Shown here piece by piece: positions 1 to 64,000 of a stretch of DNA of 64,000 bases (the first letter of the stretch is position 1; each line of letters opens with the position of its first letter). The stretch is taken from NCBI GenBank assembly GCA_043798935.1, contig JAZDOC010000017.1, forward strand, positions 64,381 through 128,380. The letters are read 5' to 3'. Below the pieces are notes generated by a model. It saw nothing but the letters and a program-made list of their open reading frames with translations, was not told the origin of the DNA and ran no database searches. Made by a program: the position numbers and the translations under genes. This stretch comes from Patescibacteria group bacterium (lineage in GTDB: Bacteria; Patescibacteriota; Patescibacteriia; UBA9570; JAHJKD01).

Positions 1-2
1 AA

Positions 3-1430
3 GGTTTAGATGATTTATTAGCATCAAATCCAGATACTGCTTTGATAGTACCGGATAATTTTTCTGATAGATTCAATAATATGCAACGAATATTTAGAAG
101 CGAGAAACAATTAAGACAAGCACCGCCAGAACAAGCTGAAAAAAGAGAAAGAACAAAAATTATTCAAGCCGAGCCCTTCAAAGTGGGTGAAAAAAGATAT
201 GTTAAAATAAAGGATCGTATATTTGATATTACAAGAGGTGCACTATCTATACCGGCTGATGTCGATGGTACGTTAGATTTAAGAAAATTGCATCGTCAGA
301 TTAGCGAGTTATACATTGGTGCCAGTAGGGCTGACAGTTTGCTTTTACCTGAAGGTGTAACCGACATTTATTTACCATCTATCAAATCTTTAGACGGATT
401 AAGTTTACCTAAACGTATATTTGAATTTGATTTCGATGAACCACTAAGTCCTGATGTGCGCATATTCGTACGGCCTGATATTGAAAAAAGCCATATCCAA
501 GCTTATGTGCATGCTTTAGAAAAAGATCGCGGTCATGTTATGGTTGGTCAAATTGGCGATCCTTCCAATCGGGGAGAAATAACATGGACAGACGCAGAAA
601 ACGATCATCCATATGTTCAGCCCAAAACAATTACCGGTGAAGATTTATATAAAAGATTTTTTTCTCAGACTTGGCAGCGAGCTTTTAGGCCACGGGAAGA
701 ACAGGCTACGGGCTCAGCGCCTGCAGAATATAGAGATGTTTTAACGGCCATGGTTTATGAAAAAGTTCGTTCCGGTTGCGGTTATTGGAGTGATTGTTTG
801 CCGGCTGAATTGGCTAGAAAAATTTATGTTGATTTAGTGAACCAAGTATTAGAATTTAAAAAAGGCTCTCCGGGTGCAGTATTTAAAAAACAAATGGACG
901 CTAAATCATTAAAAGATAAAACTTGGGAAGATGTAATAAAAGAGAGCATAAAAAAGCAAGGACGAAGAATTTTAGACACTGTTGATTATTTTCATGATAC
1001 TTTTTTAGATCCCCTTTTAATATCATTTCAAGAAGCTGGTGATGATGCTAATGAAGACCTAGAAGGAAGTTTTTTTCAGCACGACGAGGCTTTATTTGAA
1101 AGTTTTACACGAATGGTTGGAAATGAGTATGCCAATACCGTATATGATATTATTAATAAAACAGTAAAGGCAGATTATGGATTTTGGAATAATTTTGAAC
1201 CGTCGGCTACAGCGCGTAAAATTTTAAAAGATGTAATAGATAAAATAGATTTAGAGAAAACAAGAATGAAACAAGAGTCAAGTAAATTTAACGAGCAAAG
1301 ATGCTATGGACAAACGTTGTCGGAATTTATTATGGAACGAGAGTATGAACATAGTTCTTCGAAAAGAAAAAAGGCAATGAATGCAATAGAGGCTTTGGCA
1401 TCAATCCGACAAGCTGTGCAATCAAGCTAA
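3..1430 (+). CDS. Hypothetical protein, 5' end truncated by the window edge. The reading frame is open from nt 3; the ORF track starts at the first internal Met at 42.
   Basis: The same frame is open from nt 3 with no stop until 1430. I recognise no family motif. It is hydrophilic with no predicted TM segment. Confidence 0.5.
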   Translation, partial: GLDDLLASNPDTALIVPDNFSDRFNNMQRIFRSEKQLRQAPPEQAEKRERTKIIQAEPFKVGEKRYVKIKDRIFDITRGALSIPADVDGTLDLRKLHRQISELYIGASRADSLLLPEGVTDIYLPSIKSLDGLSLPKRIFEFDFDEPLSPDVRIFVRPDIEKSHIQAYVHALEKDRGHVMVGQIGDPSNRGEITWTDAENDHPYVQPKTITGEDLYKRFFSQTWQRAFRPREEQATGSAPAEYRDVLTAMVYEKVRSGCGYWSDCLPAELARKIYVDLVNQVLEFKKGSPGAVFKKQMDAKSLKDKTWEDVIKESIKKQGRRILDTVDYFHDTFLDPLLISFQEAGDDANEDLEGSFFQHDEALFESFTRMVGNEYANTVYDIINKTVKADYGFWNNFEPSATARKILKDVIDKIDLEKTRMKQESSKFNEQRCYGQTLSEFIMEREYEHSSSKRKKAMNAIEALASIRQAVQSS

Positions 1431-1780
1431 TTTTTAATTTTAATTTTAATTTTAATTTTTTATTAACGGTTAACCCGGTCAACTAACAAAACACTATTTA
1501 ATAAGGTGCGCAGAATCTGGCCTTGCCTAATAAAATCAAACTAGAAAATAATATAAGTATATGGATCAAAAAGATAAAATTCAACCAGAAAATACAGACA
1601 ATCAAATAGTCGAAGAAAAAAAGAATAATTCCAAAAAAGTAATTTTTTATCCCAGTATCGGTAATGTTGGTGGCCGGCTGGTTACTAAAAAAATAATTTC
1701 TGAACCGGAAAATTAGAAATTGAAAATTTAGTGAAAATTGTAAAATCAATAATTGAAAATTAAATAATAATAATAAATAT

Positions 1781-4700
1781 ATGACACCTTATGAAGATGA
1801 TAAAATAAAATCAAAGCCTACGCGAATACATGACAGTACTACAAAAGATGGCACTGAAAGAAGGTTTGGCCAAGCTGAACCAGTTCGACCACCGCTTCCT
1901 GAAACATTGCGACCAACTGCAGCCGCAGCCGCAGAGACTCTTGAACATGCCGCCGCCATAGCTGATGGAGTGCCTAAGGATGCTGGCATGTTTGCAATAC
2001 CGGAGGATTTAACTGAAAGCGAAGACGTTGATGATGGCCTTCTCTTTGAGACAACGTTTTTGTCGCCGAACGAAGCGAGGCCACTACAAGCAGGGGTGGC
2101 ATCACAAAGGGAACGGGAAGACGAACCTGCGACAGATCCAAATATTGAAGAGAAAGTAAATGAATCAGAAGAGACACAAGCAGACGCAGAACAACCAGTG
2201 GCAGAAAGAGCCAGAGATGCCCGCCAAGCTATTGGAGATAAATTAATAAAAGTACTTTCATTATTAGAAGGTGATAATTTAAATTCAGTAATTAGCCAGA
2301 TAGAACAAAATAAACCCGATTTTTGGGCTGGCCTTCATGGCCGCGGGCGTGAGGTTAAAGATAAATTAAAAAGATTCGGTGGCGCCAAGCGGATGATTAA
2401 AAATATTATAAGGCGTTTATATGAAACTGTAATAGAGCCACGAAACGAACCAAGTACAGATGCACACTTAAGTGTGATTAATATCAATTTGTTCGACGAT
2501 CAATCTATTATTGCGTTTACTGAGAAAATAACACAATTAGAAGAAGCATTAAATAGCTTAATCACTTCACCAACAAACACAGCCGAAGGCGGCGAATCGA
2601 CAACGGAACAATCGTCTGCCCAAATACCAGCAACAGTGGATTATACAGAAGTAATAGCGAAAATTTTAGACAGTGCAGGAACAATTCATGAAGCAGAGGA
2701 TTTTATTAAAAGAGAGAAATTTTATCGAGAGCAAGCGTTTGTTTATTTATATGATGGCAGGCATGATTCGAGAACAGGAACATGCTTTCATTCCAGTTGT
2801 AATTTTCGTACTGATATTAATTATGATGTCCGTGTTAGGGACTGGCATAATGCTGCACAGAGGGAAAGCCAGCATTGGTGTCTCTTTTCAAATTATGAAC
2901 TGCAAGCCTCAGACAACTATGATTATCGGCTGGAAGCATTTAATTTAAATAAATTATTTGAAGTTTACGGCCATGAGAAAATACATGCTTTAGCAGAGAG
3001 GATTTTCGATAGATTTCATAATTCAGCTAAATATTTTCATGACGGCCAGGAAGCGGCTGATCCTTTTTTACGATCTCCAGGCTGGGTTTACAAAGAGCTG
3101 GTTAAACATTTTGGTGAACTACAAACAAGCAAAAAGGCTGATCCAGCAACAGCTAGGGCCGATGAGCTTCCTAGCATTGAAGAATTATTTTCCGAACAAG
3201 TGCAACAGCAAATGGTTGACCGCGCTTTAGGACAGGAAGTTTATAATAGTAGAACACATTATGGATTGGATGCTGATTTGAAGAAATTAGAAGGTCATGA
3301 AAATTATACAGCTATATCTGCGCAATTTCGAGAAGCTAATGATGGTCAAGATATTAGTGCTCATGGGGTGATATTACAAGAATTAGGAAAGCTGGTCGGT
3401 GAAGCGTCGCAAGAGGTTTATATCGGTAAGCAACTTCAGGGTTTAATAGATTTTTTGCAAGACGATTATAAATTAACACGCTTAGCCCAGGCAATTGAAA
3501 AAAAAGCTAAGGGTGGTTTTTTGGGTCGATTTAATAAAAATCAAGCTAGAATTCTAGAAACTATTAAAAAAGAGGGTGGCGCCATGATCATGCTGCGAAA
3601 TTTGAAAAAGAGCCTGCTTGAAGTGCAAGAGAAAATGAAACAGTTGAACAGAGCTGAAACTAATGATTTTGCCGGCAACATTGCTGAATTAAAAAAGGCT
3701 ATTGGTGCCATGGATGCTTCAGATACAGAAATTAAAAAAAGCTTGATAGTAGTGGTTGACAATCTAGAATATTTGCAAACGTTAAACGAGAAAACCAAGA
3801 AACAAAAAGCCTTAGCTGAATTGCCGCCGGACAATCATAAATATTCGATTTCTGAAAGCCGGCTCCCATCTTCAGATAAAAAACCACCTGCTTTTGCAGT
3901 AAAAATGAGGGATTCATTGGATAGAAACATTAAGTGTTATTATGGTGAGGGTGGCGATCGAGAGCAGATCGGTATAGATTTTACTAGTCGAGCTAAGCAA
4001 TTAATTAAACAGTATGAAAAAACACAACCTAAAATAAAAGAGAATAGAATTGCTTTTGTGCAGAAGCGGAAAGAAAAAGCAAGTGATTTATATGACGCAA
4101 CTTACACACAGTTATTAGAAGAAGAAAATTCTTTAATGAGGGCAATTGATGGTCATTTTGCAGATATTACTTTTCAAACCGGATTGTATCACGCCGATCA
4201 TATGGGTTTAGTGATGAAACAAATGGAAAACAGCCAGCGGCGTTTGCAGGAAGTGCATCGTAAATGGCAGGCATTAGCTAAATTCGATATTGAATCACCA
4301 GAACCAGAACCAGACCAAGAAACAGATGAAGTAAAAAAAAGAGAAAGATTCGAGTCGTTATTTAAGCAAACAGTCGCTTCTCCGCTGGAAGGTGATAATG
4401 AAGACAGAAGAGATGTGGCAGAGGAATTAAGACGTATTGTTGTTGTAAGTCGCGAGCAGGCAGCCTATATTGCGCGAGAGAAAGATAAAATTTATGAACA
4501 AGAAAAAGCTGGCCGCTTAACTAGAGGGCAAGCTAAAAAGGCTATAGATTCTTTGGATCGTTCTGTTTTTACAACCATAGATTTAGAAATAAGATATAAA
4601 GATGTTTTAGAACGCGCATATAGCCATTTGCCGGCTGAAAAACGAAAGTGTGCTGTAGAGGCTGAAATGGCTTACTTAAAAGGCGTGATTCAACAAACAA

Positions 4701-5128
4701 ACAGCGACGTTGAACAAGAAATAATGAGCCAAAGCAAGATGTACCGTGCGAAAAAGAAGTTAGGCATAATATCAGGCGAAGTAGCTTCAGGAGCATGGCG
4801 GCTAGCCAAAAAGCCGTTTGGTTTTGCAGACCGCGTCATTGATGCCGGGCTTGTATCAGGTGGTGTAAAAGCTTGGGGCGTTAAAGAAGCGATAAAAAGA
4901 TCAGGCGCAAAGTTCGAAGATTCGGCTAGAAAAATGTTGAGCGAACAAGGGCCTGTTGTACAAGAAAAAATAGGCAACGCTCTCATTAAAGCAATTGATA
5001 GATTAGCAGAATATTTAAAAAGAAAACCAGCTGAAAATATTGGCAATGAGGAAGGGGCTGAGACTGAGCCATCAACAGAATCAGAGCAACCCAAAAATGA
5101 AGGAGATAATAGTGAACCGCAAGCATAA
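1781..5128 (+). CDS. Large hypothetical protein of 1115 aa, predicted cytoplasmic and coiled-coil rich, with an acidic/Pro-Ala-rich N-terminal region.
   Basis: Uninterrupted 3.3 kb ORF. It has no Walker motifs, no TM segments and no recognisable catalytic signature. The first ~400 nt are locally GC-rich. Confidence 0.55.
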   Translation: MTPYEDDKIKSKPTRIHDSTTKDGTERRFGQAEPVRPPLPETLRPTAAAAAETLEHAAAIADGVPKDAGMFAIPEDLTESEDVDDGLLFETTFLSPNEARPLQAGVASQREREDEPATDPNIEEKVNESEETQADAEQPVAERARDARQAIGDKLIKVLSLLEGDNLNSVISQIEQNKPDFWAGLHGRGREVKDKLKRFGGAKRMIKNIIRRLYETVIEPRNEPSTDAHLSVININLFDDQSIIAFTEKITQLEEALNSLITSPTNTAEGGESTTEQSSAQIPATVDYTEVIAKILDSAGTIHEAEDFIKREKFYREQAFVYLYDGRHDSRTGTCFHSSCNFRTDINYDVRVRDWHNAAQRESQHWCLFSNYELQASDNYDYRLEAFNLNKLFEVYGHEKIHALAERIFDRFHNSAKYFHDGQEAADPFLRSPGWVYKELVKHFGELQTSKKADPATARADELPSIEELFSEQVQQQMVDRALGQEVYNSRTHYGLDADLKKLEGHENYTAISAQFREANDGQDISAHGVILQELGKLVGEASQEVYIGKQLQGLIDFLQDDYKLTRLAQAIEKKAKGGFLGRFNKNQARILETIKKEGGAMIMLRNLKKSLLEVQEKMKQLNRAETNDFAGNIAELKKAIGAMDASDTEIKKSLIVVVDNLEYLQTLNEKTKKQKALAELPPDNHKYSISESRLPSSDKKPPAFAVKMRDSLDRNIKCYYGEGGDREQIGIDFTSRAKQLIKQYEKTQPKIKENRIAFVQKRKEKASDLYDATYTQLLEEENSLMRAIDGHFADITFQTGLYHADHMGLVMKQMENSQRRLQEVHRKWQALAKFDIESPEPEPDQETDEVKKRERFESLFKQTVASPLEGDNEDRRDVAEELRRIVVVSREQAAYIAREKDKIYEQEKAGRLTRGQAKKAIDSLDRSVFTTIDLEIRYKDVLERAYSHLPAEKRKCAVEAEMAYLKGVIQQTNSDVEQEIMSQSKMYRAKKKLGIISGEVASGAWRLAKKPFGFADRVIDAGLVSGGVKAWGVKEAIKRSGAKFEDSARKMLSEQGPVVQEKIGNALIKAIDRLAEYLKRKPAENIGNEEGAETEPSTESEQPKNEGDNSEPQA

Positions 5129-5201
5129 TATGTTATGACCTGGCTTGCCCAGGTCAGAAAAGTGTAAGAGATATCTTGTCTCTACAGATGCATACAACCG
5201 T

Positions 5202-5230
5202 TTGACACAAAAACTAGCTTATGTTATATT
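5202..5230 (+). promoter_or_regulatory. Sigma70-like promoter TTGACA-N17-TATATT upstream of rpsO.
   Basis: TTGACA lies at 5202-5207, followed by a 17-nt spacer and TATATT at 5225-5230. It sits ~95 nt upstream of the rpsO start, with an AAGGAAA Shine-Dalgarno before the ATG. Confidence 0.5.
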
Positions 5231-5324
5231 AGCTTTGCTTTTTTAATTAATAAAATAACTTCCATGCCTTGGCTTAGGGCCATGAAGCACGCTAAGGACT
5301 CGGGTATGGAACAAAAGGAAAACT

Positions 5325-5597
5325 ATGATTACGAAACAGCAAAAAGACAACATTATTAAGAAATTCGCCACCAAAAGTGGTGACACCGGTTCCCCGCAGG
5401 TGCAAGTAGCCTTATTAAGCTATGAAATCACCGAGCTTAGCCTGCACTTGCAAGCTCACAAAAAAGATCATTCTTCTCGCCGTGGTTTGCTTAAAAAAGT
5501 AGGCCAAAGACGTCGCTTATTACGCTATTTAAAGAAAGAAAATCTTGCCGAATACGAGAAATCAATCAAAGCTTTAAAGCTTAAAGACACTATATAA
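5325..5597 (+). CDS. rpsO: 30S ribosomal protein S15.
   Basis: 90 aa. It carries the conserved S15 core TGSPQVQVALLSYEITELSLHLQAHKKDHSSRRGLLKKVGQRRRLLRYL, and a Shine-Dalgarno AAGGAAA lies upstream. Confidence 0.95.
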   Translation: MITKQQKDNIIKKFATKSGDTGSPQVQVALLSYEITELSLHLQAHKKDHSSRRGLLKKVGQRRRLLRYLKKENLAEYEKSIKALKLKDTI

Positions 5598-5653
5598 TTA
5601 GTGTTTTTTAGTTATTATTATAATTTATTCTACTAAATTGGGTTGAATATTGA

Positions 5654-6259
5654 ATGTCGGGTAAAAAAAGCAACAATTCGAATAAAAAATCAGGCTTATA
5701 TGTAATATTGTTTATTGTTATGTTGGGCCTGATTTTTGTTTATTATTCAAAAAATACGTCGTCAGTTAATAATAATAATAATATTAATATAAATAGTGTT
5801 AATAATGTAAATGATACGCAAAGCAGTAATGAAAATAATGCAGGTAATGAAAATGTTAATAGTAGCGATAACCTAAAGGTTAATTCAAATGTAAATGTAG
5901 ATGCTGGCGGAGAGCCAATAGCGCGACCACAGCCAAACACTAATATTATTATCCGCGGATATGATAACATTAGAAAAACCGGTACGGGTGAAATAGAAAC
6001 ATTAGATTTAGGCGGTGGAAATACCATTAGTATTATGCCTCAAGAGCTAGAAGGTATGGTTCGGAGTAGTTTGGGAGCGATTAAAGAAGAGCATATTGTA
6101 GTAGCGGGCAAAGAAGCCGTCCGTTTAACTGGCGAGAGTGCTAAAGATGGATCGTCCGTGACCTTTGTTTTATTAAAAAATCAAGATAAGCTTTATCACT
6201 TTAAAGGTGCTGACGCTTTTATTGATAATTTAAATAATATAATAGAATTTAACAATTAA
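5654..6259 (+). CDS. Hypothetical membrane-anchored protein with an Asn/Ser-rich low-complexity linker, inserted between rpsO and pnp.
   Basis: It has an N-terminal TM helix (LYVILFIVMLGLIFVYY), an N-rich tract (NNNNNININSVNNVN) and a C-terminal globular region. No family is recognised. Confidence 0.5.
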   Translation: MSGKKSNNSNKKSGLYVILFIVMLGLIFVYYSKNTSSVNNNNNININSVNNVNDTQSSNENNAGNENVNSSDNLKVNSNVNVDAGGEPIARPQPNTNIIIRGYDNIRKTGTGEIETLDLGGGNTISIMPQELEGMVRSSLGAIKEEHIVVAGKEAVRLTGESAKDGSSVTFVLLKNQDKLYHFKGADAFIDNLNNIIEFNN

Positions 6260-6272
6260 TTAATTTTTTTAG

Positions 6273-6355
6273 CCCGCAGACATGTAGACTCTTGAAATTC
6301 AATGAGTCTGAAGTCTGCGGACTAGAAATCGGCGCTAAACTTTTAGCTCCGATCC
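6273..6355 (+). promoter_or_regulatory. Pair of leader hairpins immediately upstream of pnp, a candidate PNPase autoregulatory / RNase III-processing element.
   Basis: The first hairpin pairs cccgcagac (6273-6281) with gtctgcgg (6313-6320), plus an inner stem agactc (6286-6291) / gagtct (6304-6309) around a 12-nt loop. The second pairs atcggcgct with agctccgat (6328-6355, one mismatch) and ends 8 nt before the pnp ATG. Confidence 0.4.
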
Positions 6356-6362
6356 AAAAACT

Positions 6363-8528
6363 ATGAACCAACCAAAAAAATTCGAGCTCGAATGGGCTGG
6401 AAAAAAACTAATTATCGAAACCGGTCAATTAGCCGGTTTAGCGAACGGTTCTTGCAAAGTGCAATATGGCGACACTGTGGTGTTAGCCACGGCTTGCATG
6501 AGTGAAGAACCTCGCCCCGATGTCACTTATTTTCCATTACAAGTGGAATATAGGGAAAATTTATATGCGGCCGGTATTATTTCCGGTTCACGTTTTATAA
6601 AAAGAGAAGGTCGTCCATCCGACAAAGCCATCTTAACTTCGCGTATTATCGATCGATCAATCCGTCCTTTATTTGATGAAAAAGTAAGAAATGATATTCA
6701 AGTTGTTGTTTCTGTTTTATCGGCCGACGGAGAAAATGAGCCGGATGTGCCTGGTTTAATCGGTGCTGTTTGCGCATTGAATTTATCAGACATTCCATTT
6801 AACGATCCTTTAGCGGCTACAGCCATTGCTTTACAAGCTGATGGCCAGATGATTGTAAATCCAACTTTTAAAGAAAAAGAAAGCGCTAAAGCAAATTTTT
6901 TCATTTCCAATAATGGCGCCGATGTGGTAATGATTGAAACCGACGCCAAAGAAGCGCAAGAAGATGAAACATATAAGGCTATTGAATATGCGGTCGAAAA
7001 CACAAAACCGGTTTTAGAATTACTAAGCAAGATAAAAGCTGAAATTGGCAAACAAAAACGTGCTATTCAAGTGCAAGAATATGAACCCGAAGAAATTGCC
7101 AGAAGAGAAATGATCGATCAGAAAGTTCAAGCTTTTACCAAAGAAGCTTTTATTAGGTTTTATGGCATTACCGATAAACATGAACGCCGTCGCATGGAAA
7201 AGAAGCTAAAAGCCGAATTGAGATTGCAAATTCCCAAAGATGAAGAACCTCATGCTTTTGAACTGTTTGAAAAATTTATGGAAAAAGAATGTCGACGAGT
7301 AGTACTAGAAACCGGCAAACGCATTGACGGTCGCGATTTAGACGAAATTCGTCCGTTAAGCACAATCGTTGGCGTTTTGCCGCGAACTCATGGCAGTGCA
7401 GTTTTCGAGCGTGGCGAAACGCAAGTATTAAGCGTTGTCACATTAGGTTCTCCTGGTGATGAGCAAACTGTTGACGGCATGGAAGGCGAAGGCAAGAAAC
7501 GCTATATGCATCATTATAATTTTCCTGGTTTCAGCGTGGGTGAAACCTCTCCTTTTCGTGGCCCGGGTCGTCGTGAAATTGGTCATGGTGCTTTAGCTGA
7601 AAAAGCTTTAATTCCAGTATTGCCAACCAAGGATGAATTTCCTTATACTATTCGCGTCGTGAGCGAAGTTTTAGCCTCGAATGGTTCATCTTCTCAGGCA
7701 TCAGCTTGCGGTTCAACCATGGCTTTATTAGACGCTGGCGTACCGATTAAAAAATTAGTCGCCGGTATTGCTATTGGCTTGATTACCGATGACACCGACA
7801 GAAATATTTTTAAAGTTTTAACTGATATACAAGGCGTCGAAGATCATGCTGGTGATATGGATTTTAAAGTTGCCGGTACCAGAGATGGCGTTACAGCCGT
7901 GCAATTAGACATTAAACTAGGCGGAATCAGTTTAATAGTGGTAAAAGAGGCTTTACAAAAAGCAAAAGTTGCTCGCATGCAGATATTAGATGTTATGCAG
8001 GCAGTTTTAACCGAACCCAGAAAGGAATTATCGCCTTATGCGCCACGCATTAAACAAATTAAAATTAATCCCGACAAAATTCGCGATTTAATTGGCCCAG
8101 GTGGTAAAGTAATTAATGAAATTATTGATGCGACCGGTGTGGCCATAGATATTGAAGATGACGGAAGCGTATTTGTAACTTCGGTTTCAGCCGAAGGCAT
8201 GAAAGCCGCTTTAGAGCGCATTAATGGTATCACCAAAGATGTCGAAGTGGGTGAGATTTATGAAGGCGAAATTGTAAAAATCGTCCAAGACAGAAACACC
8301 GGAGCCGATATTGGTGCGATCGTGCAATTAACGGCCGGCCACGATGGCATGGTGCATATTTCCCAAATTGCTATGGAAAGAGTCAATAAAATTCAAGATT
8401 ATGTAAAATTAGGCGAAAAGATTAAAGTAAAAGTAATGAAAGTTGATAAAGAAAAAGGTCGAATAGAATTATCTCGTAAAGTTTTATTAAATCAAGCAGG
8501 CAGTTCCGAGTCAAAAAAAGATTTTTAA
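6363..8528 (+). CDS. pnp: Polynucleotide phosphorylase (polyribonucleotide nucleotidyltransferase).
   Basis: 721 aa. It has tandem RNase PH-like core domains (RIDGRDLDEIRPL, HGSAVFERGETQVL) plus C-terminal KH- and S1-like segments, and lies downstream of rpsO as in the conserved operon. Confidence 0.95.
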   Translation: MNQPKKFELEWAGKKLIIETGQLAGLANGSCKVQYGDTVVLATACMSEEPRPDVTYFPLQVEYRENLYAAGIISGSRFIKREGRPSDKAILTSRIIDRSIRPLFDEKVRNDIQVVVSVLSADGENEPDVPGLIGAVCALNLSDIPFNDPLAATAIALQADGQMIVNPTFKEKESAKANFFISNNGADVVMIETDAKEAQEDETYKAIEYAVENTKPVLELLSKIKAEIGKQKRAIQVQEYEPEEIARREMIDQKVQAFTKEAFIRFYGITDKHERRRMEKKLKAELRLQIPKDEEPHAFELFEKFMEKECRRVVLETGKRIDGRDLDEIRPLSTIVGVLPRTHGSAVFERGETQVLSVVTLGSPGDEQTVDGMEGEGKKRYMHHYNFPGFSVGETSPFRGPGRREIGHGALAEKALIPVLPTKDEFPYTIRVVSEVLASNGSSSQASACGSTMALLDAGVPIKKLVAGIAIGLITDDTDRNIFKVLTDIQGVEDHAGDMDFKVAGTRDGVTAVQLDIKLGGISLIVVKEALQKAKVARMQILDVMQAVLTEPRKELSPYAPRIKQIKINPDKIRDLIGPGGKVINEIIDATGVAIDIEDDGSVFVTSVSAEGMKAALERINGITKDVEVGEIYEGEIVKIVQDRNTGADIGAIVQLTAGHDGMVHISQIAMERVNKIQDYVKLGEKIKVKVMKVDKEKGRIELSRKVLLNQAGSSESKKDF

Positions 8529-8547
8529 TAATTAATTTTTTATAGTT

Positions 8548-9105
8548 ATGGGAAAATTATTTGTTATTACCGGGCCTTCTGGTGCCGGCAAAGATAGCGT
8601 TATTTATAAAGCTAAAGAATTAGGCTTAAATTTTTCTCAGGTGGTTACTACCAGCACTCGCGAAATAAGAAATGGCGAATCCGAAGGACACCCTTATTAT
8701 TTTATTACACGCGAGAATTTTCAAAAGAAAATCGACGGCAGCCAAATGATTGAATGGGCCGAGGTTTATGGCAACATGTATGGCAGCAGTAAGGAAGAAG
8801 TAGAAAGCAAAATGCAAAATGAGCCGGTTGTGGTAGTTAAAGTAGACCCACAAGGTGCCAGAACTTTCAAAAAAATGGTACCGGAATGCATTACTTTGTT
8901 TATTATGCCGCCTTCTTATGAGTATTTGGAAAAAAGGTTGATTAATCGTGAAACCGATACCAAAGAGGTTATTAAACAGCGCTTAGAAACAGCTCGTAAA
9001 GAATTGGAAAATCTGCTTGACTGGGATTATTTGGTAGTAAATGAAGAAGGAAAGTTAAAAGAAGCTGCTTTGGAAGTTAAAGAAATTGTTGAAAACAATA
9101 TTTAG
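8548..9105 (+). CDS. gmk: Guanylate kinase.
   Basis: 185 aa. It has the P-loop GPSGAGKDSV and the GMP-binding region TTSTREIRNGESEGHPYYFI. Confidence 0.9.
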   Translation: MGKLFVITGPSGAGKDSVIYKAKELGLNFSQVVTTSTREIRNGESEGHPYYFITRENFQKKIDGSQMIEWAEVYGNMYGSSKEEVESKMQNEPVVVVKVDPQGARTFKKMVPECITLFIMPPSYEYLEKRLINRETDTKEVIKQRLETARKELENLLDWDYLVVNEEGKLKEAALEVKEIVENNI

Positions 9106-9115
9106 ATTTTTTAGG

Positions 9116-9186
9116 CCCTGAATTTATTCAGGGTACTAGAAAATAATATGCACGGCCCCGAATTTATTCGGGGCTTATATTTTTTG
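9116..9186 (+). terminator. Tandem near-duplicate hairpins downstream of gmk; the second has a T-run, giving a rho-independent terminator.
   Basis: The first is ccctgaa-ttta-ttcaggg (9116-9133). The second is gccccgaa-ttta-ttcggggc (9155-9174) followed by ttatattttttg (9175-9186). Confidence 0.7.
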
Positions 9187-9212
9187 TGGATAACTTGTTC
9201 ACATGTGGATAA
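9185..9212 (-). promoter_or_regulatory. Two perfect DnaA boxes (TTATCCACA on the minus strand) in direct repeat.
   Basis: tgtggataa occurs at 9185-9193 and again at 9204-9212, 10 bp apart, immediately followed by a ~100 bp AT-rich tract. Confidence 0.5.
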
Positions 9213-9285
9213 GTTATAAATTATAATAATACATAGTTATTAACACATTTTTTGGCTAATGTAAGATAAATTTTATAACATATTA

Positions 9286-9314
9286 TTGACGTAGTGTCAT
9301 ATATCTGATATATT
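9286..9314 (+). promoter_or_regulatory. Sigma70-like promoter TTGACG-N17-TATATT.
   Basis: TTGACG lies at 9286-9291, followed by a 17-nt spacer and TATATT at 9309-9314. No protein ORF follows on this strand before the terminator at 9649-9682. Confidence 0.45.
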
Positions 9315-9321
9315 TAATATA

Positions 9322-9682
9322 GTACATTTACAAAAGGCAGTGGAGAGAGAAGTGGAGTTAAATAATTAAACACACTTTTTTCTCTGCTGTATGGTATATC
9401 CAGGAAAAAAACAAAAATAAAAACACCTCAACGCCAGCCCTCATTATATATTCTCTTACGAGAATCAGAGGGACAGCGGTATAGCAGAGTATCCCATCGC
9501 TGGGATGACCTATCACTCCTGGTAAATAGGCAGAAAGCACCTTAGTTTTTGAGCAGAAATTCTTTGCATCTTCCCCTCAGGGGAATGTACAAAGTCAGCT
9601 TAAAAGCTTGGGGGCGCACAGAACGTCCATTATCTCTTTCCTTAGTGAAGAGGGGGCGCTCATAGCGCCCCCTCTTTTTTTT
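9322..9682 (+). ncRNA. Candidate structured non-coding RNA of ~360 nt, family unknown, bounded by a promoter and a strong intrinsic terminator.
   Basis: There is no ORF of 60 aa or more on this strand. The local GC is higher than the flanks. Several perfect short hairpins are present: attctc-ttac-gagaat (9450-9465), atccca-tcgc-tgggat (9491-9506) and ttcccc-tca-ggggaa (9571-9585). The 3' end is a 12-bp GC-rich stem plus T8. Confidence 0.25.
9649..9682 (+). terminator. Strong rho-independent terminator.
   Basis: agagggggcgct (9649-9660) pairs with agcgccccctct across a cat loop, followed by tttttttt (9675-9682). Confidence 0.8.
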
Positions 9683-9731
9683 ATAAAAATTTTGCTATAA
9701 TAACTGTATAATAATTAATAATTATAAATTT

Positions 9732-10103
9732 ATGGACCAAAAAACATTAGACATTTTAAAAAAACAGCTACTGGCCGAAAAAGATAGCGTTATTGAAGAA
9801 TTAAGCTTAATATCAAAGCCGGATGCCGGGGATCATGTGGTTGGTGATTTTAATCCGCAAATGCCCGATTACGGCGATGATACCGGCGACGATCCGGAAA
9901 GTTCACCGGCTGAAGTGGAAGATTATCAATTAAATATTAATGCTACTTCAAAACTGGAAGCAAAATTAAACGATATCAATACGGTTTTGGAAAAAATAGA
10001 AAATAATGAATATGGAATTTGTGATGTTTGCGGTGGTAGCATTGCCGAAAATCGATTACAAGCCAACCCATCAGCATTAACCTGCGTAAAGTGCAGTGAA
10101 TAA
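9732..10103 (+). CDS. DksA/TraR-family C4 zinc-finger protein.
   Basis: 123 aa. The C-terminal motif CDVCGGSIAENRLQANPSALTCVKCSE is Cys-X2-Cys-X17-Cys-X2-Cys, and the N-terminus is acidic/coiled-coil as in the TraR/DksA family. Confidence 0.65.
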   Translation: MDQKTLDILKKQLLAEKDSVIEELSLISKPDAGDHVVGDFNPQMPDYGDDTGDDPESSPAEVEDYQLNINATSKLEAKLNDINTVLEKIENNEYGICDVCGGSIAENRLQANPSALTCVKCSE

Positions 10104-10572
10104 AATAAAATTATCAGCTCGAGATTTATGTTTAATAATTATTTTGATTGTGGCTTTTGCATTAGATAGAGCTGCTAAAATGTTTTTCATTAATTCGGAT
10201 AAATCGTGGATAATAATAAAAAAAATATTAACCCTGGAATTACATAATAATTCCGGCATTGCTTTTGGTATAATATTTAACTTGAACATATATTATATTC
10301 TTTTTGCCATAATTTTTATTTTTTTAATTTATTTATTAGTTCAGTATTATTTGGCTAATAATTATTTTTTAGTTGTTTGTTTAAGTTTTATTATTATTGG
10401 GGCATATTCTAATTTGTTGGATCGAATTCGGTTTGGCGCCGTGATTGATTTTATTAATGTCGAATTTTGGTCGATTTTTAATTTTGCTGATTGCTATATT
10501 GTGCTTTCGGTAATTGCCTGGTTAATATATTTATTTAAATATGACCGCCAAAAGATTTCAGAAAAAAGTTGA
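10096..10572 (+). CDS. lspA: Lipoprotein signal peptidase (signal peptidase II).
   Basis: 158 aa with 4 TM helices. It has the conserved NSGIAFGI and RFGAVIDFINV...FNFADCYI motifs. It overlaps the previous gene by 8 nt. Confidence 0.8.
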   Translation: MNKIKLSARDLCLIIILIVAFALDRAAKMFFINSDKSWIIIKKILTLELHNNSGIAFGIIFNLNIYYILFAIIFIFLIYLLVQYYLANNYFLVVCLSFIIIGAYSNLLDRIRFGAVIDFINVEFWSIFNFADCYIVLSVIAWLIYLFKYDRQKISEKS

Positions 10573-10864
10573 AGATTTTGTTTGCGAATATTGCCAAACA
10601 AAAGTTAAAGGCACAGGATATACTGATCATTGCCATTATTGTTTATGCTCGAAGCACGTGGATATAAATCCGGGTGATCGTCAAGCCGACTGCGGTGGTA
10701 AAATGGTAATTGTTCACATTGAATTTATTCATAGCAAATATGCATTACATTATAAATGCCAAAAATGTGGGTTTGAAAAACGCAATAAATTGCAGGCCGA
10801 AGACAATATGGATAAATTAATCAGTATTCAACAGGAAATTAACGACGCTATTGTCAAAAAATAG
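10541..10864 (+). CDS. RNHCP-domain zinc-ribbon protein.
   Basis: 107 aa. It has Cys/His clusters (CEYCQTK, HCHYC, CGGK, CQKCGF) typical of the RNHCP family. It overlaps the lspA 3' end. Confidence 0.5.
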   Translation: MTAKRFQKKVEDFVCEYCQTKVKGTGYTDHCHYCLCSKHVDINPGDRQADCGGKMVIVHIEFIHSKYALHYKCQKCGFEKRNKLQAEDNMDKLISIQQEINDAIVKK

Positions 10865-10937
10865 TTCATAGTTTAAAATGTTCGTTAGATTGGGCGCCCT
10901 CCTACTGCAGAGAGAGCGTTTTTTATTTACTAAATTT

Positions 10938-12446
10938 ATGATGAAAAAGATTTTAACCGCGGCCGTAGTTGGCTTGCAGTGTTTGCCCGTAGAAGTGGAA
11001 GCTGATATTGCTCATGGTTTTCCAAATTTTTGTATTGTTGGTCTACCCGACACAGCCGTGCAAGAAGCTAAAGAACGAGTACGTTCGGCCGTGAAAAATG
11101 TCGGGCATTATTTCCCCGAATTTCGCGTAACCATTAATTTAGCGCCGGCTGATATTAAAAAAGAAGGGCCAGGCTTTGATTTGCCCATAGCCTTAGCCGT
11201 TCTGTTAGCCGATGGTCAAATAAAACATATTGATGAAAAATATATGTTTATTGGAGAATTGTCTTTGCACGGTGAAGTACGAGCTGTGGCCGGTATATTA
11301 GCCGCTGCCATGATGGCTAAAGAACGAAAAATCAAAACGCTTTTTGTGCCCAGCGATAATGCACCCGAAGCTGCTTTAATTGATGAATTGGAAGTTATCC
11401 CAGTGGAAAGTTTGTTGCAGTTATTAAATCATTTAAACGGCACAAAGAAAATTGCACCTTATTGTGGCGTCGAGATTAAATGCTTAAGCCATAATTTTAA
11501 AGAAAGTTTAGACATGGCATTTATTAAAGGTCAAGAAACAGCTAAACGCGCTTTAGAAATTGCCGCGGCCGGAGCACATAATATTTTATTAAGCGGGCCT
11601 CCGGGTTCGGGAAAAACACTTTTATCTAAAACCATGGTGTCTATAATGCCCATGGTTACTCATGAAGAAATGTTAGAAACCACTCGCATTTATAGTGTGG
11701 CTGGTTTATTATCTAAAAAACAACCATTAATAAATTTTCGTCCCTTTCGTGCTCCTCATCATAGTGCCTCGGCACCGTCAATTGTTGGCGGTGGGCGCAT
11801 ACCTAAGCCGGGTGAGATATCGCTAGCTCATCGAGGAGTATTATTTTTAGATGAGTTTCCGGAATTTCCGCGAATTGTGCTTGAGGCTCTGCGTCAACCG
11901 CTAGAGGAGGGAATTATTCATGTTAGTCGGGTCCAAGGAACGGTTTGTTATCCGGCGAATTTTATTTTAGTAGCTTCGATGAATCCTTGTCCGTGCGGAT
12001 ATAAAGGTGACCAACAAAAAGAATGTACTTGTTCACCGCTTCAGATAATTAATTATCAAAAAAAGATCTCGGGCCCAATATTAGATCGTATTGATCTGCA
12101 TGTAAATGTTCCACGGATAAAATTTTCAAAATTAGCTGATAATAAAAACGCCGAAGCTTCAGCTATAATTCAAAAACGTGTAGAAAAAGCTCGCTTAATT
12201 CAAAAACAAAGGTTTGCAGGAAAAAAAATTTTAGTAAATTCGGAAATGGGCAATCGTGAAGTGCAAGAATATTGCATTTTGAATAAAGAGAGTTTAGAAC
12301 TATTAAAACAAGCAGTCACCAAGCTTAATTTATCTCCGCGCGCGTATTTTAGAATTTTAAAATTAGCGCGTACCATTGCCGATTTAGATGAAAATAATCA
12401 TATTGAAACTCAGCACGTGGCTGAAGCTTTACAATATAGGGGGTGA
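10938..12446 (+). CDS. comM: YifB/ComM-family Mg-chelatase-like AAA+ ATPase, a competence-associated protein.
   Basis: It has the Lon-like N-domain (FCIVGLPDTAVQEAKERV), Walker A LLSGPPGSGKTLL, Walker B VLFLDEFPEF and a C-terminal ChlI-like region. I place the start at MMKKIL (10938) rather than at the upstream ORF-track Met at 10878. Confidence 0.85.
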   Translation: MMKKILTAAVVGLQCLPVEVEADIAHGFPNFCIVGLPDTAVQEAKERVRSAVKNVGHYFPEFRVTINLAPADIKKEGPGFDLPIALAVLLADGQIKHIDEKYMFIGELSLHGEVRAVAGILAAAMMAKERKIKTLFVPSDNAPEAALIDELEVIPVESLLQLLNHLNGTKKIAPYCGVEIKCLSHNFKESLDMAFIKGQETAKRALEIAAAGAHNILLSGPPGSGKTLLSKTMVSIMPMVTHEEMLETTRIYSVAGLLSKKQPLINFRPFRAPHHSASAPSIVGGGRIPKPGEISLAHRGVLFLDEFPEFPRIVLEALRQPLEEGIIHVSRVQGTVCYPANFILVASMNPCPCGYKGDQQKECTCSPLQIINYQKKISGPILDRIDLHVNVPRIKFSKLADNKNAEASAIIQKRVEKARLIQKQRFAGKKILVNSEMGNREVQEYCILNKESLELLKQAVTKLNLSPRAYFRILKLARTIADLDENNHIETQHVAEALQYRG

Positions 12447-12509
12447 GGAAAAAGAGAAGCAAAGTCGGGGGGGCATATCGATTGAAGGAGCGAATATATG
12501 TATTCGCAC

Positions 12510-13145
12510 CTACAACACTATCACTACATATTCTCCTTTGGGAGTAGAGATATTTATTTCACTGGCAATACCACGGTAGAAAGTTTCATAAATTTTAGTA
12601 AGTTCTTTGGCCACAACAACCTTAGTTTGGCCGAGTTCTTTTAAAAGTTTATTAATGCGATGGCAAGATTCATAAAGTATAACCGGCTTATCTTCATTAA
12701 TAATATTTTTTAAAAAGGTTTGCCTACCTTTTTTATTAGGCGGAAAACCATAAAAAGCGAATTTGGAAAAGTTAAGTCCGCTGGCTTGCAGAGCACATAT
12801 TGCGGCACACGGACCAGGAAGCGGCACAACTTTAATATTATTTTTTATTGCTTCAGAAATTAAAATTTGTCCCGGATCAGATATTCCGGGTGTGCCAGCA
12901 TCAGACACCAGAGCTATGTCTTTACCCTGTTTTAATAGATCAATTAAATAATCAATTTTCGTTAACTTAGAATGTTGATGATATGAAATTAATGGTTTAG
13001 AAATTTCATATTTTTGTAATAATTTAGCGGTTTGTCGGGTGTCTTCACAGGCAATAATATCAGCGGTTTTTAAGCACTCAACTGCTCGATAAGTAATATC
13101 TTTTAGATTGCCAATTGGAGTGGCAATAACATATAAAATATCCAT
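12510..13145 (-). CDS. rsmI: 16S rRNA (cytidine1402-2'-O)-methyltransferase, tetrapyrrole-methylase fold.
   Basis: 211 aa. It starts LYVIATPIGNLKDITYRAVECLKTADIIACEDTRQTAKLL and carries the GTPGISDPG motif. Confidence 0.9.
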   Translation of the reverse strand: MDILYVIATPIGNLKDITYRAVECLKTADIIACEDTRQTAKLLQKYEISKPLISYHQHSKLTKIDYLIDLLKQGKDIALVSDAGTPGISDPGQILISEAIKNNIKVVPLPGPCAAICALQASGLNFSKFAFYGFPPNKKGRQTFLKNIINEDKPVILYESCHRINKLLKELGQTKVVVAKELTKIYETFYRGIASEINISTPKGEYVVIVL

Positions 13146-13215
13146 TTACTTATTGTTATAATTAATATATACTTAATATAGACTAAAAATAAATAACTAA
13201 CAACTATTATTCATT

Positions 13216-13602
13216 ATGGCAGACAACAAAACTAAAGTATTAATCGTTGAAGATGATAAATTTCTAGCGGAATTAATCTCTACTAAATTAGATAAAGAAG
13301 GCTTCGACATCGTATTGGCTAATGACGGCGAAAGCGGTGTTTCTAAAACCAGAGAAGAATTACCAGAAATAATATTATTAGATATCATGTTGCCAGGTAT
13401 GGATGGTTTTGAAGTACTCGAAAATTTAAAAAAAGATTTAAGCGAAAAAGTTAGAAAAATTCCAGTAATAATATTATCTAATTTTGGCCAAGAAGAAAAA
13501 GTAGAAAGAGGTTTAGCCTTAGGAGCAGTAGATTATCTTGTAAAAGCCAACTTTACTACCAGCGAAATTGTAGGCAAGATTAAAGAAACATTAGGTCAAT
13601 AA
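13216..13602 (+). CDS. Single-domain response regulator (CheY-like receiver only).
   Basis: 128 aa. It has VLIVEDD, the phospho-acceptor context ILLDIMLPGMDGFEVL and a conserved K in VDYLVKANF. There is no output domain. Confidence 0.8.
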   Translation: MADNKTKVLIVEDDKFLAELISTKLDKEGFDIVLANDGESGVSKTREELPEIILLDIMLPGMDGFEVLENLKKDLSEKVRKIPVIILSNFGQEEKVERGLALGAVDYLVKANFTTSEIVGKIKETLGQ

Positions 13603-13620
13603 ACAATATCAAAAAAATAA

Positions 13621-13651
13621 AAAAACCCCAGGTTTTATACCCGGGGTTTTT
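13621..13651. terminator. Bidirectional intrinsic terminator between convergent genes.
   Basis: aaaaacccc (13621-13629) pairs with ggggttttt (13643-13651) around a 13-nt loop. The A-run and T-run on either side allow termination on both strands. Confidence 0.6.
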
Positions 13652-13664
13652 AGTTAAATAAATT

Positions 13665-14927
13665 TTATAACCAATTCCAAGGATTTTGTTTGGCTCCATT
13701 TTTAATTACCTCAAAGTGCAAATGAGGGCCGGTTGACCAACCAGTAGAGCCTTCCCAACCAATTTGCTGACCCCGGGAAACACTCTGACCATTAGATATT
13801 GAAAAACTAGAGAAATGACCATATAAAGTTTGTAAGCCATTGCCATGATTAATGGTAATATAATTACCATAACCATTGCTTTTGTTTGGAATTACAGTGG
13901 CCACTCCTGATTCGGCCGCATAAATAGGTTTTCCTAAACCACAATTAATATCAATGGCAATATGACCCCAACGGACGCCTTGGCTAATACGACGGCAAGA
14001 TGATGGCCAGTTTAAAGTTCCGGCAGTTACACTGGAGCCGCTACCTGGGGTATATAAACTACCGCTTGAAGATGATCCATGGCCTGAAGAAGGCGTGGAA
14101 ACTGGTTTTGGTGTTGGAGGAGTATATGGCTCACCATCTACTACTAAAATTTCTTGACCGACCGGAATTAATCCATTATCACCTATATTATTAATATCTT
14201 TAGTGGCTTGTTTATCGCCTTTATGTTGAGAAACTATTCTATCAAAAGTATCACCTGAGACTACTTTATGAATAATGCCATTTTTAGGAAGTATTTTTAA
14301 TGTATCACCAACTTTGCTGACGCTTTTAGAATTTAATCCGTTTTCCCACAAAATAGTATTTAATGACAAATCATATTTTTCAGCAATTGTGCTTAGGGTA
14401 TCGCCCTCTTGAATTTCATATTCAATAATTTTAACTCTTTTCTTTGAAACTACATTTTCGAGTAATGCGGCCGAGGCCAGGGTTGATCCTTCATCTAACA
14501 AAATAACACTATCCTCAACATCTATTTTTTCACTTATTTCTGGGATATTAGCGATTACTAATCCATTTGTATCTACATAATTTTTTACTCTTTTACTTTT
14601 ATTCAAATCGGCTTTTACCACTTCCTCTTCTTCACTGCCCAAGTCTAAGCCTAATTTACTTTGAGCGATTTTATATAAATTACTTTTTTTAGCTACATTG
14701 TCTTGGCGTACGTCATTAGCCGAAAGAACATTCGTGCTGGTCACACATAAGGCAATGATCACAATAATCACATTAACTGTATGGCGGTTGTATGCTAAAA
14801 AGCCTAATTTATTTCTAAAAAAGACTGATTTATTAAGACGAGTAGTTATTTTTAAGTATATTTTATAGATTTCAATGACCAATGGTTTTACTGTAAATTT
14901 CCAGATTCCAGAAAATGGTTTAGCCAC
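13665..14927 (-). CDS. LysM-domain M23-family peptidoglycan endopeptidase.
   Basis: It has an N-terminal TM helix and two LysM repeats (DTLSTIAEKYDLSLNTILWEN and DTFDRIVSQH). The M23 motifs are HIAIDI, GYGNYITINHGNGLQTLYGH and GSTGWSTGPHLHFEV. Confidence 0.85.
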   Translation of the reverse strand: MAKPFSGIWKFTVKPLVIEIYKIYLKITTRLNKSVFFRNKLGFLAYNRHTVNVIIVIIALCVTSTNVLSANDVRQDNVAKKSNLYKIAQSKLGLDLGSEEEEVVKADLNKSKRVKNYVDTNGLVIANIPEISEKIDVEDSVILLDEGSTLASAALLENVVSKKRVKIIEYEIQEGDTLSTIAEKYDLSLNTILWENGLNSKSVSKVGDTLKILPKNGIIHKVVSGDTFDRIVSQHKGDKQATKDINNIGDNGLIPVGQEILVVDGEPYTPPTPKPVSTPSSGHGSSSSGSLYTPGSGSSVTAGTLNWPSSCRRISQGVRWGHIAIDINCGLGKPIYAAESGVATVIPNKSNGYGNYITINHGNGLQTLYGHFSSFSISNGQSVSRGQQIGWEGSTGWSTGPHLHFEVIKNGAKQNPWNWL

Positions 14928-15276
14928 TAATAAAACAAAAATTTTTATAAAACGAGCTACAATTTTTAATAATTTTATAAAAGAAAGACTGCATTTTAGT
15001 AATAATTTTGTAAATTGAGTACTAATATGGTTGATCCTTGTTAATAATAGATCGCGCTATTCTTATTTTATAACAGTTTTCTGCTAAGATTAGCTAAAAA
15101 TATTATATTAATGCTTATTAATAGTGCCTCTTTAAATTAGGCAACCAGAACAGCGTATCATGATGAATATACTCAGTCAATGATTTCATCCCCAGTAGGC
15201 CTATTTTTAGGCTAATTTAAGCCATTTTTATTTATTTATTTCCTAATATTAGGTAAGTATTTATTTTTTATATATA

Positions 15277-15308
15277 TTGAAGGCGCGAATACGTATTCGC
15301 GCCTTCAA
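15277..15308. repeat. Perfect 32-bp palindrome (REP-like hairpin) ttgaaggcgcgaatac|gtattcgcgccttcaa.
   Basis: It is self-complementary over 32 bp. A second copy of the core aaggcgcgaatacgtattcgcgccttcaa lies at 15825-15853 inside the downstream RAYT ORF. Confidence 0.85.
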
Positions 15309-15397
15309 TATATATTCACGCGCTCATTTTCATCTTCAATATATATTCACGCGCTCATTTTCATCTTCAATATATATTCACGCGCTCATTTTTCGCG
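15305..15397. repeat. Tandem direct repeat of 3 x 31 bp (tcaatatatattcacgcgctcattttcatct).
   Basis: Three consecutive copies start at 15305, 15336 and 15367. The last is degenerate at its 3' end. The array immediately abuts the REP palindrome. Confidence 0.85.
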
Positions 15398-15475
15398 TTC
15401 TGTTTTTTTAATTAATATAAAAGTTTTAATTATTTATAAATTTATGCTATTTTATTATATAGAGGGCGTTTCTAA

Positions 15476-16042
15476 TTGCAGGTAACGCTTTTTATGTTTC
15501 AAAAAAAATTGCATCACAATTCGCAACCGCGGATTTATGGTCGAAATAAAATTTATTTTTTAACAACCATTACATATCAGAGGTATTCATATTTTGATAA
15601 TGATGTTTTTTGTAATATTTTATGGAATGACATTTTTTATACAAAAAAATTAAAACAATTTCATATATTTGCCTTTGTAATTATCAATAATCATTTGCAT
15701 ATAATAGTGCAACCGTATGGGAGATATAATATTTCCGAGATTATGCAATCATTAAAAATGAATTCATCTCATAATATTAATAAAATAACAAGACAATATT
15801 TTAATAAGCGTATTAATGATAGGAAAGGCGCGAATACGTATTCGCGCCTTCAATTTTCTATAAAAGCAATGAAATTTAGATGGCAACATTCTTTTTATGA
15901 TCACATCATACGTGATCGGAAGGATTTATTGAATCATGTAAATTATATAAAGGATAATCCCTTAAAACATAACTTAATTAAATCAAATGAAAAATATACA
16001 TGGATTTTTATTAATCTAGACAAATTCGTGAAAATTTTATAA
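15476..16042 (+). mobile_element. REP-associated tyrosine transposase (RAYT, IS200/IS605 TnpA-like, Y1 HUH family).
   Basis: 188 aa. It has the HUH motif NHLHIIV and the C-terminal RAYT signature RWQHSFYDHIIRDRKDLLNHVNYIKDNPLKH, with the catalytic Tyr in the YIxxNP context. The cognate palindrome lies upstream and internally. Confidence 0.7.
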
Positions 16043-16054
16043 GATTACGGGAGT

Positions 16055-18466
16055 ATGAGCAAATATCAACCTAAAAAAATAGAATCTAAATGGCAAAAAT
16101 ACTGGCAAGATCATAAATCTTTTTTGGCCGACGACAATTCATCTAAACCAAAATATTATTGTTTGGATATGTTTCCTTATCCATCGGCTCATGGTCTTCA
16201 TGTTGGTCACCCCGAAGGCTATACGGCTACCGATATCATCTCACGCTATAAAAGAATGCAAGGTTTTAATGTTATGCATCCCATGGGTTGGGACGCTTTT
16301 GGCTTGCCGGCCGAAAATTTTGCAATTAAAACCGGAGTCCATCCTAAAAAAACCACCACCGATGCCATTAAAACATTCACTAAACAAATAAAATCTTTAG
16401 GTTTCAGCTACGACTGGGATAGAGAAATAAACACTTCTTCATCAGAATATTATAAATGGACGCAATGGATATTCTTACAATTATATAAAAATGGGTTGGC
16501 GTACAAAAAGAAAGCGTCTGTGAATTGGTGCGAAAGTTGTAAAACAGTTTTGGCTAATGAACAAGTTGCCAATGGAAAATGTGAGCGTTGTCAAAATGAT
16601 GTTATTCAAAAAGATTTAGAGCAATGGTTTTTTAAAACTACTAATTACGCAGAAAGATTGTTAAACGATTTAGAAAATCTTGATTGGCCCGAACCAATTA
16701 AGTTAATGCAGAAAAATTGGATTGGAAAATCTGAGGGATCAGAAATAAAATTTTCAATTTTAGATTCCCAATTTTCAATTAATGTTTTTACTACTCGGGC
16801 CGACACTCTTTATGGCGCTACTTATATGGTGCTAGCGCCCGAACATGAATTAGTTGAAAAATTAAAGGGTCAAATAACTAACTTCACAGAGGTTGAAAAA
16901 TATATTAAACAAGCGCGTGCCAAATCTGATTTACAAAGAACTGAATTACAAAAAGAAAAAACCGGTGTTTGTTTGCAAGGTATTTTAGCTGTAAATCCGG
17001 CTAATAAAAAATCCATTCCAGTGTATATAGCTGATTATGTTTTAGCTTCTTATGGTACCGGAGCCATCATGGCTGTTCCGGCACATGATGAACGCGACTG
17101 GGATTTTGCTAAAAAATATAATATAGAAATAATTAAAATTATTGATAATAATCAGATAGATGAAAAAGTTTATTGTGGCGAAGGTAAACTAATTAATAGT
17201 GCCGAGTTCAATAATATTAATTGGCAATCAGCGAAAAAGAAAATCACGGAAAAAGTTGGTGGGAAAATTACGATTAATTATAAATTGCGCGATTGGCTTA
17301 TTTCTCGACAACGTTATTGGGGTGCGCCGATTCCAATTATTTATTGCGAGAAGTGCGGTGCGGTGGCAGTTCCCGAAGAGCAATTACCGGTTGTGCTTCC
17401 CGAAGATGTAGATTTCAAACCCACTGGCGAATCACCACTCAAATATTCGAAAACTTTTCATGAAGTTTCTTGCCCCAGTTGTGGTGCCACCACGGGCGTG
17501 CGTCGAGAAAACGATACCATGGATACTTTTGTGTGCTCATCTTGGTATTATCTTAGATATTGCGATCCTAAAAACAGTGAAGCGTTTGCCGATAATGATA
17601 AATTAAAAAAATGGCTACCGGTTGATCTTTATGTGGGCGGGGCCGAGCATGCCTGTATGCATTTAATTTACGCCCGCTTCTTTTACAAAGTTTTAAAAGA
17701 TTTAGGTTATATTAATATCGAAGAAAAAATTGATCATAATGAACCATTTTCAAAATTGAAGAATCAGGGAATGATTCTGGGCGAAGATCATCAAAAAATG
17801 TCGAAATCTCGCGGAAATGTAATAAATCCAGACGATGTAGTAAATGAATATGGTGCCGACACCTTGCGTTTATACGAAATGTTTATGGGCGCTTTTGAAG
17901 ATGTGAAACCATGGGACACTAATAGCATAAAAGGAGTGTTTCGTTTTTTAGATAGAGTTTGGAATTTTTATAACATTAATTTTGAAACCGAAACAAACAG
18001 TCGGGAGGTCGATATCATTACTAACCAAACAATTAAAAAAGTAAGTGAAGATTTAGAAAATTTTAAATTTAATACGGCTTTATCGCAGCTAATGATTTGT
18101 TTAAATAAATATTTTGCCGATTTGCCGAATCAATCTAATGCCAAACAGTTTATTAAATTACTTTATCCTTTTGCGCCACACATAGCCAGTGAAATTGCCG
18201 AGCGCTTTTTTTCGGCCGACGCTGATTTCTTTAATTCATGGCCGGAATATAATCCGGCATTTATTATTAACGACAATGTAGAAATTATTATTCAAATAAA
18301 CGGTAAGGTGCGCGATAAATTAATTGTCCCAGCTGGTGATAGCGAGAACCAGAAAAAAATTGAACAGCTGGCTTTAAGCAGTGTAAAAGTAAAGAGTTTT
18401 TTAAATGGGCAGAAACCAAAAAAAATTATTTTTATTAAAGGAAAATTAATGAGTCTTGTGGTCTGA
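16055..18466 (+). CDS. leuS: Leucyl-tRNA synthetase.
   Basis: 803 aa. It has the HIGH-type motif HVGHPEGYTATD, the KMSKS motif KMSKSRGN and class I editing/anticodon-binding architecture. A GGGAG Shine-Dalgarno lies upstream. Confidence 0.95.
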   Translation: MSKYQPKKIESKWQKYWQDHKSFLADDNSSKPKYYCLDMFPYPSAHGLHVGHPEGYTATDIISRYKRMQGFNVMHPMGWDAFGLPAENFAIKTGVHPKKTTTDAIKTFTKQIKSLGFSYDWDREINTSSSEYYKWTQWIFLQLYKNGLAYKKKASVNWCESCKTVLANEQVANGKCERCQNDVIQKDLEQWFFKTTNYAERLLNDLENLDWPEPIKLMQKNWIGKSEGSEIKFSILDSQFSINVFTTRADTLYGATYMVLAPEHELVEKLKGQITNFTEVEKYIKQARAKSDLQRTELQKEKTGVCLQGILAVNPANKKSIPVYIADYVLASYGTGAIMAVPAHDERDWDFAKKYNIEIIKIIDNNQIDEKVYCGEGKLINSAEFNNINWQSAKKKITEKVGGKITINYKLRDWLISRQRYWGAPIPIIYCEKCGAVAVPEEQLPVVLPEDVDFKPTGESPLKYSKTFHEVSCPSCGATTGVRRENDTMDTFVCSSWYYLRYCDPKNSEAFADNDKLKKWLPVDLYVGGAEHACMHLIYARFFYKVLKDLGYINIEEKIDHNEPFSKLKNQGMILGEDHQKMSKSRGNVINPDDVVNEYGADTLRLYEMFMGAFEDVKPWDTNSIKGVFRFLDRVWNFYNINFETETNSREVDIITNQTIKKVSEDLENFKFNTALSQLMICLNKYFADLPNQSNAKQFIKLLYPFAPHIASEIAERFFSADADFFNSWPEYNPAFIINDNVEIIIQINGKVRDKLIVPAGDSENQKKIEQLALSSVKVKSFLNGQKPKKIIFIKGKLMSLVV

Positions 18467-18483
18467 TATTTAATAAAAAAAGG

Positions 18484-18509
18484 CCCCCTAAATTTATTGG
18501 GGTTTTTTT
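18484..18509 (+). terminator. Intrinsic terminator after leuS.
   Basis: cccc-taaatttatt-gggg is followed by ttttttt (18503-18509). Confidence 0.55.
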
Positions 18510-18548
18510 ATTTAAAGAAATAATCGATTTATATGATATACTATATTA

Positions 18549-19118
18549 ATGCAAAAACAAATTGATCAAGCCGTGGGAATATTAAAACAAGGCGGTATTG
18601 TAATTTATCCCACAGACACGGCTTATGCGATTGGTTGCAAATTTAAAAATCGAACTGGGATTAACAAAATTCTTAGAATTAAAAAAAGAAAAGATAAAAA
18701 GTTTACTTTAATCGCATCTTCTTTATATCAAGTTGAAAAATTTTTTAAATTAAATTCTTGTCAGAGAAAAATTGCTAAAAAATATTGGCCCGGTCCGGTT
18801 TCTATTGTAGTTAGTAATAATTTTTCTGTTAGAGTTCCTAAAAATAATATTGCCCGACAATTAGCCAAAAGCGCCGGAGAGCCGATTATTGCCACCAGTT
18901 TAAACATTTCTGGCGAGGCGACTATATATAATTTAGAAAAAATTCAATATACGGCATTACAAAAAAAAATAAATCATGAACAAATAGAAATTGTTGATAG
19001 CGGGTCATTGACAAAACGAAAACCGTCGGCTATTATACAATGTTTTACAAACAATAAAATAAAAATATTACGCCATGGACCGATCCACATCTCGGCCGAG
19101 CAGTTCTTCACCAAGTGA
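18549..19118 (+). CDS. tsaC: L-threonylcarbamoyladenylate synthase (YrdC/TsaC/Sua5 family).
   Basis: 189 aa. It has the YrdC N-terminal signature GGIVIYPTDTAYAIGC. Confidence 0.85.
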   Translation: MQKQIDQAVGILKQGGIVIYPTDTAYAIGCKFKNRTGINKILRIKKRKDKKFTLIASSLYQVEKFFKLNSCQRKIAKKYWPGPVSIVVSNNFSVRVPKNNIARQLAKSAGEPIIATSLNISGEATIYNLEKIQYTALQKKINHEQIEIVDSGSLTKRKPSAIIQCFTNNKIKILRHGPIHISAEQFFTK

Positions 19119-19122
19119 AGAA

Positions 19123-19935
19123 ATGCAACGGCTAAAATATCTTTTAAATAAATATAAAATTAAACCGCGTCGCGAGAGTGGTCAGAATTTTTTAGTTAAT
19201 GATCAAATTGCGAAAAAGATCATTACAGCAGCTGAAGTTAATAAAGAAGATATAATTTTAGAAATCGGTTCCGGTTTAGGAGCTATGACGCCTTATTTAT
19301 GTGCGGTGGCTAAAAAAGTTATTACTGTAGAACAAGATCGAAATTTTATTCCGATTTTAAATCAATTAAAACCAGTTTGTCCAAATTTAGAAATAATAAA
19401 TAGTGATATTTTTAAAGTTAATTTAGAAAAAAACAATATTTTAAATGGTAAATTTAAAATAGTAGCTAATTTACCTTATAATATCACCTCATTAATATTC
19501 CGGTATTTTTTAGAGCATGGTCCCAGGCCATCTGTAATGAGCGTGCTTGTTCAGAAGGAAGTGGCCGAGAGGATCGTGGCTAAACCTGGCCAGTTAAGCA
19601 AGCTGGCCATATCGGTTCAGTTGTTCGGTGAGCCAAAAATTGTTCAAATTGTTCCAAAAAAAGATTTTTTTCCTGAACCCAAAATAGATTCGGCTATTTT
19701 ATTAATAAATAATATATGTTTACCAAGTAATATTTACGACATTAAGAAGTTTTTTAGAATAATAAATATTGGTTTTTCCAGTAAACGTAAAACTTTAGCT
19801 AATAATTTGTCAGTTGGATTGAAATTAGATAAAAAAGAAGCCATTTCACTGCTTCAGAAAAGCAATATTAATGTAAATTGTCGGGCGCAAGAGCTTAGTT
19901 TAGAACAATGGGGTATTATTGTTGACCGTGTATGA
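19123..19935 (+). CDS. rsmA: 16S rRNA (adenine1518/1519-N6)-dimethyltransferase.
   Basis: It has the KsgA motifs RRESGQNFLVNDQIAKKI, the SAM-binding EIGSGLGAMT and NLPYNITS. I place the start at MQRLKYL (19123), downstream of the ORF-track Met at 19075. Confidence 0.9.
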   Translation: MQRLKYLLNKYKIKPRRESGQNFLVNDQIAKKIITAAEVNKEDIILEIGSGLGAMTPYLCAVAKKVITVEQDRNFIPILNQLKPVCPNLEIINSDIFKVNLEKNNILNGKFKIVANLPYNITSLIFRYFLEHGPRPSVMSVLVQKEVAERIVAKPGQLSKLAISVQLFGEPKIVQIVPKKDFFPEPKIDSAILLINNICLPSNIYDIKKFFRIINIGFSSKRKTLANNLSVGLKLDKKEAISLLQKSNINVNCRAQELSLEQWGIIVDRV

Positions 19936-19980
19936 TTAAATGTGATATAATAAATTAGTCTTTATTAGCTTATTTAATGA

Positions 19981-20760
19981 ATGTCAGACATTAAACAAAT
20001 ACAAAAAAACAAACGCATCCAAAGGCAGATTATTGGAATTTTTGTGGTAGTTGGTTTAGCAGTTTTAATACTTGGTTTTTTAAATTTAAGAAGTAATTTA
20101 AAAAAGCCGTTTATAAGCTATTATACCAATTACAATAAACTTACTGATGAACAAGAACAAACCGATGCGCTTTTAGCCCTCCGCGCCAAAGATTCTGATG
20201 GCGATGGATTGACCGATTACGATGAGTTATATCAATATAAAACAAGTCCTTATATAGCAGATTCTGATTCTGATGGCTACGACGATAATACTGAAATTAG
20301 CAGCGGATATGACCCAAATTGCCCAAAAGGGCAAGATTGCAAGCGTTTAATTGATGAAACTAGCACTAATACAAACTCGGCCTCAACCAATACAGATACC
20401 AGTGAAGAGCTAACCCCTGAACATTTAAGGCAAGTATTAATTGCTAATGGAGTTTCTCAAGCAGATTTAGACTTATTAGACGACGCTACTTTAATGGAAT
20501 ACTACCAAGAGGCTATTAATGAATCCAACCAAGATGTTGAGCAGAAATACAGCGAAAATACTAATGAAACAGATCCGAATGCAGAATTATTAAATACTAA
20601 TCAGTCGACTAATAACACAGCGAGCGTGGGAAGTCTGCAAAATTTATCGGCCGATGATTTAAGAAAATTATTAATAAACACCGGCGATTTCAGTGAAGCA
20701 GACTTAGCTACCATTGATGACGATCAATTAATGAGTATTTATCAAGAATCAATAAAATAA
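19981..20760 (+). CDS. Membrane-anchored protein with Ca-binding TSP3/dockerin-like Asp repeats and an internal ~40-aa duplicated helical motif.
   Basis: It has an N-terminal TM helix (IIGIFVVVGLAVLILGFL) and the Asp repeats DSDGDGLTDYDE and DSDSDGYDDNTE. A duplicated segment reads LTPEHLRQVLIANGVSQADLDLLDDATLMEYYQEAI and LSADDLRKLLINTGDFSEADLATIDDDQLMSIYQESI. Confidence 0.55.
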   Translation: MSDIKQIQKNKRIQRQIIGIFVVVGLAVLILGFLNLRSNLKKPFISYYTNYNKLTDEQEQTDALLALRAKDSDGDGLTDYDELYQYKTSPYIADSDSDGYDDNTEISSGYDPNCPKGQDCKRLIDETSTNTNSASTNTDTSEELTPEHLRQVLIANGVSQADLDLLDDATLMEYYQEAINESNQDVEQKYSENTNETDPNAELLNTNQSTNNTASVGSLQNLSADDLRKLLINTGDFSEADLATIDDDQLMSIYQESIK

Positions 20761-20771
20761 ATTTTTATATT

Positions 20772-23700
20772 ATGCCAACTCTACTCAAACATAAAAAAAT
20801 AATTATCAGCTTATTATTAATTAGTACGGTTTTATTAAGTATATCCGGCATTTTTTATCCAAAAACTACTTATGCATTTCCAGCTGAAATCACTACTCAA
20901 GGTCCGGATTGGCAGATAAAAAATATTAAAGAAGTTATTTTAAAAAAGCTTCAAGACATTGGTTATGGTATGTACAGAAATGCCATGAATGCTTTTTTGG
21001 GCCGAGCTGCCTATGATTTAGCCACTGCTATTGCGACTGGAGGAACCGGGCAACAACCATTAATGTTTACGGAAACACCCGGTGCTTATGTTCGAGATTT
21101 AGCTGATGCAGCTGCCGGAGCCGCTATTGAAACTTTTGCCACTGACCTTGGTTTTGATGCGGCCGCTATATGCCACCCCACTAACCCAGAATTTAAAATT
21201 AAACTTGGTCTCGACTTGGAAGGATTGTTTGGTGGGGAAAGCTATTATAAACCGGTTTGTACTTTTTCCGAGTTTCAGGATAATTGGAATGATTTTTTTC
21301 AGGATCCAGAATTTGATAAATTTGTTTCAGCCCAATGGGATCCCAAAGTAAACCCGCTTGGGCAGGCACTTTCTGCAATTGATTATGTCCAAGCTCAATA
21401 CGATGACGCTACAAAACAAGCTGAACTTGAAAGATTAGTGAGTGGCAGTTTTAAAGACTTGAAAGATCTTGGAGGACACATTACTTCGCCTGGGTCGTTA
21501 ATAGAAAAGCAATGGGGAATTACTCAAGAAACTAGTTTTGAGGGTTTAAAATCTTTAGGTTCACCACTAGCCGATGCAGCTAATATTTTTTCAAATACTT
21601 TGTTTACTAAGTTATCTAAGCGAGTTCAGCAAGGCTTGGTTTCTATAACCAGCTTAAATTTATCCAGTTTAATAGCCGGCTCATCAGGCGGTACAACTTC
21701 AGGCATTAAGGCCGCGCAAGCTACTTACACTTCCTTTAATCAGCCTAATTTTGTGACTACCGGCAGCTATGATGTACTGGCAGATTTAGCGATTTGTCCT
21801 GAAGCCAGCGCAAGCACTTCTGAAAATTGCGTTATCGGTTCTACCATGCAAACCGCTATTGAAAATAAGTGGACTGTTAATGAATTCGTGGATTATTTAT
21901 CAGAAGTACAAGGAAATTCGGAATTTAGGTTTTCTCAAGATAATATTGGCAGTCCGGAAGAAGGCATTACTTATCGTGGAATATTAGTTTTGAAAAAATA
22001 TCGCATTGTTCCGGTTGGCTGGCAATTAGCCGCTGAATTTATTCGAAGCGAGAAAACAACTCAGGAGCCAACATTAAAACAATTAATGGATTGTTATGAT
22101 GCTTGCGGTGCTGAAGGGTCGCAAGGTGAGTGTCAATATATATTGGAAAACACTACTTATTCGCCGTTTTGTAAATTAGTTGATCCGTCTTGGGTATTAA
22201 AAGCACCGGAATATTATTGTGAACGTGAAGCACCGGGCTCGAGCATTGTGTATGATGAATTTTACGATACGGATGGCATGTCGCAAACTCAAGAAACCAG
22301 AACTATTGGTCGGGCTCAAGAATGTGTGGACGAACGTGGCTGTATTCAGGAACAAGTGGAAAATATTTGTACAGCTTATGGCTATTGTTCAGCTGAAAAA
22401 AGAATTTATCGTAGCGACGGCGACGTGTGCGATGCGGCTTATGCATCGTGCCAGTCTTTTGAAGTTAAAGAAGAAGGTGATGTGCTCGAAGGGCAAACTG
22501 TTTCTTATTTAAAATACGATTTAAATTACGGCGATTGCGCTACTGATCCGGGATGTAAATGGTATTGCTTGGCGCAAGATGCCGGGGGCTCTTATATATG
22601 TAAAGATCAAGACACTGTTTATAATGTTTGCGACAATTCTGACAGCACTTATTACACGGCTGAGAGTTGTACTTGCGAAACGCAAGAAAGTTGCTGGGTA
22701 AATGCCGGATCCGGTTCAGAAGATGATAGATACCGAACTTGCAGTTTAGGTTATTGTGCTGAAGACTCAACCATAAATTTAAAATCAGACTGCGATGCCA
22801 TTAGCGGCACGTGGGTAGGAAGCGGTGCCACTTGTAATTTAGGTGATAATTGCGGTGAAACAAGCCCGTATTATAGCCATACTAATGAGCAGTGTTATTG
22901 TTCGGTTCAAAATTCTTGCGACATCTATGTTGATACCGACGGCGATGGATACACTAGTGGTTCAACCAGTTCTTGTATATATACATACGATAGCGGTGAA
23001 GCAATTAATTGCTCGTTAAGCGCTGATTGTTCAGCCGATAATGAAACTTATTCATCACAGGGTTATTGTAAAGCCTATGATGCCGGGGATAATACTTGTA
23101 TTGTTCAATCCGGTGCAGGCAGTTGTATCAATGATTTAGGAAATACTTGTACTTTTGGGTATTGCGTTAACGATGATGGCGGATATGAAAGCGACGGCAT
23201 GTTAGATTGCGCTGATGATGGGTTTACTTGGCTTACAACAGCTTGCACTAGCGATATAGCCGATGTTCCTGATGCCAGCGGTATCAATAAATATTGTACT
23301 TGCAATTTAGGTGATGCTGATATCTGCGAGGTATCTGAAGGTGGCTATTCATGCACTACCGATAGTGGTACCAAACAAATATTAGGCACCGAAGAAGAAG
23401 CTGATATTGTTCCCGACGCACCGGATTTAGTTTATAATGTTTCAATTAATTTAGATCATAATGCAGCTGAATGCGATAGTGAAAATGCAGGCTGTAATTT
23501 ATATTATAGGGTTTTATCTGATACGAACCTACTATATAACGCAACTTTCCAGACAATTTATACGGCTGGTGGCGATGAAGTTGACGATGAGTTTGATAAT
23601 CAAGATCGTTTTGGTTTCTATGCTATTACCGGGCAAGGTTGTTTAATAGACGACGCTACCGCTGGTGGATGTATCGGTTGGCAGCAGCACGGAGTAAGCG

Positions 23701-26700
23701 CTTACGCCATTAGCGGTAATGGTGATACGTATAATCATCCAGACATCATAAATACTTATGGGCAATCCATAATATTACCGGCCGATACTACTGGCACTGG
23801 CTATATTTCCAACACCATTGATACCGGTTATGAGTTAGCTGATAGAACTTTCATTTTTGCATATAGTGGTGCCAGCGATTCTTCAGCCACGCCAAAATTT
23901 GCTGTTGGCTCGGCTGATGGTTCATACTCTATAACTATTCCCACTTCCATTTCCAGCGACGAAACAGCTGATTACGATTATTATAATGAAGACGGTTCGA
24001 TTATTTCTTATAGCACTACATATCAAGATTATTATTACACCTTTACTTTCCCGAATAGCGTTACCGATACTGCTATTACGGTTTATATTTATGCGTCGAC
24101 TGAAGCTGACGTTTCAATCGATGTAGCGCAATTAACTGAAGCTTCCTCATGGAACGGTAGTTATGCCGGTTATGGAGAAAATAATGCTACATATTTATAT
24201 GGGCAAAATGTTGAATGTGAAGCCGAAGATATCGGTTGTAAATTGTATACTCCGCTAGATCAAGATGATGCCACAGCTATTCCGGCGCAAATTACCAATC
24301 CTTATTCCACGGTTTGCGGATCAGGCAGTGATTTTTCAAACATTAATTGTAATCAATGTAATAACATCGATACTGAGCTTGGCCAAGAAGATTATTATGT
24401 GGGTTGTGATTTTTATCAGGAAATGCCGCTTACAAATAATTTCCCGGTTGCATCAGATCCAACCAGTTGGACGCTTTCTGACGTTACCGAGCGGTTAGCT
24501 GTAGCTCAGCGTACCGGTTATTATTGTGCCGATACCACTATTTCTTGTTTTCCTGGCGATCCAGACGGCTATTGCGCTTCACCGCTTGATTGTGTAAATA
24601 ATGTTTCCTTAATTCCAGATACTGGCTTGTCTTGTTCGGCCAGCGCGGTTGGTTGCGAGGAATATACCAACCTCGATACTGTATCTAGTGGTGGCGAAGG
24701 ATTAGAATATTATTCTTTCATTAAACAGTGTGTTAAAGATACCGACGATAATGCTTATACATTTCATACTTGGGAAGGCTCGGATACTGATGGCTATGCC
24801 ATGGTTCTTTATAATCTTAAAGCTTCTAACATTGAAGAAGATGGCAGTGTTTGTACAGACGGCATTTGCCCGCCTTGCACGCATTTAGATCCTGAAGTCG
24901 AAGATCCTAATGCCGAATGTCTAGACAGCACCGATCCAACTTCTTTATATTATGTTGAAGATTGTACAGCCGTATATGGCACAGATCCTGATTGTGTTAA
25001 ATTATATGATGATGAATTAAATACTTATTACCGTTATGCTTCTCAAACCGTTACTGTTTCCGCCGACTGCTTAGCACTTAGAAACACTTTAGATCAACGA
25101 GTTTATTATTCCATGTTAGATGAAAGCACGACTTGTTCGGCCGCTGATGCCGGGTGCCGAGAATATCAGGGTAGCGACAGCGGAGCAGTTGAACAGATTG
25201 TTAATGAAGTTTACGATGAAAATTCTACGGATAATTGGACTGGTGCAATTTCCACTTCCAATGAATCATTATTTACCGACGATTATTCACTTCGCTTAGA
25301 TAGCGGCACTCCCGATGACGATCCATCCTTAGACGCTACAACAGCTAATACCATTACTTACAATTTATATACAACCACTACTGGTTCAGACGGCGAAACT
25401 GTTTATTATTCCGATGTGGATGCGGGCGCTACTTATATTGCTACTTTCTGGGCCAAGGGTGATGGTGCCTTAAACATTAGTTTGAATGGTGCCAGTTTAT
25501 CCGATACTTATTACTTCACAGAAACTGGTTCAGAATTAGGAAGCGCAACATCTACTGATCGCGATATCGCAATTTCCGATAGCTGGACATATTATATTCT
25601 TGGCCCCATAAATTTGCCGGCTGGTGAAGATACCGACGACGCAGCTTTAGTACTAAATTATACTGGTAGCACTTCTAGTTCAGCCGGATACATCGATAAC
25701 GTAGTGATCGAGAAAAACAGCAGTCAATATTTAGTCAAAGGCAGTTTTGACTCTTGTTACGATTATGAAGGTTGCCGACGTTATCGTGATAATGATAGAG
25801 ACACAAATTATCTAAAATCATTCAAAAGGCTTTGCGAAGATTCAGCCGTGAATTGTGAAGCCATGTTTAACACTTCCAATTCTACCAACGAATTTACCGA
25901 AATTTTCTTAACCACTAATGAATATTCAACTGATGATGTAGTCGTGCCTTATGATCAAATTCAACCGGTAATTTATAATAGTGATGAAACTTGTTCATCG
26001 ACAAATAAGGGATGCACAGCCGTAGCACTTCCAGATATTAATGAACAAACCGGATTAATAAGCTCATTAGATACGGTTTATCGTGTATTAGACCCAGATA
26101 AATACAGCGTCAGTTTATGTGAAGACCCGCATTTACAATGCAAAGAATATTATTCTGACTATGATGGTACAGTATATTTTAAAGATCCAGGAGACAGAAC
26201 TTGTGATTATAAAACCTACACCAATTCCGATGGTGCCAGTGTTTATGGATGGTTTATAAAAGATTCTGAAGCCACCAGTCCGAATTGCCCGAAAATGTAT
26301 GAATACGACGATCCGTCTCAACCAATGGGTTCGGTTTGTAATAGCAATAGCTTAACTAAAACCGGCGATAAATGTAATAACGATTATGATTGCTACCCAG
26401 ATGGCTGGTACAGTGGCATGCCCACACCGCGTTGTATTTCTCGAGTTGAAGATGATATTGATCAAGATGCTGCCAATGGCTACAGTTTAGACAGAAACAA
26501 AAATTTCGGTTGGGTTGGAACTTGTGATGAACAAAATAGTGGTTGTAGTGAATATATTGATCCTAACAGTCCGAATATTGAAGAAGCTATAAGGAATAGT
26601 GGTTTTGAAAATAATGTTAAAAATAACGTGACTGGTATTTATTATACCGGCGGTGGAACCGAGGAAGATTTGCCGGATTATTGGACGCCGGTTGATAATG

Positions 26701-29700
26701 GTGAGCCGGATGAAGAAACCACAATTACTACTTCTACCATTACCCCAACTTCATATACCGTTTCAGCTTTATCATCTGTAATCGAGCGCACTATTTCAGC
26801 CAGTTCGCCATCTACCGGAACACCTCGAAGCGGTGGTGAATTACCGGGACGGGGTGAAATTGTTGGCCCATCTTCTACCAGCACTGATTACGATATTGTT
26901 TTTGTTATTGATAATAGTGCGGGCTTAGAATTTTATGATAATGACCTTGATGATGGTGATGGTTCTTATAGCGACTTCATGGATGAAGACGATGTTGGTT
27001 GCCTGCCCCAAGGTTATGGTGCTACTTGTGAGAGTTATTCAGACATGGAAACATATATTCAAAATTTAGCCGATACTGTAACTGGTTTTTCGAGTGAATT
27101 AGACTCTAACGGTTTGACATATAAAATGGCCGTGGTTAAAGCTAGTAATCCGAGTGATGACTGGAGACCAGAAGTAGTTCAAGACATGACGAGCAGTGTT
27201 TCTGATGTGGTTAATACCATTACAGATTTAGGAAATAATGTTAGCGGTCATGAGGAACATATTTATGAAGCACTGAATTATTCTCGAGGAACTTATGTTG
27301 AAAGTGGTTATAGATTTAGCATTAGTTATGACACAGGCGCTACCAGAATAGTAATACTTTTAACTGATGCATATCCAAGTAGCGATACTCCTTCTAGTTT
27401 AGGTGATAGTTATACTAATAGTCATGGAACAAGCGGTGTTTCTTGGGATAGTTTTGATGAACGTCCTTTAAAAGAGGATATTGGAACAGGCTATACTTTA
27501 TATGCAATAGTTTCAAGTAATGATAGAACAGTTGATTATGCTTCAACTTATTATAATCCTTCGGGTGAAGCCACAACAATACTATATACTGGCACTGTTT
27601 ATGCTAATGAACCGGCTTATGACGCAATCGCATCATATACGGGCGGAGCGATTTATGAAATAGATACGGCTGATTATAATACAATTTTTTCCAGTATTAC
27701 TGATAGTATAATGGCCGATCGGGACACTGATGGCGATGGCATAGATATCGATGACGATGCTTGTTCAACTGAAGACGCATCTAGTTGTGATATCGATAGT
27801 GATGGATGTCTTGATGATGAAGATGGTGATGGTGTAAGTGATTGCGTTGATGAATGTTTAGGTTCAGACGCCAGCGATTACGATACCGACAGCAATGGCT
27901 GTATCGACGACACCGACGATGATGGCATTTTAGATGATGCGGACACAGATATCGACGCCGACGGCATAGAGGAAAGAGATTTAGATGAAGATTGGAGCTC
28001 CACTACCGATGGCGCTGAAGGAACAGCCGAGTGCTTCCAGCGCGATGAAAATAGATTTAAAGACGGCACTAATAGTTTAATGATGACCGGCGATTGTGCC
28101 ATAGTGAGCGATTATGTACCAATCGAAAGAAACAAACTTTATACACTAGAAGCATATTTCAGTATTGAAGAATATGGTCAATATGAAGGCGAAGATGATG
28201 ATAAATACCAGGATGTAAGCATTGGTGCATATTTTGTTAAATATAATGAAGACAGAAACACTTGGGAATACGTGGAAGCAACTGATGCTCAAACATATTT
28301 TGTGGCTGATAATTTAACTGTCACCCCGACCGACTATGAACAATCTGATGATTTTTCAACCGATACATCTGACCAGGATCTTTATAGCAAATGGTTGAAA
28401 GTGTCTGGTAATATCGGCATAGGATCAGACGTAGAAATCCCTGAAGATGCGGAGTTTGTTAGAATATATCTGGAAGCTAAAAATCATGGTGATGTATTAT
28501 CGCCTTGGTTCGATAAAAATGTTTGGTTTGATAGTGTAAGCTTTAAAGAGAATGATAAATATTTCATGATCGACAGCACTGTTGACGGCACTGATGAAAG
28601 AGAAGCTACTGATGAGGTGCACACTTGTATTGATCAAGACACTGAAGAAGAGGCAGTCACTTCCGATGGTGGGTGCGTAGCATTTAGAGACGCATTAAAA
28701 GATTCACAGTATTATGTACAATTTGTGACCGATGGTACATGCAATAGTTGTTCTATTACCCCAAACAGTGATTCTTGTCGGGGCGTAATTGACGCTTGCG
28801 ATACTAATGCCATATTAAAAGTTCAGAAAGATCGTGTTTGCGATGAATGGGTGGCTTGCGAGACTGCAGAAATTATTGAAGATAGCAGTGGCAGTTCAAA
28901 ATATACCTGTTTCAGTTTACAGCCGTGTAATAAAATTAACGATGAAGGTAAATGTATTTCCTGGGTGCCAAAACCGGTTTATGAGGATTTGGATACCCAA
29001 ACTGATATAACTTATTATACTGCCGCCGGCGATACAGACCAACTATATGCCATGCAAAATTTAACCGGTTATGTTAAGGCCGGTTTAACCTGGAGCGATT
29101 ATAAAATGTGTAATGGTGGTATTAATGCTGGTAATTATTGCACTTCTAATGATGACTGCTTAGATGTTGGAACATGTGAAAGCGAAGTTATTGATTTACC
29201 GGACGAAGATGGAGGTTTGGGTATGGATATTATACAATTTGTCTGTCTCGGTGGTTCGAAAAACGGTGAAGATTGTGCCAGCTCTTCTGCCTTTGGTCTT
29301 AGTGGTGATGATTCGCTTTGCGAAGGCGACTGGGATGGCGCATGTAACTTACCACTAATCGTTGAAGGTTATTATCCTTACGGTTGGATGTATGAAGCCG
29401 GAGAAGCCGGGTCTGAATACGGCGTTGAACTTATAGAATATAATAATTTTGAAAATTTATATTGTGCTGGCAATAAAATTAAAAATAGGATTCCTTGTAT
29501 AAGTAACAGCTATGAATCTGAAATCGGTAGTCATTGTTGGTCGGCTAATTTAGAAGTATATCAGAGCGACGAAGATCCTAATAATGATCCAGTTGAAGGA
29601 ACTTCAGGTGAAGATAATAAGTCAGCAGATTATTATTGTGCTAATTCAACTGAATGGAGTGAATTCCCTTTCAGCCAGCCGGCTGAATATACCGAAACCG

Positions 29701-32700
29701 GATGGTCTGGTTATATTGGTAATGAAAAAGTACAAGTGAAACAATATGATAATCAATATGGTGATAATGAGAGTATAGACATTAATAATGTGCTTAAAGC
29801 ATCGGGCGCCATGACTTCTGCTGGCGAAAACATCGGGTTAAAATATGATTTAAGCACAAATATTCAAAATAATGGATATTATGCCTTGTCTTTTAAAGGT
29901 CTTTATACTAGCAATTATTATAACGCCAATTCTGACAAACCAAGTTCAATTAGCGTGGGTTTGCGACATAATAACATAGTCACCGACGGCACTGATACTG
30001 AAACGCAAAATATTGATTGGTTTATTCAGGGTGCGGGCATGGCCGATGTGGTGTTTGTAATCGACAGTTCAAGTTCAATGAGCGGTTATATGGCTGGTGT
30101 AAAAACTGCGGCTACTGATTTAGCATCTCAGCTTCAAGCAGTCGGCATTGGCGCTAAATTTGCCATTGTTGATATGGACTATTTATCTTCATCATTATCT
30201 GGTCCTTATGAAAGGGGACAGGAATACAACAATGTTAATACATTAGATCTTGATTTAACAGATAATTTAAGCACATTTGGTAATTATATAGATACTTACA
30301 TTCAAGCAGCGCAAGCCCAAGTTGATCCTTTTGCTGCTGTTCAACAAGTAATAAACAACGATTTAACTTTAGTAGATCCTCTTGGCCCGCTTGATAGTTC
30401 AGAAATATCATACCGCGACGCATCGGAAAAAATAATTATTGTAGTTACTGATACTTATGATGAATATGTGGAGTATGATAGTCGCGATACCTCAAGTTAT
30501 GCTGGTGCTTATGATTTAGAAAACAATATTCCTTATGATGGTTATTATGCCGACTTCTTAAATAGTTCCGGATTTACCGTTTATACTATCACTACGCCAA
30601 CCATGTATAATTATGGCGATTATAATGATCTAGCTTCTTATTCTGGCGGTGCAGTTTATGATACGCTTTCTACTACAACGGCCAACTGGACTGCTACAAT
30701 TCTAGACATTTCTGATCGCATTATTGCCAATGCTGATGTATTCCAATTTTCGCAGAGCTTAGATAGCTTCGCTTTCGGACCAATTAAAGTAGTTGAAAAA
30801 AATCCTTGCACTGATAGCGATTGCGACCCGGTTGAAAATGTAGCTTCAGGTGAACTCGTCACATCAGACTTAATCTTTGTTAGCAATGACGGTATGTCGT
30901 TTGAAATTGACGACGTTTTTTTACTACCGGTGCTTGAAGTAAATAAAAATTTAAACCCGATTAGCCGATCTTGCCGAGCCTACGCTAAAGATGGAGATAA
31001 AGAGTGTGTTTATACTGAACCAAATGGCGTACAGCACAAAGGTTGGAGAGGATATTGTCTTGAAGCTGACCCGGAAAATAGTAGCCGTTGTATTACTTGG
31101 TGGCCGCTTGATGTAATTGCGGGCGAATCTACCATGTACACGCGTGAACGTGGCGGGTATAGTGGTCGATCCAATGTTTATATGTGTTTAGCCGCTAAAG
31201 GTTATGAACGCCCTGGTTTTTGTAGTGGCACTGATGTTGAGGGAAATGATTATGATAATTTAGCTCCTGGCGATGGTGTATTATGCCAACCAGGAAGTTG
31301 GGATGATACAATGGGTCGAAGTAACACATGTGGTGCTGGTGGTTTAAGCAGATGTTTTTATGGCGCTGAAGATGTAATTTCTGAAGAGTATAGCCGTGAT
31401 GGAGGTTTTGTATGTGATGTTTTATTAGCCGCAATGATTTTTGAGTGCGGAGAGAGTTATTTAATAACTGGCGGTTTAACAATTTCGGCTAATCCTTTAT
31501 GTACAGCGGCAATTACAGCTTATTCTCTAGAGTGTTTAGCCGGCTCTGGAGGAGATAATATAGACAATACTTATACAGAAAAATTTATTCATGATCCCGG
31601 TATCTGCCAAGTACAAGATGATGATGATTTACAAACAGATTGTGGAGCATACCCTTCAGAAAATACCTGGGTATGTTCTACCGATACTATTACCAATCAA
31701 GATGAGTGTGAAGAAAGCGGTGCAACATGGAGCTTGGCAAATATTAATGTCTTCGACAGTAATATAACTTATACTGGCAAATGTATTTATTATAATAATT
31801 ATGAGGACTATGGAGATGATCAAGATTTATCTGCCACACATACTTATTGTTTTTATGATGGAAATGAAGACGGTATTACTGAAATTAGAAGCACCTTTGA
31901 TTGTAATAGCGACAGTGTATGTCAAATTAGCCCTACTGTTACTGGCAAGCAGTGCGCACCCATGCAATGTGTGGGCACGAATTCTACACCATGCAGTCCG
32001 GCTTCCTGTGATGACCGATATGGTGCGTTGGTATTAAAGGGTTTACAAGCAGTTGCTAATACTCTTGATCCGTCAGGTTATACTGCTCAAGTACTTCCCG
32101 GTCTATTAACACATAATTGTGAACCAGAAGAAGCTTGCGGACAGCCGACCACTTTGCATAATAATACTAACAATTACGGTTTAGTGACTCGCAGTTGGCA
32201 GATGTATGATCCGTATCATATAAATTTAAGTGAGAAAAACTATGGTGTTATTTCCAAATTAGAAGCTAATGTGGCCGAAAAAAATATTAATATTAGTGAA
32301 ATCGAAAGTATCGATATTTTCTTGGGTGATGCCGGTAAAGGTAGCGGTGGTGATGAAGAAGCATTATTCTGGGGGCAAGGCGGTAGCGATAGTGATGGAC
32401 CTTTTAAGGATGACAATGGCACTATTACAATTACTGATTTAGCGGCGGGTTCAATTCCCGAAGAAGGCGCTGATGGTAGTAGCGACGGCCCGTGGTCGCA
32501 TTGTATGGGTGTTGACCAAGGTTCAATTGAAGGTGCAGGTTGTTGGTGGTGGGGTCAGTACGATAGCCGTGGAAAAGCCGATAAAGTTGGCGTTTATACC
32601 TCTGATGGAAATCCGATTAACGACGACAGTACTTATGATTTAGTATATGTCTGGGGTTGGAGTGATTTCATGAAGCATGATAGTGGCTGTAATGGTACCG

Positions 32701-34400
32701 GTACCGATCCTGATCAGCCGGACGAGTATTTTCAAACTATGAATAGCGATGGAAATAATAAGTATTTCTTAGATAGTAAGTGTATGGACAATGCCATTGC
32801 TTATGTAATGAATGGTGGTAAAGGCGGCACTACTAGCAGTGGTAATAACCCGTGGAATTATGTTGGTGGCGCTTTAGAAGATTTAAGTGAGGATGGCAAT
32901 GATGCTGTTGGTTTCGAGAGACCTGGTGGATGGGAAGGTTTCGGAAATGAAGATGGTAGCAATACTCATCATGGTGGAGCAATTTACAGTATTTGGTTGG
33001 ATTTTGATGGTGATGGATTCTTAAAAGATATTTATACCATGGTTTATGATGGCGCTGATGGCATTGATGATAGTATTTATGGAGTAGAAATTACGCGTGA
33101 TGCCATGATTTCCATGAAATATAATTTACGCGAAACTTGTGCTTTGGTTGCACCAGTAGTTAGCCCCAGCGGTGATAATTATGCCTGGGCCAACCGTGCC
33201 AGTTGTTTAGGTGCTACTAATTACGATAATGTTGGTTTTTATTGCGATGATACTACCGAGCCTTGGGGTTCAATCGCGCCCATGGACGGATCCATTAATG
33301 CATCTTGGGATAGTATTGATGAATATGATGATACCACAACTAATCCATATAAAATGACAGCTTATGGCCAACAACCGTTTTTCTTCTACGATTCTAAGGA
33401 TAAGGGAGTTGTCACAGCCGGCAAGCCTTATTCATGTATCGGCCAATGTGAAAATAGTTATTGCCAAGGAGATAAATCTTACAATGGTGAGCCTTGCGAC
33501 AGCGCTAATGATTGCGGTGATGGTTTTTGCGTGGGCGCCGGCACGGATATAAACGATAATATCAGTGGCATTGGTTTATATCCGGAAAGCGCGAGCGGTG
33601 ATGATTATAATACTTATCATTTTACAAGTTATGCTGATCAGCTGGATTATGTGGCTGACAATGCACAGAATAAATTAAATAAGTTATTTGCTGATACAAT
33701 GGGGCCGGCTTATTATGTAGATTATGCACCACTTGATGAAATATACGGTATTTATCATCAAGACGCAGATAATGCTTTTTGGGACAAACAATCATTTATA
33801 GACATGCCTGAATGCGTGGGCGACCGCGATACTTCAACCATTAGCGCATCAGCTCTTGATTATTGCGGTGTGCGCCCAACAATTTCTGATATTTATCTAG
33901 ATGGCCACAGCGCTAATACATTAACCGCGACCGGTGTGTCTTACTACTCAATTTATAAAGGCCAAGCCGTAAAGCTTACTTTTAATTCCTCGGCCGATGT
34001 TGAACAAATACCCGTGCATAAAGTAATGATCGATTGGGGTGACGGTCGGGTGACGAACCAAACCTGGGACGCTTTGCCGGGCGAACATGTTTATACACAC
34101 GCTTATGGTTGCGGTCCAGAATATGCCAACTTTATGTATTCGTATAAACCGGGTGAGGCATGCTATTATAAAGGGGCGATCACAATTACCGATAATTGGA
34201 ACTGGTGTTCGGGTGCCACTAAAACCGGCACTTGCAGTGATAACACTTATAAATTCGAGCGCACTTGCAGGGCCGCTAGCGAAACCTGGACCGAAGACGA
34301 CAGCGATTACAGATTCTTTGAAGAAGATGGATCAGACATTATGGCCAATTGCGGCAGTCTGGATTATTTCCCCATGATTATTAAAGTCACTGAAGAATAA
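20772..34400 (+). CDS. Giant 4542-aa secreted/surface Cys-rich protein. It has two von Willebrand factor A domains, a thrombospondin type-3-like Ca-binding repeat block and a C-terminal PKD-like motif.
   Basis: It is a single uninterrupted 13.6 kb ORF with an N-terminal signal/TM (IIISLLLISTVLLSISGIFYPKTTYA). The vWA MIDAS motifs are DIVFVIDNSAG (nt 26892) and DVVFVIDSSSSMSG (nt 30045). The TSP3-like block DRDTDGDGIDIDDDACS...DSDGCLDDEDGDGVSDCVDEC...DTDSNGCIDDTDDDGILDDADTDIDADG spans nt ~27718-27990. The PKD-like motif is IDWGDGRVTNQTWDALPGEHVYTHAYG (nt ~34029). Cysteines are very abundant. Confidence 0.8.
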   Translation: MPTLLKHKKIIISLLLISTVLLSISGIFYPKTTYAFPAEITTQGPDWQIKNIKEVILKKLQDIGYGMYRNAMNAFLGRAAYDLATAIATGGTGQQPLMFTETPGAYVRDLADAAAGAAIETFATDLGFDAAAICHPTNPEFKIKLGLDLEGLFGGESYYKPVCTFSEFQDNWNDFFQDPEFDKFVSAQWDPKVNPLGQALSAIDYVQAQYDDATKQAELERLVSGSFKDLKDLGGHITSPGSLIEKQWGITQETSFEGLKSLGSPLADAANIFSNTLFTKLSKRVQQGLVSITSLNLSSLIAGSSGGTTSGIKAAQATYTSFNQPNFVTTGSYDVLADLAICPEASASTSENCVIGSTMQTAIENKWTVNEFVDYLSEVQGNSEFRFSQDNIGSPEEGITYRGILVLKKYRIVPVGWQLAAEFIRSEKTTQEPTLKQLMDCYDACGAEGSQGECQYILENTTYSPFCKLVDPSWVLKAPEYYCEREAPGSSIVYDEFYDTDGMSQTQETRTIGRAQECVDERGCIQEQVENICTAYGYCSAEKRIYRSDGDVCDAAYASCQSFEVKEEGDVLEGQTVSYLKYDLNYGDCATDPGCKWYCLAQDAGGSYICKDQDTVYNVCDNSDSTYYTAESCTCETQESCWVNAGSGSEDDRYRTCSLGYCAEDSTINLKSDCDAISGTWVGSGATCNLGDNCGETSPYYSHTNEQCYCSVQNSCDIYVDTDGDGYTSGSTSSCIYTYDSGEAINCSLSADCSADNETYSSQGYCKAYDAGDNTCIVQSGAGSCINDLGNTCTFGYCVNDDGGYESDGMLDCADDGFTWLTTACTSDIADVPDASGINKYCTCNLGDADICEVSEGGYSCTTDSGTKQILGTEEEADIVPDAPDLVYNVSINLDHNAAECDSENAGCNLYYRVLSDTNLLYNATFQTIYTAGGDEVDDEFDNQDRFGFYAITGQGCLIDDATAGGCIGWQQHGVSAYAISGNGDTYNHPDIINTYGQSIILPADTTGTGYISNTIDTGYELADRTFIFAYSGASDSSATPKFAVGSADGSYSITIPTSISSDETADYDYYNEDGSIISYSTTYQDYYYTFTFPNSVTDTAITVYIYASTEADVSIDVAQLTEASSWNGSYAGYGENNATYLYGQNVECEAEDIGCKLYTPLDQDDATAIPAQITNPYSTVCGSGSDFSNINCNQCNNIDTELGQEDYYVGCDFYQEMPLTNNFPVASDPTSWTLSDVTERLAVAQRTGYYCADTTISCFPGDPDGYCASPLDCVNNVSLIPDTGLSCSASAVGCEEYTNLDTVSSGGEGLEYYSFIKQCVKDTDDNAYTFHTWEGSDTDGYAMVLYNLKASNIEEDGSVCTDGICPPCTHLDPEVEDPNAECLDSTDPTSLYYVEDCTAVYGTDPDCVKLYDDELNTYYRYASQTVTVSADCLALRNTLDQRVYYSMLDESTTCSAADAGCREYQGSDSGAVEQIVNEVYDENSTDNWTGAISTSNESLFTDDYSLRLDSGTPDDDPSLDATTANTITYNLYTTTTGSDGETVYYSDVDAGATYIATFWAKGDGALNISLNGASLSDTYYFTETGSELGSATSTDRDIAISDSWTYYILGPINLPAGEDTDDAALVLNYTGSTSSSAGYIDNVVIEKNSSQYLVKGSFDSCYDYEGCRRYRDNDRDTNYLKSFKRLCEDSAVNCEAMFNTSNSTNEFTEIFLTTNEYSTDDVVVPYDQIQPVIYNSDETCSSTNKGCTAVALPDINEQTGLISSLDTVYRVLDPDKYSVSLCEDPHLQCKEYYSDYDGTVYFKDPGDRTCDYKTYTNSDGASVYGWFIKDSEATSPNCPKMYEYDDPSQPMGSVCNSNSLTKTGDKCNNDYDCYPDGWYSGMPTPRCISRVEDDIDQDAANGYSLDRNKNFGWVGTCDEQNSGCSEYIDPNSPNIEEAIRNSGFENNVKNNVTGIYYTGGGTEEDLPDYWTPVDNGEPDEETTITTSTITPTSYTVSALSSVIERTISASSPSTGTPRSGGELPGRGEIVGPSSTSTDYDIVFVIDNSAGLEFYDNDLDDGDGSYSDFMDEDDVGCLPQGYGATCESYSDMETYIQNLADTVTGFSSELDSNGLTYKMAVVKASNPSDDWRPEVVQDMTSSVSDVVNTITDLGNNVSGHEEHIYEALNYSRGTYVESGYRFSISYDTGATRIVILLTDAYPSSDTPSSLGDSYTNSHGTSGVSWDSFDERPLKEDIGTGYTLYAIVSSNDRTVDYASTYYNPSGEATTILYTGTVYANEPAYDAIASYTGGAIYEIDTADYNTIFSSITDSIMADRDTDGDGIDIDDDACSTEDASSCDIDSDGCLDDEDGDGVSDCVDECLGSDASDYDTDSNGCIDDTDDDGILDDADTDIDADGIEERDLDEDWSSTTDGAEGTAECFQRDENRFKDGTNSLMMTGDCAIVSDYVPIERNKLYTLEAYFSIEEYGQYEGEDDDKYQDVSIGAYFVKYNEDRNTWEYVEATDAQTYFVADNLTVTPTDYEQSDDFSTDTSDQDLYSKWLKVSGNIGIGSDVEIPEDAEFVRIYLEAKNHGDVLSPWFDKNVWFDSVSFKENDKYFMIDSTVDGTDEREATDEVHTCIDQDTEEEAVTSDGGCVAFRDALKDSQYYVQFVTDGTCNSCSITPNSDSCRGVIDACDTNAILKVQKDRVCDEWVACETAEIIEDSSGSSKYTCFSLQPCNKINDEGKCISWVPKPVYEDLDTQTDITYYTAAGDTDQLYAMQNLTGYVKAGLTWSDYKMCNGGINAGNYCTSNDDCLDVGTCESEVIDLPDEDGGLGMDIIQFVCLGGSKNGEDCASSSAFGLSGDDSLCEGDWDGACNLPLIVEGYYPYGWMYEAGEAGSEYGVELIEYNNFENLYCAGNKIKNRIPCISNSYESEIGSHCWSANLEVYQSDEDPNNDPVEGTSGEDNKSADYYCANSTEWSEFPFSQPAEYTETGWSGYIGNEKVQVKQYDNQYGDNESIDINNVLKASGAMTSAGENIGLKYDLSTNIQNNGYYALSFKGLYTSNYYNANSDKPSSISVGLRHNNIVTDGTDTETQNIDWFIQGAGMADVVFVIDSSSSMSGYMAGVKTAATDLASQLQAVGIGAKFAIVDMDYLSSSLSGPYERGQEYNNVNTLDLDLTDNLSTFGNYIDTYIQAAQAQVDPFAAVQQVINNDLTLVDPLGPLDSSEISYRDASEKIIIVVTDTYDEYVEYDSRDTSSYAGAYDLENNIPYDGYYADFLNSSGFTVYTITTPTMYNYGDYNDLASYSGGAVYDTLSTTTANWTATILDISDRIIANADVFQFSQSLDSFAFGPIKVVEKNPCTDSDCDPVENVASGELVTSDLIFVSNDGMSFEIDDVFLLPVLEVNKNLNPISRSCRAYAKDGDKECVYTEPNGVQHKGWRGYCLEADPENSSRCITWWPLDVIAGESTMYTRERGGYSGRSNVYMCLAAKGYERPGFCSGTDVEGNDYDNLAPGDGVLCQPGSWDDTMGRSNTCGAGGLSRCFYGAEDVISEEYSRDGGFVCDVLLAAMIFECGESYLITGGLTISANPLCTAAITAYSLECLAGSGGDNIDNTYTEKFIHDPGICQVQDDDDLQTDCGAYPSENTWVCSTDTITNQDECEESGATWSLANINVFDSNITYTGKCIYYNNYEDYGDDQDLSATHTYCFYDGNEDGITEIRSTFDCNSDSVCQISPTVTGKQCAPMQCVGTNSTPCSPASCDDRYGALVLKGLQAVANTLDPSGYTAQVLPGLLTHNCEPEEACGQPTTLHNNTNNYGLVTRSWQMYDPYHINLSEKNYGVISKLEANVAEKNINISEIESIDIFLGDAGKGSGGDEEALFWGQGGSDSDGPFKDDNGTITITDLAAGSIPEEGADGSSDGPWSHCMGVDQGSIEGAGCWWWGQYDSRGKADKVGVYTSDGNPINDDSTYDLVYVWGWSDFMKHDSGCNGTGTDPDQPDEYFQTMNSDGNNKYFLDSKCMDNAIAYVMNGGKGGTTSSGNNPWNYVGGALEDLSEDGNDAVGFERPGGWEGFGNEDGSNTHHGGAIYSIWLDFDGDGFLKDIYTMVYDGADGIDDSIYGVEITRDAMISMKYNLRETCALVAPVVSPSGDNYAWANRASCLGATNYDNVGFYCDDTTEPWGSIAPMDGSINASWDSIDEYDDTTTNPYKMTAYGQQPFFFYDSKDKGVVTAGKPYSCIGQCENSYCQGDKSYNGEPCDSANDCGDGFCVGAGTDINDNISGIGLYPESASGDDYNTYHFTSYADQLDYVADNAQNKLNKLFADTMGPAYYVDYAPLDEIYGIYHQDADNAFWDKQSFIDMPECVGDRDTSTISASALDYCGVRPTISDIYLDGHSANTLTATGVSYYSIYKGQAVKLTFNSSADVEQIPVHKVMIDWGDGRVTNQTWDALPGEHVYTHAYGCGPEYANFMYSYKPGEACYYKGAITITDNWNWCSGATKTGTCSDNTYKFERTCRAASETWTEDDSDYRFFEEDGSDIMANCGSLDYFPMIIKVTEE

Positions 34401-34409
34401 AATTTTTAT

Positions 34410-37157
34410 ATGAGAAATTTTTTAGCCAAATTAAAAAAAATATTTATTACAAAGCCGATTTATGCCTTATTCGCTGTTTCTATTATTAGCATCGGCTTAA
34501 TTTTTCCCATATCATCATGGGCTCTGGATCCGGTTGCTTGGGTGGCTGATAGCATAACAGTTGATTTGGCTCGAATTTTAGTTTGGCTGATGTACATGCT
34601 TTTTATTTTTATTGCTGGCCAGCTCGGAACTTGGCTTACTGGCATGATGGTGTGGGCTTCCGGGTTTACGGGTTTTACAAATATCAGCGTGGTCACTGAA
34701 ACTTGGATGGTGGTTAGAGATTTATGTAATCTGCTTTTTATTGTCATGTTATTAATCATTGCATTTGCTACCATACTGCAGATTGAATCCTACTCATACA
34801 AAAAATTACTGCCAAAATTAATAATTGTGGTATTACTTATAAATTTCAGCCAGATGATTTGCGGTCTTGCGGTAGACGCGGCCCAGGTGGTAATGCTTAC
34901 TTTTGTAAATGCTTATAGCGGAGCCGCTAAACAAGGTTTTTATCAATTATTCCAGCTAAAAGATCTAGTAGATTTAGGATGGGATAAAGAAATAGATGCC
35001 GTCAGTACAGTTGCCGGCGCAAATGGCAAGAAAAATTGGCAGAACATGGATTATTTGCTAGCCGTATTTGCTTCGGGCGTAATGCTTACGCTAATCTGCG
35101 TAATCATGATAACAATATTTTTAACTTTAGTTGCCAGAATCGTCTTTATTTGGACGCTTACTATATTGTCTCCATTAGCTTTTGTCGCTTCAATTCTTCC
35201 TATTACTCAAAAATATTATCAGCGTTGGCTGTCTATGTTTGGTCGGTATATTGCGGTTGGTCCACTGCTGGCTTTTTTTGTCTGGTTGGCTTTATTTGTT
35301 GTGGTTAAAGCTGGGGATAGCGGTATATCTAGTCAACTAACTATACCTGGCTCCGGGCTTGTGGACGGTCCTAGTAACCTGACTGTAACTAAAGCGCTTG
35401 AGCCGGATGTTTTTATTAATTTTACCATTGGCTGCATGATGCTAATGATTGGCATTAAACTCGCGCAGGAAATGTCCTCGGAAATTAGCGGCATGGTCAG
35501 TAAAATTGCCGACATGCCGAAAAATGCCGCCAAGTGGTATGCCACCCGGCCGTATGCTTTGGGTAGATGGGGTGTTGGAAAAGCTTGGGGCGGTGTCAAA
35601 AAAGAAGCATTGGCTCGGGCCTCTTTATTGAATTCTCAAATATATGCTAAAACCGGTATTCAACTCAATCCGGCAAAGCGTTTGGAAGGAAAGCTTCGCG
35701 AAATAAACGAGGAAACACACTTAAATGAAGTAAAAGGCGAAATAGGTGGATTAGATCATATTGGAAGAGGCGAAGGCATCAGAGGATGGGCGGGTGCGCC
35801 CGGTTCGTTTTGGCGTTATTCTGGTCCGTTAAAAATGTGGGGGCAAAAAGGCGATCAAAAAATGCAAGAAAAATTAGCTGTTAGAAAAAAAGAACTAGAA
35901 GAAAGTGAAAATTATAAAAAAAATGTTCAAAGCGCAGCTGACGCAAGAGATAGAGTGGTTAATGGACAAGAACCAGTTAAAACAACGGCTCAAAATAATC
36001 TGGAAACACTAGACAGAAAAGCACAGTTAAAAGCAATGATGGATAGCATGAAAAAACTCGATGGCAATATAGATCAAGAAAAAATTATTGGTGCTATTAA
36101 AAGTCTTGGTTTACAGGACTTATATATGAATGGCAATGCATTGAAAGATGACTTTTTATCTGATTTAGAGAATGTTGATACTGAAAGAGAAGAGCAAAGA
36201 ACAAGCATAAGAACTGCTGATGCAGAAATCGGAAAAGCTCATGAACAATACGAAAAGGCTATTGAAGCAGCCAAACCGCAAGAGTTAAAAGATATTAATA
36301 AACAGATGGAAGGACTTTCCTTTGTATTTGATCCACGTAAAATGAAATTGTTGCAAGAGCATACTACTAAAATGTCTGATGGTTATAAAACTATAAATGA
36401 TGGTGAAATAGTTGATATGTATCGTAGTTTAGTGAGAATGGGAAAACATAATGAAGCATTGGCCTTATATTATCATGCTGCTAAAGTGGGCCATGGTAAC
36501 GAAATATTGAAAGCAGAAAAATTGCCTGTTAACGGCGAAGGCTTAGACAAAATGGAAAAAAAGTTTAAAGATGCTGGTTTAGGTGAGCAATATGTAAGAA
36601 GTGTAATGAATATGGCTAGCCAAGCCGCTGAACATAACGGCCATAATGCAATTGCCAGATGGTATACTAGTGAACATGGCCAAATAAAGCGCATCAGCCA
36701 GGAAGAGCACGATTTAATTACTGCAATTGAAGCTAGTAAAGAAGGCATTAGAACCAACTTGAGCAATGGTAATCATATGCGTTGGGGCGAGTATGATGGT
36801 CAAAAGAATTGGTCAATGCAAAATGCAATGTTGCATATGTTAATTCGCGGCGTAGATAAAAATGTAGCTCATAGTATTGAACATGGTCATACGGTTATTG
36901 GAACAAATTTAGTTCATTCATTACGTAAAGAAATGGTAGAAACTGCCGCATTAATTGGTGCGGCAGAAAAAGAAGGCAATGGCCACGTTGTTAAAATTTT
37001 AACTGATATTATAGGAGCCGATAAACTTGCGCAAGTTAGGTCCACTCAGGGTGAAAAAATTGGACAATTAGTCCAAAGTAAGTTAGCAGCTGTTCATAGA
37101 ATAGATCATAGAATAACCCCAGACTCCTCGCATAGGTTTGGCGTTGGCATATCCTAG
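34410..37157 (+). CDS. Polytopic membrane protein of 915 aa, a candidate VirB6/TrbL-like T4SS channel component with a long hydrophilic coiled-coil C-terminal domain.
   Basis: About 8 predicted TM helices lie in the first ~350 aa, followed by ~550 aa that are hydrophilic and coiled-coil rich. The gene starts 10 nt after the giant gene. The assignment rests on topology, not sequence. Confidence 0.45.
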   Translation: MRNFLAKLKKIFITKPIYALFAVSIISIGLIFPISSWALDPVAWVADSITVDLARILVWLMYMLFIFIAGQLGTWLTGMMVWASGFTGFTNISVVTETWMVVRDLCNLLFIVMLLIIAFATILQIESYSYKKLLPKLIIVVLLINFSQMICGLAVDAAQVVMLTFVNAYSGAAKQGFYQLFQLKDLVDLGWDKEIDAVSTVAGANGKKNWQNMDYLLAVFASGVMLTLICVIMITIFLTLVARIVFIWTLTILSPLAFVASILPITQKYYQRWLSMFGRYIAVGPLLAFFVWLALFVVVKAGDSGISSQLTIPGSGLVDGPSNLTVTKALEPDVFINFTIGCMMLMIGIKLAQEMSSEISGMVSKIADMPKNAAKWYATRPYALGRWGVGKAWGGVKKEALARASLLNSQIYAKTGIQLNPAKRLEGKLREINEETHLNEVKGEIGGLDHIGRGEGIRGWAGAPGSFWRYSGPLKMWGQKGDQKMQEKLAVRKKELEESENYKKNVQSAADARDRVVNGQEPVKTTAQNNLETLDRKAQLKAMMDSMKKLDGNIDQEKIIGAIKSLGLQDLYMNGNALKDDFLSDLENVDTEREEQRTSIRTADAEIGKAHEQYEKAIEAAKPQELKDINKQMEGLSFVFDPRKMKLLQEHTTKMSDGYKTINDGEIVDMYRSLVRMGKHNEALALYYHAAKVGHGNEILKAEKLPVNGEGLDKMEKKFKDAGLGEQYVRSVMNMASQAAEHNGHNAIARWYTSEHGQIKRISQEEHDLITAIEASKEGIRTNLSNGNHMRWGEYDGQKNWSMQNAMLHMLIRGVDKNVAHSIEHGHTVIGTNLVHSLRKEMVETAALIGAAEKEGNGHVVKILTDIIGADKLAQVRSTQGEKIGQLVQSKLAAVHRIDHRITPDSSHRFGVGIS

Positions 37158-37174
37158 AATTAATATAAATTTTT

Positions 37175-39046
37175 ATGGCATATTATAATCAACAATATAA
37201 AGATGTAGATTTAACCAGTAGTGAACAAGTACGTAAATATTTACGCGATAATGAAACTTACCTTAAAGAAATGGATGCGGCCATGTGCTTGCAGGCTGAT
37301 ATTTTTTTAAACCGTTATTTTAAAGAGAAGCCAAATTTTGAAAAAGAATATCCGCATGAATATGCTAGCTTAAATGAATTTATAATAGATTGTCGATGGG
37401 TTTCATTGCCGGCAATTAATCAAAAAGAGGTGCTGGATTTATTTACTAATAATATTAATAGCGCTTGGAGTTTGTTTGCTCGATACGATTTTTATATCGA
37501 GGATACAGATTTTTTGGATCAAAAAAGATTGATCGAAAAAAATTTAATGAATTTTATTTCCGGTATTTTTAGTTTTAAAGACCAAGATGCTTTTAAAAAT
37601 AAACTGCAAGACGCTTTGCGTCAGAGTGAACAATTAATTACTATCGAGCCGATTATAGATGGACAATTAAGAATAAAACCAACTTTGGCTCATTGGTTCG
37701 ATCTTTATTTTGAAGCCGTAGGCGTCGGAGCGGCCAATCAATTAAAGATTGCGCAGTTTTATGCCAAAGACAAAAATTTTCAAAAATTATCAGATTCGGA
37801 AAAAGCGAAAATGAAAATGATTTTTCATATTTATAATCAAATGCGTTTTTCCTCGCAAGATTTTATTCATGCGCCCATCAAAGAATATATGGTGAACGAT
37901 GAGGGTGTAATAGGTGTTTGGGAAAACGGCGTTTTTACGCCTTTTCCGTTTGTAGATAATAAACCTAAAAAAATTAATAAAAATCAAGACGATATGTACA
38001 ATGGAGTCCCATCATATAAACCAACCAATGAACCGTTAAGCGTCACCAAAGATATTTTTGGCGATGTCGACGCCAAAGAAATTGAAGATCATAGCCATTC
38101 CGGTTTGCGCAAACAAGCGCCGGTTGATAAAGACGCAATTATTAAATCTATTAAAGAGCAATTTCATCTAACTTTTTCCAGTTCTGAATCCGAAACCAGA
38201 TTTAATAATTTAACCGCCACCTTCGTTCTTGGCATTAGAGACGCCATGGAATATAAAGCCATGCTTACTCGTCCGGCCGATGTGGGTGGGCTTGATTATC
38301 GAATTGAAACAGCCGAAGCCATTACCGATGCCATTAAAAAATTATTAGGCGATAGCTTGCCTCAATCTGCCAGTTCGGTTGCTATGCCCCAGATAACTCC
38401 GACAGTTAAATCAGCGCCAACACCAGAACCAGCCCCTACGCGTCCTTCAATGCCAGCAATGCCCGCATTAACTCCATCATTAGAGCCCGATAAAAAGCCA
38501 CAGCTAAATTTAGCACAGGCTCAGGCCATGATGGATCAAGCCAAACAAATTGCCGCCACCATGAAAAAACCAGAGCCTGTTCAAGTAGAGACAGAGAAAA
38601 AAACTGAAGCCCCGATTGCTAAGCCGGTTTTAGAAACCAGTCAGGCCATACCGCAAGTGCGTCGCTTGGAAACCAATAAACCAATTGTTCAAGATATTAA
38701 AAAGCCCATTGTTAAACCAGTGCTCATGGGTCCGCAGGAAGAACTTGGAACTTTAGATCTTTCCAAATTTAGAAAATTAGCAGAAAATTCCGTGGAAGCA
38801 GCAGAAAAGATTAAGCATAAAATTGAATTATTAGAAGAACAATCTTTTGTTAGTAAATCGCAAGGGATTTTAGCTTTTAAAAATTCACCGCTTAACGCAA
38901 TTTACTTGCGTATCGGAAACACCAGTATCGATGAAGGGCGCTCGGTGCAAGAAGTAATTAATTCAATGACTGTGGCCGGTGAAAAAGTTTTAACCATGGA
39001 AGAGTTCGACGCCATTGCCGACTTAAATAAAAAAATAAGATATTAG
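37175..39046 (+). CDS. Hypothetical soluble protein of 623 aa with a Pro-rich linker.
   Basis: It has no TM segment and no NTPase motifs. A PTPEPAPTRPSMPAMPALTPS linker separates two domains. It sits in the T4SS-like operon. Confidence 0.5.
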   Translation: MAYYNQQYKDVDLTSSEQVRKYLRDNETYLKEMDAAMCLQADIFLNRYFKEKPNFEKEYPHEYASLNEFIIDCRWVSLPAINQKEVLDLFTNNINSAWSLFARYDFYIEDTDFLDQKRLIEKNLMNFISGIFSFKDQDAFKNKLQDALRQSEQLITIEPIIDGQLRIKPTLAHWFDLYFEAVGVGAANQLKIAQFYAKDKNFQKLSDSEKAKMKMIFHIYNQMRFSSQDFIHAPIKEYMVNDEGVIGVWENGVFTPFPFVDNKPKKINKNQDDMYNGVPSYKPTNEPLSVTKDIFGDVDAKEIEDHSHSGLRKQAPVDKDAIIKSIKEQFHLTFSSSESETRFNNLTATFVLGIRDAMEYKAMLTRPADVGGLDYRIETAEAITDAIKKLLGDSLPQSASSVAMPQITPTVKSAPTPEPAPTRPSMPAMPALTPSLEPDKKPQLNLAQAQAMMDQAKQIAATMKKPEPVQVETEKKTEAPIAKPVLETSQAIPQVRRLETNKPIVQDIKKPIVKPVLMGPQEELGTLDLSKFRKLAENSVEAAEKIKHKIELLEEQSFVSKSQGILAFKNSPLNAIYLRIGNTSIDEGRSVQEVINSMTVAGEKVLTMEEFDAIADLNKKIRY

Positions 39047-39055
39047 ATCTATTGT

Positions 39056-39523
39056 ATGCAAATGAATTTTGTGGTGCCACAATTTATTGAGGTCGAGAGT
39101 AAAGTAATCGGTCCTATTTCGATTCGTCAATTTATTATTTTATTGGTCACGGCCGGTTTTCTGTGGCTCTTTTGGACCATTCTAACATTTTGGTTTGCGG
39201 CTATTGTCGATATATTCTGTTTGGCCGTGGGCGGTACTTTTGCTTTTGTAAAAATCAACAGCCAACCTTTTCATATTTTTGCTTTGTGTTATGTGCAAAC
39301 CATGCGGTCGCCAGCTTTAAAAGTTTGGCAACGCGAACGTAATTTCATACTTAAAAAAATAGAGAAAAAAGCTAAACCCACAGTTGCGCCGGCTTACAAA
39401 GCGGTTCCAACACAATCGCGCCTAACTGAATTATCGCTTCTAGTCGATACAGGCGGTGTTTATAAGCCTGAGGAATTGCAAGATCAAGTTCAACAAAAAT
39501 TAAATTCACAATCTAACAAATAA
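39056..39523 (+). CDS. PrgI/VirB3-like small membrane protein.
   Basis: 155 aa with two TM helices, followed by the FAFVKINSQPFHIFALCYV motif that resembles the Gram-positive T4SS PrgI family. It sits directly upstream of VirB4, as in prgI-prgJ. Confidence 0.5.
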   Translation: MQMNFVVPQFIEVESKVIGPISIRQFIILLVTAGFLWLFWTILTFWFAAIVDIFCLAVGGTFAFVKINSQPFHIFALCYVQTMRSPALKVWQRERNFILKKIEKKAKPTVAPAYKAVPTQSRLTELSLLVDTGGVYKPEELQDQVQQKLNSQSNK

Positions 39524-39527
39524 AAAA

Positions 39528-40223
39528 ATGTCTTCGTCAGCTAAAACAGAAATGCAACATAAAACAAAACAAATTCCTTCAACGCAAAAATATTTACCAA
39601 TTGCGGAGATTAAAGACGACCTCGTGGTTTTAAAAGATGGCACCTTGCGCCAGGTGTTGATGGTGTCTTCCATTAACTTTGCTTTAAAAAACGAAGATGA
39701 ACAGCAGGCTATTATTAATGGCTATGTTCAGTTTTTAAATACTTTAGATTATCCCATTGAAATTGTTATTCAATCGCGTAATTTAAACATTGATGCTTAT
39801 ATCAATAAATTAAAAAAACTCGCTAAAGTGCAAACCAACGAACTGCTGAAAATTCAAACCATCGAGTATACCAATTATATTCAACAAATGGTAGAATTAT
39901 CTCAGATCATGGAAAAAAGATTTTTTATTGTTGTACCGTATTCGCCATATTCCAATAAACCAAAAAGTTTCTGGACTCGATTGCAAGAAGTTTTATCTCC
40001 CGGCAGCGTAATTAAATTAAATGAAGAAAAATTTAATAAGTTTAAAGAAGAATTAATTCGTCGTACTTCCATTGTGGCCAGCGGATTAACTTCAATTGGT
40101 TTAAAAGTCGCTCCGCTTGATACCCAGGGTTTAATAGAATTGTATTACCAAGCTTATAATCCGTCGCGGGGCAAGCCAAAAATTCTACCCGATATTAATC
40201 AATTGAAAATAGAAGAAAAATAA
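39528..40223 (+). CDS. VirB4/PrgJ-family T4SS ATPase, N-terminal domain fragment (split gene).
   Basis: 231 aa. The segment DDLVVLKDGTLRQVLMVSSINFALKNEDEQQAIINGYVQFLNTLDYPIEIVIQSRN matches the conserved N-terminus of Gram-positive VirB4 homologs. Its stop TAA (40221-40223) overlaps the next ATG (40223-40225). Confidence 0.65.
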   Translation: MSSSAKTEMQHKTKQIPSTQKYLPIAEIKDDLVVLKDGTLRQVLMVSSINFALKNEDEQQAIINGYVQFLNTLDYPIEIVIQSRNLNIDAYINKLKKLAKVQTNELLKIQTIEYTNYIQQMVELSQIMEKRFFIVVPYSPYSNKPKSFWTRLQEVLSPGSVIKLNEEKFNKFKEELIRRTSIVASGLTSIGLKVAPLDTQGLIELYYQAYNPSRGKPKILPDINQLKIEEK

Positions 40224-42118
40224 TGATTGATTTAAGAGATTCAAAACTACAAGCTCAGAAAAAATTACCGCTGGTCGATGAATCAACCAAAGAACAGCGC
40301 GAACAAGCCCGAGCCCGACAAATAGCCAAAGATCAAGAGGCTAAAGATTTAATTACCGCCAAAAACATTTATGAAAGTGGCGTCACTTACGTATTAGATT
40401 TAATTTCACCGGCCGCTTTAAAAGCCGAACCGCGTTATATAGATTTAGGCGGTAAATATTGCTCTACCATGTTTGTGGTTTCTTACCCGCGTCATATTAA
40501 TGTTGGCTGGTTTGCGCCCATCATTAATTTGAATTTATCGCTCGACATTGCCATGTATTTTTATCCGGTGAAATCAAACATTATTTTAAAACAATTGCGC
40601 AATAAAGTTGGTTCGCTGGAAGCTGAATTAATTTCTGATTCGGAAAAAAGAGCACCGCGTGATCCGGTTAAAGAAACCGCTTTGCGCGATATCGAAGGTT
40701 TGCGCGATAGTTTAACCCAGGGAACCGAAAAGTTTTTTCAATTCGCTTTGTACATTACAATTTATGCGGACGAAAAAAAAGAGCTGGAAGATTTAATGGA
40801 AAAAATGGATTCCATGTTTGGCTCGAAATTAGTGACGGCTAAACGTATTTTTTATCAGGCCGAACAAGGTTTTAATTCCACCCTCCCTTTAGGCATCGAT
40901 GAAATTCAAGTTTATTTCAACATGAATTCTTCACCGTGCGCTTCATCCTTTCCGTTTATTTCTTCGGAATTAACATCAGATAACGGTATTTTATACGGCG
41001 TTAATCGTCATAATAATAGTTTAATATTATTCGATCGTTTCAGTTTACAAAATGCCAACTCTGTGGTTTTCGCTACTTCGGGCGCCGGTAAAAGTTATAC
41101 CATTAAATTGGAAGTTTTGCGTAGTTTGATGATGGGAACCGATGTTATTATTATCGATCCGGAAAATGAATACAAGCATTTAGCCGACGCTGTTGGCGGA
41201 ACTTATATTAATATCTCTTTAAACTCGGATGCTAAAATTAACCCGTTTGATTTACCGCGTCCGGTTGGTGGCGCCGATAAACCGGCCGATATTATTAGAA
41301 CAGCCGTAATTACTTTAAAAGGTTTATTGCGTTTGATGCTGGGAAAAATTAGTGATGCCGAAGATTCTATTATGGACAGAGCTTTGATTGAAACTTACGC
41401 TAAAAAAGATATTACGGCTGATACGGATTTAAGCTTAGGCGTGGAACCGCCAATCATGGCCGACTTTCAGAATATTTTGGAAGGTTTTGAAGGAACGGAA
41501 AATTTAGTTATCAGGTTAAAGAAATTTACCGAGGGTACTTTTTCCGGATTATTCAACAGTCCCACAAACATTGATATGAAAAATCAGCTAGTCACTTTTT
41601 CCGTGCGTGATCTGGAAGACGAATTAAGACCAATCGCTGTTTACAATATTGTCACTTATATTTGGAACGTTGTACGCTCTAAATTAAAACAACGCATGTT
41701 GATTATCGATGAAGCTTGGTGGCTAATGCAGAGCGAAGACAGCGCTAAATTTATTTTTGCCTTGGTAAAACGTTGCCGAAAGTATTATCTGGGTGTCACT
41801 ACAATTACTCAAGACGTAAACGACTTTTTACTTTCTCCTTATGGCAGAGCAATTGTTACCAATTCGGCCATGCAGATTTTATTAAAACAGTCGCCGGCCG
41901 CGATCGACAACATCGCCAAAGTATTTATGTTAACCGAAGGCGAGAAATATTTATTGCTAGAGGGTAATGTGGGCGAAGGCATATTCTTTGCAGGCGAACG
42001 GCACGTAGCCATTAAAGTTGTGGCCTCGCAAACCGAAGATCAAATTGTCACATCCGACCCGCGGCAATTACTGGAAATTGAAGAGTCTAAAAAGGAATTC
42101 GCGGCTCAAAATTCTTAA
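40223..42118 (+). CDS. VirB4/TrbE/PrgJ-family type IV secretion ATPase, C-terminal ATPase portion.
   Basis: 631 aa. It has Walker A VVFATSGAGKSYTI and the VirB4-typical Walker B MLIIDEAWWLM (DEAW), plus C-terminal conserved blocks. Confidence 0.85.
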   Translation: MIDLRDSKLQAQKKLPLVDESTKEQREQARARQIAKDQEAKDLITAKNIYESGVTYVLDLISPAALKAEPRYIDLGGKYCSTMFVVSYPRHINVGWFAPIINLNLSLDIAMYFYPVKSNIILKQLRNKVGSLEAELISDSEKRAPRDPVKETALRDIEGLRDSLTQGTEKFFQFALYITIYADEKKELEDLMEKMDSMFGSKLVTAKRIFYQAEQGFNSTLPLGIDEIQVYFNMNSSPCASSFPFISSELTSDNGILYGVNRHNNSLILFDRFSLQNANSVVFATSGAGKSYTIKLEVLRSLMMGTDVIIIDPENEYKHLADAVGGTYINISLNSDAKINPFDLPRPVGGADKPADIIRTAVITLKGLLRLMLGKISDAEDSIMDRALIETYAKKDITADTDLSLGVEPPIMADFQNILEGFEGTENLVIRLKKFTEGTFSGLFNSPTNIDMKNQLVTFSVRDLEDELRPIAVYNIVTYIWNVVRSKLKQRMLIIDEAWWLMQSEDSAKFIFALVKRCRKYYLGVTTITQDVNDFLLSPYGRAIVTNSAMQILLKQSPAAIDNIAKVFMLTEGEKYLLLEGNVGEGIFFAGERHVAIKVVASQTEDQIVTSDPRQLLEIEESKKEFAAQNS

Positions 42119-42141
42119 ATTCAATCATTAATATAATTTAT

Positions 42142-42774
42142 ATGTTTGCCCAAAAAAAATTCATTATAATCGTCACCGCTCTTTTAGCATTATTATTCAT
42201 TGGCTTTGGTGTAATTTTCTATATTTATCAAAATCATCAAACTGAAATTAAACCAGAAAACAGCAATACCAATATAGCTGTTAATAACACTAATAATCAA
42301 ATCGATAATCAGGGGAATATTATTATTGATGAAACAAATAACAATGCCAACAGCGCGTCGCCGGCTGAAAGCGAAACATTTGTGGCTACCCAAGCTAATC
42401 AAACAAATGCCATTTTAAAGCTGGCTAAAAATTTTGCTGAGCGCTTTGGAACATATTCCAACGAGAATAATTACGATAACATCAGAAATTTAAAAAATAT
42501 TTCCAGCACTGAAATGCAAGCCTGGCTGGAAACTTTAATTGATAATAATAGCAAGAAGCCAAATGAAGCGTTTAGTGCTGTGACCACTAAAGCTTTAACA
42601 GTTGATTTATTAAGTTTTGATGTTGGATCAAATATCGCCGAAGTAATGGTAAGCACTAGCCGTAGTGAAGAAGCAGAATTTTCCACTGAAAAGAAAACAT
42701 ACACTCAAAAAATAAAAATTGAAATAATCCAGGAAAATAATTCTTGGAAAATAAATCGCGCTTATTGGCAATAA
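42142..42774 (+). CDS. Bitopic membrane protein, possibly VirB8/TcpC-like (NTF2-like C-terminal domain). Speculative.
   Basis: It has an N-terminal TM (FIIIVTALLALLFIGFGVIFYIY), an N-rich linker and a ~120-aa alpha/beta C-terminal domain. Confidence 0.35.
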   Translation: MFAQKKFIIIVTALLALLFIGFGVIFYIYQNHQTEIKPENSNTNIAVNNTNNQIDNQGNIIIDETNNNANSASPAESETFVATQANQTNAILKLAKNFAERFGTYSNENNYDNIRNLKNISSTEMQAWLETLIDNNSKKPNEAFSAVTTKALTVDLLSFDVGSNIAEVMVSTSRSEEAEFSTEKKTYTQKIKIEIIQENNSWKINRAYWQ

Positions 42775-42782
42775 TTAAAATT

Positions 42783-43085
42783 ATGCCACAAACCATAAAT
42801 GATCAAAAAAACGAAATTGCTCAAACTTTATCGTTTATTTTAGAAAAAGCACCGGATTTAATATTGAAAAATGATCCGGATGTATTAAAATTTAATTTTG
42901 AAAAAGCCGTGCAAAAAGCCACTCAACTTTATTATTTAAATTTGTATCAAGTAAAAAATGTTGAAGTTGATGAACACATTAAAAAAGCCACTGAAGAAGA
43001 TATTATTAAGCAATATCAAGCCATGCTAGCTAATTTAATGATTACTTTTAAACAGGTGGAAGTTGAAAAAAAGCTTGAAAATTAA
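42783..43085 (+). CDS. Small hypothetical cytoplasmic protein.
   Basis: About 100 aa starting at MPQTIN, right after the upstream stop. The ORF track extends it to 42744, overlapping the previous gene. Confidence 0.4.
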   Translation: MPQTINDQKNEIAQTLSFILEKAPDLILKNDPDVLKFNFEKAVQKATQLYYLNLYQVKNVEVDEHIKKATEEDIIKQYQAMLANLMITFKQVEVEKKLEN

Positions 43086-43202
43086 TATAGCCCCGGGCTT
43101 TATGCTCGTGGGCGGTGAGAAAGAAACATCAATATTAATGCCAGTCCACGCCCATAAAAGGCGGGGCTAAAAAATTATAAAAATTGCAAAAAATAAATAA
43201 TC

Positions 43203-44471
43203 ATGAATAATCCAAGCTCACAAAATTTACAATCAGAAATGGGAGAGCAAATAAAAGATGCTGTTAAAAGTAATCCTAATTTAAGTGTGGGCGAGGCGAT
43301 TAGCGACTTGTGTCAGCATCCAAAATTTCAAAAATTATTATCAGATTCCGTCATGGCTTTACCGCTTCAATATATTGATGCTGATACATCAGCCGATGTA
43401 AAACGAGCCGGTGCTATGAAAGCCATGGTAGCCACCGCCGTTATGGCTGATGCTGTAGTTCAAGCGCAAAAAGAGCAAGAAATGCAGGATATAGCCTTAG
43501 AAGCTTTAATGGCTCATTTAATGTTGAATGGTTTAAATCCTGAACAAGCTGAAAGTTATGCCCGAAACGCCATGGGTCATCCGGCTACGGATTCTGCACC
43601 CGAGGAAGATCAGAAAGCAGATGAGCATGGTCAAAAACAAGCTCAAGATGCTCAAGCCGTCGCTTCAGATGCCGAAGGCGATGGAGAACAACCAGATGGC
43701 GAAACAGGTGAAGGCGAACCAGACACTCCCCAAGAAACCGTTGAGCCTGGCAAAGAAGATGAAGCCGCCAGAAAATTACAGGACGAAAAAAATAAAGATG
43801 CTCAAAAAAAAGAGGGTGAGCAAGAAGACGGAGATAAAAAAGAAGGCGAAAACCCTGAAGGTGAGGGAAAAGAAGACAAACAACCCGGCCAAGAAGCTGG
43901 TGAGGAACCAGGTGAAGACCAAACCGCTTCACCCGAACAAGAAACGGCCGAGCCGGAAGAATCAGAGGATCAGAATGCTGAGAATCAAGAAGGGGATGAA
44001 GGCCAAGAAGGTGAAAATCAAGGTGCGTCGCCGGAAGAACAATCTCCGGAAGGAGAGTCCCCGGAGGCTAAACCAGAAGAAGAGGCTGACAAAGGCCGTG
44101 AATTAGCTGAAGATAAAAAGGAAGATGAAGATAAAGAAAGTAATATTCCAAGTAAAGATGAATTAGCAAAAGCCGTTAATAAAATAAAAAAAGAAACCGA
44201 ATCAGCTCTAATTGAAGCGTTTCTCAGTGGCCTGCCTGAAAGTTTATTGTTGTTATTAATACCTTTTGTTCCGCCCATAAATATTCCTTTGGGAATTTTA
44301 GCAATTAAGTTTGGTTTTGATGGAAAAATAGATTTTGATATGCCATTGTTAGGAAAAATTAAATTGATGGATTTTGATGCGTTAGAACGTGCAATTATGA
44401 TCTCGTTTGGAGTGGCTTGTTTTTTGGAATATATCATTGGATTTGTATTGTTGCTTTATTTTTTTAATTAA
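43203..44471 (+). CDS. Extremely acidic, low-complexity (E/D/G/K/Q-rich) protein with a C-terminal membrane anchor.
   Basis: 422 aa. Residues ~120-330 are almost entirely E/D/K/G/Q/P repeats (EGDGEQPDGETGEGEPD...). The C-terminal ~80 aa carry two hydrophobic helices (LLLLLIPFVPPINIPLGILAIKF, ISFGVACFLEYIIGFVLLLYFF). The lysine-rich and other ORF-track entries overlapping this gene are out-of-frame low-complexity artefacts. Confidence 0.5.
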   Translation: MNNPSSQNLQSEMGEQIKDAVKSNPNLSVGEAISDLCQHPKFQKLLSDSVMALPLQYIDADTSADVKRAGAMKAMVATAVMADAVVQAQKEQEMQDIALEALMAHLMLNGLNPEQAESYARNAMGHPATDSAPEEDQKADEHGQKQAQDAQAVASDAEGDGEQPDGETGEGEPDTPQETVEPGKEDEAARKLQDEKNKDAQKKEGEQEDGDKKEGENPEGEGKEDKQPGQEAGEEPGEDQTASPEQETAEPEESEDQNAENQEGDEGQEGENQGASPEEQSPEGESPEAKPEEEADKGRELAEDKKEDEDKESNIPSKDELAKAVNKIKKETESALIEAFLSGLPESLLLLLIPFVPPINIPLGILAIKFGFDGKIDFDMPLLGKIKLMDFDALERAIMISFGVACFLEYIIGFVLLLYFFN

Positions 44472-44513
44472 GCTTAAAAGTAATTTGCTGAACGTCATAA
44501 AATATGGTATAGT

Positions 44514-45896
44514 ATGAACATGCTTTTAGCGAAAAATAAACATTTATTCATTAGGTTTCTAACAGCGCCTATTTTTTTAATTATACTAAATTTTATTCCG
44601 AAAAGTGCACAAGCTGAAGGCGAAAAGCAATATGTAAAAAATATTGGTTATTTATTAGAAGTTCCTATTCCTACAATATCCAGCGGTGGTGTTTCGCTCG
44701 TAAATAATATTGTTGAATATGTTCAACTGATTTATGAAGTGAGTATCTCTATAATTGCGCCATTAGCAGTAGTGGCTATTATCTATGGCGGTGTTAGAAT
44801 TGCCTCTTCAGCCGGAAATGAACAGTCTATTACATCTGGTAAACAAGTAATTATTTCAGCTATTATTGGTTTATTAATACCATTATTAAGCTATAGCGGT
44901 TTAAAATTAATAAATTCTCAATTAGTTGATTTGCAGAATATACAGGTTGAGAAAATAGTTTACGAACCCGATACAGAACCAATTTATACTTTACCGGATT
45001 GCGGTCGTGATTCACGTTTTGAAGATTGCAAAGATACACTTTGCGGGGAAACTTGTTTTAACGAAGAATTAGGCTTAAGTTGTCGCGGTGAAAAAGCAAA
45101 TTCGGCTAACGCTACGGCAAGTTGTTCAGGAAACATGACAGTTATTGGGTCAGGCCCTGGTCAGTGCGAGTGTTACCCATACGCTACAAGCATAACCGAG
45201 GGAAAAATAAAATATAAGATGCAGAGTGCAGATTGCGTCGATCCGGCAATAATAGCAGTTCAAACTTATGATAAATTATATAAAGACAGAAAAGATCGTG
45301 AATTTATGGTGAATGCAATGACTGCGCTTTCCATTTGTGGTAATAATTTTGAACCTTTCTACAAACAAAGCGATATCATGGCAATTGACGAATATGTTGA
45401 TCTTGTATTTGGCTGGTCACATATGGAATTAATGAATAATATGCTAAATCGAAATATGGCAGCGTCTACTTTGTTTTATATTACTTTAAATAAATCATGG
45501 CATTCTCAAACTAACCATGTATATAGTGATCTTTTTGGATTTTGCGCACAAAGGAACAATTATGTTTTTAAAAGTCATAGCCAGTTAGAAACAACAACAA
45601 ATTGTGAATTTAATCTAAATTGCGGAATTCATCCTAGTTATAACGATGCTAGTGATATTTTTGGTTTATTTTGTATGCCTAACGATTGGTCTCAGCTTTT
45701 ACTTAACGGACACGAATATAAAGCTAAAGACATGTCGTCTTTTAATGCTAGCCAGTTTAAAAAAGCACTTTTTTGGGGTGAATATTTGGTCGGTAAATAT
45801 TATAACGGTACTGCTACAAGTTATGATAATGAGTTTATCATGACTCAAGAAATTGCCAATAAATTGGATAATAATCAATACGAAAGTTTTCACTAA
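44514..45896 (+). CDS. VirB2/TrbC pilin-like N-terminal domain fused to a ~300-aa Cys-rich C-terminal domain.
   Basis: It has a signal peptide and two hydrophobic helices separated by a short loop (IAPLAVVAIIYGGVRIASSAGNEQSITSGKQVIISAIIGLLIPLL). It is paralogous to residues ~60-150 of the 47910-49301 protein. The C-terminal domain has about 14 Cys and no recognised motif. Confidence 0.5.
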   Translation: MNMLLAKNKHLFIRFLTAPIFLIILNFIPKSAQAEGEKQYVKNIGYLLEVPIPTISSGGVSLVNNIVEYVQLIYEVSISIIAPLAVVAIIYGGVRIASSAGNEQSITSGKQVIISAIIGLLIPLLSYSGLKLINSQLVDLQNIQVEKIVYEPDTEPIYTLPDCGRDSRFEDCKDTLCGETCFNEELGLSCRGEKANSANATASCSGNMTVIGSGPGQCECYPYATSITEGKIKYKMQSADCVDPAIIAVQTYDKLYKDRKDREFMVNAMTALSICGNNFEPFYKQSDIMAIDEYVDLVFGWSHMELMNNMLNRNMAASTLFYITLNKSWHSQTNHVYSDLFGFCAQRNNYVFKSHSQLETTTNCEFNLNCGIHPSYNDASDIFGLFCMPNDWSQLLLNGHEYKAKDMSSFNASQFKKALFWGEYLVGKYYNGTATSYDNEFIMTQEIANKLDNNQYESFH

Positions 45897-45900
45897 AATT

Positions 45901-47136
45901 ATGCAACTAACAGATTTACAAAAGAAAATATTATACTCAGCTCTATTAATAATAGTGGCAATTGGCATGGCGATTATTATTTATATAGTGTTTTTTAAAG
46001 CGCCTAAAGAAGAATTAATTAATGTAAATGGCGAGCTTGTGCCTGAAAGCATATTTCCGGAAATAAACGCTAATGTTAATCAGGATATTGATGTTAGTAA
46101 TACTAATGCTTTTAATGGCGTGCCCACAATCGATTCGGTAGCGCGTGGATCCAACACTTTAACCGACACATTAACCGATGAAAGTGCCTCTGATATGACG
46201 CTTTCAGCCAATGGCAAGGACGTCCAATATTACAACAGCGAAGACGGAAAGTTTTACCGCATCAACGAGCTGGGTGAAAAAATTGCCATGAGCGATGAAA
46301 TTTTTAAGGGTGTAAATAATGTCACTTGGTCTAACAGCAGCCAATCCGCTGTATTAGAGTTTGATGATGATTATAATTTATTTTACGATTTTGAAAAAAA
46401 GAAGCAATATACTGTTCCTAAAGAAATGGAACAATTTACCTTCTCACCGACTGATGACCAGATTGGTTTTAAATATATGGCCATCGATAAAGAAGATCGC
46501 TGGTTGGGGGTAATGGATCCGGACGGTTCAAATCCTCGGGGCTTGGAAAAACTTGGCGATAATGCCGATAAAATTGAAGTAAATTGGTCGCCATCCGGAA
46601 AAGCCGTTGGAACTTTTAATGAATATATCGACGGTAATCGTCAGCGTGTAATTCCGATTGGTCTAAATAGCGAGAATTTTAAACAAATGACGGTTGAAGG
46701 CAGAGGTTTTGAATATGCTTGGTCGCCAACCGGAAAACAAATGCTTTATAATGTTTTTGGTTCATATTCAGATTATCAGCCGACTTTATGGATAGTTGAT
46801 GCTGAAGGTGAACAAATCGGCGAGAATCGCACGGCTTTAGAAATGAACACGTGGGTAGACAAATGTACTTTTTCTAGCAAAACTCAGCTTTATTGCGCTG
46901 TACCGCAAACCTTGCCGACCGGTGCCGGCTATGCGCGTGATGTGGCTGACAATATTCCGGATAATATTTATAAAATAGATTTAGCAACCGGTAAAAAAGA
47001 ACTAATGGCTATTCCCATTAATGCTTTTGGTACCGAACAGTATACCATTAATAATATGCAGGTCTCTGATGACGGTGCTACTTTGTTTTTTACTGATGTT
47101 CAACAAAACAATATTCATAAATTAAAATTAAAATAA
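45901..47136 (+). CDS. Membrane-anchored beta-propeller protein (TolB/PD40-like repeats).
   Basis: It has an N-terminal TM (LYSALLIIVAIGMAIIIYIVFF) and repeated WSPSGK/WSPTGK PD40-like motifs. I place the start at MQLTDL (45901); the ORF track begins at 45853. Confidence 0.5.
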   Translation: MQLTDLQKKILYSALLIIVAIGMAIIIYIVFFKAPKEELINVNGELVPESIFPEINANVNQDIDVSNTNAFNGVPTIDSVARGSNTLTDTLTDESASDMTLSANGKDVQYYNSEDGKFYRINELGEKIAMSDEIFKGVNNVTWSNSSQSAVLEFDDDYNLFYDFEKKKQYTVPKEMEQFTFSPTDDQIGFKYMAIDKEDRWLGVMDPDGSNPRGLEKLGDNADKIEVNWSPSGKAVGTFNEYIDGNRQRVIPIGLNSENFKQMTVEGRGFEYAWSPTGKQMLYNVFGSYSDYQPTLWIVDAEGEQIGENRTALEMNTWVDKCTFSSKTQLYCAVPQTLPTGAGYARDVADNIPDNIYKIDLATGKKELMAIPINAFGTEQYTINNMQVSDDGATLFFTDVQQNNIHKLKLK

Positions 47137-47137
47137 C

Positions 47138-47917
47138 ATGAAAAAAAACAATTTCCATTTATCAGATACTACAGTTTTAATTATTGTTGCTGTAATTGGT
47201 TTATTACTGCTTGTATTTTTTTTATTATTTGGATCAGCACTTGTTCAAGGCATCTTTGCTTTACCGGTTGAAAGTAATAATACCAATACTAATGCATCAC
47301 AAATTGCCAGCTCTACTAATAACGGCGGTTTGGAATTAGGCTATGATCCATTGATTACTATGGTGCCGGAAGATCTCCAGACGCTTGGCAAAAACAGCAA
47401 AGTGTTCATCTCCGATGTTGATCCTTATCTGGGTTCGTCGCAGGCTAAAGCCGTGGTGGTTGTATGGTCGCGCTTCGATAACGAGCAAGCCAAGGAAAGT
47501 GCTGATATTCTTAAGCAAATTTCTAATGAATATGGCGATAAAATTGTAATTATATGGAAAGATTTTATTAATCCTGATAATAATAACGAAATTGGCTATT
47601 CGGCTGCGCTGGCCGCTCATTGTGCTAATGAGCAAGATTTGTTTTGGCCGTATCATGATTTATTATTCGATAATTATGATCATTTAGACGCAAATACTAT
47701 AAGCGAATTAGCGACCACGGTTAATCTAGATATGAATATTTTTAATGAATGTATCGACAATCAATCTACTAAAGCGATTGTTGAAAGCAACTATTATCGC
47801 GGCCTTAGCGCCGGCATTACTAATGCGCCGGCAGTGTTTGTAAATGATGCCATGATAGACGATGCTCTTAATATTGATACTCTTAAAAATGCAATTAATG
47901 ATAAAATAAATGAATAA
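47138..47917 (+). CDS. DsbA-like thioredoxin-fold protein lacking the CxxC active site (predicted catalytically inactive).
   Basis: It has an N-terminal TM and retains the DsbA-family motif AAHCANEQDLFWPYHDLLF. Where the family places the CPxC active site it has VVVWSRFDNEQ, and the protein contains no CxxC. Confidence 0.55.
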   Translation: MKKNNFHLSDTTVLIIVAVIGLLLLVFFLLFGSALVQGIFALPVESNNTNTNASQIASSTNNGGLELGYDPLITMVPEDLQTLGKNSKVFISDVDPYLGSSQAKAVVVVWSRFDNEQAKESADILKQISNEYGDKIVIIWKDFINPDNNNEIGYSAALAAHCANEQDLFWPYHDLLFDNYDHLDANTISELATTVNLDMNIFNECIDNQSTKAIVESNYYRGLSAGITNAPAVFVNDAMIDDALNIDTLKNAINDKINE

Positions 47918-49301
47918 TAAAAAAATAATATCATATTTTTTTGCGCTATATTTTGTAATCAGCGCCTTTATCCCCCTTATTTCTTTAGCCGGGTCCGCAA
48001 CAGCAACAACCCCAACAGCTGCAAAGAGCACGGTACCAGCCGCTTGCACGGATTTTGCGGATAAGGAAGTGGAATGGACTCAGCAAGAAGATATCATGTA
48101 TTTTTTAGAAGTCCCATTATTTGGCAAGCTTTATGTCACTAATTGGAACGATTATCTGGAAACCGTTTATAATTTTTCCATTACTTTAATTCCTATTTTT
48201 TCTTTAGCCGCTATGTTTTACGGCGGTTTTCGCTGGGCCGCATCGGCCGGCAATGAGCAAGCTATTACTAGTGCTAAAAATGTAATTACTTCAGCTATTA
48301 TTGGATTATTAATTGCTTTACTAGGCTATGGTATGGCTGGGCGCATAAATTCGGCATTAGTAGATAATCACGATGTTAGAATATATAAAATTCCAATTGC
48401 CAATCCTTATGATAGTAGCTGTGAACTTCCGCCGGAAAGTAGAGTTGATCTGGCTATTAGTGCAGTAGCGCCTCATCAATTTGCTTCTTCAACTATTAGC
48501 TCTGGTGGATGTCCAAATCTTAAAGTAGCTATCGAAAAAGCTTTGGTTAATTTAAGTGCACTGGCAGTTACAAAAGGCGCGCCTATTGTATTGAGTGGAT
48601 CGGGTTGGCGTTCAGCTGAAAGGCAATGGTATTTCTTTGCCTGTTATTGCAATGCTCAAATTACCGGTGAATGTAAAAGCGGTGCATGCAATGGATGTCA
48701 ATATTGTGAATCTAATAATTGTAATTTAGCGTCTAAGCCGTGTGATGGCGATTCATCTCGGCATCCGCGCGGTTTAGCCGTAGATGTTAAAATTGTTGGA
48801 ACAATTTTAGAAGGGCATGGCACAACCGGTTATAATTGTCTTAGAGGAAGCCATCCAACCGATAAAAGTTTTGGTTTTTCGCTAAGTGGAAAAGATAAAG
48901 CAATTTGGGATGCATTAAAACCAGAAGAACAAAAATCCCTATGTGAGTGGCAAAAAGACTTAAAAGAAGCCATGACTGGCGGTCCGGGAACGCCTTATGA
49001 CACTAACCCTACCGGTTTAAAAGGAATAAAGTCAGAGTGGTGGCATTTTCAATTATCATCGACAACGGCTTGTTTCGAACTCGGTACTTATGGGCTATCT
49101 TGTCCTTGCAAAGATTCAGCTCCTACAAATTGTCCAACCGGCCAACATGCAGTATGTAAGTTGAAAGATAACTCGTATTCTCAAAGCGAAGGTTGGCAAT
49201 GTATGGATTCTTCAATTGGAAGTGAGAAGAAAACAATAACAAAAATGATTAGCGGCAATGGTGTCGCCACTCTTTATAATTTTAGCTGCATAGTAAATTA
49301 G
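47910..49301 (+). CDS. VirB2/TrbC pilin-like N-terminal domain fused to a Cys-rich linker and a LAS-family (M15/VanY-like) zinc peptidase domain.
   Basis: The N-terminal segment YFLEVPLF...AAMFYGGFRWAASAGNEQAITSAKNVITSAIIGLLIALLGYG is paralogous to the 44514 gene. The C-terminal domain has SRHPRGLAVDV (SxHxxGxAxD, nt ~48753) and SEWWHFQ (ExxH, nt ~49030), the zinc-ligand signatures of D-Ala-D-Ala carboxypeptidase / LAS peptidases. Confidence 0.55.
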   Translation: MNNKKIISYFFALYFVISAFIPLISLAGSATATTPTAAKSTVPAACTDFADKEVEWTQQEDIMYFLEVPLFGKLYVTNWNDYLETVYNFSITLIPIFSLAAMFYGGFRWAASAGNEQAITSAKNVITSAIIGLLIALLGYGMAGRINSALVDNHDVRIYKIPIANPYDSSCELPPESRVDLAISAVAPHQFASSTISSGGCPNLKVAIEKALVNLSALAVTKGAPIVLSGSGWRSAERQWYFFACYCNAQITGECKSGACNGCQYCESNNCNLASKPCDGDSSRHPRGLAVDVKIVGTILEGHGTTGYNCLRGSHPTDKSFGFSLSGKDKAIWDALKPEEQKSLCEWQKDLKEAMTGGPGTPYDTNPTGLKGIKSEWWHFQLSSTTACFELGTYGLSCPCKDSAPTNCPTGQHAVCKLKDNSYSQSEGWQCMDSSIGSEKKTITKMISGNGVATLYNFSCIVN

Positions 49302-49328
49302 AATAATCAATAAAAGTTTCTATTAAAA

Positions 49329-51341
49329 TTACTCTAAATGAATAGTTTTAATAAAGTTATTCAGCTTAATTTGTACTAATGGAAATTTAGATATATCATC
49401 AATAATCTCTTCAGCGGCTTGTTTGGCTGAGGAGATTAATTTATGGTCAGCAAGGTTGGCGACTTTTAAGGTGCTGATAAAGCCTGATTGTTCTTTTCCA
49501 TAAACATCGCCCGGGCCGCGAAGATTAAGATCATATTCAGCTAATTTAAAGCCGTCATTGCTCTTAACCAAAGCGTTTAAGCGTTTAATAGTGTTAGCAG
49601 TTTTAGAAGATGTAAAAAGCAGACAATAAGATTGTCTATCACCGCGCCCCACACGTCCGCGAAATTGGTGGAGCTGAGCCAGGCCGAAACGGTCCGCGTC
49701 TTCAATCATCATGATCGTGGCATTTTTAATATCCACGCCGACTTCTACTACTGAAGTGGCGACGAGAATGTCTATTTTTTTATTTTGAAAATTTTCCATG
49801 ATTAATTCTTTATCCCGCGGTTTGAGCTTGCCGTGAAGCTTGGCGATTTTATATTCACTGAATATTTCTTGTTTTAATCTTTCATATTCTTGTTCAACCG
49901 ATTTTACGCCCAGCTTATCGGATTCATTGACTAGCGGGCAAATTACAAAAACTTGTTCACCACTAGCGATTTTCTTTTTTATAAAATTATAGGCGTCAGC
50001 GCGTTTAGATTCATTAACTAAGCGAGTAATAATTTTTTTTCGCCCCTTAGGCATTTCATTAATAATAGATAACCCCAAGTCGCCATAAACAGCGAGGGCC
50101 AGGGTGCGGGGGATGGGGGTAGCGGTCATCGAAAGCAGATGCAATGTAGTATGTGGGTCGCCAGATTTGTCTTGCAGGGCTTTTCTTTGGGCCACGCCAA
50201 AACGATGCTGTTCATCCACTACGGCTAAAGCCAGATTATTAAATTTAATTTTTTGTTGAATTAAAGCGTGCGTGCCCACAATAATTTTGCGGTCGGAAGA
50301 TATTTTTTTATGGTGGCGCGTAACAAGTGCAACGTTTTCAGCACCGAATAGTTTTTTTAGATTTTCATAATGTTGGGTGGCCAAAATCTCTGTCGGTGCC
50401 ATTAATAAAGACTCATAACCGCTAAGCGATGCATTATACATGGCGATGGCCGCTACTATGGTTTTACCAGAGCCCACATCTCCTTCAAGTAGCCGATTCA
50501 TGGGTTTAATGCCGGCCATGTCTTTAATAATCTGCCAAGCGCATTTTTTTTGCGCTACAGTTAGTTGAAAAGGTAATTTTTGAACAAACTCGCGCATTTT
50601 GAGTTCAGAAAAAGGAACATTAATGGCCTGTCGTTCATTTAAATCGCGTTTATTTTTTAAGTTGTAAAGAATAATAGTTAAGAGCTCATCAAAACCTAAG
50701 CGCCTTTTAGCTTGTTCTAAGCTTGCCCAAGAATCCGGAAAATGAATTTGTTTGAGCGCCTTTGATAATGGTAAAAGTTTATATTGAGAAATAATATCAT
50801 TTGGCAGCCAATCTATAACCAGCGATGTTGAGGGAGTAATTTGACTCATCAAAAAACTAACCTGTTTTTGAGTAATACCCTCGGTTAACGAATAGATAGG
50901 AACAATGCGGGCAGTATGAGCGGTTTCTATTTTAACTTTTTCATAAATCGGATTGTTAAAATGACAGCCGTATTGGTTGGCTACAGTTTTTCCGGATAAA
51001 AAAATTTCGTCGCCGGCTTTTAATACTTTAGCTGTAAATGGTTGGTTAAACCAGATGGCTTTTATGGAACCGGTTTGGTCGCGGATCACAGCTTCGGTCA
51101 GAGTCATGCGTCGTTTCCAGCTGCGCCGTGCTTTAATCAGTTCAATCTGTCCGCGTACGGTTGTCTGCTGGCCCGGAATTAAATTTTCTATGTCGCAGAT
51201 TTCCGAAAAATCTTCATAGCGGTGAGGGAAATAAAAAACAAGATCAAGCGTGGTCGCTAGATCTAATTTACGAAGTCGTTTATCTAGCATGCGCCCGACG
51301 CGATTTAAAGAAGCTAGAGGTTGAATAAACGTGTTGTTCAT
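49329..51341 (-). CDS. recG: ATP-dependent DNA helicase RecG.
   Basis: 670 aa. It has an N-terminal wedge/OB domain, helicase motif I DVGSGKTIVAAIAM and further motifs ATQHYENL, DEQHRFGV and QLHQFRGRVGRG. Confidence 0.9.
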   Translation of the reverse strand: MNNTFIQPLASLNRVGRMLDKRLRKLDLATTLDLVFYFPHRYEDFSEICDIENLIPGQQTTVRGQIELIKARRSWKRRMTLTEAVIRDQTGSIKAIWFNQPFTAKVLKAGDEIFLSGKTVANQYGCHFNNPIYEKVKIETAHTARIVPIYSLTEGITQKQVSFLMSQITPSTSLVIDWLPNDIISQYKLLPLSKALKQIHFPDSWASLEQAKRRLGFDELLTIILYNLKNKRDLNERQAINVPFSELKMREFVQKLPFQLTVAQKKCAWQIIKDMAGIKPMNRLLEGDVGSGKTIVAAIAMYNASLSGYESLLMAPTEILATQHYENLKKLFGAENVALVTRHHKKISSDRKIIVGTHALIQQKIKFNNLALAVVDEQHRFGVAQRKALQDKSGDPHTTLHLLSMTATPIPRTLALAVYGDLGLSIINEMPKGRKKIITRLVNESKRADAYNFIKKKIASGEQVFVICPLVNESDKLGVKSVEQEYERLKQEIFSEYKIAKLHGKLKPRDKELIMENFQNKKIDILVATSVVEVGVDIKNATIMMIEDADRFGLAQLHQFRGRVGRGDRQSYCLLFTSSKTANTIKRLNALVKSNDGFKLAEYDLNLRGPGDVYGKEQSGFISTLKVANLADHKLISSAKQAAEEIIDDISKFPLVQIKLNNFIKTIHLE

Positions 51342-51417
51342 TGGTGCCCTCGGCAGGAATTGAACCTACGACCTTTCCGACCGCAACGGAACGCTCTATC
51401 CACTGAGCTACGAAGGC
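51342..51417 (-). tRNA. tRNA-Arg, anticodon GCG by manual fold; CCA encoded.
   Basis: The sense sequence is GCCTTCGTAGCTCAGTGGATAGAGCGTTCCGTTGCGGTCGGAAAGGTCGTAGGTTCAATTCCTGCCGAGGGCACCA. It gives a clean cloverleaf with 7-bp acceptor, D, anticodon (TTCCG/CGGAA, loop TTGCGGT) and T (GGTTCAATTCC) arms. It lies 1 nt from the recG start codon. Confidence 0.8.
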
Positions 51418-51422
51418 AAAAC

Positions 51423-51923
51423 TTAGATTTTCATTATTCTTCCAAGTTGGTCGCTGGGAGAAATATATTTTTCTTGCAAATCTTCCTTAATATATTTTAG
51501 CAATGCTTTTCTGATATACACCGGATTCATTTTAATAAGCGGAATTGAAAGTTCGGGTTTTATTTTGCTATCAATATGAAAATAAAGATTTTTAACATAA
51601 GGCGGTTCATAAATAATCCAGAAACGCTCGATATTTTTATAAGGAATAAATTTTTCTTCGAGTATTATGCCATCTTCGGCAATATAGAAATTCAATAAAT
51701 TGGGGTGTCGTTTTTCGTGAATGGTAATGATAGCTGTGAGGATAATTATAATAACCGCAAAAAGAAAATTACTTACCCAAAGTGCATAAGTAAATAACCC
51801 TAAGCCACCAACAATAAACACAACATACCACCAAACAGATTTGGCATAGTGTTCATGTTCGGGGATTTGCCATTGAGCTAATATTTTACCAAAAGTATTA
51901 TTATTTTCCATGTTATTACGCAT
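51423..51923 (-). CDS. Hypothetical membrane protein.
   Basis: 166 aa with two predicted TM helices near the N-terminus. No family motif recognised. Confidence 0.45.
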   Translation of the reverse strand: MRNNMENNNTFGKILAQWQIPEHEHYAKSVWWYVVFIVGGLGLFTYALWVSNFLFAVIIIILTAIITIHEKRHPNLLNFYIAEDGIILEEKFIPYKNIERFWIIYEPPYVKNLYFHIDSKIKPELSIPLIKMNPVYIRKALLKYIKEDLQEKYISPSDQLGRIMKI

Positions 51924-51984
51924 TAATTTTTATTACTCCCAGTATATCATTTTGTTTGATTTTTTTCAATTTATTCGTGTGATT

Positions 51985-52653
51985 TCAGGGGAGATTTTCG
52001 GTTAGCTTGCTGGTTTCTAAACCTCGGGTAAAGACATTAAAATCATTTTTAAAAGCTTTTTGCGCAATATGGTAAATGCCATAAGTGATAAAAAAGGCTG
52101 AGAAAACGTCGATCGAATAGTGTAAATGACCTAAAATAACCGTAATCGCGGCTAAAATTGATGAAGTCAAGAAAATAATTTTTAAATATTTATTTTTCCA
52201 AAATAGTAATGCTAATAAAAATGGCAGGCCCGTGTGTCCGGAAAAAAATAGATCTGCACCTGAAGTGATATATTTTAAGTGATCTAAATCAGGAATTATA
52301 TGGTCCGGATAAGGAGCGAGATGTGTCATGCTTACAAAAATTGAACGAACACAAATAAATAAAGCCACACTTTTTAAAGTAAAGGGGATAGTAGCCGGTT
52401 CAGCTAAAAGTAGAATTGTAACAAAAATAATAAAAAATAACACACCTTCACTGAATATTAAATCCAAATTTACAACCGGTAAATTTTGAAGCAATATATC
52501 GGTAGTAGCGTTTCCCGCGCGTGCGGTTGAGTAGAGAACCGCACCATAATTTATAAAAAAACTAATTGCAAAAAAAATTAAACTCATAATTACCGATAAT
52601 AAAAAAGAACGGTCGTCCCATAATAGTTTGTGTTTGGTAATTAAGCGTTTCAT
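51985..52653 (-). CDS. PAP2-superfamily membrane phosphatase (candidate lipid/undecaprenyl-pyrophosphate phosphatase).
   Basis: 222 aa and polytopic. It has PAP2-like motifs FFSGHTG (PSGH) and HLHYSIDV (SRx5Hx3D-like). Confidence 0.55.
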   Translation of the reverse strand: MKRLITKHKLLWDDRSFLLSVIMSLIFFAISFFINYGAVLYSTARAGNATTDILLQNLPVVNLDLIFSEGVLFFIIFVTILLLAEPATIPFTLKSVALFICVRSIFVSMTHLAPYPDHIIPDLDHLKYITSGADLFFSGHTGLPFLLALLFWKNKYLKIIFLTSSILAAITVILGHLHYSIDVFSAFFITYGIYHIAQKAFKNDFNVFTRGLETSKLTENLP

Positions 52654-52675
52654 GGTTTGGAGCTAATTAATAAAA

Positions 52676-54082
52676 TTAAAGATGTTTGAATTTATGTTCG
52701 TGAAAATATTCGGACGGCGAAAAACTATCATTAAAAAAATATTTGGCATTGGCCGTTAATTCATAAAGTTCGTTTCTAACAAAAACTTTCGGTTCAGGCT
52801 TAGAAGCTATAATTGAGCTGAAAATTACTAGTAATAAAACGCTGGCCGTAAAACAAACAGCTATTATTCTTTTACTTGGCGTCCAGGTGGGAATATAATT
52901 TGAATTTTTTTGATGTTCTTTAATAACGCGATCGTAGATTGATTCAAAAGCTTGCAGGGTTTTATTAATGGCATGTGTCTGAATAATTTCTAGGCTTTTT
53001 TCTTGCATGCTTCTTTTTAAAGTATCATTTGAAAGAATTTTTATAATATGATTAGCTATCATTTCACTATTGCCGTCGTCAAACAAATAGCCGTTTTCAC
53101 CATCATGGACCAGTTCGGGCAAAGCCATGGCGTTAACAGCCACTACCGGCAAACCCGAAGCCAAAGCTTCCATGGTTACAATGCTTTGTAATTCGGCCAC
53201 GCCGGCGATTACAAACACGTCTCCCACATGATAGACATTTTCCAGATCAACATCAGGAATAAAACCCGTAAAGGTCACTGATTCACCAATATTTAATTTT
53301 TGGGTTAAATTTTCGAGTTTAGGTCTTTCTTTGCCTAAACCGGCTAAAACCAAATGGGCGTTTATTTGTTTTAAAATTATCGGTAATGATTGGATAATGG
53401 TTTCCACTCTTTTTTCTTTATCTAAGCGTCCCACATAGAGAATTATTTTTTTATTCGTGGGTATGTGATAGCGCTCCTTAAGATATAAGCCGTCGTTAGT
53501 GGGTTTAAATTTATTTAAATTAATACCGCAGGAAAGTGGCAGAATTTCTTTCTCATAACCGGCTTTTTTTAATAAGTTAGCCGCTGTTATAGTGGGGGTG
53601 GTAACATAATCGAGCTGATTAAAAACTTTAATGCATTGTTTCCAGCCGATTTTAATTAAAAGTTTTTCAATAGCTATTGGCATGTGAAAATAATGAACTA
53701 AATTTTCGGGCATGAAATGATTAGTGCCGATAATCGGAATATCTAATTTTTTTGCCATGGCTGTAACCGCTTTACCGATTATAAAATGATTCTGAATATG
53801 AATAATATCCGGAGAAATTTTTTCCACCAGTTTATTTATAGTTCTTTTAGAAATAATCAGTGGCGATATTCTAAATTTTTCATAGACTGGCAAGTGAATA
53901 GAATGGACGCCGTAAACTTTAACCCCTTTATCAATAGTAATGGTGTTTTGCATTGATAAAGACGGGCATATTACCGATACGTCGTGGCCTCTTTGCGCTA
54001 AATCATTGGCTAAGCGGTATGTAAAATACGCCGCCCCATTAACATTAGGGTGATAAATATCGGTGGCAATAAGTATTTTCAT
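52676..54082 (-). CDS. GT4-family glycosyltransferase with a C-terminal transmembrane extension.
   Basis: Its GT-B fold N-terminus is MKILIATDIYHPNVNGAAYFTYRLANDLAQRGHDVSV. It has the EX7E-region motif EALASGLPVV, and a C-terminal TM helix AVCFTASVLLLVIFSSIIA. Confidence 0.8.
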   Translation of the reverse strand: MKILIATDIYHPNVNGAAYFTYRLANDLAQRGHDVSVICPSLSMQNTITIDKGVKVYGVHSIHLPVYEKFRISPLIISKRTINKLVEKISPDIIHIQNHFIIGKAVTAMAKKLDIPIIGTNHFMPENLVHYFHMPIAIEKLLIKIGWKQCIKVFNQLDYVTTPTITAANLLKKAGYEKEILPLSCGINLNKFKPTNDGLYLKERYHIPTNKKIILYVGRLDKEKRVETIIQSLPIILKQINAHLVLAGLGKERPKLENLTQKLNIGESVTFTGFIPDVDLENVYHVGDVFVIAGVAELQSIVTMEALASGLPVVAVNAMALPELVHDGENGYLFDDGNSEMIANHIIKILSNDTLKRSMQEKSLEIIQTHAINKTLQAFESIYDRVIKEHQKNSNYIPTWTPSKRIIAVCFTASVLLLVIFSSIIASKPEPKVFVRNELYELTANAKYFFNDSFSPSEYFHEHKFKHL

Positions 54083-54094
54083 ATAAATGATTTT

Positions 54095-54682
54095 TTATTT
54101 TTCTTCAGCGTATTTTTGGCTGATTTTTTTAATGATGAAATAAATAATAATCAACATTATGGCCAGCGTACCCATTATAACAGATGTAAAATTAAGGTAT
54201 TCGCCGAGCTGTATATAAGCTTGGCCAAAATAATAACCAATTAATATAAAGAAAAATGATTTAAAAACTGTGGGCACAAAAGCATAAAAAATAAATTTTT
54301 GATAAGGAACTTTGGCCATACCGGCGGCTATCAAAAATGGCATTTCCAAAGAATAAGCGAGTTTTCCTAGAATAATTGTTTTGGCACTATGCTTGCCAAA
54401 ATGATGCTCGAGTTTGATTATTTTTTCAGCATGCAAACCGATATACTTTCCCCAGCGTTCTATAAAGCTAATTCTACCCCAGCGACCGAGCATGTAAGAA
54501 ACTGAATCGCCCGTAAGATCGCCCACAACTACAACGCAGTAAGTTATAAATAAATTTAAAAAGTTCATGGAAGCCAGCCACCCGGCAATAACCGTAATGA
54601 CTGGTCCTTCGACTACAACAATAGGAAATAGAAAAAAGTATTTATAAGCAGTTAGCAAAATAATGATTCTAGAAAATGACAT
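54095..54682 (-). CDS. DedA/TVP38-family membrane protein.
   Basis: 195 aa. It has the DedA motif VVEGPVITVIAGWLAS and a polytopic membrane topology. Confidence 0.75.
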   Translation of the reverse strand: MSFSRIIILLTAYKYFFLFPIVVVEGPVITVIAGWLASMNFLNLFITYCVVVVGDLTGDSVSYMLGRWGRISFIERWGKYIGLHAEKIIKLEHHFGKHSAKTIILGKLAYSLEMPFLIAAGMAKVPYQKFIFYAFVPTVFKSFFFILIGYYFGQAYIQLGEYLNFTSVIMGTLAIMLIIIYFIIKKISQKYAEEK

Positions 54683-54711
54683 AATAGTCTACGTTGCACA
54701 TGTTCTGAAAA

Positions 54712-54803
54712 ATGGCGGAAGGGGCGAGATTCGAACTCGCGGGACTCTTTTGGAGTCCAACGGTTTTCAAGACCGTCGCATTCAACCGCTCTGCCACCCT
54801 TCC
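54712..54803 (-). tRNA. tRNA-Ser (anticodon TGA), long variable arm; CCA encoded.
   Basis: The sense sequence is GGAAGGGTGGCAGAGCGGTTGAATGCGACGGTCTTGAAAACCGTTGGACTCCAAAAGAGTCCCGCGAGTTCGAATCTCGCCCCTTCCGCCA. The anticodon loop is CTTGAAA, the variable arm is the hairpin GGACTC/GAGTCC, and the T loop is TTCGAAT. Confidence 0.85.
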
Positions 54804-54848
54804 AAATTTTCAAAAGCCAGACAAAGCTTTCGCTCCGAAAAACGAAGG

Positions 54849-54935
54849 CGGAGAGGAAGGGATTCGAACCCTTGGAACCCGTAAAGGCTCAACATCTTAG
54901 CAGGATGCTGCTTTCAACCGCTCAGCCACCTCTCC
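54849..54935 (-). tRNA. tRNA-Ser (anticodon GCT), long variable arm.
   Basis: The sense sequence is GGAGAGGTGGCTGAGCGGTTGAAAGCAGCATCCTGCTAAGATGTTGAGCCTTTACGGGTTCCAAGGGTTCGAATCCCTTCCTCTCCG. The anticodon loop is CTGCTAA. The 3' end is CC plus a non-A base, so CCA is not fully encoded. Confidence 0.85.
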
Positions 54936-54997
54936 ATATTGGTGATATTTCAAAATATCACCTGATTAATATATCAGTTTACGAAAGATTAGTCAAT

Positions 54998-55636
54998 CTA
55001 CCCCTTGGCAACCGTAGCAGCCCAAATTTCCGCTATTTGGAGGGGTTTTAAAGCCTGAATAACCTGATTAATAGTATTTCCGGTTGTATATACATCATCA
55101 ATAATTAACACTCTTTTTCCAACTAATGATAAATTTGGATTAATTATACTAAAAGCCTGCTTAGTATTGGCAAACCGCTCGGCTTCGCTTAATTTAGCCT
55201 GAGCGTGCGTATATTTTTGACGATAAACAATATCGGTTCGAAGCTGGCCAACTTTAGCCATAGCCAGTTTAGTAGCAATGAGCTCGGCCTGATTAAACCC
55301 CCGTTCCCGTAAGCGCTTTCTATGTAAAGGCACGGGAATAATATAATCAAACTTTTCATGGATAACCGATATCAATTCAACGGCTAATATATCGGCGATT
55401 TCTTGGCTATAACCGTATTTATATTGATGAATTATTTTTTGGATAATTTTATTGGCATACGGCGCCAAGTAAAATAAACCGGCTAGATCGCTATTTTTCG
55501 GAAAATAGATTTTTTGCGGTTGAAGCATTTGTTGTTTGCATTTTTCACACAACCAAACATCGTAAACGTTTTCACAGTTTACACATTGAATCGGAAATAA
55601 TAAATCCTTAAGCCAATTAATTATTTGTTTTATCAT
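54998..55636 (-). CDS. comFC: ComF-family protein (ComFC-like: double zinc ribbon plus phosphoribosyltransferase fold).
   Basis: 212 aa. It has the N-terminal zinc ribbon CVNCENVYDVWLCEKCKQQ and the PRTase motif VLIIDDVYTTGNT. Confidence 0.8.
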   Translation of the reverse strand: MIKQIINWLKDLLFPIQCVNCENVYDVWLCEKCKQQMLQPQKIYFPKNSDLAGLFYLAPYANKIIQKIIHQYKYGYSQEIADILAVELISVIHEKFDYIIPVPLHRKRLRERGFNQAELIATKLAMAKVGQLRTDIVYRQKYTHAQAKLSEAERFANTKQAFSIINPNLSLVGKRVLIIDDVYTTGNTINQVIQALKPLQIAEIWAATVAKG

Positions 55637-55848
55637 AATGTAATATTATTTATTTTCTTACCGCCCACGGGCACTTTTTTTAACGCCCACGGGCATGAAG
55701 CCCGGAGCTATTTTTTAATTAATTTAGCCCCGCCCTTTACCTGCCCGCAATGCCATGCGTGGCAGGCGGGTGGGCGTGGGCGAGGAATGAACAAAAAAAC
55801 AACCCTCTCAAAAAAGAAGAGGGTCGCCTTGGATAACAGGTTATATGT

Positions 55849-58326
55849 TTATCGGGAAAAAGTCAATTTTTTGTTTTGATAGCCGATTTTAATGCTTTGA
55901 TTGGGTTTTAAATCGTCAGACAATATTTTTTCCGCTAATTGGTTTTCGATTAATTCTTGGATATTTTTACGAATGGCTCGGGCACCTTGCTCGGGGCTGA
56001 AACTTAGTTCGGCCAAGTATTTATAAACCAAGTTAGTGATCGATAATTTTATTTGCTTTTCTTTTAATCGATTTTGGAGTTCATTCATTTCAAGTTTTGC
56101 AATAGCGATAAGATCATTTAAAGTTAGCGGTTTAAAGACAATTGTTTTGTCGATCCGGTTTAAAAATTCCGGGCGGAATGTTTCTTTCAATTTTTTAAGA
56201 GCATGATTTTTCACTTCTTCATAAGCCGGGTTGTCTTTGTTTGCGGTTTCGCCAAAACCAATTTTAGCTTGTTGCTCAAACTCTTTTAAGCCCACATTAG
56301 ATGTCATTATAATAATGGCGTTTTTAAAATTGATTTGCCGGCCAGTGGCATCGGCTAATTGTCCATCTTCAAGTATTTGGAGTAATAAATTAAAAACATC
56401 GGGGTGCGCTTTTTCTATTTCATCAAACAGCACCACTGAATAGGGGTGTCTTTTTACCTGGTCGGTTAATTTCGCACCGTCTTTATAACCAATGTATCCG
56501 GCTGGCGCGCCGATCAATTTGGAGATATTAAACTTTTCTGAAAATTCCGACATGTCTATTCTAATCAGAGATTTTTTTTCACCGAATAATATTTTAGCCA
56601 ACTGTTTAGCCAGCTCGGTTTTACCCACGCCGGATGGGCCTAAAAATATAAATGAACCGGTTGGCCTGGTAGGGGAGGTTAAACCGGCGCGGGCACGGCG
56701 GATAAATTCGGAAATGGTTTTAGTGGCTTCCACTTGGCCGATAATACGCGCATTAAGTAGCTCATTTAAATGAAGGAGTTGGTTTTTTTCTTCAGCTACC
56801 AGTTCGCCAATGGGGATGCCGGTGATTTTAGAAATAATTTGGGCAATGTTTTTTTTGTCGATACTGCCGATAAATTTTTGTGGCCTGGAGTTTCGAGCTT
56901 GGCGGATTTTATTTATTTTTTCTCTGATTATTTCTTCCTGTTGTTTAACGGCTAAAGCCTGATCGAATTTTTCCTGCCTAACCATGGTTAATTTTTTTTG
57001 GCTGATGTCATCGAGCTCATGCTCCAAATTTCGAAGTGCCAAGTTTTCCGGATCAATGGGTTGGCTCACCTTGGTGCCGGCGGCCGCTTCATCAATTAAA
57101 TCTATGGCCTTGTCCGGCAAGAATTTATCTTGAATATAGCGCGTGGAAAATTTTACGGCCGCTAAGATAGCGTCGGCGGTTATATGAATATTATGGTAAT
57201 CTTCGTAATTTTTTTTGATGCCGGTAATAATTTGAATGGTCTCTTTTTCACTGGCTTCTTCCACAATAATAGGCCTAAAACGTCGCTCCAAAGCCGCATC
57301 AGATTCAATGTGCTTTTGATATTCATTTAAAGTGGTTGCCCCGATACAGCGAATATTACCTTTAGCCAAGCCGGGTTTTAAAATGTTAGCCGCGTCCATG
57401 GTACCGCCACCGGTTCCACCCGCGCCCGCGCCTATTAAAGTATGGATTTCATCAATAAACAATATTATTTTTTTATTTTTTTCCAGCTCATCAATAATTT
57501 GTTTGAAGCGCGATTCAAATTCACCGCGGTACATTGTTCCGGCTACTACTAGTCCTAAATCCAGCCGATATATTTGTTTGTCTAAAAGAATATCGGGCAC
57601 ATTTTTTTCCACAATTCTTTTAGCCAGCCCCTCGACGATAGCGGTTTTCCCAACGCCGGCTTCACCAATTAAAACCGGATTATTTTTTGTGCGGCGCGAC
57701 AAAACATGAATAACACGCTCAATTTCTTGGTCGCGTCCGATAACTGGATCAATTTTGCTTTGTGCGTTTTCAGCGCAAAGATTGGTCGCAAAAAATTCCA
57801 GTGCCGATGGACTAGCTTTATGTTCCGGGTCTAAAGCGCTCTCAGATTGCTCGTCGCCAAACACGGCCGCGATATCATTAAAGCGCCCGTTATTTTTTAA
57901 AATTTGTAAAATTTGCCGCGATAGCGATTCAACATTAATTTTATGTGCGATAAATAATTGTTTTAAATAGTTATCCGGATTTTGCAGTAAGGCCATTAAT
58001 AAATGTTCAGTGCCGATATAAACGTGATGATGGTTAAAAGCAACCAGGGCGGCTCTTTCAATGCTTTGGGTTGTAAGTGGCGACAATGGCGGAAAAGACG
58101 CGTTCAAGCTAACTTCTAAATTAACCAGAGATTGTTTTAAAATATCGGGCGTAATATTTGTTTTTCTAATTACTTCGGCCGCAATTGAACCTTTTTGTTC
58201 AGCCAGACCGATAAAAAGATGAATCGGCAGAACTTGTCGGTTTTTGTACTTCCAGGATAGATTAATGGCCCGGGCTAATGAATTTTTTAAATTTGAAGTG
58301 AATTTATTTAGAATGTCGAGCGGCAT
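55849..58326 (-). CDS. clpC: Clp/Hsp100 AAA+ chaperone-ATPase, ClpC-like (two AAA modules, short middle linker).
   Basis: 825 aa. It has Clp_N repeats, AAA1 Walker [16 protein letters not shown] with the sensor [23 protein letters not shown], and AAA2 [15 protein letters not shown]. The middle domain is shorter than in ClpB. Confidence 0.85.
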
Positions 58327-58329
58327 GAT

Positions 58330-59118
58330 TTATGTGTTTTTCTGTTTAAGGTTATTATATAAAACATAAGCGTAAATGGTAGTAATTGGCAGAGATAAAA
58401 TTATAGCAATCGGGTCGCCGTAGTTAGGGATAAATTTTAATAAAAAAGAAACAGTATAAATTACAGAATATAAAATGGCTAAGCGGATTAATATTGGCCA
58501 AAAATAATGTTTGCTTAAACGGAAACTTTTACGGATGGCCGACCAAGCGTCAGCTGATTGATCCACTATAAAATATGGAGCGAATAATAAAAATACCGAC
58601 ATTAACATATACGACAGTGTGGTAATATAAGATAAAAATGGAAAGATAGCATTTACCCACTCGGCGTTTATCAGGCCTAAAAGCGCAGTTAAAACTGTAA
58701 TAATAATATAATCAGCCAGAGTAACGATGCCGGCAATTAAAATAGTAAGCAAAGCTAAAATAATAAACGTTCCAAAAAATTCTAGTGATTGATAGATAAG
58801 GCGTGATATTTTTATATCAGCTTGCTTGATAGTTAATAATATCAAAGAGATAGTGCCCCAAAATTCAGCTATGATGATTATTAATAACGCAATGATTAAA
58901 AAATACACAAATCCGGATGAGGCATTAAAAAGCTCGGCCGGGTTATCTAGAAAAGAAGCCGAGAAGACGAACGATCCAAAAATTGCCCAACCAAAAGCAT
59001 AAATAATAAAAATTGGCACCGCGCTTACCAATATGAATTTGATAAAGTGATGAATTAATATTTTCCAAGCTTCATACCAGGTATCGGTGACGCTTAGCAT
59101 TTCGTAATGTTTTGACAT
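58330..59118 (-). CDS. Hypothetical polytopic membrane protein.
   Basis: 262 aa with about 6 predicted TM helices. No motif recognised. Confidence 0.45.
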   Translation of the reverse strand: MSKHYEMLSVTDTWYEAWKILIHHFIKFILVSAVPIFIIYAFGWAIFGSFVFSASFLDNPAELFNASSGFVYFLIIALLIIIIAEFWGTISLILLTIKQADIKISRLIYQSLEFFGTFIILALLTILIAGIVTLADYIIITVLTALLGLINAEWVNAIFPFLSYITTLSYMLMSVFLLFAPYFIVDQSADAWSAIRKSFRLSKHYFWPILIRLAILYSVIYTVSFLLKFIPNYGDPIAIILSLPITTIYAYVLYNNLKQKNT

Positions 59119-59174
59119 AGTAATCTATTATTAGAAATTATTATTAATAATGTTAAATTATTTTGAAACGCGCG

Positions 59175-60071
59175 TTAGGCTATCTCTCTTAATTTGGCGA
59201 TACGTTCATCGATTGGTGGGTGAGTGGAAAACATGTTTCCAAAAAAACTTTTTTGTGCGAAAGGACTGGAGATATACAAGTGAGCCGTAGCTTTATTAGC
59301 GTGTGTTAACGGGGTGGCTTGAGTTTTAATTTTTTCTAATGCTCTGGCTAAACCCTCAGGATAGCGTGTTAAAAGTACGGCTGATCCGTCAGCTAAAAAT
59401 TCACGTTTTCTGGAGATTGCCAGTTGCACAATTTTAGCTAAAACAGGGGAGAGAATGGCAAAAACTGCGCCGATTAATAAAAATACCAGCTGAATACCGC
59501 CGCCACCGCGATTATTAGAGCGATGTCCACCAAAAAAACTAAATCGAAACATCCAGTTTGCAAGTAGAGTAATAAAGCTCACGCAAATTATCACCAACAT
59601 CATCAGCCTAATGTCGTAGTTTTTAATGTGCGATAATTCATGGGCGAGAACGCCTTCTAATTCTTCATTTTCTAAATTATCAATGGCACCCTGAGTGATA
59701 GCAACAGATGAATGTTCGGGGTCGCGGCCGGTGGCAAAAGCGTTGATGGCCGGGTCGGGGATGATATAAATTTTTGGCATAGACAAGCCGGCCGCAATAC
59801 ATAAATTTTCTACCAAATTATAAACATAAGAATTCTGTTCTTTATTAATCGGGCCTTTGGCGCCGGCTGTAAAAAGCGCTAGTTTATCGCCGGCGTAATA
59901 GCCGAATAACGAAGAGGCCGTTGCTATTAACACAGCCATTATTAAGCCTACCCAGCCTTGTTCGATAGTGTAAGAAAATATAAAACCCAATATTAAAATA
60001 AACACAATAAATAAGCTCATTAATAGAATAGTGCGACGTTTATTTGAAGCTATTTGGTTGTAGACGTTCAT
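59175..60071 (-). CDS. htpX: Zinc metalloprotease HtpX (M48 family).
   Basis: 298 aa. It has N-terminal TM helices and the HELSH zinc motif (HELSHIKNYD). Confidence 0.9.
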   Translation of the reverse strand: MNVYNQIASNKRRTILLMSLFIVFILILGFIFSYTIEQGWVGLIMAVLIATASSLFGYYAGDKLALFTAGAKGPINKEQNSYVYNLVENLCIAAGLSMPKIYIIPDPAINAFATGRDPEHSSVAITQGAIDNLENEELEGVLAHELSHIKNYDIRLMMLVIICVSFITLLANWMFRFSFFGGHRSNNRGGGGIQLVFLLIGAVFAILSPVLAKIVQLAISRKREFLADGSAVLLTRYPEGLARALEKIKTQATPLTHANKATAHLYISSPFAQKSFFGNMFSTHPPIDERIAKLREIA

Positions 60072-60155
60072 GTTTAATTAATATTGAGTTTAAATTGAAA
60101 AGGCGAATTTAATAGCAATATTTTTATAGCAAAATTTAGAATTATACAGATATTC

Positions 60156-60728
60156 TTAGAATTTTACAGTTACATTTTCACGCTCACTAGCATCGGCTAC
60201 TTCGTAAAAAGCGCGTTTAGCAAAGCCTAGCATGTTAGCAATTAAATTGTTTGGGAATACTTGAATTTTAATGTTGAAGTCACGAACCACGCCGTTGTAG
60301 AAGCGGCGGGAAGCTTGGATTTTGTTTTCCGTGTCGGAAAGCTCGTCTTGAAGCTTGGCGAAGTTGGTATTGGCTTTTAAATCCGGGTAATTTTCCGCTA
60401 CGGCAAACATGCTTTTTAAAGCGCCCATTAAATTGTTTTCGGCTTTGGCCATTTCTTCCGGCGCCTTGGCGTTCATGGCCGCACTGCGGGCAATGGCGAT
60501 GTTTTCTAATACTTGTTTTTCATGTGAAGCATAGCCTTTAACGGTTTCGATTAAATTGGGGATTAAGTCGTGGCGGCGTTTAAGTTGAATGTCGATATCG
60601 CTCCAGCCTTCATCTACTTGGTTTTTAAGTTTGATTAAACCGTTGTAAACGGCGATTAACCACATAGCAATAGCTACGATAGCTACTAAAATGACGATCA
60701 ATCCAATTCCTAAAATAGAAATTATCAT
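60156..60728 (-). CDS. lemA: LemA-family protein.
   Basis: 190 aa. It has an N-terminal TM and the LemA signature YNGLIKLKNQVDEGWSDIDIQLKRRHDLIPNLIETVKGY. Confidence 0.85.
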   Translation of the reverse strand: MIISILGIGLIVILVAIVAIAMWLIAVYNGLIKLKNQVDEGWSDIDIQLKRRHDLIPNLIETVKGYASHEKQVLENIAIARSAAMNAKAPEEMAKAENNLMGALKSMFAVAENYPDLKANTNFAKLQDELSDTENKIQASRRFYNGVVRDFNIKIQVFPNNLIANMLGFAKRAFYEVADASERENVTVKF

Positions 60729-60761
60729 ATTTTTTATTATTAATTATTTATATTATTTAAA

Positions 60762-61271
60762 TTATTCGTTAATAAATAAATTGACCTGGTTGCAGTAAAA
60801 CTGTGTTTGATTCAGAATGTTTTCCGTGGCTAAAGCGTATATATAATCGCCGGTTTTTAAATCTGAAAGCGTAATTGCGATATTTTCATTGGTATTTAAG
60901 TTTATTTTGCCATATTGGGTTTTATCGTCTATTTGAACAACAAAATTTTGGCCGGCATTTTCTTTTTCAGCCATTAAGCCGTTAATGATTATTTTGTCGG
61001 CTTGGATTTCCGAAATAACGCCTTCGCGGCGATAAATTTTTGTGATTGACGGTTCAACGGAATCAGTATTTATAGCAGTGTTTGTATTTGGGTTGGCAGC
61101 GGATTGATCTGCATTAATAACAGTAGCACTAGCTGGTGATAGATGAGAATTATCTTTAGCATATAAATAGCCATATCCGGTAATGCCACCAATAATAAAA
61201 CCAACAATAATGCCACCAATAAAAATGAAAACATTAATGCTTACCACTGTGAAAATTTTGTTTGTTGACAT
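60762..61271 (-). CDS. Hypothetical membrane-anchored protein.
   Basis: 169 aa with an N-terminal TM (IFTVVSINVFIFIGGIIVGFIIGGI). No motif recognised. Confidence 0.45.
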   Translation of the reverse strand: MSTNKIFTVVSINVFIFIGGIIVGFIIGGITGYGYLYAKDNSHLSPASATVINADQSAANPNTNTAINTDSVEPSITKIYRREGVISEIQADKIIINGLMAEKENAGQNFVVQIDDKTQYGKINLNTNENIAITLSDLKTGDYIYALATENILNQTQFYCNQVNLFINE

Positions 61272-61357
61272 TGCTTATGCGAAATGTTAAAATTTTAATA
61301 TAAAAACTGTTTTTGTCTTGTATATTATATAATTATTCGTAAGCTTTTGTCAAAAAT

Positions 61358-63565
61358 ATGTTTTCACGATGGAAATTAATTTTACTAGTAATAATGGTCG
61401 GTGTTTTTATTTTTGTAAAAGCGCCTATTGATGCTGAAACTTGGCAAGAACCAACTAGTGGTTGTTCTCCGGCTTCTGATCCGTCTTCGTGCAACATTTC
61501 CGCACCCCTGAACACATCTATAGATAATCAAACCAAAGACGGCTCGCTTTCTATTGGCGGTGATTTATCTACTAGTGGCAATTTAACTGTTACTGGCAAT
61601 GCTAGTGCTAGTCTATTAACAGCTTCTACATATGTATATACTCCAAAAGTAACCGGTAACGGTGTTCTTATTTTAAATTCTACTTCTGGAATAGTTAATT
61701 TTGGTAGTGGCTCCGGTGCTACAATTAGATCTGTAGGAAGTTTCACAGCCAAAGAAAACGTAACAGCTGAAAAAAATCTTACTGTTCAGGGAAGGTTAAC
61801 CGCTCAGGGAAGTTTAATAATTCCTAACGTTACCTCACCATTAGCTACAGCCTTAAATGGCTCTATTATCAATGATAGCGGAACCTTTAAAATATATGAT
61901 TCCGGAACTTGGAAAACCATGTTACTAGAGCCGGAAGTGTGGGTTAATGAAGCCGGCGGGGATACGATAACTTTAGCGGCCGCTTCTACGGCTGTAAACG
62001 CTTTAGCCATAAACAATTTAAAAAGTGGTGCTACTGGTTTAGATATTACGCAAACACTGGGTAGTAATCCGGGGATTTCAGTTACAAACACTAGTACTGA
62101 TGTAAATGCTCTTGGTGTAAAAATAGATAATAGTAAAGGTATTGGTTTAGATGTTGATACTCAAGGTACCTTGGCTGTACACGCCTGCAATGATGGTAAT
62201 AATTGCGTAGATTTAGGCACTAATCAAAATGCTGGGGAGTTTCATGGGTATGTTACAAGTGATAACCTAATAACAGCCGACGGTTTTTTAGCAACTAATA
62301 TGAAATATTCTTCGCAGAATTCTTTTTCCAGAAATGTAGTTTATCAGACTGATAGAATTGGTTTTGCAAGATCAAGTGTTTTAAGATATCACTCTATTAA
62401 CGCCATGGTCTGGGATGGAAGCTATATGTATTTAGCCGGTAATGAGCTAGGTAGTGATTATAGAATATTAAAAACACGCGGTGGCGCCGAGCCAGAATAT
62501 ATTCACGATTATGAGCCAACCGCTTTAATATCATTTATTCCGGAAGATGGAGTGGTTATAGCAGATTACATAGTTTCAGTAGATAGTGGTAATTATTATC
62601 CTGGCAATTGTACGGTTGGAATTGTTGATAAAGAAGATTTTACTGATAATACTGTTTTTTTAACAGGTCAATTAGGATGCTATCATATTATTTCTGATGG
62701 GCAATATGCCATAGTGCCGGTTGAAAACACAAAAAAAATTTATTTTATTAATCCAAATAGTTCAGCAATTCCTGGTAGCATTGATATTTCAACAAATTGT
62801 TCAGTACCAAAAGATGTAGTATTTGATGGAAATGATTTGTGGATTACGTGTGAAAATCCAGGCGCTGGTAAAATAATAAGATTAGATTATTCATGCACAA
62901 CTTCTACTACTGTTTCATGTAGCGGAACTCAGACTGTTTATGACGACCTAGTCGGTCCAAATTTGATATTTTTTGATGGAAATTATTTATGGGTAACATA
63001 TAATAATCCAAGTGTGGGCGCGAAAACATTGCGCAAACTAGATTTTAACAATATTGGCCACTCCACCAGTCTGCAAGAAAAACTTTTTTATACCAGTAGC
63101 GATGTGGGTGTTAATACTTTAGATATTGAATTTGACGGCAGTAATATATGGTTGGCTAATGGTGCGACCGAGGAATTAAATATTGTGCCGGCAGCTGGTG
63201 GAGTAGTAAGTAAAATTAAATCCTTTAATGATACCACGGGGACGCCCGGTACAACTTCAGATAAGCCGAAAAGATTAGCTTTTGATGGCACTAATATTTG
63301 GATGACTTATATAGATGCTGATTACAGAACCACCGGAGAATATGGATTAAAAATGTTTAGCACTGGTAATGGTAGTTTTGGTAACGATAGTCAAAGGCAT
63401 TTTAGAGGAATTATTATGTCTACCGATGATAACCAAAAAACCGTTTGTTTATATATTGATTTTGATCCGTTTGCCACAACCCCACCAAAATATCGTACAG
63501 CCATAGCTATTAATGATCCAGCCGATCCAACATATACGAATTATAAAAATTATTGTGGGTATTAA
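61358..63565 (+). CDS. Secreted/membrane-anchored beta-propeller-like repeat protein.
   Basis: 735 aa with an N-terminal signal/TM. At least four spaced repeats share the motif FDGxNxW (VVFDGNDLWITC, IFFDGNYLWVTY, IEFDGSNIWLAN, LAFDGTNIWMTY). Confidence 0.55.
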   Translation: MFSRWKLILLVIMVGVFIFVKAPIDAETWQEPTSGCSPASDPSSCNISAPLNTSIDNQTKDGSLSIGGDLSTSGNLTVTGNASASLLTASTYVYTPKVTGNGVLILNSTSGIVNFGSGSGATIRSVGSFTAKENVTAEKNLTVQGRLTAQGSLIIPNVTSPLATALNGSIINDSGTFKIYDSGTWKTMLLEPEVWVNEAGGDTITLAAASTAVNALAINNLKSGATGLDITQTLGSNPGISVTNTSTDVNALGVKIDNSKGIGLDVDTQGTLAVHACNDGNNCVDLGTNQNAGEFHGYVTSDNLITADGFLATNMKYSSQNSFSRNVVYQTDRIGFARSSVLRYHSINAMVWDGSYMYLAGNELGSDYRILKTRGGAEPEYIHDYEPTALISFIPEDGVVIADYIVSVDSGNYYPGNCTVGIVDKEDFTDNTVFLTGQLGCYHIISDGQYAIVPVENTKKIYFINPNSSAIPGSIDISTNCSVPKDVVFDGNDLWITCENPGAGKIIRLDYSCTTSTTVSCSGTQTVYDDLVGPNLIFFDGNYLWVTYNNPSVGAKTLRKLDFNNIGHSTSLQEKLFYTSSDVGVNTLDIEFDGSNIWLANGATEELNIVPAAGGVVSKIKSFNDTTGTPGTTSDKPKRLAFDGTNIWMTYIDADYRTTGEYGLKMFSTGNGSFGNDSQRHFRGIIMSTDDNQKTVCLYIDFDPFATTPPKYRTAIAINDPADPTYTNYKNYCGY

Positions 63566-63594
63566 AAAAGTTAGATAATATTTTGAATTTCAGA

Positions 63595-63619
63595 CCTCGA
63601 ATTAATTCGGGGTTTTTTT
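63595..63619 (+). terminator. Intrinsic terminator.
   Basis: cctcgaatt/aattcgggg stem followed by ttttttt (63613-63619). Confidence 0.55.
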
Positions 63620-63814
63620 AATAAAACATAAACAAAAAACATGCATAATAAATGTATGCATCTTGTCCACATATGAACCTTGACAAAGAGGCTAAAATGT
63701 CTTTTTATTAAGGTAGTAAACGGTTTAAGTAAACATTTCTTGAGCAGTAAAAATAATATAAAAAATAAGTTTTATTTAATAACAAAAATAAATAATTTTT
63801 TTAACTACAAATAT

Positions 63815-64000
63815 ATGGCAATTAGCAAAATTAAATTAGGGGGATTAACAATTGTTGCAACCATGCTTTTTATCTTACCTTTACATACATCAGCCACGGT
63901 TAAATTCGGCAGTGTTAAGGTAGTGAAAACCGAAAAGCCGGCAGTACAAACTACTGTGGCTAAACCGGCAAACACAACTCAGCCCGCAGCTAAGGCCGAT
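63815..64000 (+). CDS. Secreted hypothetical protein, 3' end truncated by the window edge.
   Basis: It starts MAISKIKLGGLTIVATMLFILPLHTSA, a signal peptide, and the frame runs open to the end of the window. Confidence 0.4.
   Translation, partial: MAISKIKLGGLTIVATMLFILPLHTSATVKFGSVKVVKTEKPAVQTTVAKPANTTQPAAKAD

Follow-up and report, generated by a model that had tools for sequence, protein, structure and literature searches.

A pseudoknotted RNA family new to Rfam, predicted between gmk and dksA in Kerfeldbacteria-type Patescibacteria

Large structured bacterial RNAs of unknown function are rare, and to our knowledge each of those resolved so far has revealed unexpected biology, in the form of ribonucleoprotein membrane complexes, RNA cages or guide RNAs. 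The OLE RNA, the raiA motif RNA, ROOL and GOLLD are lineage-restricted molecules of several hundred nucleotides with many covarying helices and pseudoknots; they possess their own promoters and invariant unpaired nucleotides, and their functions could not be deduced from sequence. The Patescibacteria have genomes of approximately 1 Mb, from which most dispensable sequence has been shed, and we know of almost nothing that has been established about their RNA biology.

Here we describe a locus in the genome of an uncultured, ultra-small Patescibacteria/Kerfeldbacteria bacterium that shares with OLE, the raiA motif, ROOL and GOLLD these traits of lineage, size, fold and promoter, and that differs from all four in its phylum and in matching none of their Rfam models. 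Unlike OLE it has no link to oapA, and unlike ROOL and GOLLD it has no prophage or tRNA context, its neighbours being pnp, gmk, dksA/traR and lspA. The window, by which we mean the whole stretch of 64,000 nucleotides that was analysed, contains a gene-free gap of 626 bp on the 3' side of gmk (Table 1), within which a first-pass annotation had placed a candidate novel non-coding RNA bounded by a promoter and a terminator. That proposal is supported by our analysis; searches against known families, comparison with relatives and inspection of the minus strand for a conserved small protein, the three tests on which it might have failed, each left it standing. We consider it probable (approximately 0.7) that positions 9321-9682 on the plus strand are a stand-alone gene for a stable, structured non-coding RNA of an uncatalogued family, acting in trans as a scaffold.

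Downstream of the dksA/traR-type gene, whose product corresponds in a protein look-up to the NCBI MAG protein P0001, are lspA, a gene with an RNHCP domain and a comM/yifB-type gene, all on the plus strand. Two terminator-like hairpins lie within the gap after gmk. The palindrome GGCTAA-N-TTAGCC, on the 5' side of the promoter, was considered as an operator and rejected, since a T-run follows it in many loci and a gmk terminator is the simpler reading.

Table 1. Positions in the window of the genes, signals and predicted RNA elements described in the text.
Feature	Position	Strand	Basis or remark
pnp	6363-8528	+	gene call in window
gmk	8548-9105	+	gene call in window
Two perfect DnaA boxes, TGTGGATAA	9185-9193, 9204-9212	+	perfect TTATCCACA matches
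Promoter: -35 TTGACG, N17 spacer ending in TG (extended -10), -10 TATATT	9286-9314	+	sequence; kept in homologues
5' box AGUACAUUUAC (consensus GNNCWUUDAMA), at or near the RNA 5' end	9321-9331	+	conserved in homologues
Hairpin Pa: purine-rich GGCAGUGGAGAGAGAAGUG (9336-9354) with CACACUUUUUUCUCUGCUG (9371-9389), variable tip	9336-9389	+	fold, homologues
Helix c, 5' strand CUCUGCUGUAU, with family-invariant UCUCUG	9382-9392	+	pairs with 9479-9489
Pseudoknot d, 5' strand CCAGGA, junction segment directly 5' of the A-rich loop	9400-9405	+	partner strand 9517-9522, hairpin f loop
A-rich single-stranded loop AAAAAAACAAAAAUAAAAACA (core AAAAYAAAAAUAAAA), closed by short variable stem g	9405-9425	+	invariant columns, alignments A1, A2 and A6
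Domain h	9431-9479	+	anchored register, RNAalifold, core alignment
Stem h1, CGC/GCG	9432-9434 with 9476-9478	+	domain h
3x3 internal loop, CAG opposite ACA	9435-9437, 9473-9475	+	between h1 and h2
Stem h2, CCCUC/GAGGG	9438-9442 with 9468-9472	+	domain h; AU-rich asymmetric loop beyond
Apical hairpin of domain h, UUCUC-UUAC-GAGAA	9451-9464	+	beyond the AU-rich asymmetric loop
Helix c, 3' strand GUAUAGCAGAG, with conserved RGAG	9479-9489	+	anchored register, core alignment
Hairpin i, AUCCCA-UCGC-UGGGAU	9491-9506	+	all lineages, with differing sequences; compensatory pairs in RNAalifold
Hairpin f, CCUAU...AUAGG; loop holds pseudoknot d 3' strand UCCUGG (9517-9522)	9509-9530	+	core alignment
Domain k	9544-9608	+	RNAalifold, both clades, compensatory changes
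Outer helix k1, AGUUUUUGAGC with GCUUAAAAGCU	9544-9554 with 9598-9608	+	domain k
Conserved junction GAAAU	9556-9560	+	domain k
Stem k2, CUUUG/CAAAG	within domain k	+	RNAalifold
Apical hairpin k3, UUCCCC-UCA-GGGGAA	within 9570-9587	+	domain k
3' region: G-run GGGGGCGC (9610-9617) and hairpin n, CUCUUU...GAAGAG (9634-9652)	9610-9652	+	RNAalifold, fold
Intrinsic terminator: 14-bp stem GAAGAGGGGGCGC / GCGCCCCCUCUUU, 3-nt loop, T8	stem 9647-9677, T8 to 9682	+	sequence
Promoter of the next gene (dksA/traR-type), extended -10 TGCTATAAT, outside the RNA	9693-9701	+	read from sequence
dksA/traR-type zinc-finger gene, 123 aa	9732-10103	+	gene call in window

Relatives of the locus were sought through its protein-coding neighbours and then in metagenomes. 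A scan of a genome collection with gmk returned 12 loci encoding a Gmk 69-81% identical to that of the window, belonging to Kerfeldbacteria and other MAGs labelled 'Patescibacteria group' (several record titles are mislabelled Gammaproteobacteria), and 11 distant loci, mostly from Moranbacteria. With nhmmer the RNA region was recovered 3' of gmk in the close set only; the distant, Moranbacteria-type loci have a different synteny and gave no nhmmer match near gmk. Metagenome contigs, screened by a motif scan and an nhmmer filter, supplied at least six further distinct copies (L047, L052, L056, L060, L122 and L136), and a search by way of DksA added a single new one, L147. A further metagenome copy, L065, is a duplicate of L008. 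There are in total at least 18 distinct sequences of 368-433 nt, the window copy and at least 17 others, from genome and metagenome contigs together, over which nhmmer E-values range from 1e-104 to 1e-38. As far as sampled, the family is confined to Kerfeldbacteria-type Patescibacteria. It is single-copy in the window, and gene callers leave the corresponding gap empty in the homologous loci. The gene order pnp-gmk-[RNA]-(small ORF)-dksA-lspA-RNHCP-comM is conserved, with the RNA always between gmk and a dksA-type gene; in L008 a gene of 597 aa is inserted after gmk and the RNA stays beside the downstream genes.

The sequences fall into two clades that have a common core and differing ends. 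Clade 1 comprises the window copy, L001-L004, L136 and L147, and clade 2 the other 11 of the 18. All seven clade-1 copies finish in a GC hairpin followed by a T-rich tract, which is a full T-run in five and is short and interrupted in L002 and L136. In clade 2 the 3' end is formed by a long G/C helix, GGGGUGUCC...GGACACCCC, that lacks a U-tract, and a conserved ORF of 53-82 aa, or dksA itself, starts 8-60 nt beyond it. This small ORF was rejected as a universal partner protein, being absent from the window and from clade 1.

The limits of the transcript can be predicted. The promoter described in the first-pass annotation, a strong one of the sigma-70 type, is present, and taken alone the match is not above chance in such AT-rich DNA, since the surrounding 2-kb region holds 10 promoter-like sites against 9.1 expected from shuffles; TTGAC-N16-18-(TG)nTAYAMT recurs at the same position in all 17 homologous loci that include upstream DNA, usually with the TG of an extended -10 element. 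The terminator (predicted energy -27.0 kcal/mol) is as strong as had been claimed and its T8 does end at 9682, its stem being 14 bp from 9647 rather than the 12 bp originally given. The predicted transcript extends from approximately 9321 to 9682 on the plus strand, and the limits proposed earlier appear essentially right. A second promoter, with the 5' box element CUUUGACA as its -35 hexamer, was considered and dismissed, as a suitably spaced -10 is present in one homologue only. Between the terminator and dksA, the window and L001-L004 have TGnTATAAT, and L060 has TGCTATACT; the next gene thus has a predicted promoter of its own, separate from that of the RNA gene.

These features bear on a cis-acting interpretation, in which the RNA would be the leader of dksA/traR-lspA-RNHCP-comM, a giant riboswitch or attenuator where refolding in response to a ligand or protein decides between the 3' G/C helix and the terminator. 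The RNA does always lie directly 5' of the same genes and in the same orientation, even where gmk has been separated from it, and read-through is possible in clade 2, given the absent U-tract and the ORF that starts so close downstream. In the window two partners are available to the terminator 3' strand GCGCCCCC, the adjacent GGGGGCGC and its upstream copy at 9610-9617, and the invariant UCUCUG likewise has two alternative partners. However, the terminator of the window's clade looks constitutive (14 bp, -27 kcal/mol, T8), an extended -10 promoter intervenes before dksA, no Rfam riboswitch or leader model matches, and the most conserved elements, an A-rich loop and a CAG/RCA internal loop, are far from the 3' end. 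At 370-430 nt and with approximately ten helices the RNA also far exceeds in size the riboswitch aptamers plus platforms known to us. We regard a leader as unlikely overall, a weaker rival undermined in clade 1 by the strong terminator and the separate promoter and more readily entertained for clade 2.

A higher GC content than the surroundings had also been noted for this segment, and this stands in part. The value over 9400-9699, 0.435-0.44, exceeds the 0.25-0.28 of the adjoining upstream intergenic DNA and is similar to that of neighbouring coding DNA, so the RNA stands out against intergenic sequence only. The earlier statement that no plus-strand ORF reaches 60 aa is correct, the longest in the region having 38 aa and running into the terminator; the minus strand has one 60-aa ORF (9358-9540), and some homologues have ORFs of 50-115 aa, which together are what might be cited for a small protein encoded on one of the two strands. 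The minus-strand ORF is not conserved, however, and the homologues share no ORF that keeps its position, frame or strand: the longest ORFs vary in strand, position and length, and are alike only where the nucleotides are conserved. Linkers change length between homologues by numbers that are not multiples of three, and substitutions compensate one another within base pairs instead of being synonymous. A coding function is accordingly the least credible of the alternatives.

No known family accounts for the RNA. Rfam 15 (4227 models), applied to the whole window at gathering thresholds, identified three tRNAs elsewhere and nothing at this locus. Relaxing the search of 9100-9760 to E<=10 with lax filters produced terminator-driven sRNA and leader noise only, at about half the gathering score or less, and no RNase P, tmRNA, SRP, 6S, riboswitch or intron model, which bears out the first-pass failure to recognise RNase P, tmRNA, SRP or 6S elements by eye. 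Five homologous loci gave nothing relevant at E<=1, and at E<=10 the L009 and L047 copies gave only chance matches to miRNA or snoRNA models, so that neither the window copy nor its homologues matched a known family. ARAGORN detected no tmRNA in the window, and full-text literature searches turned up no description of this RNA. The family is new to Rfam and previously uncatalogued.

Conservation and structure in relatives, the remaining expectation of the first-pass annotation, are both evident, with abundant compensatory change among the homologues. For the plus strand of the window copy the folding energy is -124.8 kcal/mol, with a z-score of -5.9 relative to dinucleotide shuffles. The minus strand also scores (z = -5.1), so that strand assignment depends on the promoter, on the terminator and on G-U pairs, which are frequent in conserved helices and fit the plus strand only. 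Of the 96 pairs that RNAalifold predicts for clade 2, 51 show compensatory changes, as do 20 of the 62 predicted for clade 1. Plain MAFFT alignments of the full RNA or the core mis-register several rows and were replaced by registers anchored on invariant motifs; because the register is fixed by the sequence anchors only, no fitting is involved. The core alignment, A6, was built by hand and padded with N, and MAFFT left its columns unchanged. Across it, 94.5% of cells are paired, compared with 77.4% in shuffles, and both sides change in 18 of 33 pairs. Its covariation score of 0.525 exceeds both the 0.211 of shuffles and the 0.05-0.11 obtained when partners are slid. The predicted fold thus keeps approximately ten helices with many compensatory changes, and is conserved by compensatory evolution. 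At least three perfect hairpins had been picked out at first inspection; hairpin i, k3 and the apical hairpin of domain h are present.

At the centre of the model is helix c, an 11-bp long-range helix that encloses a junction; on this junction sit the invariant A-rich loop and a stem that contains the conserved 3x3 internal loop. In the anchored register, each of its positions from 0 to +10 forms a canonical pair in 14-17 of the 17 sequences; position +6 is GC in eight, CG in six, GU in two and AU in one. The A-rich loop has 15-20 nt, and its closing stem g covaries, for example UACC/GGUA against GCUUAA/UUAGGC. Within domain h, position +2 of h1 is CG in 14 sequences and GC in three, position +1 of h2 is CG in nine and UA in eight, and position +3 is UA in eight and CG in eight. 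The 3x3 loop that lies between these changing stems has only three forms: CAG/GCA (nine sequences), CAG/ACA (seven) and GAG/ACA (one).

A predicted pseudoknot, helix d, joins the junction strand immediately before the A-rich loop to a hairpin loop outside helix c, that of hairpin f. Hairpin f itself has double changes in three of its five pairs and 95% of cells paired in the core alignment. The two pseudoknot strands are complementary in every sequence and their letters change in nearly every lineage; the CCAGGA/UCCUGG of the window is replaced elsewhere by CCUAGGC/GCCUAGG, CCAGACA/UGUCUGG, CUGGACA/UGUCCAG, AUCGGGU/ACCCGAU, GGGCUA/UAGCCC or CAAGGC/GCCUUG. Double changes are seen at all seven pairs in the core alignment, where the pseudoknot columns were placed by best duplex, so that A6 is biased for helix d and the fair test is an alignment-free one. 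Without alignment, strands from the same molecule form 6.25 Watson-Crick base pairs on average, against 3.73 for mismatched species pairs, and none of 20000 permutations reached the observed total. This permutation test was run on the true loop sequences, wide windows having given many spurious cross-species duplexes.

After the core comes a second hairpin-rich domain, k, and then a G/C-rich 3' domain. The G-run at 9610-9617 repeats the sequence of the terminator 5' strand, and its clade-2 homologue is the 5' strand of the closing helix, e; among the 18 distinct sequences neither this G-run nor a GCAC box has a settled pairing partner. Nor does the 5' box have a consistent one, its best partner shifting by lineage and often being the 3' strand of k1 before the G-run. 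In front of the core, hairpin Pa shares nucleotides at its base with the 5' strand of helix c, and in 16 of 17 sequences a complement to (U)UUUCUCUG, of 7-10 bp, occurs 36-65 nt upstream. UCUCUG can therefore pair either with the purine strand of Pa or with the downstream CAGAG, such that Pa and helix c compete for the same six nucleotides, possibly as a folding intermediate, a switch or a three-strand junction. Throughout the family the invariant elements are the A-rich loop, the CAG/RCA loop, the GAAAU junction of domain k, and UCUCUG/RGAG at the base of helix c.

Such an RNA invites comparison with the universal housekeeping RNAs, of which it might be an extremely divergent example (tmRNA, RNase P RNA, SRP RNA or 6S RNA) missed by standard models; were this true, it would show how far universal RNAs can drift. 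Its length of approximately 370-430 nt, strong promoter, single copy, vertical inheritance and housekeeping neighbourhood resemble those of rnpB or ssrA, and none of the four RNAs is found elsewhere in the 64-kb window, a weakly informative absence. No RNase P, tmRNA, SRP or 6S model matches at E<=10 with lax filters, however, in searches with three divergent members.

The likeness to tmRNA (SsrA) extends to pseudoknot content and to a long A-rich single strand, alongside similar length, a strong promoter and a single housekeeping copy. Unlike tmRNA, the RNA has no tRNA-like domain, with a T-arm and an acceptor stem built from the 5' and 3' ends, that ARAGORN or the tmRNA models detect, no T-loop-like hairpin at the 3' end and no 3' CCA context, the G/C 3' helix having neither a G-U at the third pair nor CCA after it. 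A tag reading frame beginning GCC AGC... after the A-rich stretch was examined and rejected, because linker lengths differ by non-multiples of three; frames and stops beyond the A-rich loop vary, and there is no conserved tag frame or stop codon. RNase P RNA is comparable in its length, in a long-range helix around a multi-helix core and in P6, of which the loop-to-junction pseudoknot d is reminiscent, whereas its universally conserved P4 and J-region sequences are absent here. No P4-type GGAAAGUC / ACAGAA strands occur, and the ACAGAAC at 9619-9625 of the window, tried as P4, is not conserved in the homologues.

With respect to SRP RNA, the symmetric CAG/GCA loop, flanked by G/C stems of 3-4 bp, resembles the Ffh-binding symmetric loop of helix 8. 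From its tip, helix 8 consists of a GNAR-type tetraloop, the symmetric loop and a 5'-heavy asymmetric loop. In domain h the order of symmetric and asymmetric loops from the tip is reversed, the GNAR tetraloop that in helix 8 sits directly above the symmetric loop, at a distance of three base pairs, is missing, and the tip is a UUCG-type hairpin at least 10 nt away; moreover, the motif sits in a pseudoknotted, multi-domain RNA and not in a rod. 6S RNA is a rod of approximately 180-200 nt whose large central bubble imitates an open promoter; the consensus fold described here is multi-domain and pseudoknotted, not a rod. The proposal of a divergent housekeeping RNA fails on every defining feature tested, and we hold it to be improbable.

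The complex pseudoknotted fold with its invariant unpaired nucleotides might instead belong to a self-processing or catalytic RNA of a new ribozyme class, or to the RNA of a domesticated mobile element, and large orphan RNAs have sometimes proved to be catalytic or element-associated. Against this, the RNA has a single copy, keeps strictly to its synteny and is inherited vertically; neither a transposase nor a reverse transcriptase, nuclease or repeat lies nearby, no host gene is interrupted, and none of the models for group I or II introns, HEARO or ribozymes gives a match. An origin of this kind is very improbable.

We return to the preferred interpretation, a stand-alone gene for a trans-acting structural RNA. 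At the level of sequence the locus bears the marks of an independent RNA gene, namely a predicted promoter and terminator, covariation, and no conserved ORF. A trans-acting role is suggested by several traits of the RNA: it is large and ornately folded, has invariant loops and a strong promoter, and is inherited strictly vertically in a reduced genome. Its architecture, and the analogy with other large bacterial RNAs, suggest a folded scaffold that would act in trans, most likely as part of an RNA-protein complex. In this model the pseudoknot would fix the geometry of the A-rich loop and the CAG/RCA loop, which may be recognised by a protein or by a U-rich nucleic-acid partner, and the two partners of UCUCUG would allow the molecule to pass through, or switch between, two conformations. 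More tentatively, the RNA could found a new class of housekeeping RNA, large and pseudoknotted, in bacteria of the candidate phyla radiation; it would be an RNA-protein machine, possibly a ribozyme, that serves a core function indispensable to these reduced genomes and perhaps coupled to the cell cycle through DnaA, with the A-rich loop as the site of substrate or partner recognition.

That an RNA of 370-430 nt has been kept at one place in reduced genomes, with a consensus promoter, and has had its fold maintained by compensatory mutation throughout a lineage, makes it very likely to be important to the cell. As an RNA family with a predicted structure new to Rfam it should be of interest both to RNA biologists and to those who study the Patescibacteria, and it presents a testable object, having defined predicted ends, a pseudoknotted secondary-structure model, invariant candidate contact sites and a possible link to DnaA.

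This last link comes from the two DnaA boxes that lie approximately 75-100 bp 5' of the -35 hexamer (9185-9212), which are the only perfect matches to TTATCCACA in the whole 64-kb window. DnaA-box-like 9-mers occur 77-154 nt 5' of the RNA start in 17 of 17 loci, at a density of 11.4 per kb compared with 0.39 per kb elsewhere, an enrichment of approximately 30-fold. A replication origin was considered for these boxes and rejected, there being no GC-skew switch at them and the genes being co-oriented; they look like sites of regulation or of DnaA titration instead. The boxes are probably an associated regulatory element, and their conservation upstream suggests that DnaA may tune transcription of the RNA.

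A non-coding RNA gene is predicted between gmk and the dksA/traR-type gene, and the only two perfect DnaA boxes in the 64-kb window both lie just upstream of its promoter. Across 17 of 17 homologous loci (L001-L012, L047, L052, L056, L122 and L136), 9-mers resembling this box are about 30-fold enriched 77-154 nt upstream of the RNA. We found no switch in GC skew at the DnaA-box region, and the site is therefore probably not a replication origin.

Two kinds of inverted repeat occupy the interval between gmk and the RNA promoter (see table). The tandem, near-identical hairpins 3' of gmk look like a duplicated terminator, and a T-rich tract follows the second of them. The palindrome found in homologous loci, often with a T-run on its 3' side, is degenerate in the window; it could be the terminator of gmk or, alternatively, an operator. 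In one metagenome-assembled genome (MAG), an inserted 597-aa ORF with a signal-peptide-like N-terminus parts gmk from the RNA gene and leaves the linkage of the RNA to dksA intact.

The conserved 5' box of the RNA resembles a -35 hexamer in sequence. Several lineages have a complement to this box on the 3' strand of the outer helix of RNA domain k (helix k1), just before the G-run. Downstream of the RNA, the extended -10 promoter ahead of the dksA-type gene is kept in homologues of the clade to which the window belongs (clade 1). Its counterpart in homologous locus L060, TGCTATACT, stands just 9 nt ahead of the ATG, which suggests, on sequence grounds, that the dksA mRNA is leaderless there. 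One clade alone has an insertion between the RNA gene and dksA, a small conserved ORF (53-82 aa) with the motif DAGAEARAxDIIDALVExKAWQD; the window lacks this ORF.

Features around the RNA gene (window coordinates unless a locus is named)
Feature	Position	Context
Tandem hairpins	9112-9131 (GGCCCTGAATTTATTCAGGG); 9154-9175 (GGCCCCGAATTTATTCGGGGC)	3' of gmk
597-aa ORF	L008 3254-5050	Between gmk and RNA gene
Perfect DnaA boxes, TTATCCACA	9185-9193; 9204-9212	Just upstream of RNA promoter
Palindrome GGCTAA-N3-5-TTAGCC	L001 about 4626-4650; L011 about 4638-4660; window (degenerate) about 9253-9268	Between DnaA boxes and -35 hexamer, in homologous loci about 20-60 nt upstream of RNA promoter
5' box GNNCWUUDAMA, often CUUUGACA	9321-9331	Equivalent 5' positions in homologues
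Extended -10 promoter, TGCTATAAT	9693-9701	Between RNA terminator and dksA-type gene
Small ORF	L005 3159-3338; L007 1237-1416; L009 2014-2184; L011 about 5154-5315	RNA-dksA gap

Several MAGs with a clearly Patescibacteria-type pnp-gmk-dksA region (L004, L006, L007, L009, L011 and L012, and also L015, L018, L020 and L022) bear the public titles 'uncultured Gammaproteobacteria' or 'Bdellovibrionales', which are probably taxonomic mislabels. Elsewhere in the window, a single ORF of 4542 aa (20772-34400, plus strand) represents a giant protein gene within a very small genome; two more ORFs, 915 and 623 aa long, come after it on the same strand.

Follow-up and report, generated by a model that had tools for sequence, protein, structure and literature searches.

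A RAYT (TnpA_REP) gene in a 64,000-nucleotide stretch of DNA from a Patescibacteria group bacterium (the 64-kb window, or simply the window, in what follows) contains, in frame within its own coding sequence, a copy of the REP palindrome that also lies upstream of it. Comparison with homologous loci leads us to consider it likely that this in-ORF hairpin has been resident since the ancestor of the clade in a permissive loop between helix alphaC and strand beta4 of the enzyme, and that the hairpin and its foot are what is selected or maintained.

The RAYT gene is located at 15494–16042 on the forward strand and encodes 182 amino acids from an ATG codon, with an alternative TTG start at 15476. 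The preliminary description, which was made from the letters of the sequence, had recognized this gene by its HUH motif NHLHIIV, and profile searches supported the assignment. The protein scored 103.7 bits against the NCBIfam REP_Tyr_transpos model NF047646 (cutoff 80) and 35.7 bits against Pfam Y1_Tnp PF01797 (cutoff 23), and its predicted structure matched PDB entry 4ER8, the TnpA_REP of E. coli. With the IS200/IS605 TnpA equivalog model NF033573 the score was 24.8 bits, below the cutoff of 55. The HUH motif (H73 and H75) is at 15692–15700, the WQ pair at 15881–15886 and the catalytic Tyr157 at 15944–15946. The gene appears to be intact, because all of the catalytic residues are present, as is every column that is invariant in an alignment of 27 homologous sequences.

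The GC content of the RAYT ORF is 24.6%, compared with 35–36% in the neighboring genes, and the start of leuS is 12 nt past the RAYT stop codon. The window is part of a 129-kb contig of a Patescibacteria MAG. The flanking M23 peptidase and LeuRS proteins have consecutive NCBI accessions, which means that there is no NCBI protein record for the RAYT between them; the gene may have been left uncalled, or it may carry a pseudogene flag. Genes of this kind can be mistaken for pseudogenes or missed because their palindromic inserts are AT-poor and their linkers variable, a point of some consequence for annotation.

Two REP copies were identified at the locus, one on the upstream side of the gene and one within the ORF; no REP was found downstream of the window RAYT. 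The upstream copy had been described as a 32-bp perfect palindrome at 15277–15308. It is indeed perfect, and in fact longer: a zero-loop palindrome of 46 bp at 15270–15315 (no strand assigned), with ATATATATTGAAGGCGCGAATAC and GTATTCGCGCCTTCAATATATAT as its two arms. It is located approximately 180 nt 5' of the ATG of the RAYT gene, in the intergenic region from which that gene and the M23 peptidase gene diverge. The 28-nt core of the REP family, GAAGGCGCGAATACGTATTCGCGCCTTC, is found in this copy at 15279–15306. The in-ORF REP is the 28-nt family element AAAGGCGCGAATACGTATTCGCGCCTTC, at 15824–15851 on the forward strand. Its perfect palindrome is 26 nt (15825–15850), because the left foot is AAAGG instead of GAAGG.

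The recurrence of the palindrome core within the ORF had been pointed out beforehand and was borne out, the two copies having 30 identical nucleotides, AAGGCGCGAATACGTATTCGCGCCTTCAAT, at 15280–15309 and 15825–15854. The peptide that had been read from the in-ORF palindrome, R-K-G-A-N-T-Y-S-R-L-Q, was also correct; the 28-nt element itself is translated as K-G-A-N-T-Y-S-R-L (residues 117–125), and its last base opens the codon of Q126. The RNA fold of the upstream REP was -30.7 kcal/mol (z = -8.1) and that of the in-ORF REP -19.9 kcal/mol (z = -4.6).

An array of three tandem 31-nt units, CTTCAATATATATTCACGCGCTCATTTTCAT, adjoins the upstream palindrome at 15303–15395 on the forward strand (TRF: period 31, 2.9 copies, 100% matches). 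The units are exact or near-exact repeats that all open with CTTCAAT, the REP's right-foot sequence, and they are probably derivatives of the REP right arm. A CRISPR-like reading of this array was rejected because the units are contiguous and have no spacers; it was also rejected for the hairpin arrays of a related locus (L153), in which the hairpins differ among themselves by compensated changes. A scan of 14800–16300 against Rfam gave no family at threshold, the only matches being generic hairpins (for example MicC and miRNA precursors) far below it.

Searches of the 64-kb window with the 22-nt core GGCGCGAATACGTATTCGCGCC, with up to three mismatches allowed, returned exactly two matches (15282–15303 and 15827–15848), and none of 100 shuffled sequences gave a match. 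The generic pattern RWAGGCG-N14-CGCCTWY likewise identified nothing in the window beyond the two copies at the RAYT locus. The element is therefore unique to this locus in the window, an outcome that the preliminary description had named as evidence against a dispersed REP. Copies of its core are nevertheless scattered through other genomes of the candidate phyla radiation (CPR, the Patescibacteria group). A search of species-representative genomes for GGCGCGAAT-N4-ATTCGCGCC revealed many copies in CPR genomes, including those of Peribacteria CAZSQL01, Patescibacteria JAKJDW01 and JAHJBZ01, Kerfeldbacteria PEXU01 and the complete Peregrinibacteria genome CP064978, and some elsewhere. Judged from its sequence, the locus appears to be a REPtron, that is, a RAYT gene together with its REPs, and the enzyme a putative HUH/Y1 single-stranded DNA endonuclease of the TnpA_REP family. 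The case for a functional RAYT-REP system in the source genome is weakened by the REP being undispersed in the window and by the single mismatch in the in-ORF foot.

Alignment of the window RAYT to E. coli TnpA_REP (YafM, 4ER8) paired residues 21–99 and 131–176 with residues 8–86 and 89–132 of the E. coli protein, and Y157 with its catalytic Y115. The roughly 29 extra residues of the window protein are all at one point (residues 100–130), and the segment is an insertion relative to the E. coli enzyme, as had been proposed. We refer to residues 100–135 (15773–15880, forward strand), which run from helix alphaC to strand beta4 and have no counterpart in E. coli TnpA_REP, as the variable linker. 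An AlphaFold2 model built on 27 sequences (mean pLDDT 86.5) contained a helix at 86–114 (alphaC), a coil at 115–136 with pLDDT of about 56–59, and a strand at 137–144 (beta4); the top PDB match of this model was 4ER8_A (TM 0.61/0.69, rmsd 2.5 Å). Both the alignment and the model agreed with the earlier placement of the REP-encoded segment, in frame, in the loop between the HUH and WQ/Tyr motifs, and the low confidence of the modeled coil is in keeping with a surface loop, the setting that it had proposed to check by modeling. The REP-encoded peptide (residues 117–126) is thus predicted to be in the flexible alphaC-beta4 loop. The peptide ends nine residues ahead of the WQ..DH..R foot-recognition motif. 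The foot-binding residues of E. coli TnpA_REP are W94, Q95, W99, E100, H101 and R104 (PMC6006769), and their counterparts in the window protein, by alignment only, are W136, Q137, Y141, D142, H143 and R146. The beta3-alphaC segment is short in the window RAYT (QPYGRYN).

How much longer the window protein is depends on the protein to which it is compared. The figure of 13–15 additional residues given in the preliminary description is roughly right against the NCBIfam profile NF047646, in which 159 residues of the RAYT align to 143 profile positions. It does not describe the comparison with 4ER8, in which the difference is about 29 residues, nor that with the clade, in which the window linker is among the shorter ones (64 residues from HUH to W, against a range of 52–114). 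Linker length is variable because partial or tandem duplications of the REP are frequent; such duplications were seen in L139, L143, L149, L150, L023 and P0003.

An exhaustive HMMER protein search identified 2837 homologs of the window RAYT, and a word-indexed single-sequence search identified none. Nearly all of the best 26 of the 2837 (35–50% identity) had E-G-x5-R-L at one position of the linker, and this motif is the mere translation of GAAGGNN...NNCCTTC. Searches by tblastn revealed a palindrome within the RAYT ORF at the aligned position in four loci (L069, L065, L115 and L113). In the first of these, from a complete Peregrinibacteria genome, there is an upstream REP as well as an in-ORF REP, which is the architecture of the window; the center of the palindrome is GATC, not ACGT, and the same 30-nt palindrome is found approximately 80 nt 5' of the approximate gene start. 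Another locus (L023) had several in-frame REP copies and an array upstream.

Eighty metagenome loci were fetched by means of a 10-sequence protein alignment, and five more loci by exact-protein look-up. Of the 40 homologous loci that combine HUH and WQ in a single ORF, 34 had an alphaC-beta4 linker containing a perfect palindrome whose arms were 9 nt or longer. Among the controls, such a palindrome was found in 17 of 4000 linkers after shuffling and in 4 of 80 segments from the conserved domains. The reading phase was the same in 32 of 33 palindromes, in proteins that were 26–47% identical to that of the window. When the peptides of 150 cluster representatives were back-translated by dynamic programming, 72 were fully compatible with a 28-nt palindrome, as against 27 of 750 shuffles. 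The named sources of the clade were mostly CPR (Falkowbacteria, Kerfeldbacteria, Peregrinibacteria and the Patescibacteria group), with a few others, and a literature search found no paper connecting RAYTs with Patescibacteria.

These counts do not sit well with the proposal, made before the homologs were known, that the window gene represents a singular invasion by a REP. A recent, one-off, in-frame insertion of a dispersed REP into this gene would account for the 30-nt identity with the upstream copy and for the insertion relative to E. coli TnpA_REP. We nevertheless regard such an event as very improbable, since the position, the phase and the 28-nt geometry are repeated in dozens of divergent homologs whose inner sequences differ, a pattern that indicates inheritance from the ancestor of the clade. 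In addition, the closest relatives (P0004, P0005, L198 and L115) have an ANTYS/ANIYS core in common with the window, consistent with vertical descent, and the REP is not dispersed within the window.

Alignment of 32 unique in-ORF palindromes on their centers showed that the geometry of the element is fixed, at 14 + 14 nt with zero loop. At positions 14 to 8 from the center is the foot, G-[A/T]-A-G-G-C-G, paired with C-G-C-C-T-[T/A]-C, and the seven positions nearest to the center are lineage-specific, with three or four types of pair at each. Watson-Crick pairing was found in all 32 palindromes at positions 3–8 and 10, and in 29 of the 32 at the two central positions. The foot is near invariant even at the third positions of codons, including the A of GAA (30 of 32) and the C of GGC (31 of 32), and it is conserved despite a loop that varies in both sequence and length (34–77 residues from HUH to the palindrome, 7–52 from the palindrome to W). 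Most relatives, like the window, have GAAG/CTTC as the foot; GTAG/CTAC was found in L129, L131, L139, L149 and L202. In one pair of loci (L121 and L119), a synonymous change in the in-ORF copy, GGC to GGA, is matched by a change of CGC to CTC that replaces Arg with Leu. What is conserved in these compared sequences is a nucleic-acid hairpin, of DNA or RNA, with its foot, and not the encoded peptide, because the foot is kept at synonymous sites and the inner stem covaries.

The same data bear on the idea that the conserved unit is the protein motif E-G-x5-R-L, or an operator in double-stranded DNA for a dimeric regulator, and that the palindrome is incidental. The E-G and R-L residues do recur, and the outer half-sites GAAGGCG/CGCCTTC are conserved. 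However, the five inner residues are unconstrained and yet the 14 nt that underlie them are self-complementary, an inner symmetry for which a dimeric binder of double-stranded DNA would have no need. Moreover, two loci (L127 and L204) retain the palindrome in a different reading phase, giving K-A-...-A-F, and the same element is found in non-coding flanks. On these three grounds, of symmetry, phase and occurrence outside coding sequence, we rejected both forms of this idea, which seem to us scarcely credible.

Flanking REPs, where they are present, belong to the family of the in-ORF copy. Their sequence is the same as that of the in-ORF copy in the window, L069 and L143, and differs from it by compensated pairs in L119, L153, L065 and L156. 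About one third of the loci have a flanking REP within 150 nt upstream, and downstream copies are rarer. The in-ORF copy was the sole palindrome of the family in 7 kb of L198, in 20 kb each of L202 and L204, and in several 8-kb metagenome loci. It is the most constant REP at these loci, and flanking copies are often missing.

It is possible, but in our judgment unlikely, that the in-ORF hairpin is purely a passenger without a role, carried in a tolerant loop and kept symmetrical by arm-to-arm conversion, by template-switch correction of quasipalindromes and by occasional replacement with other REPs of the genome. Quentin et al. took much the same view of subclass 2.4, whose insertions they judged likely to be of little impact (PMC6006769). 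The placement of the peptide in a low-pLDDT coil is consistent with it, as are the range of 52–114 residues in the linker and the partial or tandem duplications found there (L139, L143, L149, L150 and L023). The 30-nt identity in the window reaches 4 nt past the in-ORF palindrome, which suggests recent copying between the two sites. Furthermore, 6 of the 40 loci kept the catalytic motifs used to find them but had no perfect palindrome whose arms reach 9 nt, two relatives (L125 and L203) have lost the element, and it is absent altogether from the representative protein P0035, so the element is dispensable for an intact ORF. Perfect symmetry could also result from mutational template switching alone, with no selection needed.

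Symmetrization alone, however, is insufficient to explain why the foot G[A/T]AGGCG is kept at synonymous sites in proteins that are only 26–47% identical to that of the window. Flanking REPs are also retained less consistently than the in-ORF copy, which is often alone within 7–20 kb. This makes frequent overwriting by neighboring copies unlikely, with distant copies still a possible source. That the foot is conserved at synonymous sites, and that the element persists where it has no neighboring copy, both argue against the passenger interpretation.

Conservation of hairpin and foot independent of flanking REPs would also be expected of a selected regulatory hairpin, in which a GC-rich stem in an AT-rich message limits RAYT production or read-through into leuS. 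This could occur by pausing or termination of transcription, by stalling of ribosomes, by attraction of RNases, or by binding of the RAYT to its own gene. The strong RNA fold of the in-ORF REP (-19.9 kcal/mol, z = -4.6) agrees with such a role. In the window the hairpin is followed by CAATTTTCTA, a T-rich tail, and the combination is the sole terminator-like match in 1.3 kb, 190 nt before leuS; the RAYT gene itself ends 12 nt ahead of leuS. REP hairpins have been suggested to down-regulate RAYT expression (PMC3733652), and an analogy may be drawn with the stem-loops that hold expression of IS200 tnpA low. Against this, T-rich tails are not general, with a median of about 3 T in the 12 nt past the palindrome across the relatives, and a role in RNA only would need neither a RAYT-type foot nor a perfect zero-loop palindrome in DNA. 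We think a hairpin selected for this purpose distinctly unlikely, and rejected the in-ORF hairpin as a general intrinsic terminator, since it is terminator-like in the window and its T-rich tail is not conserved in the relatives.

Based on these findings, we return to the reading that we favor, in which a REPtron has held its hairpin in the alphaC-beta4 loop since the clade ancestor. The cognate REP would be a 28-nt, zero-loop, "double-foot" hairpin with the conserved foot G[A/T]AGGCG at one end and its mirror, CGCCT[T/A]C, at the other, and with seven base pairs per arm that are specific to the lineage. By analogy with E. coli TnpA_REP, whose recognition of GTAG and a hairpin is our model for single-stranded DNA recognition by the window enzyme, the RAYT would bind, and possibly nick, the in-ORF hairpin when the DNA is single-stranded. 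Continued recognition by the REP family, or exchange with it, may uphold the perfection of the hairpin, and template-switch correction of the palindrome may also contribute to its symmetry; exchange with other family members would be frame-neutral because the length is constant at 28 nt. The most likely consequences, we infer, would be autoregulation in cis (or attenuation) of RAYT expression and guaranteed co-inheritance of the enzyme with its substrate. The E-G-x5-R-L peptide would be a by-product of the hairpin, displayed on a disordered surface loop.

We are more doubtful of a further proposition, that the in-ORF hairpin is a selected cis element, both an autoregulatory site of binding or nicking and an inherited seed that allows the REP family to be regenerated; on the present evidence this seems rather unlikely. 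If it were true, enzyme and substrate would form one self-contained replicator. Since the loop that the hairpin encodes is beside the foot-recognition motif, a change in the REP sequence would then also alter the part of the protein surface that is closest to the REP when bound. The function of RAYTs and the long-term maintenance of REP families are unsettled, and this clade keeps the substrate hairpin inside the gene of the enzyme itself. It thereby offers a single-gene system in which the hairpin can be broken or swapped, with expression, cleavage and REP copy number as readouts.

The closest known parallel shows that the in-frame REP is not unprecedented. Quentin, Siguier, Chandler and Fichant (2018; PMC6006769) described REPs inserted within tnpA_REP genes as unique to subclass 2.4 (RAYT group 4), of which in-frame REPs are already a hallmark. 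As described there, the insertions are in the beta3-alphaC loop, the signatures are NH[IFV]H / WQ / YIxNNP, the double-foot REP has a 5' GT[AG]G and a 3' C[TC]AC, and the members are mainly from Cyanobacteria and Bacteroidetes. The authors also note that the alphaC-beta4 loop is close to the REP-recognition region. The window clade resembles subclass 2.4, so described, in its RAYT with WQ and YI..NP, in its double-foot, perfect-palindrome REPs that both flank the gene and lie in frame between HUH and Tyr, and in a region whose length varies owing to short DNA repeats and that forms a peripheral loop in a structural model.

The differences from that description are several. The insertion is in the alphaC-beta4 linker in the window clade and not in the beta3-alphaC loop, with a site more like that of subclass 2.4 in three distant relatives (L176, L182 and L192), whose palindromes directly follow the HUH strand. 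The foot is mostly GAAG/CTTC instead of GT[AG]G/C[TC]AC, the HUH motif is NHLH in the window and DH.H in most of the clade instead of NH[IFV]H, and the hosts are mostly CPR/Patescibacteria instead of Cyanobacteria and Bacteroidetes. The signatures of the window protein are NHLH / WQ / YIKDNP, and the clade consensus, DH.H / WQ / YI..NP, also fits subclasses 2.5 and 2.7 as they appear in Table 1 of PMC6006769. The account of subclass 2.4 in the available portions of that article includes neither a fixed 28-nt geometry nor a constant phase, nor does it mention a foot conserved at synonymous sites.

E. coli TnpA_REP (YafM) has the same fold as that modeled for the window RAYT (TM 0.61/0.69), and its HUH motif, catalytic Tyr and GTAG-binding residues are conserved in the window protein, which also has the 29-residue linker that the E. 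coli enzyme is without. In E. coli the REP hairpin is bulged and imperfect, its foot is a single GTAG, and its copies, which number in the hundreds, are extragenic. To our knowledge it is never found inside yafM. The E. coli enzyme recognizes a hairpin and a tetranucleotide foot in single-stranded DNA.

Palindromic insertions that keep the frame of a coding sequence and are tolerated in surface loops are also known from the Rickettsia palindromic elements (Ogata et al., as cited in PMC3733652) and from other intragenic REPs (Di Nocera et al. 2013, PMC3733652). These elements, however, occupy many unrelated host genes at non-homologous sites, whereas those of the window clade are in the gene of their own enzyme with fixed site, phase and symmetry. 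IS200 tnpA likewise encodes a Y1 HUH transposase and is accompanied by strong hairpins with the potential to limit its expression, but those hairpins are in the 5' leader and the left end, outside of the ORF. In relation to these systems, the window clade is an instance of a known phenomenon, the in-frame REP in a RAYT gene, in a second loop of the enzyme and in ultra-small CPR genomes.

Base composition set the RAYT gene (the TnpA_REP transposase ORF, window 15494-16042, forward strand) apart from the two genes flanking it. The GC content of the ORF was 24.6%, or 23% when the palindrome was left out, versus 35-36% for the M23 peptidase and leuS genes (13665-14927 and 16055-18466). This shift towards AT was also found in the relatives at L198, L200 and L204; horizontal acquisition is one possible cause, relaxed codon selection another. 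The NCBI protein accessions of the flanking M23 peptidase and LeuRS (MFH0819046 and MFH0819047; window 13665-18466) are consecutive, and the RAYT protein sequence had no entry in the protein collection, which together indicate that the public annotation carries no protein at the RAYT. Either the gene was flagged as a pseudogene or it was not called, yet the ORF appears intact.

The upstream REP is directly adjoined by three tandem units of 31 nt (CTTCAATATATATTCACGCGCTCATTTTCAT; window 15303-15395), and the right foot of the REP forms the start of each unit. These units resemble a degenerate REP right arm. Comparable partial right-arm repeats were observed in frame in the homologous protein P0003 (RLQ...PRLQ...SRLQ).

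The in-ORF hairpin, together with CAATTTTCTA (15825-15860), was the sole terminator-like match within 1.3 kb. As leuS starts just 12 nt past the RAYT stop (16042-16055), co-transcription of the two genes is possible, and the in-ORF hairpin may act as an attenuator on a shared transcript. Elsewhere in the window, just one further strong palindrome rich in GC was present: an unrelated hairpin with 13-bp arms and a 3-nt loop (AAGAGGGGGCGCTCATAGCGCCCCCTCTT; 9648-9676), which is probably an intrinsic terminator.

The linker of the RAYT homolog at L023 (Peribacteria CAZSQL010000020.1, ~4300-5230, minus strand) contains at least four in-frame REP copies, seen as VSANSNSRLQ repeats, and an array also lies upstream. 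At a conserved position (IIRNE*DF) the reading frame of this homolog contains a TGA, suggesting either that it is a pseudogene or that its lineage recodes TGA. At L153, arrays of hairpins of ~20 nt each (GCGNGAAAGCGTTTTCNCGC; 58-299 and 4056-4669), spaced ~50-150 nt apart and with compensated changes distinguishing the individual hairpins, surround a RAYT whose C-terminal part contains a second family palindrome of 48 nt. In L127 (320-347) and L204 (10333-10360) the 28-nt family element is read in another phase (K-A-...-A-F), which implies either compensating frameshifts in the flanks or independent re-insertion.

The genome scan (L001-L117) showed that GGCGCGAAT-N4-ATTCGCGCC hairpins with different feet, some followed by T-runs, also recur in non-CPR MAGs, namely those of Spirochaetes (JAGODF01 and JAGODA01), Verrucomicrobia and Clostridia. 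Hairpin flanks were identical between the different genomes of L021 and L105. In more distant RAYT-like genes (L176, L182, L192 and L171; NH[IV]H ... WQ[KR]SFYDH), in-frame palindromes directly follow the HUH strand, with L192 having two copies within the ORF and four outside; this placement is the pattern published for subclass 2.4 of TnpA_REP (Quentin et al. 2018, PMC6006769).

Follow-up and report, generated by a model that had tools for sequence, protein, structure and literature searches.

The giant cysteine-rich protein encoded at 20772..34400 (+) of the window, by which we mean the whole 64,000-nucleotide stretch of Patescibacteria DNA analysed here, is probably a host-binding surface component of the relaxase-less Patescibacteria type IV secretion system (T4SS), a reading that we hold with modest confidence. 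This T4SS is relaxase-less, of unknown function and essential for epibiotic growth, for which several adhesins are also needed; no T4SS before it had been shown to be essential for its carrier, and neither its cargo nor its mode of host engagement is known (PMC10633639, PMC12857230). Patescibacteria T4SS loci have been surveyed with HMMs, and no adhesins such as PrgB were detected (PMC12102498). The protein described here is giant, fast-evolving and module-swapping, and it stands at the head of the operon in many species, which makes it a concrete candidate for host recognition. The features of the region are listed below.

19922..19951 (+), promoter-like TTGACC-18-TATAAT with TG, 5' of the small gene at 19981..20760 (found by pattern match alone)
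19981..20760 (+), small TM-anchored protein of 259 aa with bacterial TSP3 repeats
20772..34400 (+), giant gene, 4542 aa, 170 Cys, pI ~4 (NCBI MFH0819051.1, 'hypothetical protein', from a Patescibacteria MAG)
20772..20876 (+), probable Sec signal peptide, aa 1-35 (sequence, hydropathy and consensus of alignment A3)
20877..22571 (+), conserved N-terminal domain, aa 36-600 (24 relatives, invariant columns and model)
22572..23483 (+), Cys-rich beta-hairpin spacer, aa 601-904, 27 Cys, variable between relatives
23484..24176 (+), jelly roll 1, aa ~905-1135, CBM4/CBM22-type fold
25209..25736 (+), jelly roll 2, aa ~1480-1655, CBM_4_9-like (Pfam matches of relatives, hhalign)
26607..28571 (+), probable jelly roll 3, aa ~1946-2600, interrupted by VWA1 and TSP3 (insertion point against the relative P0003)
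26874..27716 (+), VWA1, aa 2035-2315, paralogue of VWA2 (hhalign, BLASTP, sub-threshold Pfam)
27717..27992 (+), TSP3-type, putatively Ca-binding repeat block, aa 2316-2407, seven DxDx[DN]G and 6 Cys
28689..29141 (+), conserved block A, aa 2640-2790, Cys-rich, common to ~100 of 149 relatives
29409..30986 (+), CBM_4_9-like jelly roll 4, aa ~2880-3405, one loop of which holds VWA2 (hhalign)
30027..30791 (+), VWA2, aa 3086-3340, intact metal-site motif (Pfam VWA above threshold)
30963..31241 (+), family signature module, aa ~3398-3490, the most conserved block (141 of 149 relatives)
32949..33878 (+), conserved C-terminal region, aa ~4060-4369, mixed alpha/beta
33879..34211 (+), PKD-like Ig-fold domain, aa ~4370-4480, with IDWGDG...H.YTHAY
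34410..37157 (+), VirB6-like protein, 915 aa, 7 TM segments and then a long soluble region
37175..42774 (+), T4SS-like core: 623-aa protein, PrgI (VirB3-like), 231-aa TraC-like protein, VirB4-like ATPase and 210-aa TM protein
44514..49301 (+), distal conserved genes for a pilin-like 460-aa protein (14 Cys), a 427-aa TM protein, a DsbA-like protein and a 463-aa protein (20 Cys)

A reading made earlier from the sequence alone (hereafter, the sequence-only reading) had described a single 13.6-kb ORF of 4542 aa, and this is borne out: the ORF starts with ATG, has no internal stops and contains no competing ORF of at least 100 aa on either strand. We take it to be impossible that an ORF of this length arose by chance in DNA of 38% G+C. 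The very high cysteine count of the protein was also described correctly (170 Cys, 3.7%), and the protein (495 kDa) is in addition very acidic, with a pI of 4.05 and a composition of D 10.8%, S 9.4%, G 8.8%, T 8.3%, Y 6.8% and K+R 4.9%. Its stop codon (34398-34400) is followed on the same strand by the ATG of the VirB6-like gene at 34410, exactly the 9-nt gap that had been reported, and no terminator-like site was found between the two genes. The giant gene would be co-transcribed with the VirB6-like, PrgI and VirB4 genes, as the first large gene of the T4SS-like operon.

The sole strongly hydrophobic stretch of the protein by hydropathy is aa 4-28. It belongs to a probable signal peptide with a K-rich n-region, a hydrophobic core and T-Y-A before F at the putative cleavage point, where the relatives keep P-A-x-A before Q; the N-terminal signal claimed by the sequence-only reading, and with it a secreted multidomain protein, is thereby supported. 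Sec would export the protein and the signal peptide would then be removed, presumably at this point. Outside the cell, the protein is predicted to fold into a long chain of modules stiffened by roughly 85 disulfides. The DsbA-like protein of the operon was considered as the oxidant of the 170 cysteines and dropped for this genome, where its CxxC is missing (29 of 38 orthologues keep it), and the route to disulfide formation is thus unexplained. Since the giant protein contains no LPxT[GASN] anywhere, no C-terminal TM segment and no lipobox, its retention on the surface is an assumption.

The gene neighbourhood is that of a chromosomal, relaxase-less, monoderm-type T4SS cluster of the Patescibacteria clade, derived from MPF-FATA (PMC12102498). 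PrgI and P-loop_TraG/AAA_10 were matched in the window module together with a weak T4SS_pilin match, the orthologous locus contains a TraC-like gene, and VirB4 shares 68-78% identity with 582 relatives from Patescibacteria MAGs; no relaxase or coupling-protein family turned up in the 30 ORFs of the window that were scanned, which do not include every small ORF. The VirB6-like protein has no match in Pfam, and a genome scan with it as the query gave no matches; the loci for synteny were anchored on VirB4. A family member lies directly 5' of the VirB6-like gene in 31 of the 41 VirB4-anchored loci that have such a gene; in the other ten, two of which are cut by contig ends, no family member was found within the flank. 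Four relatives whose loci were located through the giant protein, at identities down to ~30%, all encode KsgA and a small protein upstream of it; with the window protein, this makes 5/5 of the full-length members examined. The small gene directly 5' of the giant gene in these four relatives encodes 241-305 aa, and homology to the 259-aa TSP3 protein of the window is established only for L081. Three of the four contigs reach downstream, where VirB6-like, PrgI, TraC-like and VirB4 genes follow as in the window; the fourth, L083, stops 374 nt past the giant gene. The proposed linkage to a T4SS-like module thus holds across many species.

Adjacency to T4SS genes is no proof of shared function. The entire block from ComM to the T4SS, including LeuRS, Sua5 and KsgA, is syntenic in relatives, and therefore the adjacency may be mere vertical inheritance. 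The giant protein could then be a general surface coat or a polysaccharide-capturing scaffold (an S-layer-like fibre or a cellulosome-like binder) with no part in secretion, its T4SS neighbourhood being due solely to inherited gene order. In favour of this, glycan-processing assemblies typically contain CBM_4_9 and dockerin modules, and CPR bacteria have giant surface proteins unlinked to a T4SS (PMC8080830). However, the 9-nt spacing and the common strand persist at 30% protein identity, neither a catalytic glycoside-hydrolase domain nor a cohesin partner was detected, and the operon also holds other Cys-rich secreted proteins as well as pilin-like genes. We therefore regard a coat or scaffold apart from the T4SS as unlikely.

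The family to which the giant protein belongs has at least 264 cluster representatives (among 1.84e9), annotated as 'hypothetical' or 'vWA domain-containing'. The statement that it is not a described family needs qualification, since these representatives are already public; it stands insofar as our literature search found no paper describing the family, beyond general statements about giant CPR surface proteins. No paralogue lies elsewhere in the window. The lineages carrying the family are uncultivated, and the bacterium that encodes the window protein is ultra-small. Twenty-four relatives of 2511-5129 aa are full-length and collinear with the window protein at 28-59% identity; among them, the N-terminal 600 aa and the C-terminal blocks are kept family-wide and the middle is variable. 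The conserved core consists of the signal peptide, the 600-aa N-terminal domain, Cys-knotted linkers, a 110-aa Cys/Trp module and the PKD-like end. The sequence-only reading overlooked what is really conserved (the N-terminal 600 aa, the CBM4_9-like jelly rolls, the Cys-knot linkers and the Cys/Trp module), and its 'vWA x2 + TSP3 + PKD' fails as a definition of the family: VWA1 and TSP3 occur in 0/24 of the full-length relatives, and VWA2 is limited to the closest ~14 relatives.

Structure predictions covered aa 1-1200 and aa 3344-4542. In the model, the N-terminal domain begins with long helices, which are followed by an alpha-rich subdomain (aa 330-480, pLDDT 72-87) and then by Cys-knotted hairpins. 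Of its 18 Cys (aa 36-600), 13 are invariant across the family, and 18 of the 41 invariant columns in the first 1200 aa are Cys. The domain had no match in Pfam, PDB or PHROGs, and the family profile of this region gave nothing consistent in PDB and Pfam. The 110-aa module is written RSCRAY..C.Y....G..GW.GYCLE.DP....C..WWP.D...GE, and it also had no match in Pfam. The N-terminal domain, the Cys/Trp module and the Cys-knot linkers all lack relatives in Pfam and PDB. Both conserved ends, N-terminal and C-terminal, may tether the giant protein to the secretion apparatus or to the envelope.

The same conservation, together with the invariant location immediately 5' of the VirB6-like gene, also speaks for a rival in which the giant protein does more than adhere and is an integral structural component of the T4SS-like machine outside the cell. 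Its N-terminal domain would dock on the VirB6-like protein, and the protein could form a stalk across the cell wall, the base or tip of a pilus, or a conduit that penetrates the host. It would then stand in for missing components of the VirB7/9/10 or VirB5 type, and homologues of VirB8, VirB9 and VirB10 are scarce or absent in Patescibacteria (PMC12102498). A further argument for it comes from P0004, an in-frame fusion of a family member with a VirB6-like protein, to whose C-terminal part the VirB6-like protein of the window is homologous. We considered this fusion as evidence of physical coupling and treat it as no more than a slight hint: it occurs in one Logan contig, and because the exported N-terminal part would invert the first TM of the VirB6-like part, an awkward membrane topology, it may be an artefact of sequencing or gene calling. 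Moreover, the giant protein resembles no known T4SS component in sequence or fold, and its 36% identity means much faster evolution than that of the core machine. Within the same syntenic block, the giant protein is 36-39% identical to its L081 orthologue, as against 75% for VirB4 and 57% for LeuRS. We thus consider a structural part of the machine quite unlikely; fast divergence of this kind is typical of a host-contact protein, as the host-binding reading proposes.

The middle of the giant protein contains jelly rolls of the CBM4/22 type, and the presence of this fold is supported both within the protein and by its relatives. Jelly rolls 2 and 4 match each other in hhalign (98.9%, E 1e-17) in an alignment that spans the excision point of VWA2, and the A1 profile of jelly roll 4 weakly matches CBM4 1gui. 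Jelly roll 3 is a probable assignment, weaker than those of the three others, as it matches the other jelly rolls at merely 24-65% in hhalign. Pfam CBM_4_9 (PF02018) had no match in the window's giant protein; relatives exceed its 25.9-bit threshold at equivalent positions (37.7 bits in P0018, 27.7 in P0014 and P0035, 26.7 in a segment of P0074). Carbohydrate binding by these CBM-like folds is a conjecture, such folds being generic jelly rolls.

VWA1 and VWA2 carry the motifs DIVFVIDNSAG (aa 2041, nt 26892) and DVVFVIDSSSSMSG (aa 3092, nt 30045), which are 1051 aa apart. Both domains are real, as had been proposed from two MIDAS-type motifs about 1050 aa apart, but only the second has an intact site. 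VWA2 (aa 3092-3292) scores 34.2 bits in the whole protein and 26.4 bits in a tile, against the gathering threshold of 23.8 (PF00092); its MIDAS, D-S-S-S-S at aa 3098-3102, is a perfect DxSxS that is retained in 8 of the 9 closest relatives, and the domain is common only to the closest ~14. VWA1 falls below the same threshold with 21.5 bits and matches the VWA2-family profile in hhalign (99.9%, E 1.4e-33, 201 columns); its metal site is D-N-S-A-G, in which the final Ser of DxSxS is replaced, with the LLTD and TGG motifs retained.

The TSP3-like block, which had been placed at nt ~27718-27990, is real at the level of both motif and similarity. Seven DxDx[DN]G motifs fall within 83 aa (aa 2316-2398; nt 27717-27965), where 0.47 are expected from shuffles of the same 95 residues, and 0/20000 local shuffles reached seven. 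Over 85 aa, the block shares 44% identity with an OmpA-like protein that bears a PF02412 annotation (E 1.8e-5 in a search of 5.8e9 sequences), the cysteines being in register, and it weakly matches 5wtl; Pfam (PF02412, PF18884) gave nothing, neither for the tiles at E<=1 nor for the 93-aa block taken alone at E<=10. Together, VWA1 and TSP3 form a lineage-specific insertion of ~420 aa, with a clean insertion point against P0003 and VWA1 coverage of zero in all 24 full-length relatives. The TSP3-type loops would bind calcium, and in the lineage of the window Ca2+ on these loops may add rigidity to the protein; both an adhesin function and its Ca dependence are conjectural.

At the C-terminal end, a PKD-type Ig-like beta-sandwich fold with the signature WxxGDG...HxY was found (WGDG at aa 4422, nt 34035). 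The C-terminal PKD-like signature noted from the sequence thus holds at the level of the fold; Pfam PKD (PF00801 / PF18911) matched neither the window protein nor any of 32 family members.

The variable intervals (aa 600-1280, 1830-2660, 2730-3395 and 3480-4110 of the window protein) differ in their modules from member to member: VWA in the window protein, and PA14, dockerin or extra CBM in relatives. Such variation, like the fast divergence, is typical of a host-contact protein. According to the host-binding reading, the CBM4_9-like jelly rolls and the modules of the variable intervals would bind glycans and metal-coordinated ligands on the host cell, and this binding would secure the epibiont to its host, allowing the T4SS-like machine to act. 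We further suggest, tentatively and as a doubtful extension, that in lineages of the Kerfeld-, Falkow- and Magasanikbacteria type the family is the missing host-contact component of the essential T4SS. It would be a stalk knotted by disulfides and seated on the VirB6-like subunit, and its variable intervals would set the host range in the manner of phage receptor-binding proteins. If this is true, the insertion of VWA1 and TSP3 here would point to a host ligand that changed recently. Comparison of the variable intervals with host co-occurrence in metagenomes could predict who parasitises whom.

No fold could be assigned to about 60% of the giant protein, among it the N-terminal 600 aa and the stretch aa 3500-4360, and searches of NCBIfam, PHROGs and PDB sequences with the protein or its tiles gave no matches. 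An enzymatic or pore-forming activity could be concealed there, and with large parts lacking an assigned function, the protein might be a secreted effector or toxin that acts on the host, for example by cell-wall degradation or membrane damage, and uses its binding modules for targeting. T4SS substrates normally have no Sec-type signal peptide, unlike the giant protein, and passage of 495 kDa with ~85 disulfides through a T4SS channel seems implausible. Pfam, NCBIfam and PHROGs detected no toxin, hydrolase or peptidase family. Giant genes beside secretion systems in Omnitrophota have been proposed to act in the degradation of prey cell walls (bioRxiv 10.1101/2023.11.21.568195), which is in favour of an effector; on balance we find one improbable.

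That the giant ORF is an assembly artefact, or a decaying pseudogene still open by luck, is very improbable: it derives from a metagenome-assembled genome, but it aligns collinearly over its whole length with independent assemblies of other samples, in which cysteines and motifs are kept, and it has no tandem or internal repeats able to cause misassembly. Two trivial 2-copy matches were the only tandem DNA repeats in the gene, and BLASTP of the protein against itself found no internal repeats. Full-length collinear homologues and invariant cysteines thus exclude pseudogene and misassembly as the main explanation, and on sequence grounds the giant gene is a real gene under constraint.

The closest functional parallel to the host-binding reading is offered by PrgB (aggregation substance) of pCF10 and the Gram-positive MPF-FATA operons, also a large secreted surface protein encoded upstream of channel genes of the PrgH(VirB6)-PrgI(VirB3)-PrgJ(VirB4) type, whose proposed role is to stabilise contact through binding to polymers of the partner cell's envelope (PMC12857230). 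In contrast to PrgB, the giant protein has no LPXTG sortase signal and no polymer-adhesin, GbpC or antigen I/II domain (Pfam, NCBIfam); it is about three times larger, Cys-rich and built with CBM4_9-like jelly rolls with nested VWA, and its T4SS is chromosomal and relaxase-less. Very large surface proteins in a Patescibacteria genome are also known from Vampirococcus lugosii (1392-4163 aa), where they carry PKD, integrin and fibronectin-type domains and were proposed to function in host recognition and attachment (PMC8080830). V. lugosii belongs, however, to the class Absconditabacteria, no linkage of its giant proteins to a T4SS was reported (PMC8080830), and the likeness is by description alone.

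In Omnitrophota, ultra-small host-dependent bacteria, giant multidomain genes likewise occupy a conserved place by a secretion or pilus cluster (bioRxiv 10.1101/2023.11.21.568195), although there T2SS- or T4P-like clusters precede the giant gene and the proteins are far larger. They are proposed to degrade cell walls, whereas no hydrolase domain was detected in the window protein. Extended VirB6 paralogues of Rickettsiales (such as Anaplasma VirB6-4, ~4300 aa) similarly couple a very large hydrophilic polypeptide to VirB6 (PMC7648143, PMC12857230), and the fused P0004 adds to this likeness. In the window, however, the giant protein and the VirB6-like protein are encoded by separate genes and the giant protein has its own signal peptide; no sequence similarity between it and the extended Rickettsiales paralogues was detected. 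It differs from phage baseplate and tail-fibre receptor-binding proteins and from cellulosomal proteins with CBM4/22-type modules in its overall architecture and in having neither PHROGs matches nor a cohesin or catalytic partner. Unlike giant adhesins of the RTX, Bap and SiiE type, it is not built of repeats, and their long arrays of Ig-like or nonapeptide repeats are absent.

Two minor observations concern the region of the operon. The promoter-like site 5' of the small gene is one of a number of such sites in the region that is within chance expectation. A recG gene lies near the T4SS-like module, in line with reports for the class ABY1.

The giant gene is one ATG-initiated open reading frame of 4542 codons, with no competing ORF of at least 100 aa on either strand, and its product (NCBI MFH0819051.1, encoded on a 129-kb contig) is an acidic protein (pI 4.05, 495 kDa) with 170 Cys, 10.8% D, 23.5% S+T+N, 8.8% G, 6.8% Y and just 4.9% K+R. 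The sequence-only reading had described two vWA domains, a TSP3 block and a PKD-like motif. All four calls hold, two of them at motif or fold level only, and the motifs lie where it placed them: DIVFVIDNSAG at aa 2041, the DxDxDG run at aa 2316-2398, DVVFVIDSSSSMSG at aa 3092 and WGDG at aa 4422.

Features of the window
1781-5128 (+), 1115-aa ORF
15476-16042 (+), IS200-like transposase gene
19922-19951, strong promoter-like site, TTGACC-18-TGnTATAAT
19981-20760 (+), 259-aa TM-anchored protein
20772..34400 (+), giant gene
40223-42118 (+), VirB4-like ATPase
44514-45896 (+), Cys-rich secreted or membrane protein, 14 Cys
47138-47917 (+), DsbA-like protein
47910-49301 (+), Cys-rich secreted or membrane protein, 20 Cys
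61358-63565 (+), 735-aa ORF

The second vWA domain, VWA2, which is nested within the fourth of the CBM4_9-like jelly rolls, exceeds the Pfam threshold of 23.8 bits (34.2 bits with the whole protein, 26.4 with a tile). Its DxSxS is perfect, and 8 of the 9 closest relatives retain this motif. VWA1, with the metal-site motif DNSAG, scores slightly below the threshold (21.5 bits); it aligns to the VWA2-family profile over 201 columns (hhalign probability 99.9%, E 1.4e-33), and is therefore a diverged paralogue of VWA2. The TSP3 block has no Pfam match, even when searched in isolation, and contains 7 motifs in 83 residues, where shuffling those residues gives an expectation of 0.47. Among 5.8 billion proteins, the VWA1 and TSP3 segment, nested within the probable jelly roll 3, has only two matches (E 1.8e-5 and 4.9e-5), both OmpA-like proteins annotated with PF02412; the better one aligns over 85 aa at 44% identity with the cysteines in register.

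With aa 3344-4542 as query, an exhaustive HMMER search of 1.84 billion cluster representatives gave 264 relatives, including 43 at E<=1e-30. Twenty-four (2511-5129 aa) are full-length: they are collinear with the giant protein all the way from signal peptide to final strand, and 28-59% identical to it over aligned stretches. Coverage along the protein revealed a conserved core, as against variable VWA parts, that the first reading had overlooked.

Relatives covering regions of the giant protein
aa 50-600, conserved: 24
aa 1300-1900, conserved: 26
aa 1985-2400 (VWA1 and TSP3), variable: 0
aa 2650-2780, conserved: about 100
aa 3370-3490, conserved: 141
aa 4100-4500, conserved: 65-131

Relative to P0003, a member of the family, VWA1 and TSP3 form a clean insertion of ~420 aa, and VWA2 is common to only the ~14 closest relatives. 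In the same variable intervals other relatives carry PA14 (P0035, P0055), dockerin (P0018) or an extra CBM_4_9 (P0074); modules are exchanged between members. The modules are joined by Cys-rich hairpins with the repeated motif C-x6-GC-x2-Y; within the first 1200 aa, 41 columns are invariant and 18 of these are Cys. The N-terminal 600 aa, the 110-aa Cys/Trp signature module (aa ~3398-3490) and most of the C-terminal third have no match in Pfam, NCBIfam, PHROGs or PDB sequences. In one relative, P0004 (5129 aa; Logan contig of 29,861 bp), the giant protein is fused in frame to the VirB6-like protein, with six codons in place of the stop and spacer (cf. window 34398-34412). The C-terminal part of P0004 shows 32% identity (E 1e-131) to the 915-aa protein of the window. 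The fusion may be genuine or may stem from a sequencing artefact; its membrane topology looks inconsistent.

A gap of 9 nt separates the giant gene's stop codon from the next ATG. Downstream are genes for a 7-TM VirB6-like protein, a 623-aa protein, PrgI (VirB3-like), a TraC-like 231-aa protein and the VirB4-like ATPase, then for a 210-aa TM protein, a pilin-like Cys-rich protein, the DsbA-like protein and another Cys-rich protein. A VirB4 search of the species-representative genome set gave 582 relatives, of which the best 80 (68-78% identity) are mostly titled as Patescibacteria-group (Kerfeld-, Falkow-, Magasanikbacteria, "Parcubacteria") or lack a real lineage. A giant-family member, nearly always extending past the 10-kb flank, is directly upstream on the same strand in 31 of the 41 loci containing the VirB6-like gene. 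Conversely, with the giant protein as the anchor, four relatives were looked up (L081, L083, L084 and L085, down to ~30% identity). All four have KsgA and a small protein (241-305 aa) directly upstream, and in L081, L084 and L085 the downstream order is VirB6-like, ~450-590-aa protein, PrgI, TraC-like, VirB4 and pilin-like gene, with an additional 365-aa gene between VirB6-like and PrgI in L085; the L083 contig stops 374 nt past the giant gene. Synteny with L081 runs from ComM to the pilin gene. Surface and core components of this block differ in rate (giant protein 36-39% identity; LeuRS 57%, TraC-like 58%, VirB4 75%), and the surface components are its fastest-evolving part. Conservation of the VirB4-like ATPase is unusually high; its VirB6-like, 623-aa and 210-aa envelope partners in the operon have just 26-42% identity between the window and L081. 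Many VirB4-relative contigs (L001, L003, L011, L019, L020 and others) carry the title "uncultured Gammaproteobacteria bacterium" (TPA assemblies), and one contig each is labelled Nanoarchaeota archaeon or Bdellovibrionales. All bear the Patescibacteria-type T4SS locus with 70-78% VirB4 identity, and the labels therefore look wrong.

A chromosomal, relaxase-less, MPF-FATA-derived T4SS has been described for Patescibacteria, with recG nearby in class ABY1, and the study describing it detected no adhesin such as PrgB (PMC12102498). The window locus matches this arrangement, including the nearby recG. The nearest functional analogue is the PrgB type of adhesin, encoded in Gram-positive T4SS operons; of its defining features, the two tested (an LPxTG signal and a polymer-adhesin domain) are both missing from the giant protein, which is thus not a member. 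In CPR bacteria (Vampirococcus, PMC8080830) a role in host attachment has been proposed for giant surface proteins, giant genes adjoin secretion systems in Omnitrophota (bioRxiv 10.1101/2023.11.21.568195), and epibiotic growth of Saccharibacteria requires a T4SS and several adhesins (PMC10633639). New here are a specific unnamed family of unique architecture, its fixed position heading the T4SS operon and its variable module intervals. The family is a concrete candidate for how this essential T4SS engages the host in these uncultivated organisms.

We favour, with moderate confidence, a Sec-exported, disulfide-stabilised, T4SS-associated binder of the host envelope. Export is suggested by the one N-terminal hydrophobic segment and by P-A-x-A|Q sites conserved among relatives. 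After Sec export the protein would be stabilised by disulfides and, in this lineage, stiffened by Ca; it would remain at the surface, with no LPXTG or C-terminal anchor found in it, associated with the T4SS-like machine, and its jelly rolls and variable modules may bind host-envelope glycans and metal-coordinated ligands, with a possible role in secretion. The jelly rolls would also suit a surface coat of general function or a scaffold that captures glycans, next to the T4SS only by inherited gene order; this alternative is unlikely. That the protein forms an integral, extracellular piece of the machine is likewise doubtful; the operon position is compatible with it. A secreted effector or toxin is improbable, and an artefact or pseudogene is hardly credible.

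The DsbA-like protein has a thioredoxin fold (Pfam Thioredoxin_4, 3.9e-18) and an N-terminal TM anchor. A CPYC- or CPFC-type motif is kept in 29 of 38 orthologues from related loci; the nine without it include the closest relatives (L001, L002, L004, L010, L014). In the window protein the CxxC site is absent, reading SRFDNEQ, and the protein's two Cys lie far from each other. It was considered as the oxidant of the giant protein and is set aside here because of the missing CxxC; thus, oxidation of the 170 Cys is not explained by this protein in this genome, where a redox-dead DsbA shares the operon with them.

The 259-aa protein encoded just ahead of the giant gene has bacterial TSP3 repeats (DSDGDGLTDYDE..., DSDSDGYDD). 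Its L081 orthologue (L081 9267-9992) has 40% identity and the same repeats; in L083-L085 a 258-305-aa gene in the same position may be its counterpart. The promoter-like site precedes the 259-aa gene, which may therefore be the first of the operon. The 14-Cys protein has a weak T4SS_pilin match, and in many related loci one ORF matches both it and the 20-Cys protein, which suggests that the two are paralogues. The 1115-aa and 735-aa ORFs match nothing in Pfam and bear no relation to the giant family; the latter has 12 Cys and a signal-like N-terminus. Between the LysM-M23 peptidase gene and leuS sits the IS200-like transposase gene (Pfam Y1_Tnp, 1e-8). L081 lacks a gene there, and the transposase gene looks like a window-specific insertion into an otherwise conserved block.

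Follow-up and report, generated by a model that had tools for sequence, protein, structure and literature searches.

Within the window, i.e. the whole 64-kb stretch of DNA analysed here, positions 34410-49301 hold a co-directional, tightly packed cluster on the + strand, for which the source record (NCBI MAG, V1898_03600-03655) lists 12 genes, all of them with intact ORFs. The earlier note had described eleven packed + strand genes, and ORFs do lie where it had placed them and on that strand, but the count has to be corrected to the annotated 12, as a 100-aa ORF present in the source record (42783-43085) had been missed. The note further listed ten functions for its eleven genes, the omitted one being that of the 231-aa gene at 39528-40223, and it drew the locus boundary too narrowly, since the conserved locus also takes in a giant Cys-rich gene that lies outside the note's coordinates and ends 9 nt before the VirB6-like gene. 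With this gene included, the features are:

20772-34400, + strand: giant secreted/surface protein, 4542 aa, with N-terminal signal/TM, 170 Cys and 16.8% D+E
34410-37157, + strand: extended VirB6-like polytopic membrane protein, 915 aa, TM domain at aa ~1-355
37175-39046, + strand: 623-aa soluble protein with acidic motif, Pro-rich linker and conserved C-terminal domain of ~120 aa
39056-39523, + strand: PrgI/VirB3-like two-TM protein (Pfam PrgI)
39528-40223, + strand: TrsD-like protein, detached VirB4 N-terminal domain, 231 aa (NCBIfam, hhalign)
40223-42118, + strand: VirB4 ATPase with Walker A GAGKSY and Walker B DEAW
42142-42774, + strand: bitopic VirB8-like protein with N-terminal TM helix, Asn-rich linker and NTF2-like domain
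42783-43085, + strand: 100-aa soluble orphan ORF V1898_03630 (source-record call)
43203-44471, + strand: acidic, mainly low-complexity protein, 23% D+E, 2-3 C-terminal TM helices
44514-45896, + strand: VirB2-like T4SS_pilin fusion of the 460/463-aa class, signal peptide and two TM helices
45901-47136, + strand: membrane-anchored PD40-type (TolB-like) beta-propeller with N-terminal TM (PD40 in orthologs)
47138-47917, + strand: membrane-anchored DsbA/thioredoxin-fold protein without CXXC (Pfam)
47910-49301, + strand: VirB2-like T4SS_pilin fused to a Cys-rich M15/VanY-type (LAS) zinc peptidase (motifs, sub-threshold Pfam)

According to the source-record calls, the junction gaps from the giant upstream gene onward are 9, 17, 9, 4, -1, 23, 8, 117, 42, 4, 1 and -8 nt, with the propeller gene starting at ATG 45901 and not, as had been proposed, at an overlapping TTG 45853. 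From the spacing only, we infer that the cluster is co-transcribed; promoter and terminator scans of the locus gave nothing better than shuffles.

The VirB4 assignment of the ATPase at 40223-42118, in which both previously reported Walker motifs were found, is borne out by a score of 353.5 bits against the T4SS family model NCBIfam conju_CD1110 (cutoff 325; model positions 172-734), as well as by matches to Pfam P-loop_TraG (1e-29) and, among PDB entries, to 4AG5 (E 8e-58) and TrwK (1e-4). Among the best 120 of 8,000 homologs (E<=1e-20), which show 71-87% identity, every named source belongs to the Patescibacteria/CPR group, the majority carrying no source name; judged by these nearest neighbours, the protein would belong to the Patescibacteria clade. 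The start of virB4 overlaps the stop of the 231-aa gene (ATGA), which by sequence comparison is a TrsD-like detached VirB4 N-domain. Its matches to NCBIfam VirB4_plasma (positions 96-265, E 7e-11), the CD1110 VirB4 model (positions 2-119, E 1.8e-6) and the TrsD model (E 3.4e-6) all lie under the curated cutoffs; hhalign pairs it with pSK41 TrsD at a probability of 88% (E 2.8e-6), and the gene occurs in all 80 loci compared below with a median identity of 53%. The PrgI/VirB3-like protein, which NCBI names 'PrgI family protein', has two TM segments, lies above the Pfam PrgI gathering cutoff (33 vs 27 bits) and is found in 76 of the 80 loci.

The window's VirB6, pilin, M15 and propeller proteins stay below the Pfam thresholds and were assigned via orthologs, motifs and predicted structures. 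Profile and structure tests agree with the polytopic VirB6-like protein and its C-terminal extension (about 550-560 aa, hydrophilic and weakly conserved even inside the family) and with the bitopic VirB8-like candidate, which takes on a VirB8 fold with an NTF2-like domain; they also specify the 'Gram-positive type' of the earlier note as MPF_FATA-like. The cytoplasmic-membrane platform, consisting of PrgI/VirB3, VirB4 with its separate TrsD-like N-domain, the extended VirB6 and the bitopic VirB8-like protein, is complete. The extracytoplasmic set is made up of both VirB2-like pilin fusions, the PD40 propeller and the DsbA-fold protein. The 623-aa protein, which has no TM segment, is syntenic between the VirB6-like and PrgI genes in 73 of the 80 loci and gave no Pfam, NCBIfam or PDB match.

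The same gene order around VirB4 is found in 80 species-representative genomes from ABY1-type groups of Patescibacteria (their records carry the names Kerfeldbacteria or Falkowbacteria), which puts the cluster beyond chance. Across these loci, VirB4 identity is 68-78% (median 72%) vs ~30% for the extracytoplasmic parts. The upstream neighbours encode LeuRS, TsaC and KsgA, the downstream ones RecG, tRNAs and ComF, and the GC content of the region is uniform. The conserved order and the flanking housekeeping genes and RecG identify the locus as vertically inherited and chromosomal, not as a mobile element. One could object that it is an inoperative conjugative element (ICE), decayed or integrated, whose relaxase and coupling protein are gone, given that the VirB4 falls into the conjugative CD1110 family, that the VirB3-TrsD-VirB4 order recurs on the conjugative plasmid pSK41 and that the upstream flank has an IS200-like transposase at a distance of 18 kb. 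This objection is largely refuted and hardly credible any more, as all 12 ORFs are intact, VirB4 and gene order are preserved in 80 of 80 species-level loci, neither an integrase nor a GC break was seen, the synteny of the housekeeping flanks is conserved too and Saccharibacteria cannot do without the orthologous system (PMC10633639).

The reported lack of VirD4, VirB11 and relaxase genes in the window was confirmed by Pfam scans of the ORFs of at least 120 aa other than four of 123-169 aa (9732-10103, 10096-10572, 13216-13602 and 60762-61271); phmmer with pSK41 TrsK and Nes found no relaxase or coupling protein among all window ORFs of at least 40 aa, nor did phmmer find any in the 80 neighbourhoods. 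The argument that had been built on the missing coupling protein reaches too far, as a 64-kb window of a 129-kb contig cannot prove genome-wide absence, and the rest of the genome may code for a VirD4-like protein. A survey of 2025 reports 2,918 Patescibacteria genomes with VirD4-like genes, and of 5,713 such genes only 148 lie near virB4 (PMC12102498).

On its downstream side, the cluster directly adjoins RecG, both in the window and in 39 of the 80 loci, and a ComF-like gene lies at 54998-55636 and, in several loci, directly after the VirB8-like gene. Together with the recG/comF/radA association reported for ABY1 (PMC12102498) and with a suggestion of T4SS-mediated uptake that cites H. pylori ComB as precedent (PMC11665869), this could point to a ComB-like machine that works with RecG and ComF and brings in DNA from the host or the environment, either to supply nucleotides or for recombination. 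We regard this as rather unlikely: RecG and ComF are encoded on the opposite strand and thus not co-transcribed with the cluster, the adjacency of a housekeeping helicase such as RecG may be neutral synteny, and a DNA-binding or -processing component was not found in the cluster. Furthermore, S. epibionticum needs its T4SS but can lose comEC (PMC12857230, PMC10633639), so that the essential role there does not run via the competence channel.

The giant protein carries a VWA domain (aa 3092-3292; Pfam VWA, E 3.8e-8), and in 19 loci, namely those whose flank reaches that far, a homolog of it directly precedes the VirB6-like gene. One homolog, P0190 (5129 aa; 52% identity over a BLASTP alignment of ~2050 aa, 1,432 residues of it printed), contains a VirB6-like domain at 4126-4505 and thus represents a natural fusion of the two proteins, although an error of gene calling or assembly may also have produced it. 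The conserved adjacency and this fusion link the giant protein to VirB6.

The two pilin-domain proteins of the window are long fusions (460 and 463 aa) whose C-terminal domains are rich in Cys. Their earlier description as VirB2/TrbC-like is substantiated at the family level, where 52 of 52 members match Pfam T4SS_pilin (best 3.4e-12). The protein at 44514-45896 itself scores slightly below the cutoff (24.9 vs 26.6 bits) and reaches 5e-28 with a local pilin-domain HMM; its C-terminal part (323 aa, 14 Cys) has no recognised fold and is a BLAST singleton. The protein at 47910-49301 is sub-threshold for Pfam T4SS_pilin, VanY and Peptidase_M15, but the zinc-site motifs of the proposed LAS peptidase, SRHPRGLAVD (283) and EWWHF (376), are intact and also kept in loci L002 and L004, and members of the family match Peptidase_M15_4 with up to 5e-20. 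At the equivalent position, four other lineages show a GLMQ (SLT-type) motif; five family members, which the scan leaves unspecified, match Pfam SLT. The fusion at 47910-49301 is the probable functional counterpart of VirB1. Overall, the 52 proteins share one N-domain, while BLAST separates their C-terminal domains into at least 30 unlinked groups with 3-24 Cys (mostly at least 8), including SLT, M15, VanY, C39-like and 3D domains (Pfam). Pilin-domain proteins with 300-aa C-terminal domains would putatively either polymerise as pilins or stay anchored.

The TolB-like propeller gains support from its orthologs, 13 of 30 of which match Pfam PD40 (best 3.8e-8), the window copy giving weak propeller matches only. 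The DsbA fold at 47138-47917 is clear from Pfam (Thioredoxin_4 3.9e-18, DSBA 1.5e-9), with RFDNEQ aligned in place of CXXC. Its description as a pseudoenzyme holds here and in a few other lineages (CXXC is also lost in L001, L002 and L004) but not for most relatives, as 30 of 40 related sequences (38 locus copies and two second copies) keep the motif; no second DsbA was found in the window. V1898_03630 has a homolog in none of the 80 loci, and jackhmmer found no homologs of the acidic protein at 43203-44471. Between the VirB8-like and pilin genes, most loci encode analogs of the latter (180-440 aa, soluble N-terminus, C-terminal TMs), which are missing from L001, L002 and L004.

These observations make it conceivable, though we propose this only tentatively, that the apparatus serves as an organelle for contact-dependent attack or feeding, in which the T4SS_pilin carrier shows hypervariable disulfide-rich enzyme modules on the cell surface or a short pilus: peptidoglycan peptidase, lytic transglycosylase and others would breach the wall of a host that the giant VWA protein grips. 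The diversity of domains on one N-domain, the occurrence of an M15 site (window, L002, L004) or an SLT-type motif (four other lineages) at the same position, the far faster evolution of the extracytoplasmic parts compared to VirB4, the CXXC-bearing DsbA co-encoded in most lineages and the link of the giant protein to VirB6 would all fit. However, the hydrolases may merely remodel the cell's own wall, like VirB1, localisation, polymerisation and target wall are assumptions of this reading, hypervariability was gauged by BLAST alone in 80 loci, and the DsbA of the present genome is without CXXC.

From our point of view, it is most likely, to judge from the missing relaxase and linked coupling protein, that the apparatus acts at host-cell contact, for attachment and for exporting or importing macromolecules, rather than in conjugation. 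VirB4/TrsD would drive the assembly of a VirB6/VirB8/VirB3 channel through the single membrane, and pilin-domain proteins inserted by Sec would be polymerised or anchored at this channel, exposing modules that cut the wall, along with other Cys-rich ones, on the outside of the cell. As adhesin or distal component, the giant protein would complete the apparatus. The earlier suggestion of attachment, effector delivery or uptake instead of conjugation agrees with the published view (PMC10633639, PMC12102498, PMC12857230), even if the role of the Patescibacteria T4SS has been called 'completely unknown' (PMC11665869).

Compared to known systems, the locus shares with Helicobacter pylori ComB the non-conjugative use of a T4SS without relaxase or coupling protein; however, ComB is a diderm VirB-type DNA-uptake system with a ComB7/9/10 outer-membrane core, no homologs of which were seen here, and there is nothing to connect the present locus with DNA. 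The VirB6 extension has no detectable homology to the extended VirB6 of Rickettsiales Rvh (MPF_FA; PMC12857230) or to DotA.

The resemblance to the monoderm MPF_FATA conjugative systems of Gram-positive plasmids and ICEs (pSK41/pGO1 Trs, pCF10 Prg, CTn2 CD1110, pCW3 Tcp), from which the Patescibacteria T4SS clade is derived, comprises a TrbL/VirB6-type membrane protein, the TrsC-TrsD-TrsE order of pSK41, a VirB4 that passes the family cutoff of CTn2 CD1110, a VirB8-like NTF2 protein as in PrgL (pCF10) and TcpC (pCW3), and the lack of both an outer-membrane core and VirB11. In contrast to these systems, the present cluster is not on a mobile element and is without relaxase, VirD4-like coupling protein, topoisomerase and SSB, it has an extended VirB6, a pilin domain bearing an M15 peptidase takes the place of the TM-SLT-CHAP protein as wall hydrolase, and the PrgB-type adhesin is replaced by the unrelated giant protein.

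With the Patescibacteria-clade T4SS (PMC12102498; S. epibionticum SEML1_0006-0019, PMC10633639), the locus has in common its chromosomal location, a VirB4 closest to Patescibacteria homologs, a TrsD homolog immediately before virB4, PrgI/VirB3 and VirB6, VirB2-like pilins (PF18895) beside virB4, a peptidoglycan hydrolase encoded within the cluster, the absence of a relaxase and of any nearby coupling protein, and the ABY1-type context of recG, comF and ksgA; by its gene order, the present copy is typical of such ABY1-type genomes. Differences concern the pilins, an array of genes in the Saccharibacterial locus but only two long fusions here, and the clear VirB8-fold protein, as no VirB8 was found in S. 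epibionticum. The PD40 propeller, the DsbA-fold protein and the giant VWA protein are conserved members here, and we found no mention of them in the papers cited here. The literature on the Patescibacteria T4SS is further along than the 'poorly characterised' composition of the earlier note assumed, as it already reports the missing relaxase and nearby coupling protein (Wang 2023, Cell, PMC10633639; Quinonero-Coronel 2025, Microb Genom, PMC12102498), the essentiality of T4SS genes for epibiotic growth of a Saccharibacterium (the former) and TrsD, PrgI, VirB6, VirB2 arrays and the recG/comF context in ABY1 (the latter). In all probability, the locus is hence a rediscovery of this published chromosomal, relaxase-less T4SS and not a new system; what is noteworthy about it are the wall-cutting pilin fusions and the attached giant surface protein.

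Throughout 34410-49301 the plus strand of the window carries an uninterrupted series of called ORFs. The earlier note had described this stretch as a co-directional cluster of eleven genes; ORFs and strand stand, and the gene total is corrected to twelve by the source annotation (an NCBI metagenome-assembled genome, locus tags V1898_03600-03655, proteins MFH0819050-063, 129,136-bp contig). The gene missing from the earlier list is a 100-aa ORF at 42783-43085, and the annotated start of the propeller gene is ATG 45901, compared with the overlapping TTG 45853 read before. From the giant gene onward, the junction gaps of the source calls are 9, 17, 9, 4, -1, 23, 8, 117, 42, 4, 1 and -8 nt.

Genes of the locus and its flanks
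Upstream flank of the cluster: LeuRS, TsaC/Sua5 and KsgA, housekeeping
20772-34400, +: giant protein, 4542 aa, ending 9 nt ahead of the VirB6-like gene
34410-37157, +: VirB6-like protein, 915 aa, 7-8 TM segments within the first ~355 residues
37175-39046, +: 623-aa soluble protein with a Pro-rich linker and a conserved C-terminal ~120 aa
39056-39523, +: PrgI/VirB3, Pfam PrgI 33 bits against a gathering score of 27
39528-40223, +: TrsD-like protein, 231 aa, its stop overlapping the virB4 start; left unnamed in the earlier note
40223-42118, +: VirB4, 631 aa, Walker A GAGKSY and Walker B DEAW
42142-42774, +: VirB8-like protein, a single TM helix at the N-terminus followed by an Asn-rich linker and then a C-terminal domain
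42783-43085, +: soluble 100-aa orphan ORF (V1898_03630), between the VirB8-like and acidic genes
43203-44471, +: acidic membrane protein, 23% acidic, with C-terminal TM helices
44514-45896, +: T4SS_pilin fusion protein, signal peptide and two TM helices
45901-47136, +: PD40 propeller with an N-terminal anchor; PD40 repeats in 13 of 30 orthologs
47138-47917, +: DsbA/thioredoxin fold (fold match 3.9e-18), without CXXC
47910-49301, +: T4SS_pilin fusion protein, signal peptide and two TM helices
Downstream flank of the cluster: RecG (convergent), tRNA-Arg, two tRNA-Ser, ComF-like phosphoribosyltransferase and ClpB/ClpC, housekeeping

The ATPase at 40223-42118, on which the assignment to type IV secretion (T4SS) had been staked, is borne out as a VirB4. 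Both Walker motifs are found as claimed, Pfam P-loop_TraG matches at 1e-29, and the NCBIfam model 'VirB4-like conjugal transfer ATPase, CD1110 family', which is of MPF_FATA type, scores 353.5 bits at a cutoff of 325. The family profile finds the C-terminal domain of Thermoanaerobacter VirB4 (4AG5) at 8e-58 and R388 TrwK at 1e-4, and in a nearest-neighbour comparison the closest homologs are 68-87% identical; a source name is lacking for the majority of them, and all those that have one belong to Patescibacteria/CPR groups. The 631-aa protein covers positions 172-734 of the CD1110 model. The 231-aa ORF ahead of it aligns with the very N-terminal end of VirB4 models of the long kind (CD1110 2-119, Mycoplasma ICE VirB4 96-265; NCBIfam), matches the NCBIfam TrsD model, and as a family aligns with TrsD of plasmid pSK41 (hhalign probability 88%, E 2.8e-6), whose gene order TrsC(VirB3)-TrsD-TrsE(VirB4) is also that of the locus. 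Because of these matches and the shared order, 39528-40223 is, as judged from sequence, TrsD-like, that is, a VirB4 N-domain encoded as a separate gene. A direct hhalign comparison of the TrsD-like and window VirB4 families gave no signal (probability 0.2%), an outcome to be expected if each family represents its own part of the ancestral protein.

The VirB3/PrgI-like and VirB6-like neighbours claimed for this ATPase are likewise supported: PrgI scores above its cutoff, and TrbL/VirB6 is matched by 5 of 34 syntenic orthologs of the VirB6-like protein (best 4.6e-5), which itself gave no Pfam match and, as a family, only a weak hhalign match to pSK41 TrsL (probability 10.6%). A search at E<=1e-3 gives 18,239 representative relatives for its membrane domain, mostly of 800-1600 aa, and its hydrophilic, poorly conserved extension of ~560 aa resembles that of the 'extended VirB6' proteins treated in a review (PMC12857230). 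The VirB8-like protein is bitopic, its extracytoplasmic domain is NTF2-like and of the VirB8 type, and a precomputed PF04335 match exists for one homolog; the homologs were gathered with an alignment as query, since a single sequence returned only 2 matches. No meaningful match came from profile searches of the PDB with the families of the VirB6-like, VirB8-like, TrsD-like, propeller and 623-aa proteins, and the 623-aa protein was also without match in NCBIfam and in Pfam, including a scan of its family members.

How far this arrangement is conserved was assessed in 80 related VirB4 neighbourhoods (one genome per GTDB species, VirB4 68-78% identical), whose informative titles name Patescibacteria, Kerfeldbacteria, Falkowbacteria, Magasanikbacteria and Parcubacteria. 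BLAST of the window proteins against six-frame ORFs of these loci, many of which are broken by contig ends, returned a recurring order of giant, VirB6-like, 623-aa, PrgI, TrsD-like, VirB4, VirB8-like, variable membrane protein, pilin fusion, propeller, DsbA, pilin fusion and RecG. Median identity to the window protein is 72% for VirB4, 53% for the TrsD-like protein, 43% for PrgI, 39% for the propeller and about 30% for the VirB6-like, VirB8-like, 623-aa, pilin-fusion, DsbA and giant proteins, so that the cytoplasmic motor is under strong constraint and the exposed parts diverge fast. By jackhmmer, neither the acidic protein nor the 100-aa ORF has a sequence homolog in the 80 loci; a protein of the same architecture as the acidic one fills its position in most of them.

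The giant gene belongs to the conserved locus, a homolog of its product being present at the same position in 19 related loci. The protein starts with a signal/TM segment, contains 170 Cys, 17% D+E and just 5% K+R, and has its VWA domain at aa 3092-3292. A database protein of 5129 aa (P0190) is 52% identical to it over a ~2050-aa BLASTP alignment, of which 1,432 residues were seen, and carries a VirB6-like domain at 4126-4505; it may be either a true giant/VirB6 fusion or a gene-calling artefact.

Two pilin-like fusions, one with a LAS peptidase domain, had been proposed, and they are the only pilin-domain ORFs of the window. Taken singly, both fall below the PF18895 (T4SS_pilin) cutoff of 26.6 bits, with 24.9 bits for 44514-45896 and 17.3 bits for 47910-49301; the assignment is upheld by their family, all 52 members of which in related loci match PF18895 (best 3.4e-12). 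In the C-terminal domain of 47910-49301 both zinc-ligand motifs of M15/VanY peptidases, looked for as SxHxxGxAxD and ExxH, are intact (SRHPRGLAVD at 283, EWWHF at 376), and Pfam VanY and M15, sub-threshold in the window copy, are significant in other family members. When grouped by BLAST, the C-terminal domains of the 52 proteins fall into at least 30 unlinked groups with 3-24 Cys, mostly at least 8, that of 44514-45896 being a singleton; the recognisable ones are SLT, Peptidase_M15_4, VanY, M15, C39-like, 3D and SLT_3 (Pfam). The last gene before RecG has the M15 site in the window and in two related loci (L002, L004) and a GLMQ (SLT-type) motif in four other lineages, and this gene, here 47910-49301, is likely the functional counterpart of VirB1. 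One could further speculate, with more doubt than confidence, that the ABY1-type T4SS_pilin domain is no plain pilus subunit and serves as a conserved N-terminal carrier of hypervariable disulfide-rich modules, presenting polymorphic wall-breaching enzymes on the surface or a pilus together with a giant VWA adhesin that would be physically coupled to VirB6 and, in one genome or more, fused to it. Were this true, the modules carried would include the M15 peptidase, a lytic transglycosylase, C39-like and 3D domains, and numerous folds that are unknown.

Beyond the locus itself, pSK41 has a gene annotated as 'CagC family type IV secretion system protein' (L081:25115-25432) that adjoins its VirB3-like gene, and the window pilins weakly match a Mycoplasma ICE model, 'pilin-like conjugal transfer protein'. 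Because of these two observations, VirB2-like proteins may be less foreign to monoderm T4SSs than often stated. At 13665-14927 (-) an M23 peptidase is encoded that also has two LysM domains; this combination has been recorded among VirB1-like homologs distant from virB4 (2025 survey, PMC12102498).

The DsbA-fold pseudoenzyme of the earlier note holds for the window as regards fold and the absence of CXXC: 47138-47917 reads RFDNEQ where CXXC aligns, has 2 Cys in total, and is the only DsbA found in the window. In most relatives the protein keeps the motif and is catalytically intact (30 of 40 DsbA-like sequences with CXXC, comprising 38 locus copies and two second copies), and a pseudoenzyme as a trait of the system is rejected, the loss being limited to a few lineages. 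These are the present genome with its closest relatives L001, L002 and L004, and also L010, L014 and L068; in L010 and L014 the loss is apparently independent of the window lineage, and a second DsbA with CPAC lies a few kb off. The Cys-rich partner proteins are kept in the lineages without CXXC, and in three further loci (L019, L029, L035) the cysteines are shifted to a C-x7-C spacing (C-D-L-[LF]-S-P-L-C).

With the components assigned, the question arises whether the locus serves conjugation. Pfam scans (most window ORFs of at least 120 aa, minus four of 123-169 aa) and phmmer with pSK41 TrsK and Nes (every ORF of at least 40 aa) found no relaxase, VirD4 or VirB11 family in the window; Nes matches nothing, no VirD4/TcpA-type coupling ATPase occurs within the 64 kb, as a conjugative MPF_FATA system (Prg/Trs/Tcp) would have, and phmmer found no relaxase or coupling protein in the 80 neighbourhoods either. 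The lack of coupling protein, VirB11 and relaxase noticed before is thus a statement on the 64-kb window only. Carriage by a plasmid or ICE is rejected by chromosomal synteny: RecG and housekeeping neighbours are conserved over 80 species, GC content is even with no break at the locus, and Pfam scans found no integrase in the window. Of the ComB7/9/10 core of a ComB-type DNA-uptake system, no homologs appeared in the Pfam and NCBIfam scans. The recG/comF neighbourhood is the only pointer to DNA, and a weak one.

Several observations concern the surroundings. An IS200-like Y1 transposase ORF lies just 5' of leuS (15476-16042, +; Pfam Y1_Tnp 1e-8), and at 54998-55636 (-) a phosphoribosyltransferase that is ComF-like and has a double zinc ribbon. 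In several related genomes (loci L020, L043, L048, L050, L058-L062, L077) a ComF-like gene directly follows the VirB8-like gene, with a ~165-aa conserved protein and RecG after it; the genes for the pilins are elsewhere on the opposite strand. The giant gene's immediate upstream neighbour is a 259-aa ORF (19981-20760, +) that weakly matches the bacterial TSP3 repeat. A sigma-70-like site precedes this ORF at 19922-19951 (11/12 match, extended -10 TG), and the two are a possible operon start for the entire ~29-kb block; scores of the promoter and terminator scans were indistinguishable from shuffled sequence. ORFs of 1115, 462, 735 and 262 aa (1781-5128 +, 42-1430 +, 61358-63565 +, 58330-59118 -) match no Pfam family at E<=0.01 and could be further lineage-specific surface proteins.

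From the component identities and the conservation established here, we infer the following mechanism. VirB6, VirB8 and VirB3 would form a single-membrane channel that draws its energy from VirB4 with its detached N-domain. The pilin-domain proteins would be Sec-inserted, then polymerise or remain with the channel; outside the cell they would present their disulfide-rich modules, wall-cutting ones among them, having presumably been oxidised by DsbA in most lineages. The propeller and the giant VWA protein could serve as extracellular scaffold and adhesin. We favour action at host-cell contact over conjugation because no relaxase is linked, different species have the locus as a fixed part of the chromosome, and a Saccharibacterium has an orthologous system that is essential.

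The latter system is an apparent T4SS without which Southlakia epibionticum cannot grow as an epibiont; its composition is Gram-positive-like, it has predicted pilins, and neither coupling nor relaxase proteins could be recognised (Wang et al., 2023; PMC10633639). In a survey of 3,035 Patescibacteria genomes, VirB4 was found in 2,417, mainly as one clade nested in MPF_FATA, with TrsD as its commonest companion and PrgI, VirB6 and PF18895/VirB2-like pilins also nearby; relaxases occurred in just 103 genomes, VirD4-like genes in 2,918, near virB4 in only 148 of 5,713 cases, and the ABY1 locus was associated with recG, comF and radA (Quinonero-Coronel et al., 2025; PMC12102498). The window has VirB3/PrgI and VirB6 genes, a TrsD homolog and two VirB2-like (PF18895) genes near virB4, on the chromosome and with no relaxase or coupling protein linked. 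It agrees with the published Patescibacteria T4SS in every tested respect, and the earlier interpretation, a Gram-positive-type T4SS without linked relaxase and with a non-conjugative role, is therefore a correct rediscovery.

As such, the locus adds no new kind of system to one already published, and offers a clean, fully assigned example of the ABY1-type gene order, with VirB3, split VirB4, extended VirB6 and VirB8. The role of the T4SS in Patescibacteria has been described as 'completely unknown' (PMC11665869), and it is essential for epibiotic growth in the sole genetically tractable species; accessory partners and interchangeable wall-hydrolase domains are concrete leads on what the machine touches and cuts. 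The pilin-hydrolase fusions, the giant-VirB6 link and the loss, more than once, of the active site of DsbA are leads of modest weight that merit pursuit. Compared with the known systems, the PD40 propeller, DsbA and the giant Cys-rich VWA protein are conserved partners that the surveys consulted do not discuss, and VirB8, reported missing in Saccharibacteria and with homologs nearly confined to class ABY1 (PMC12102498), is structurally clear in the window locus.
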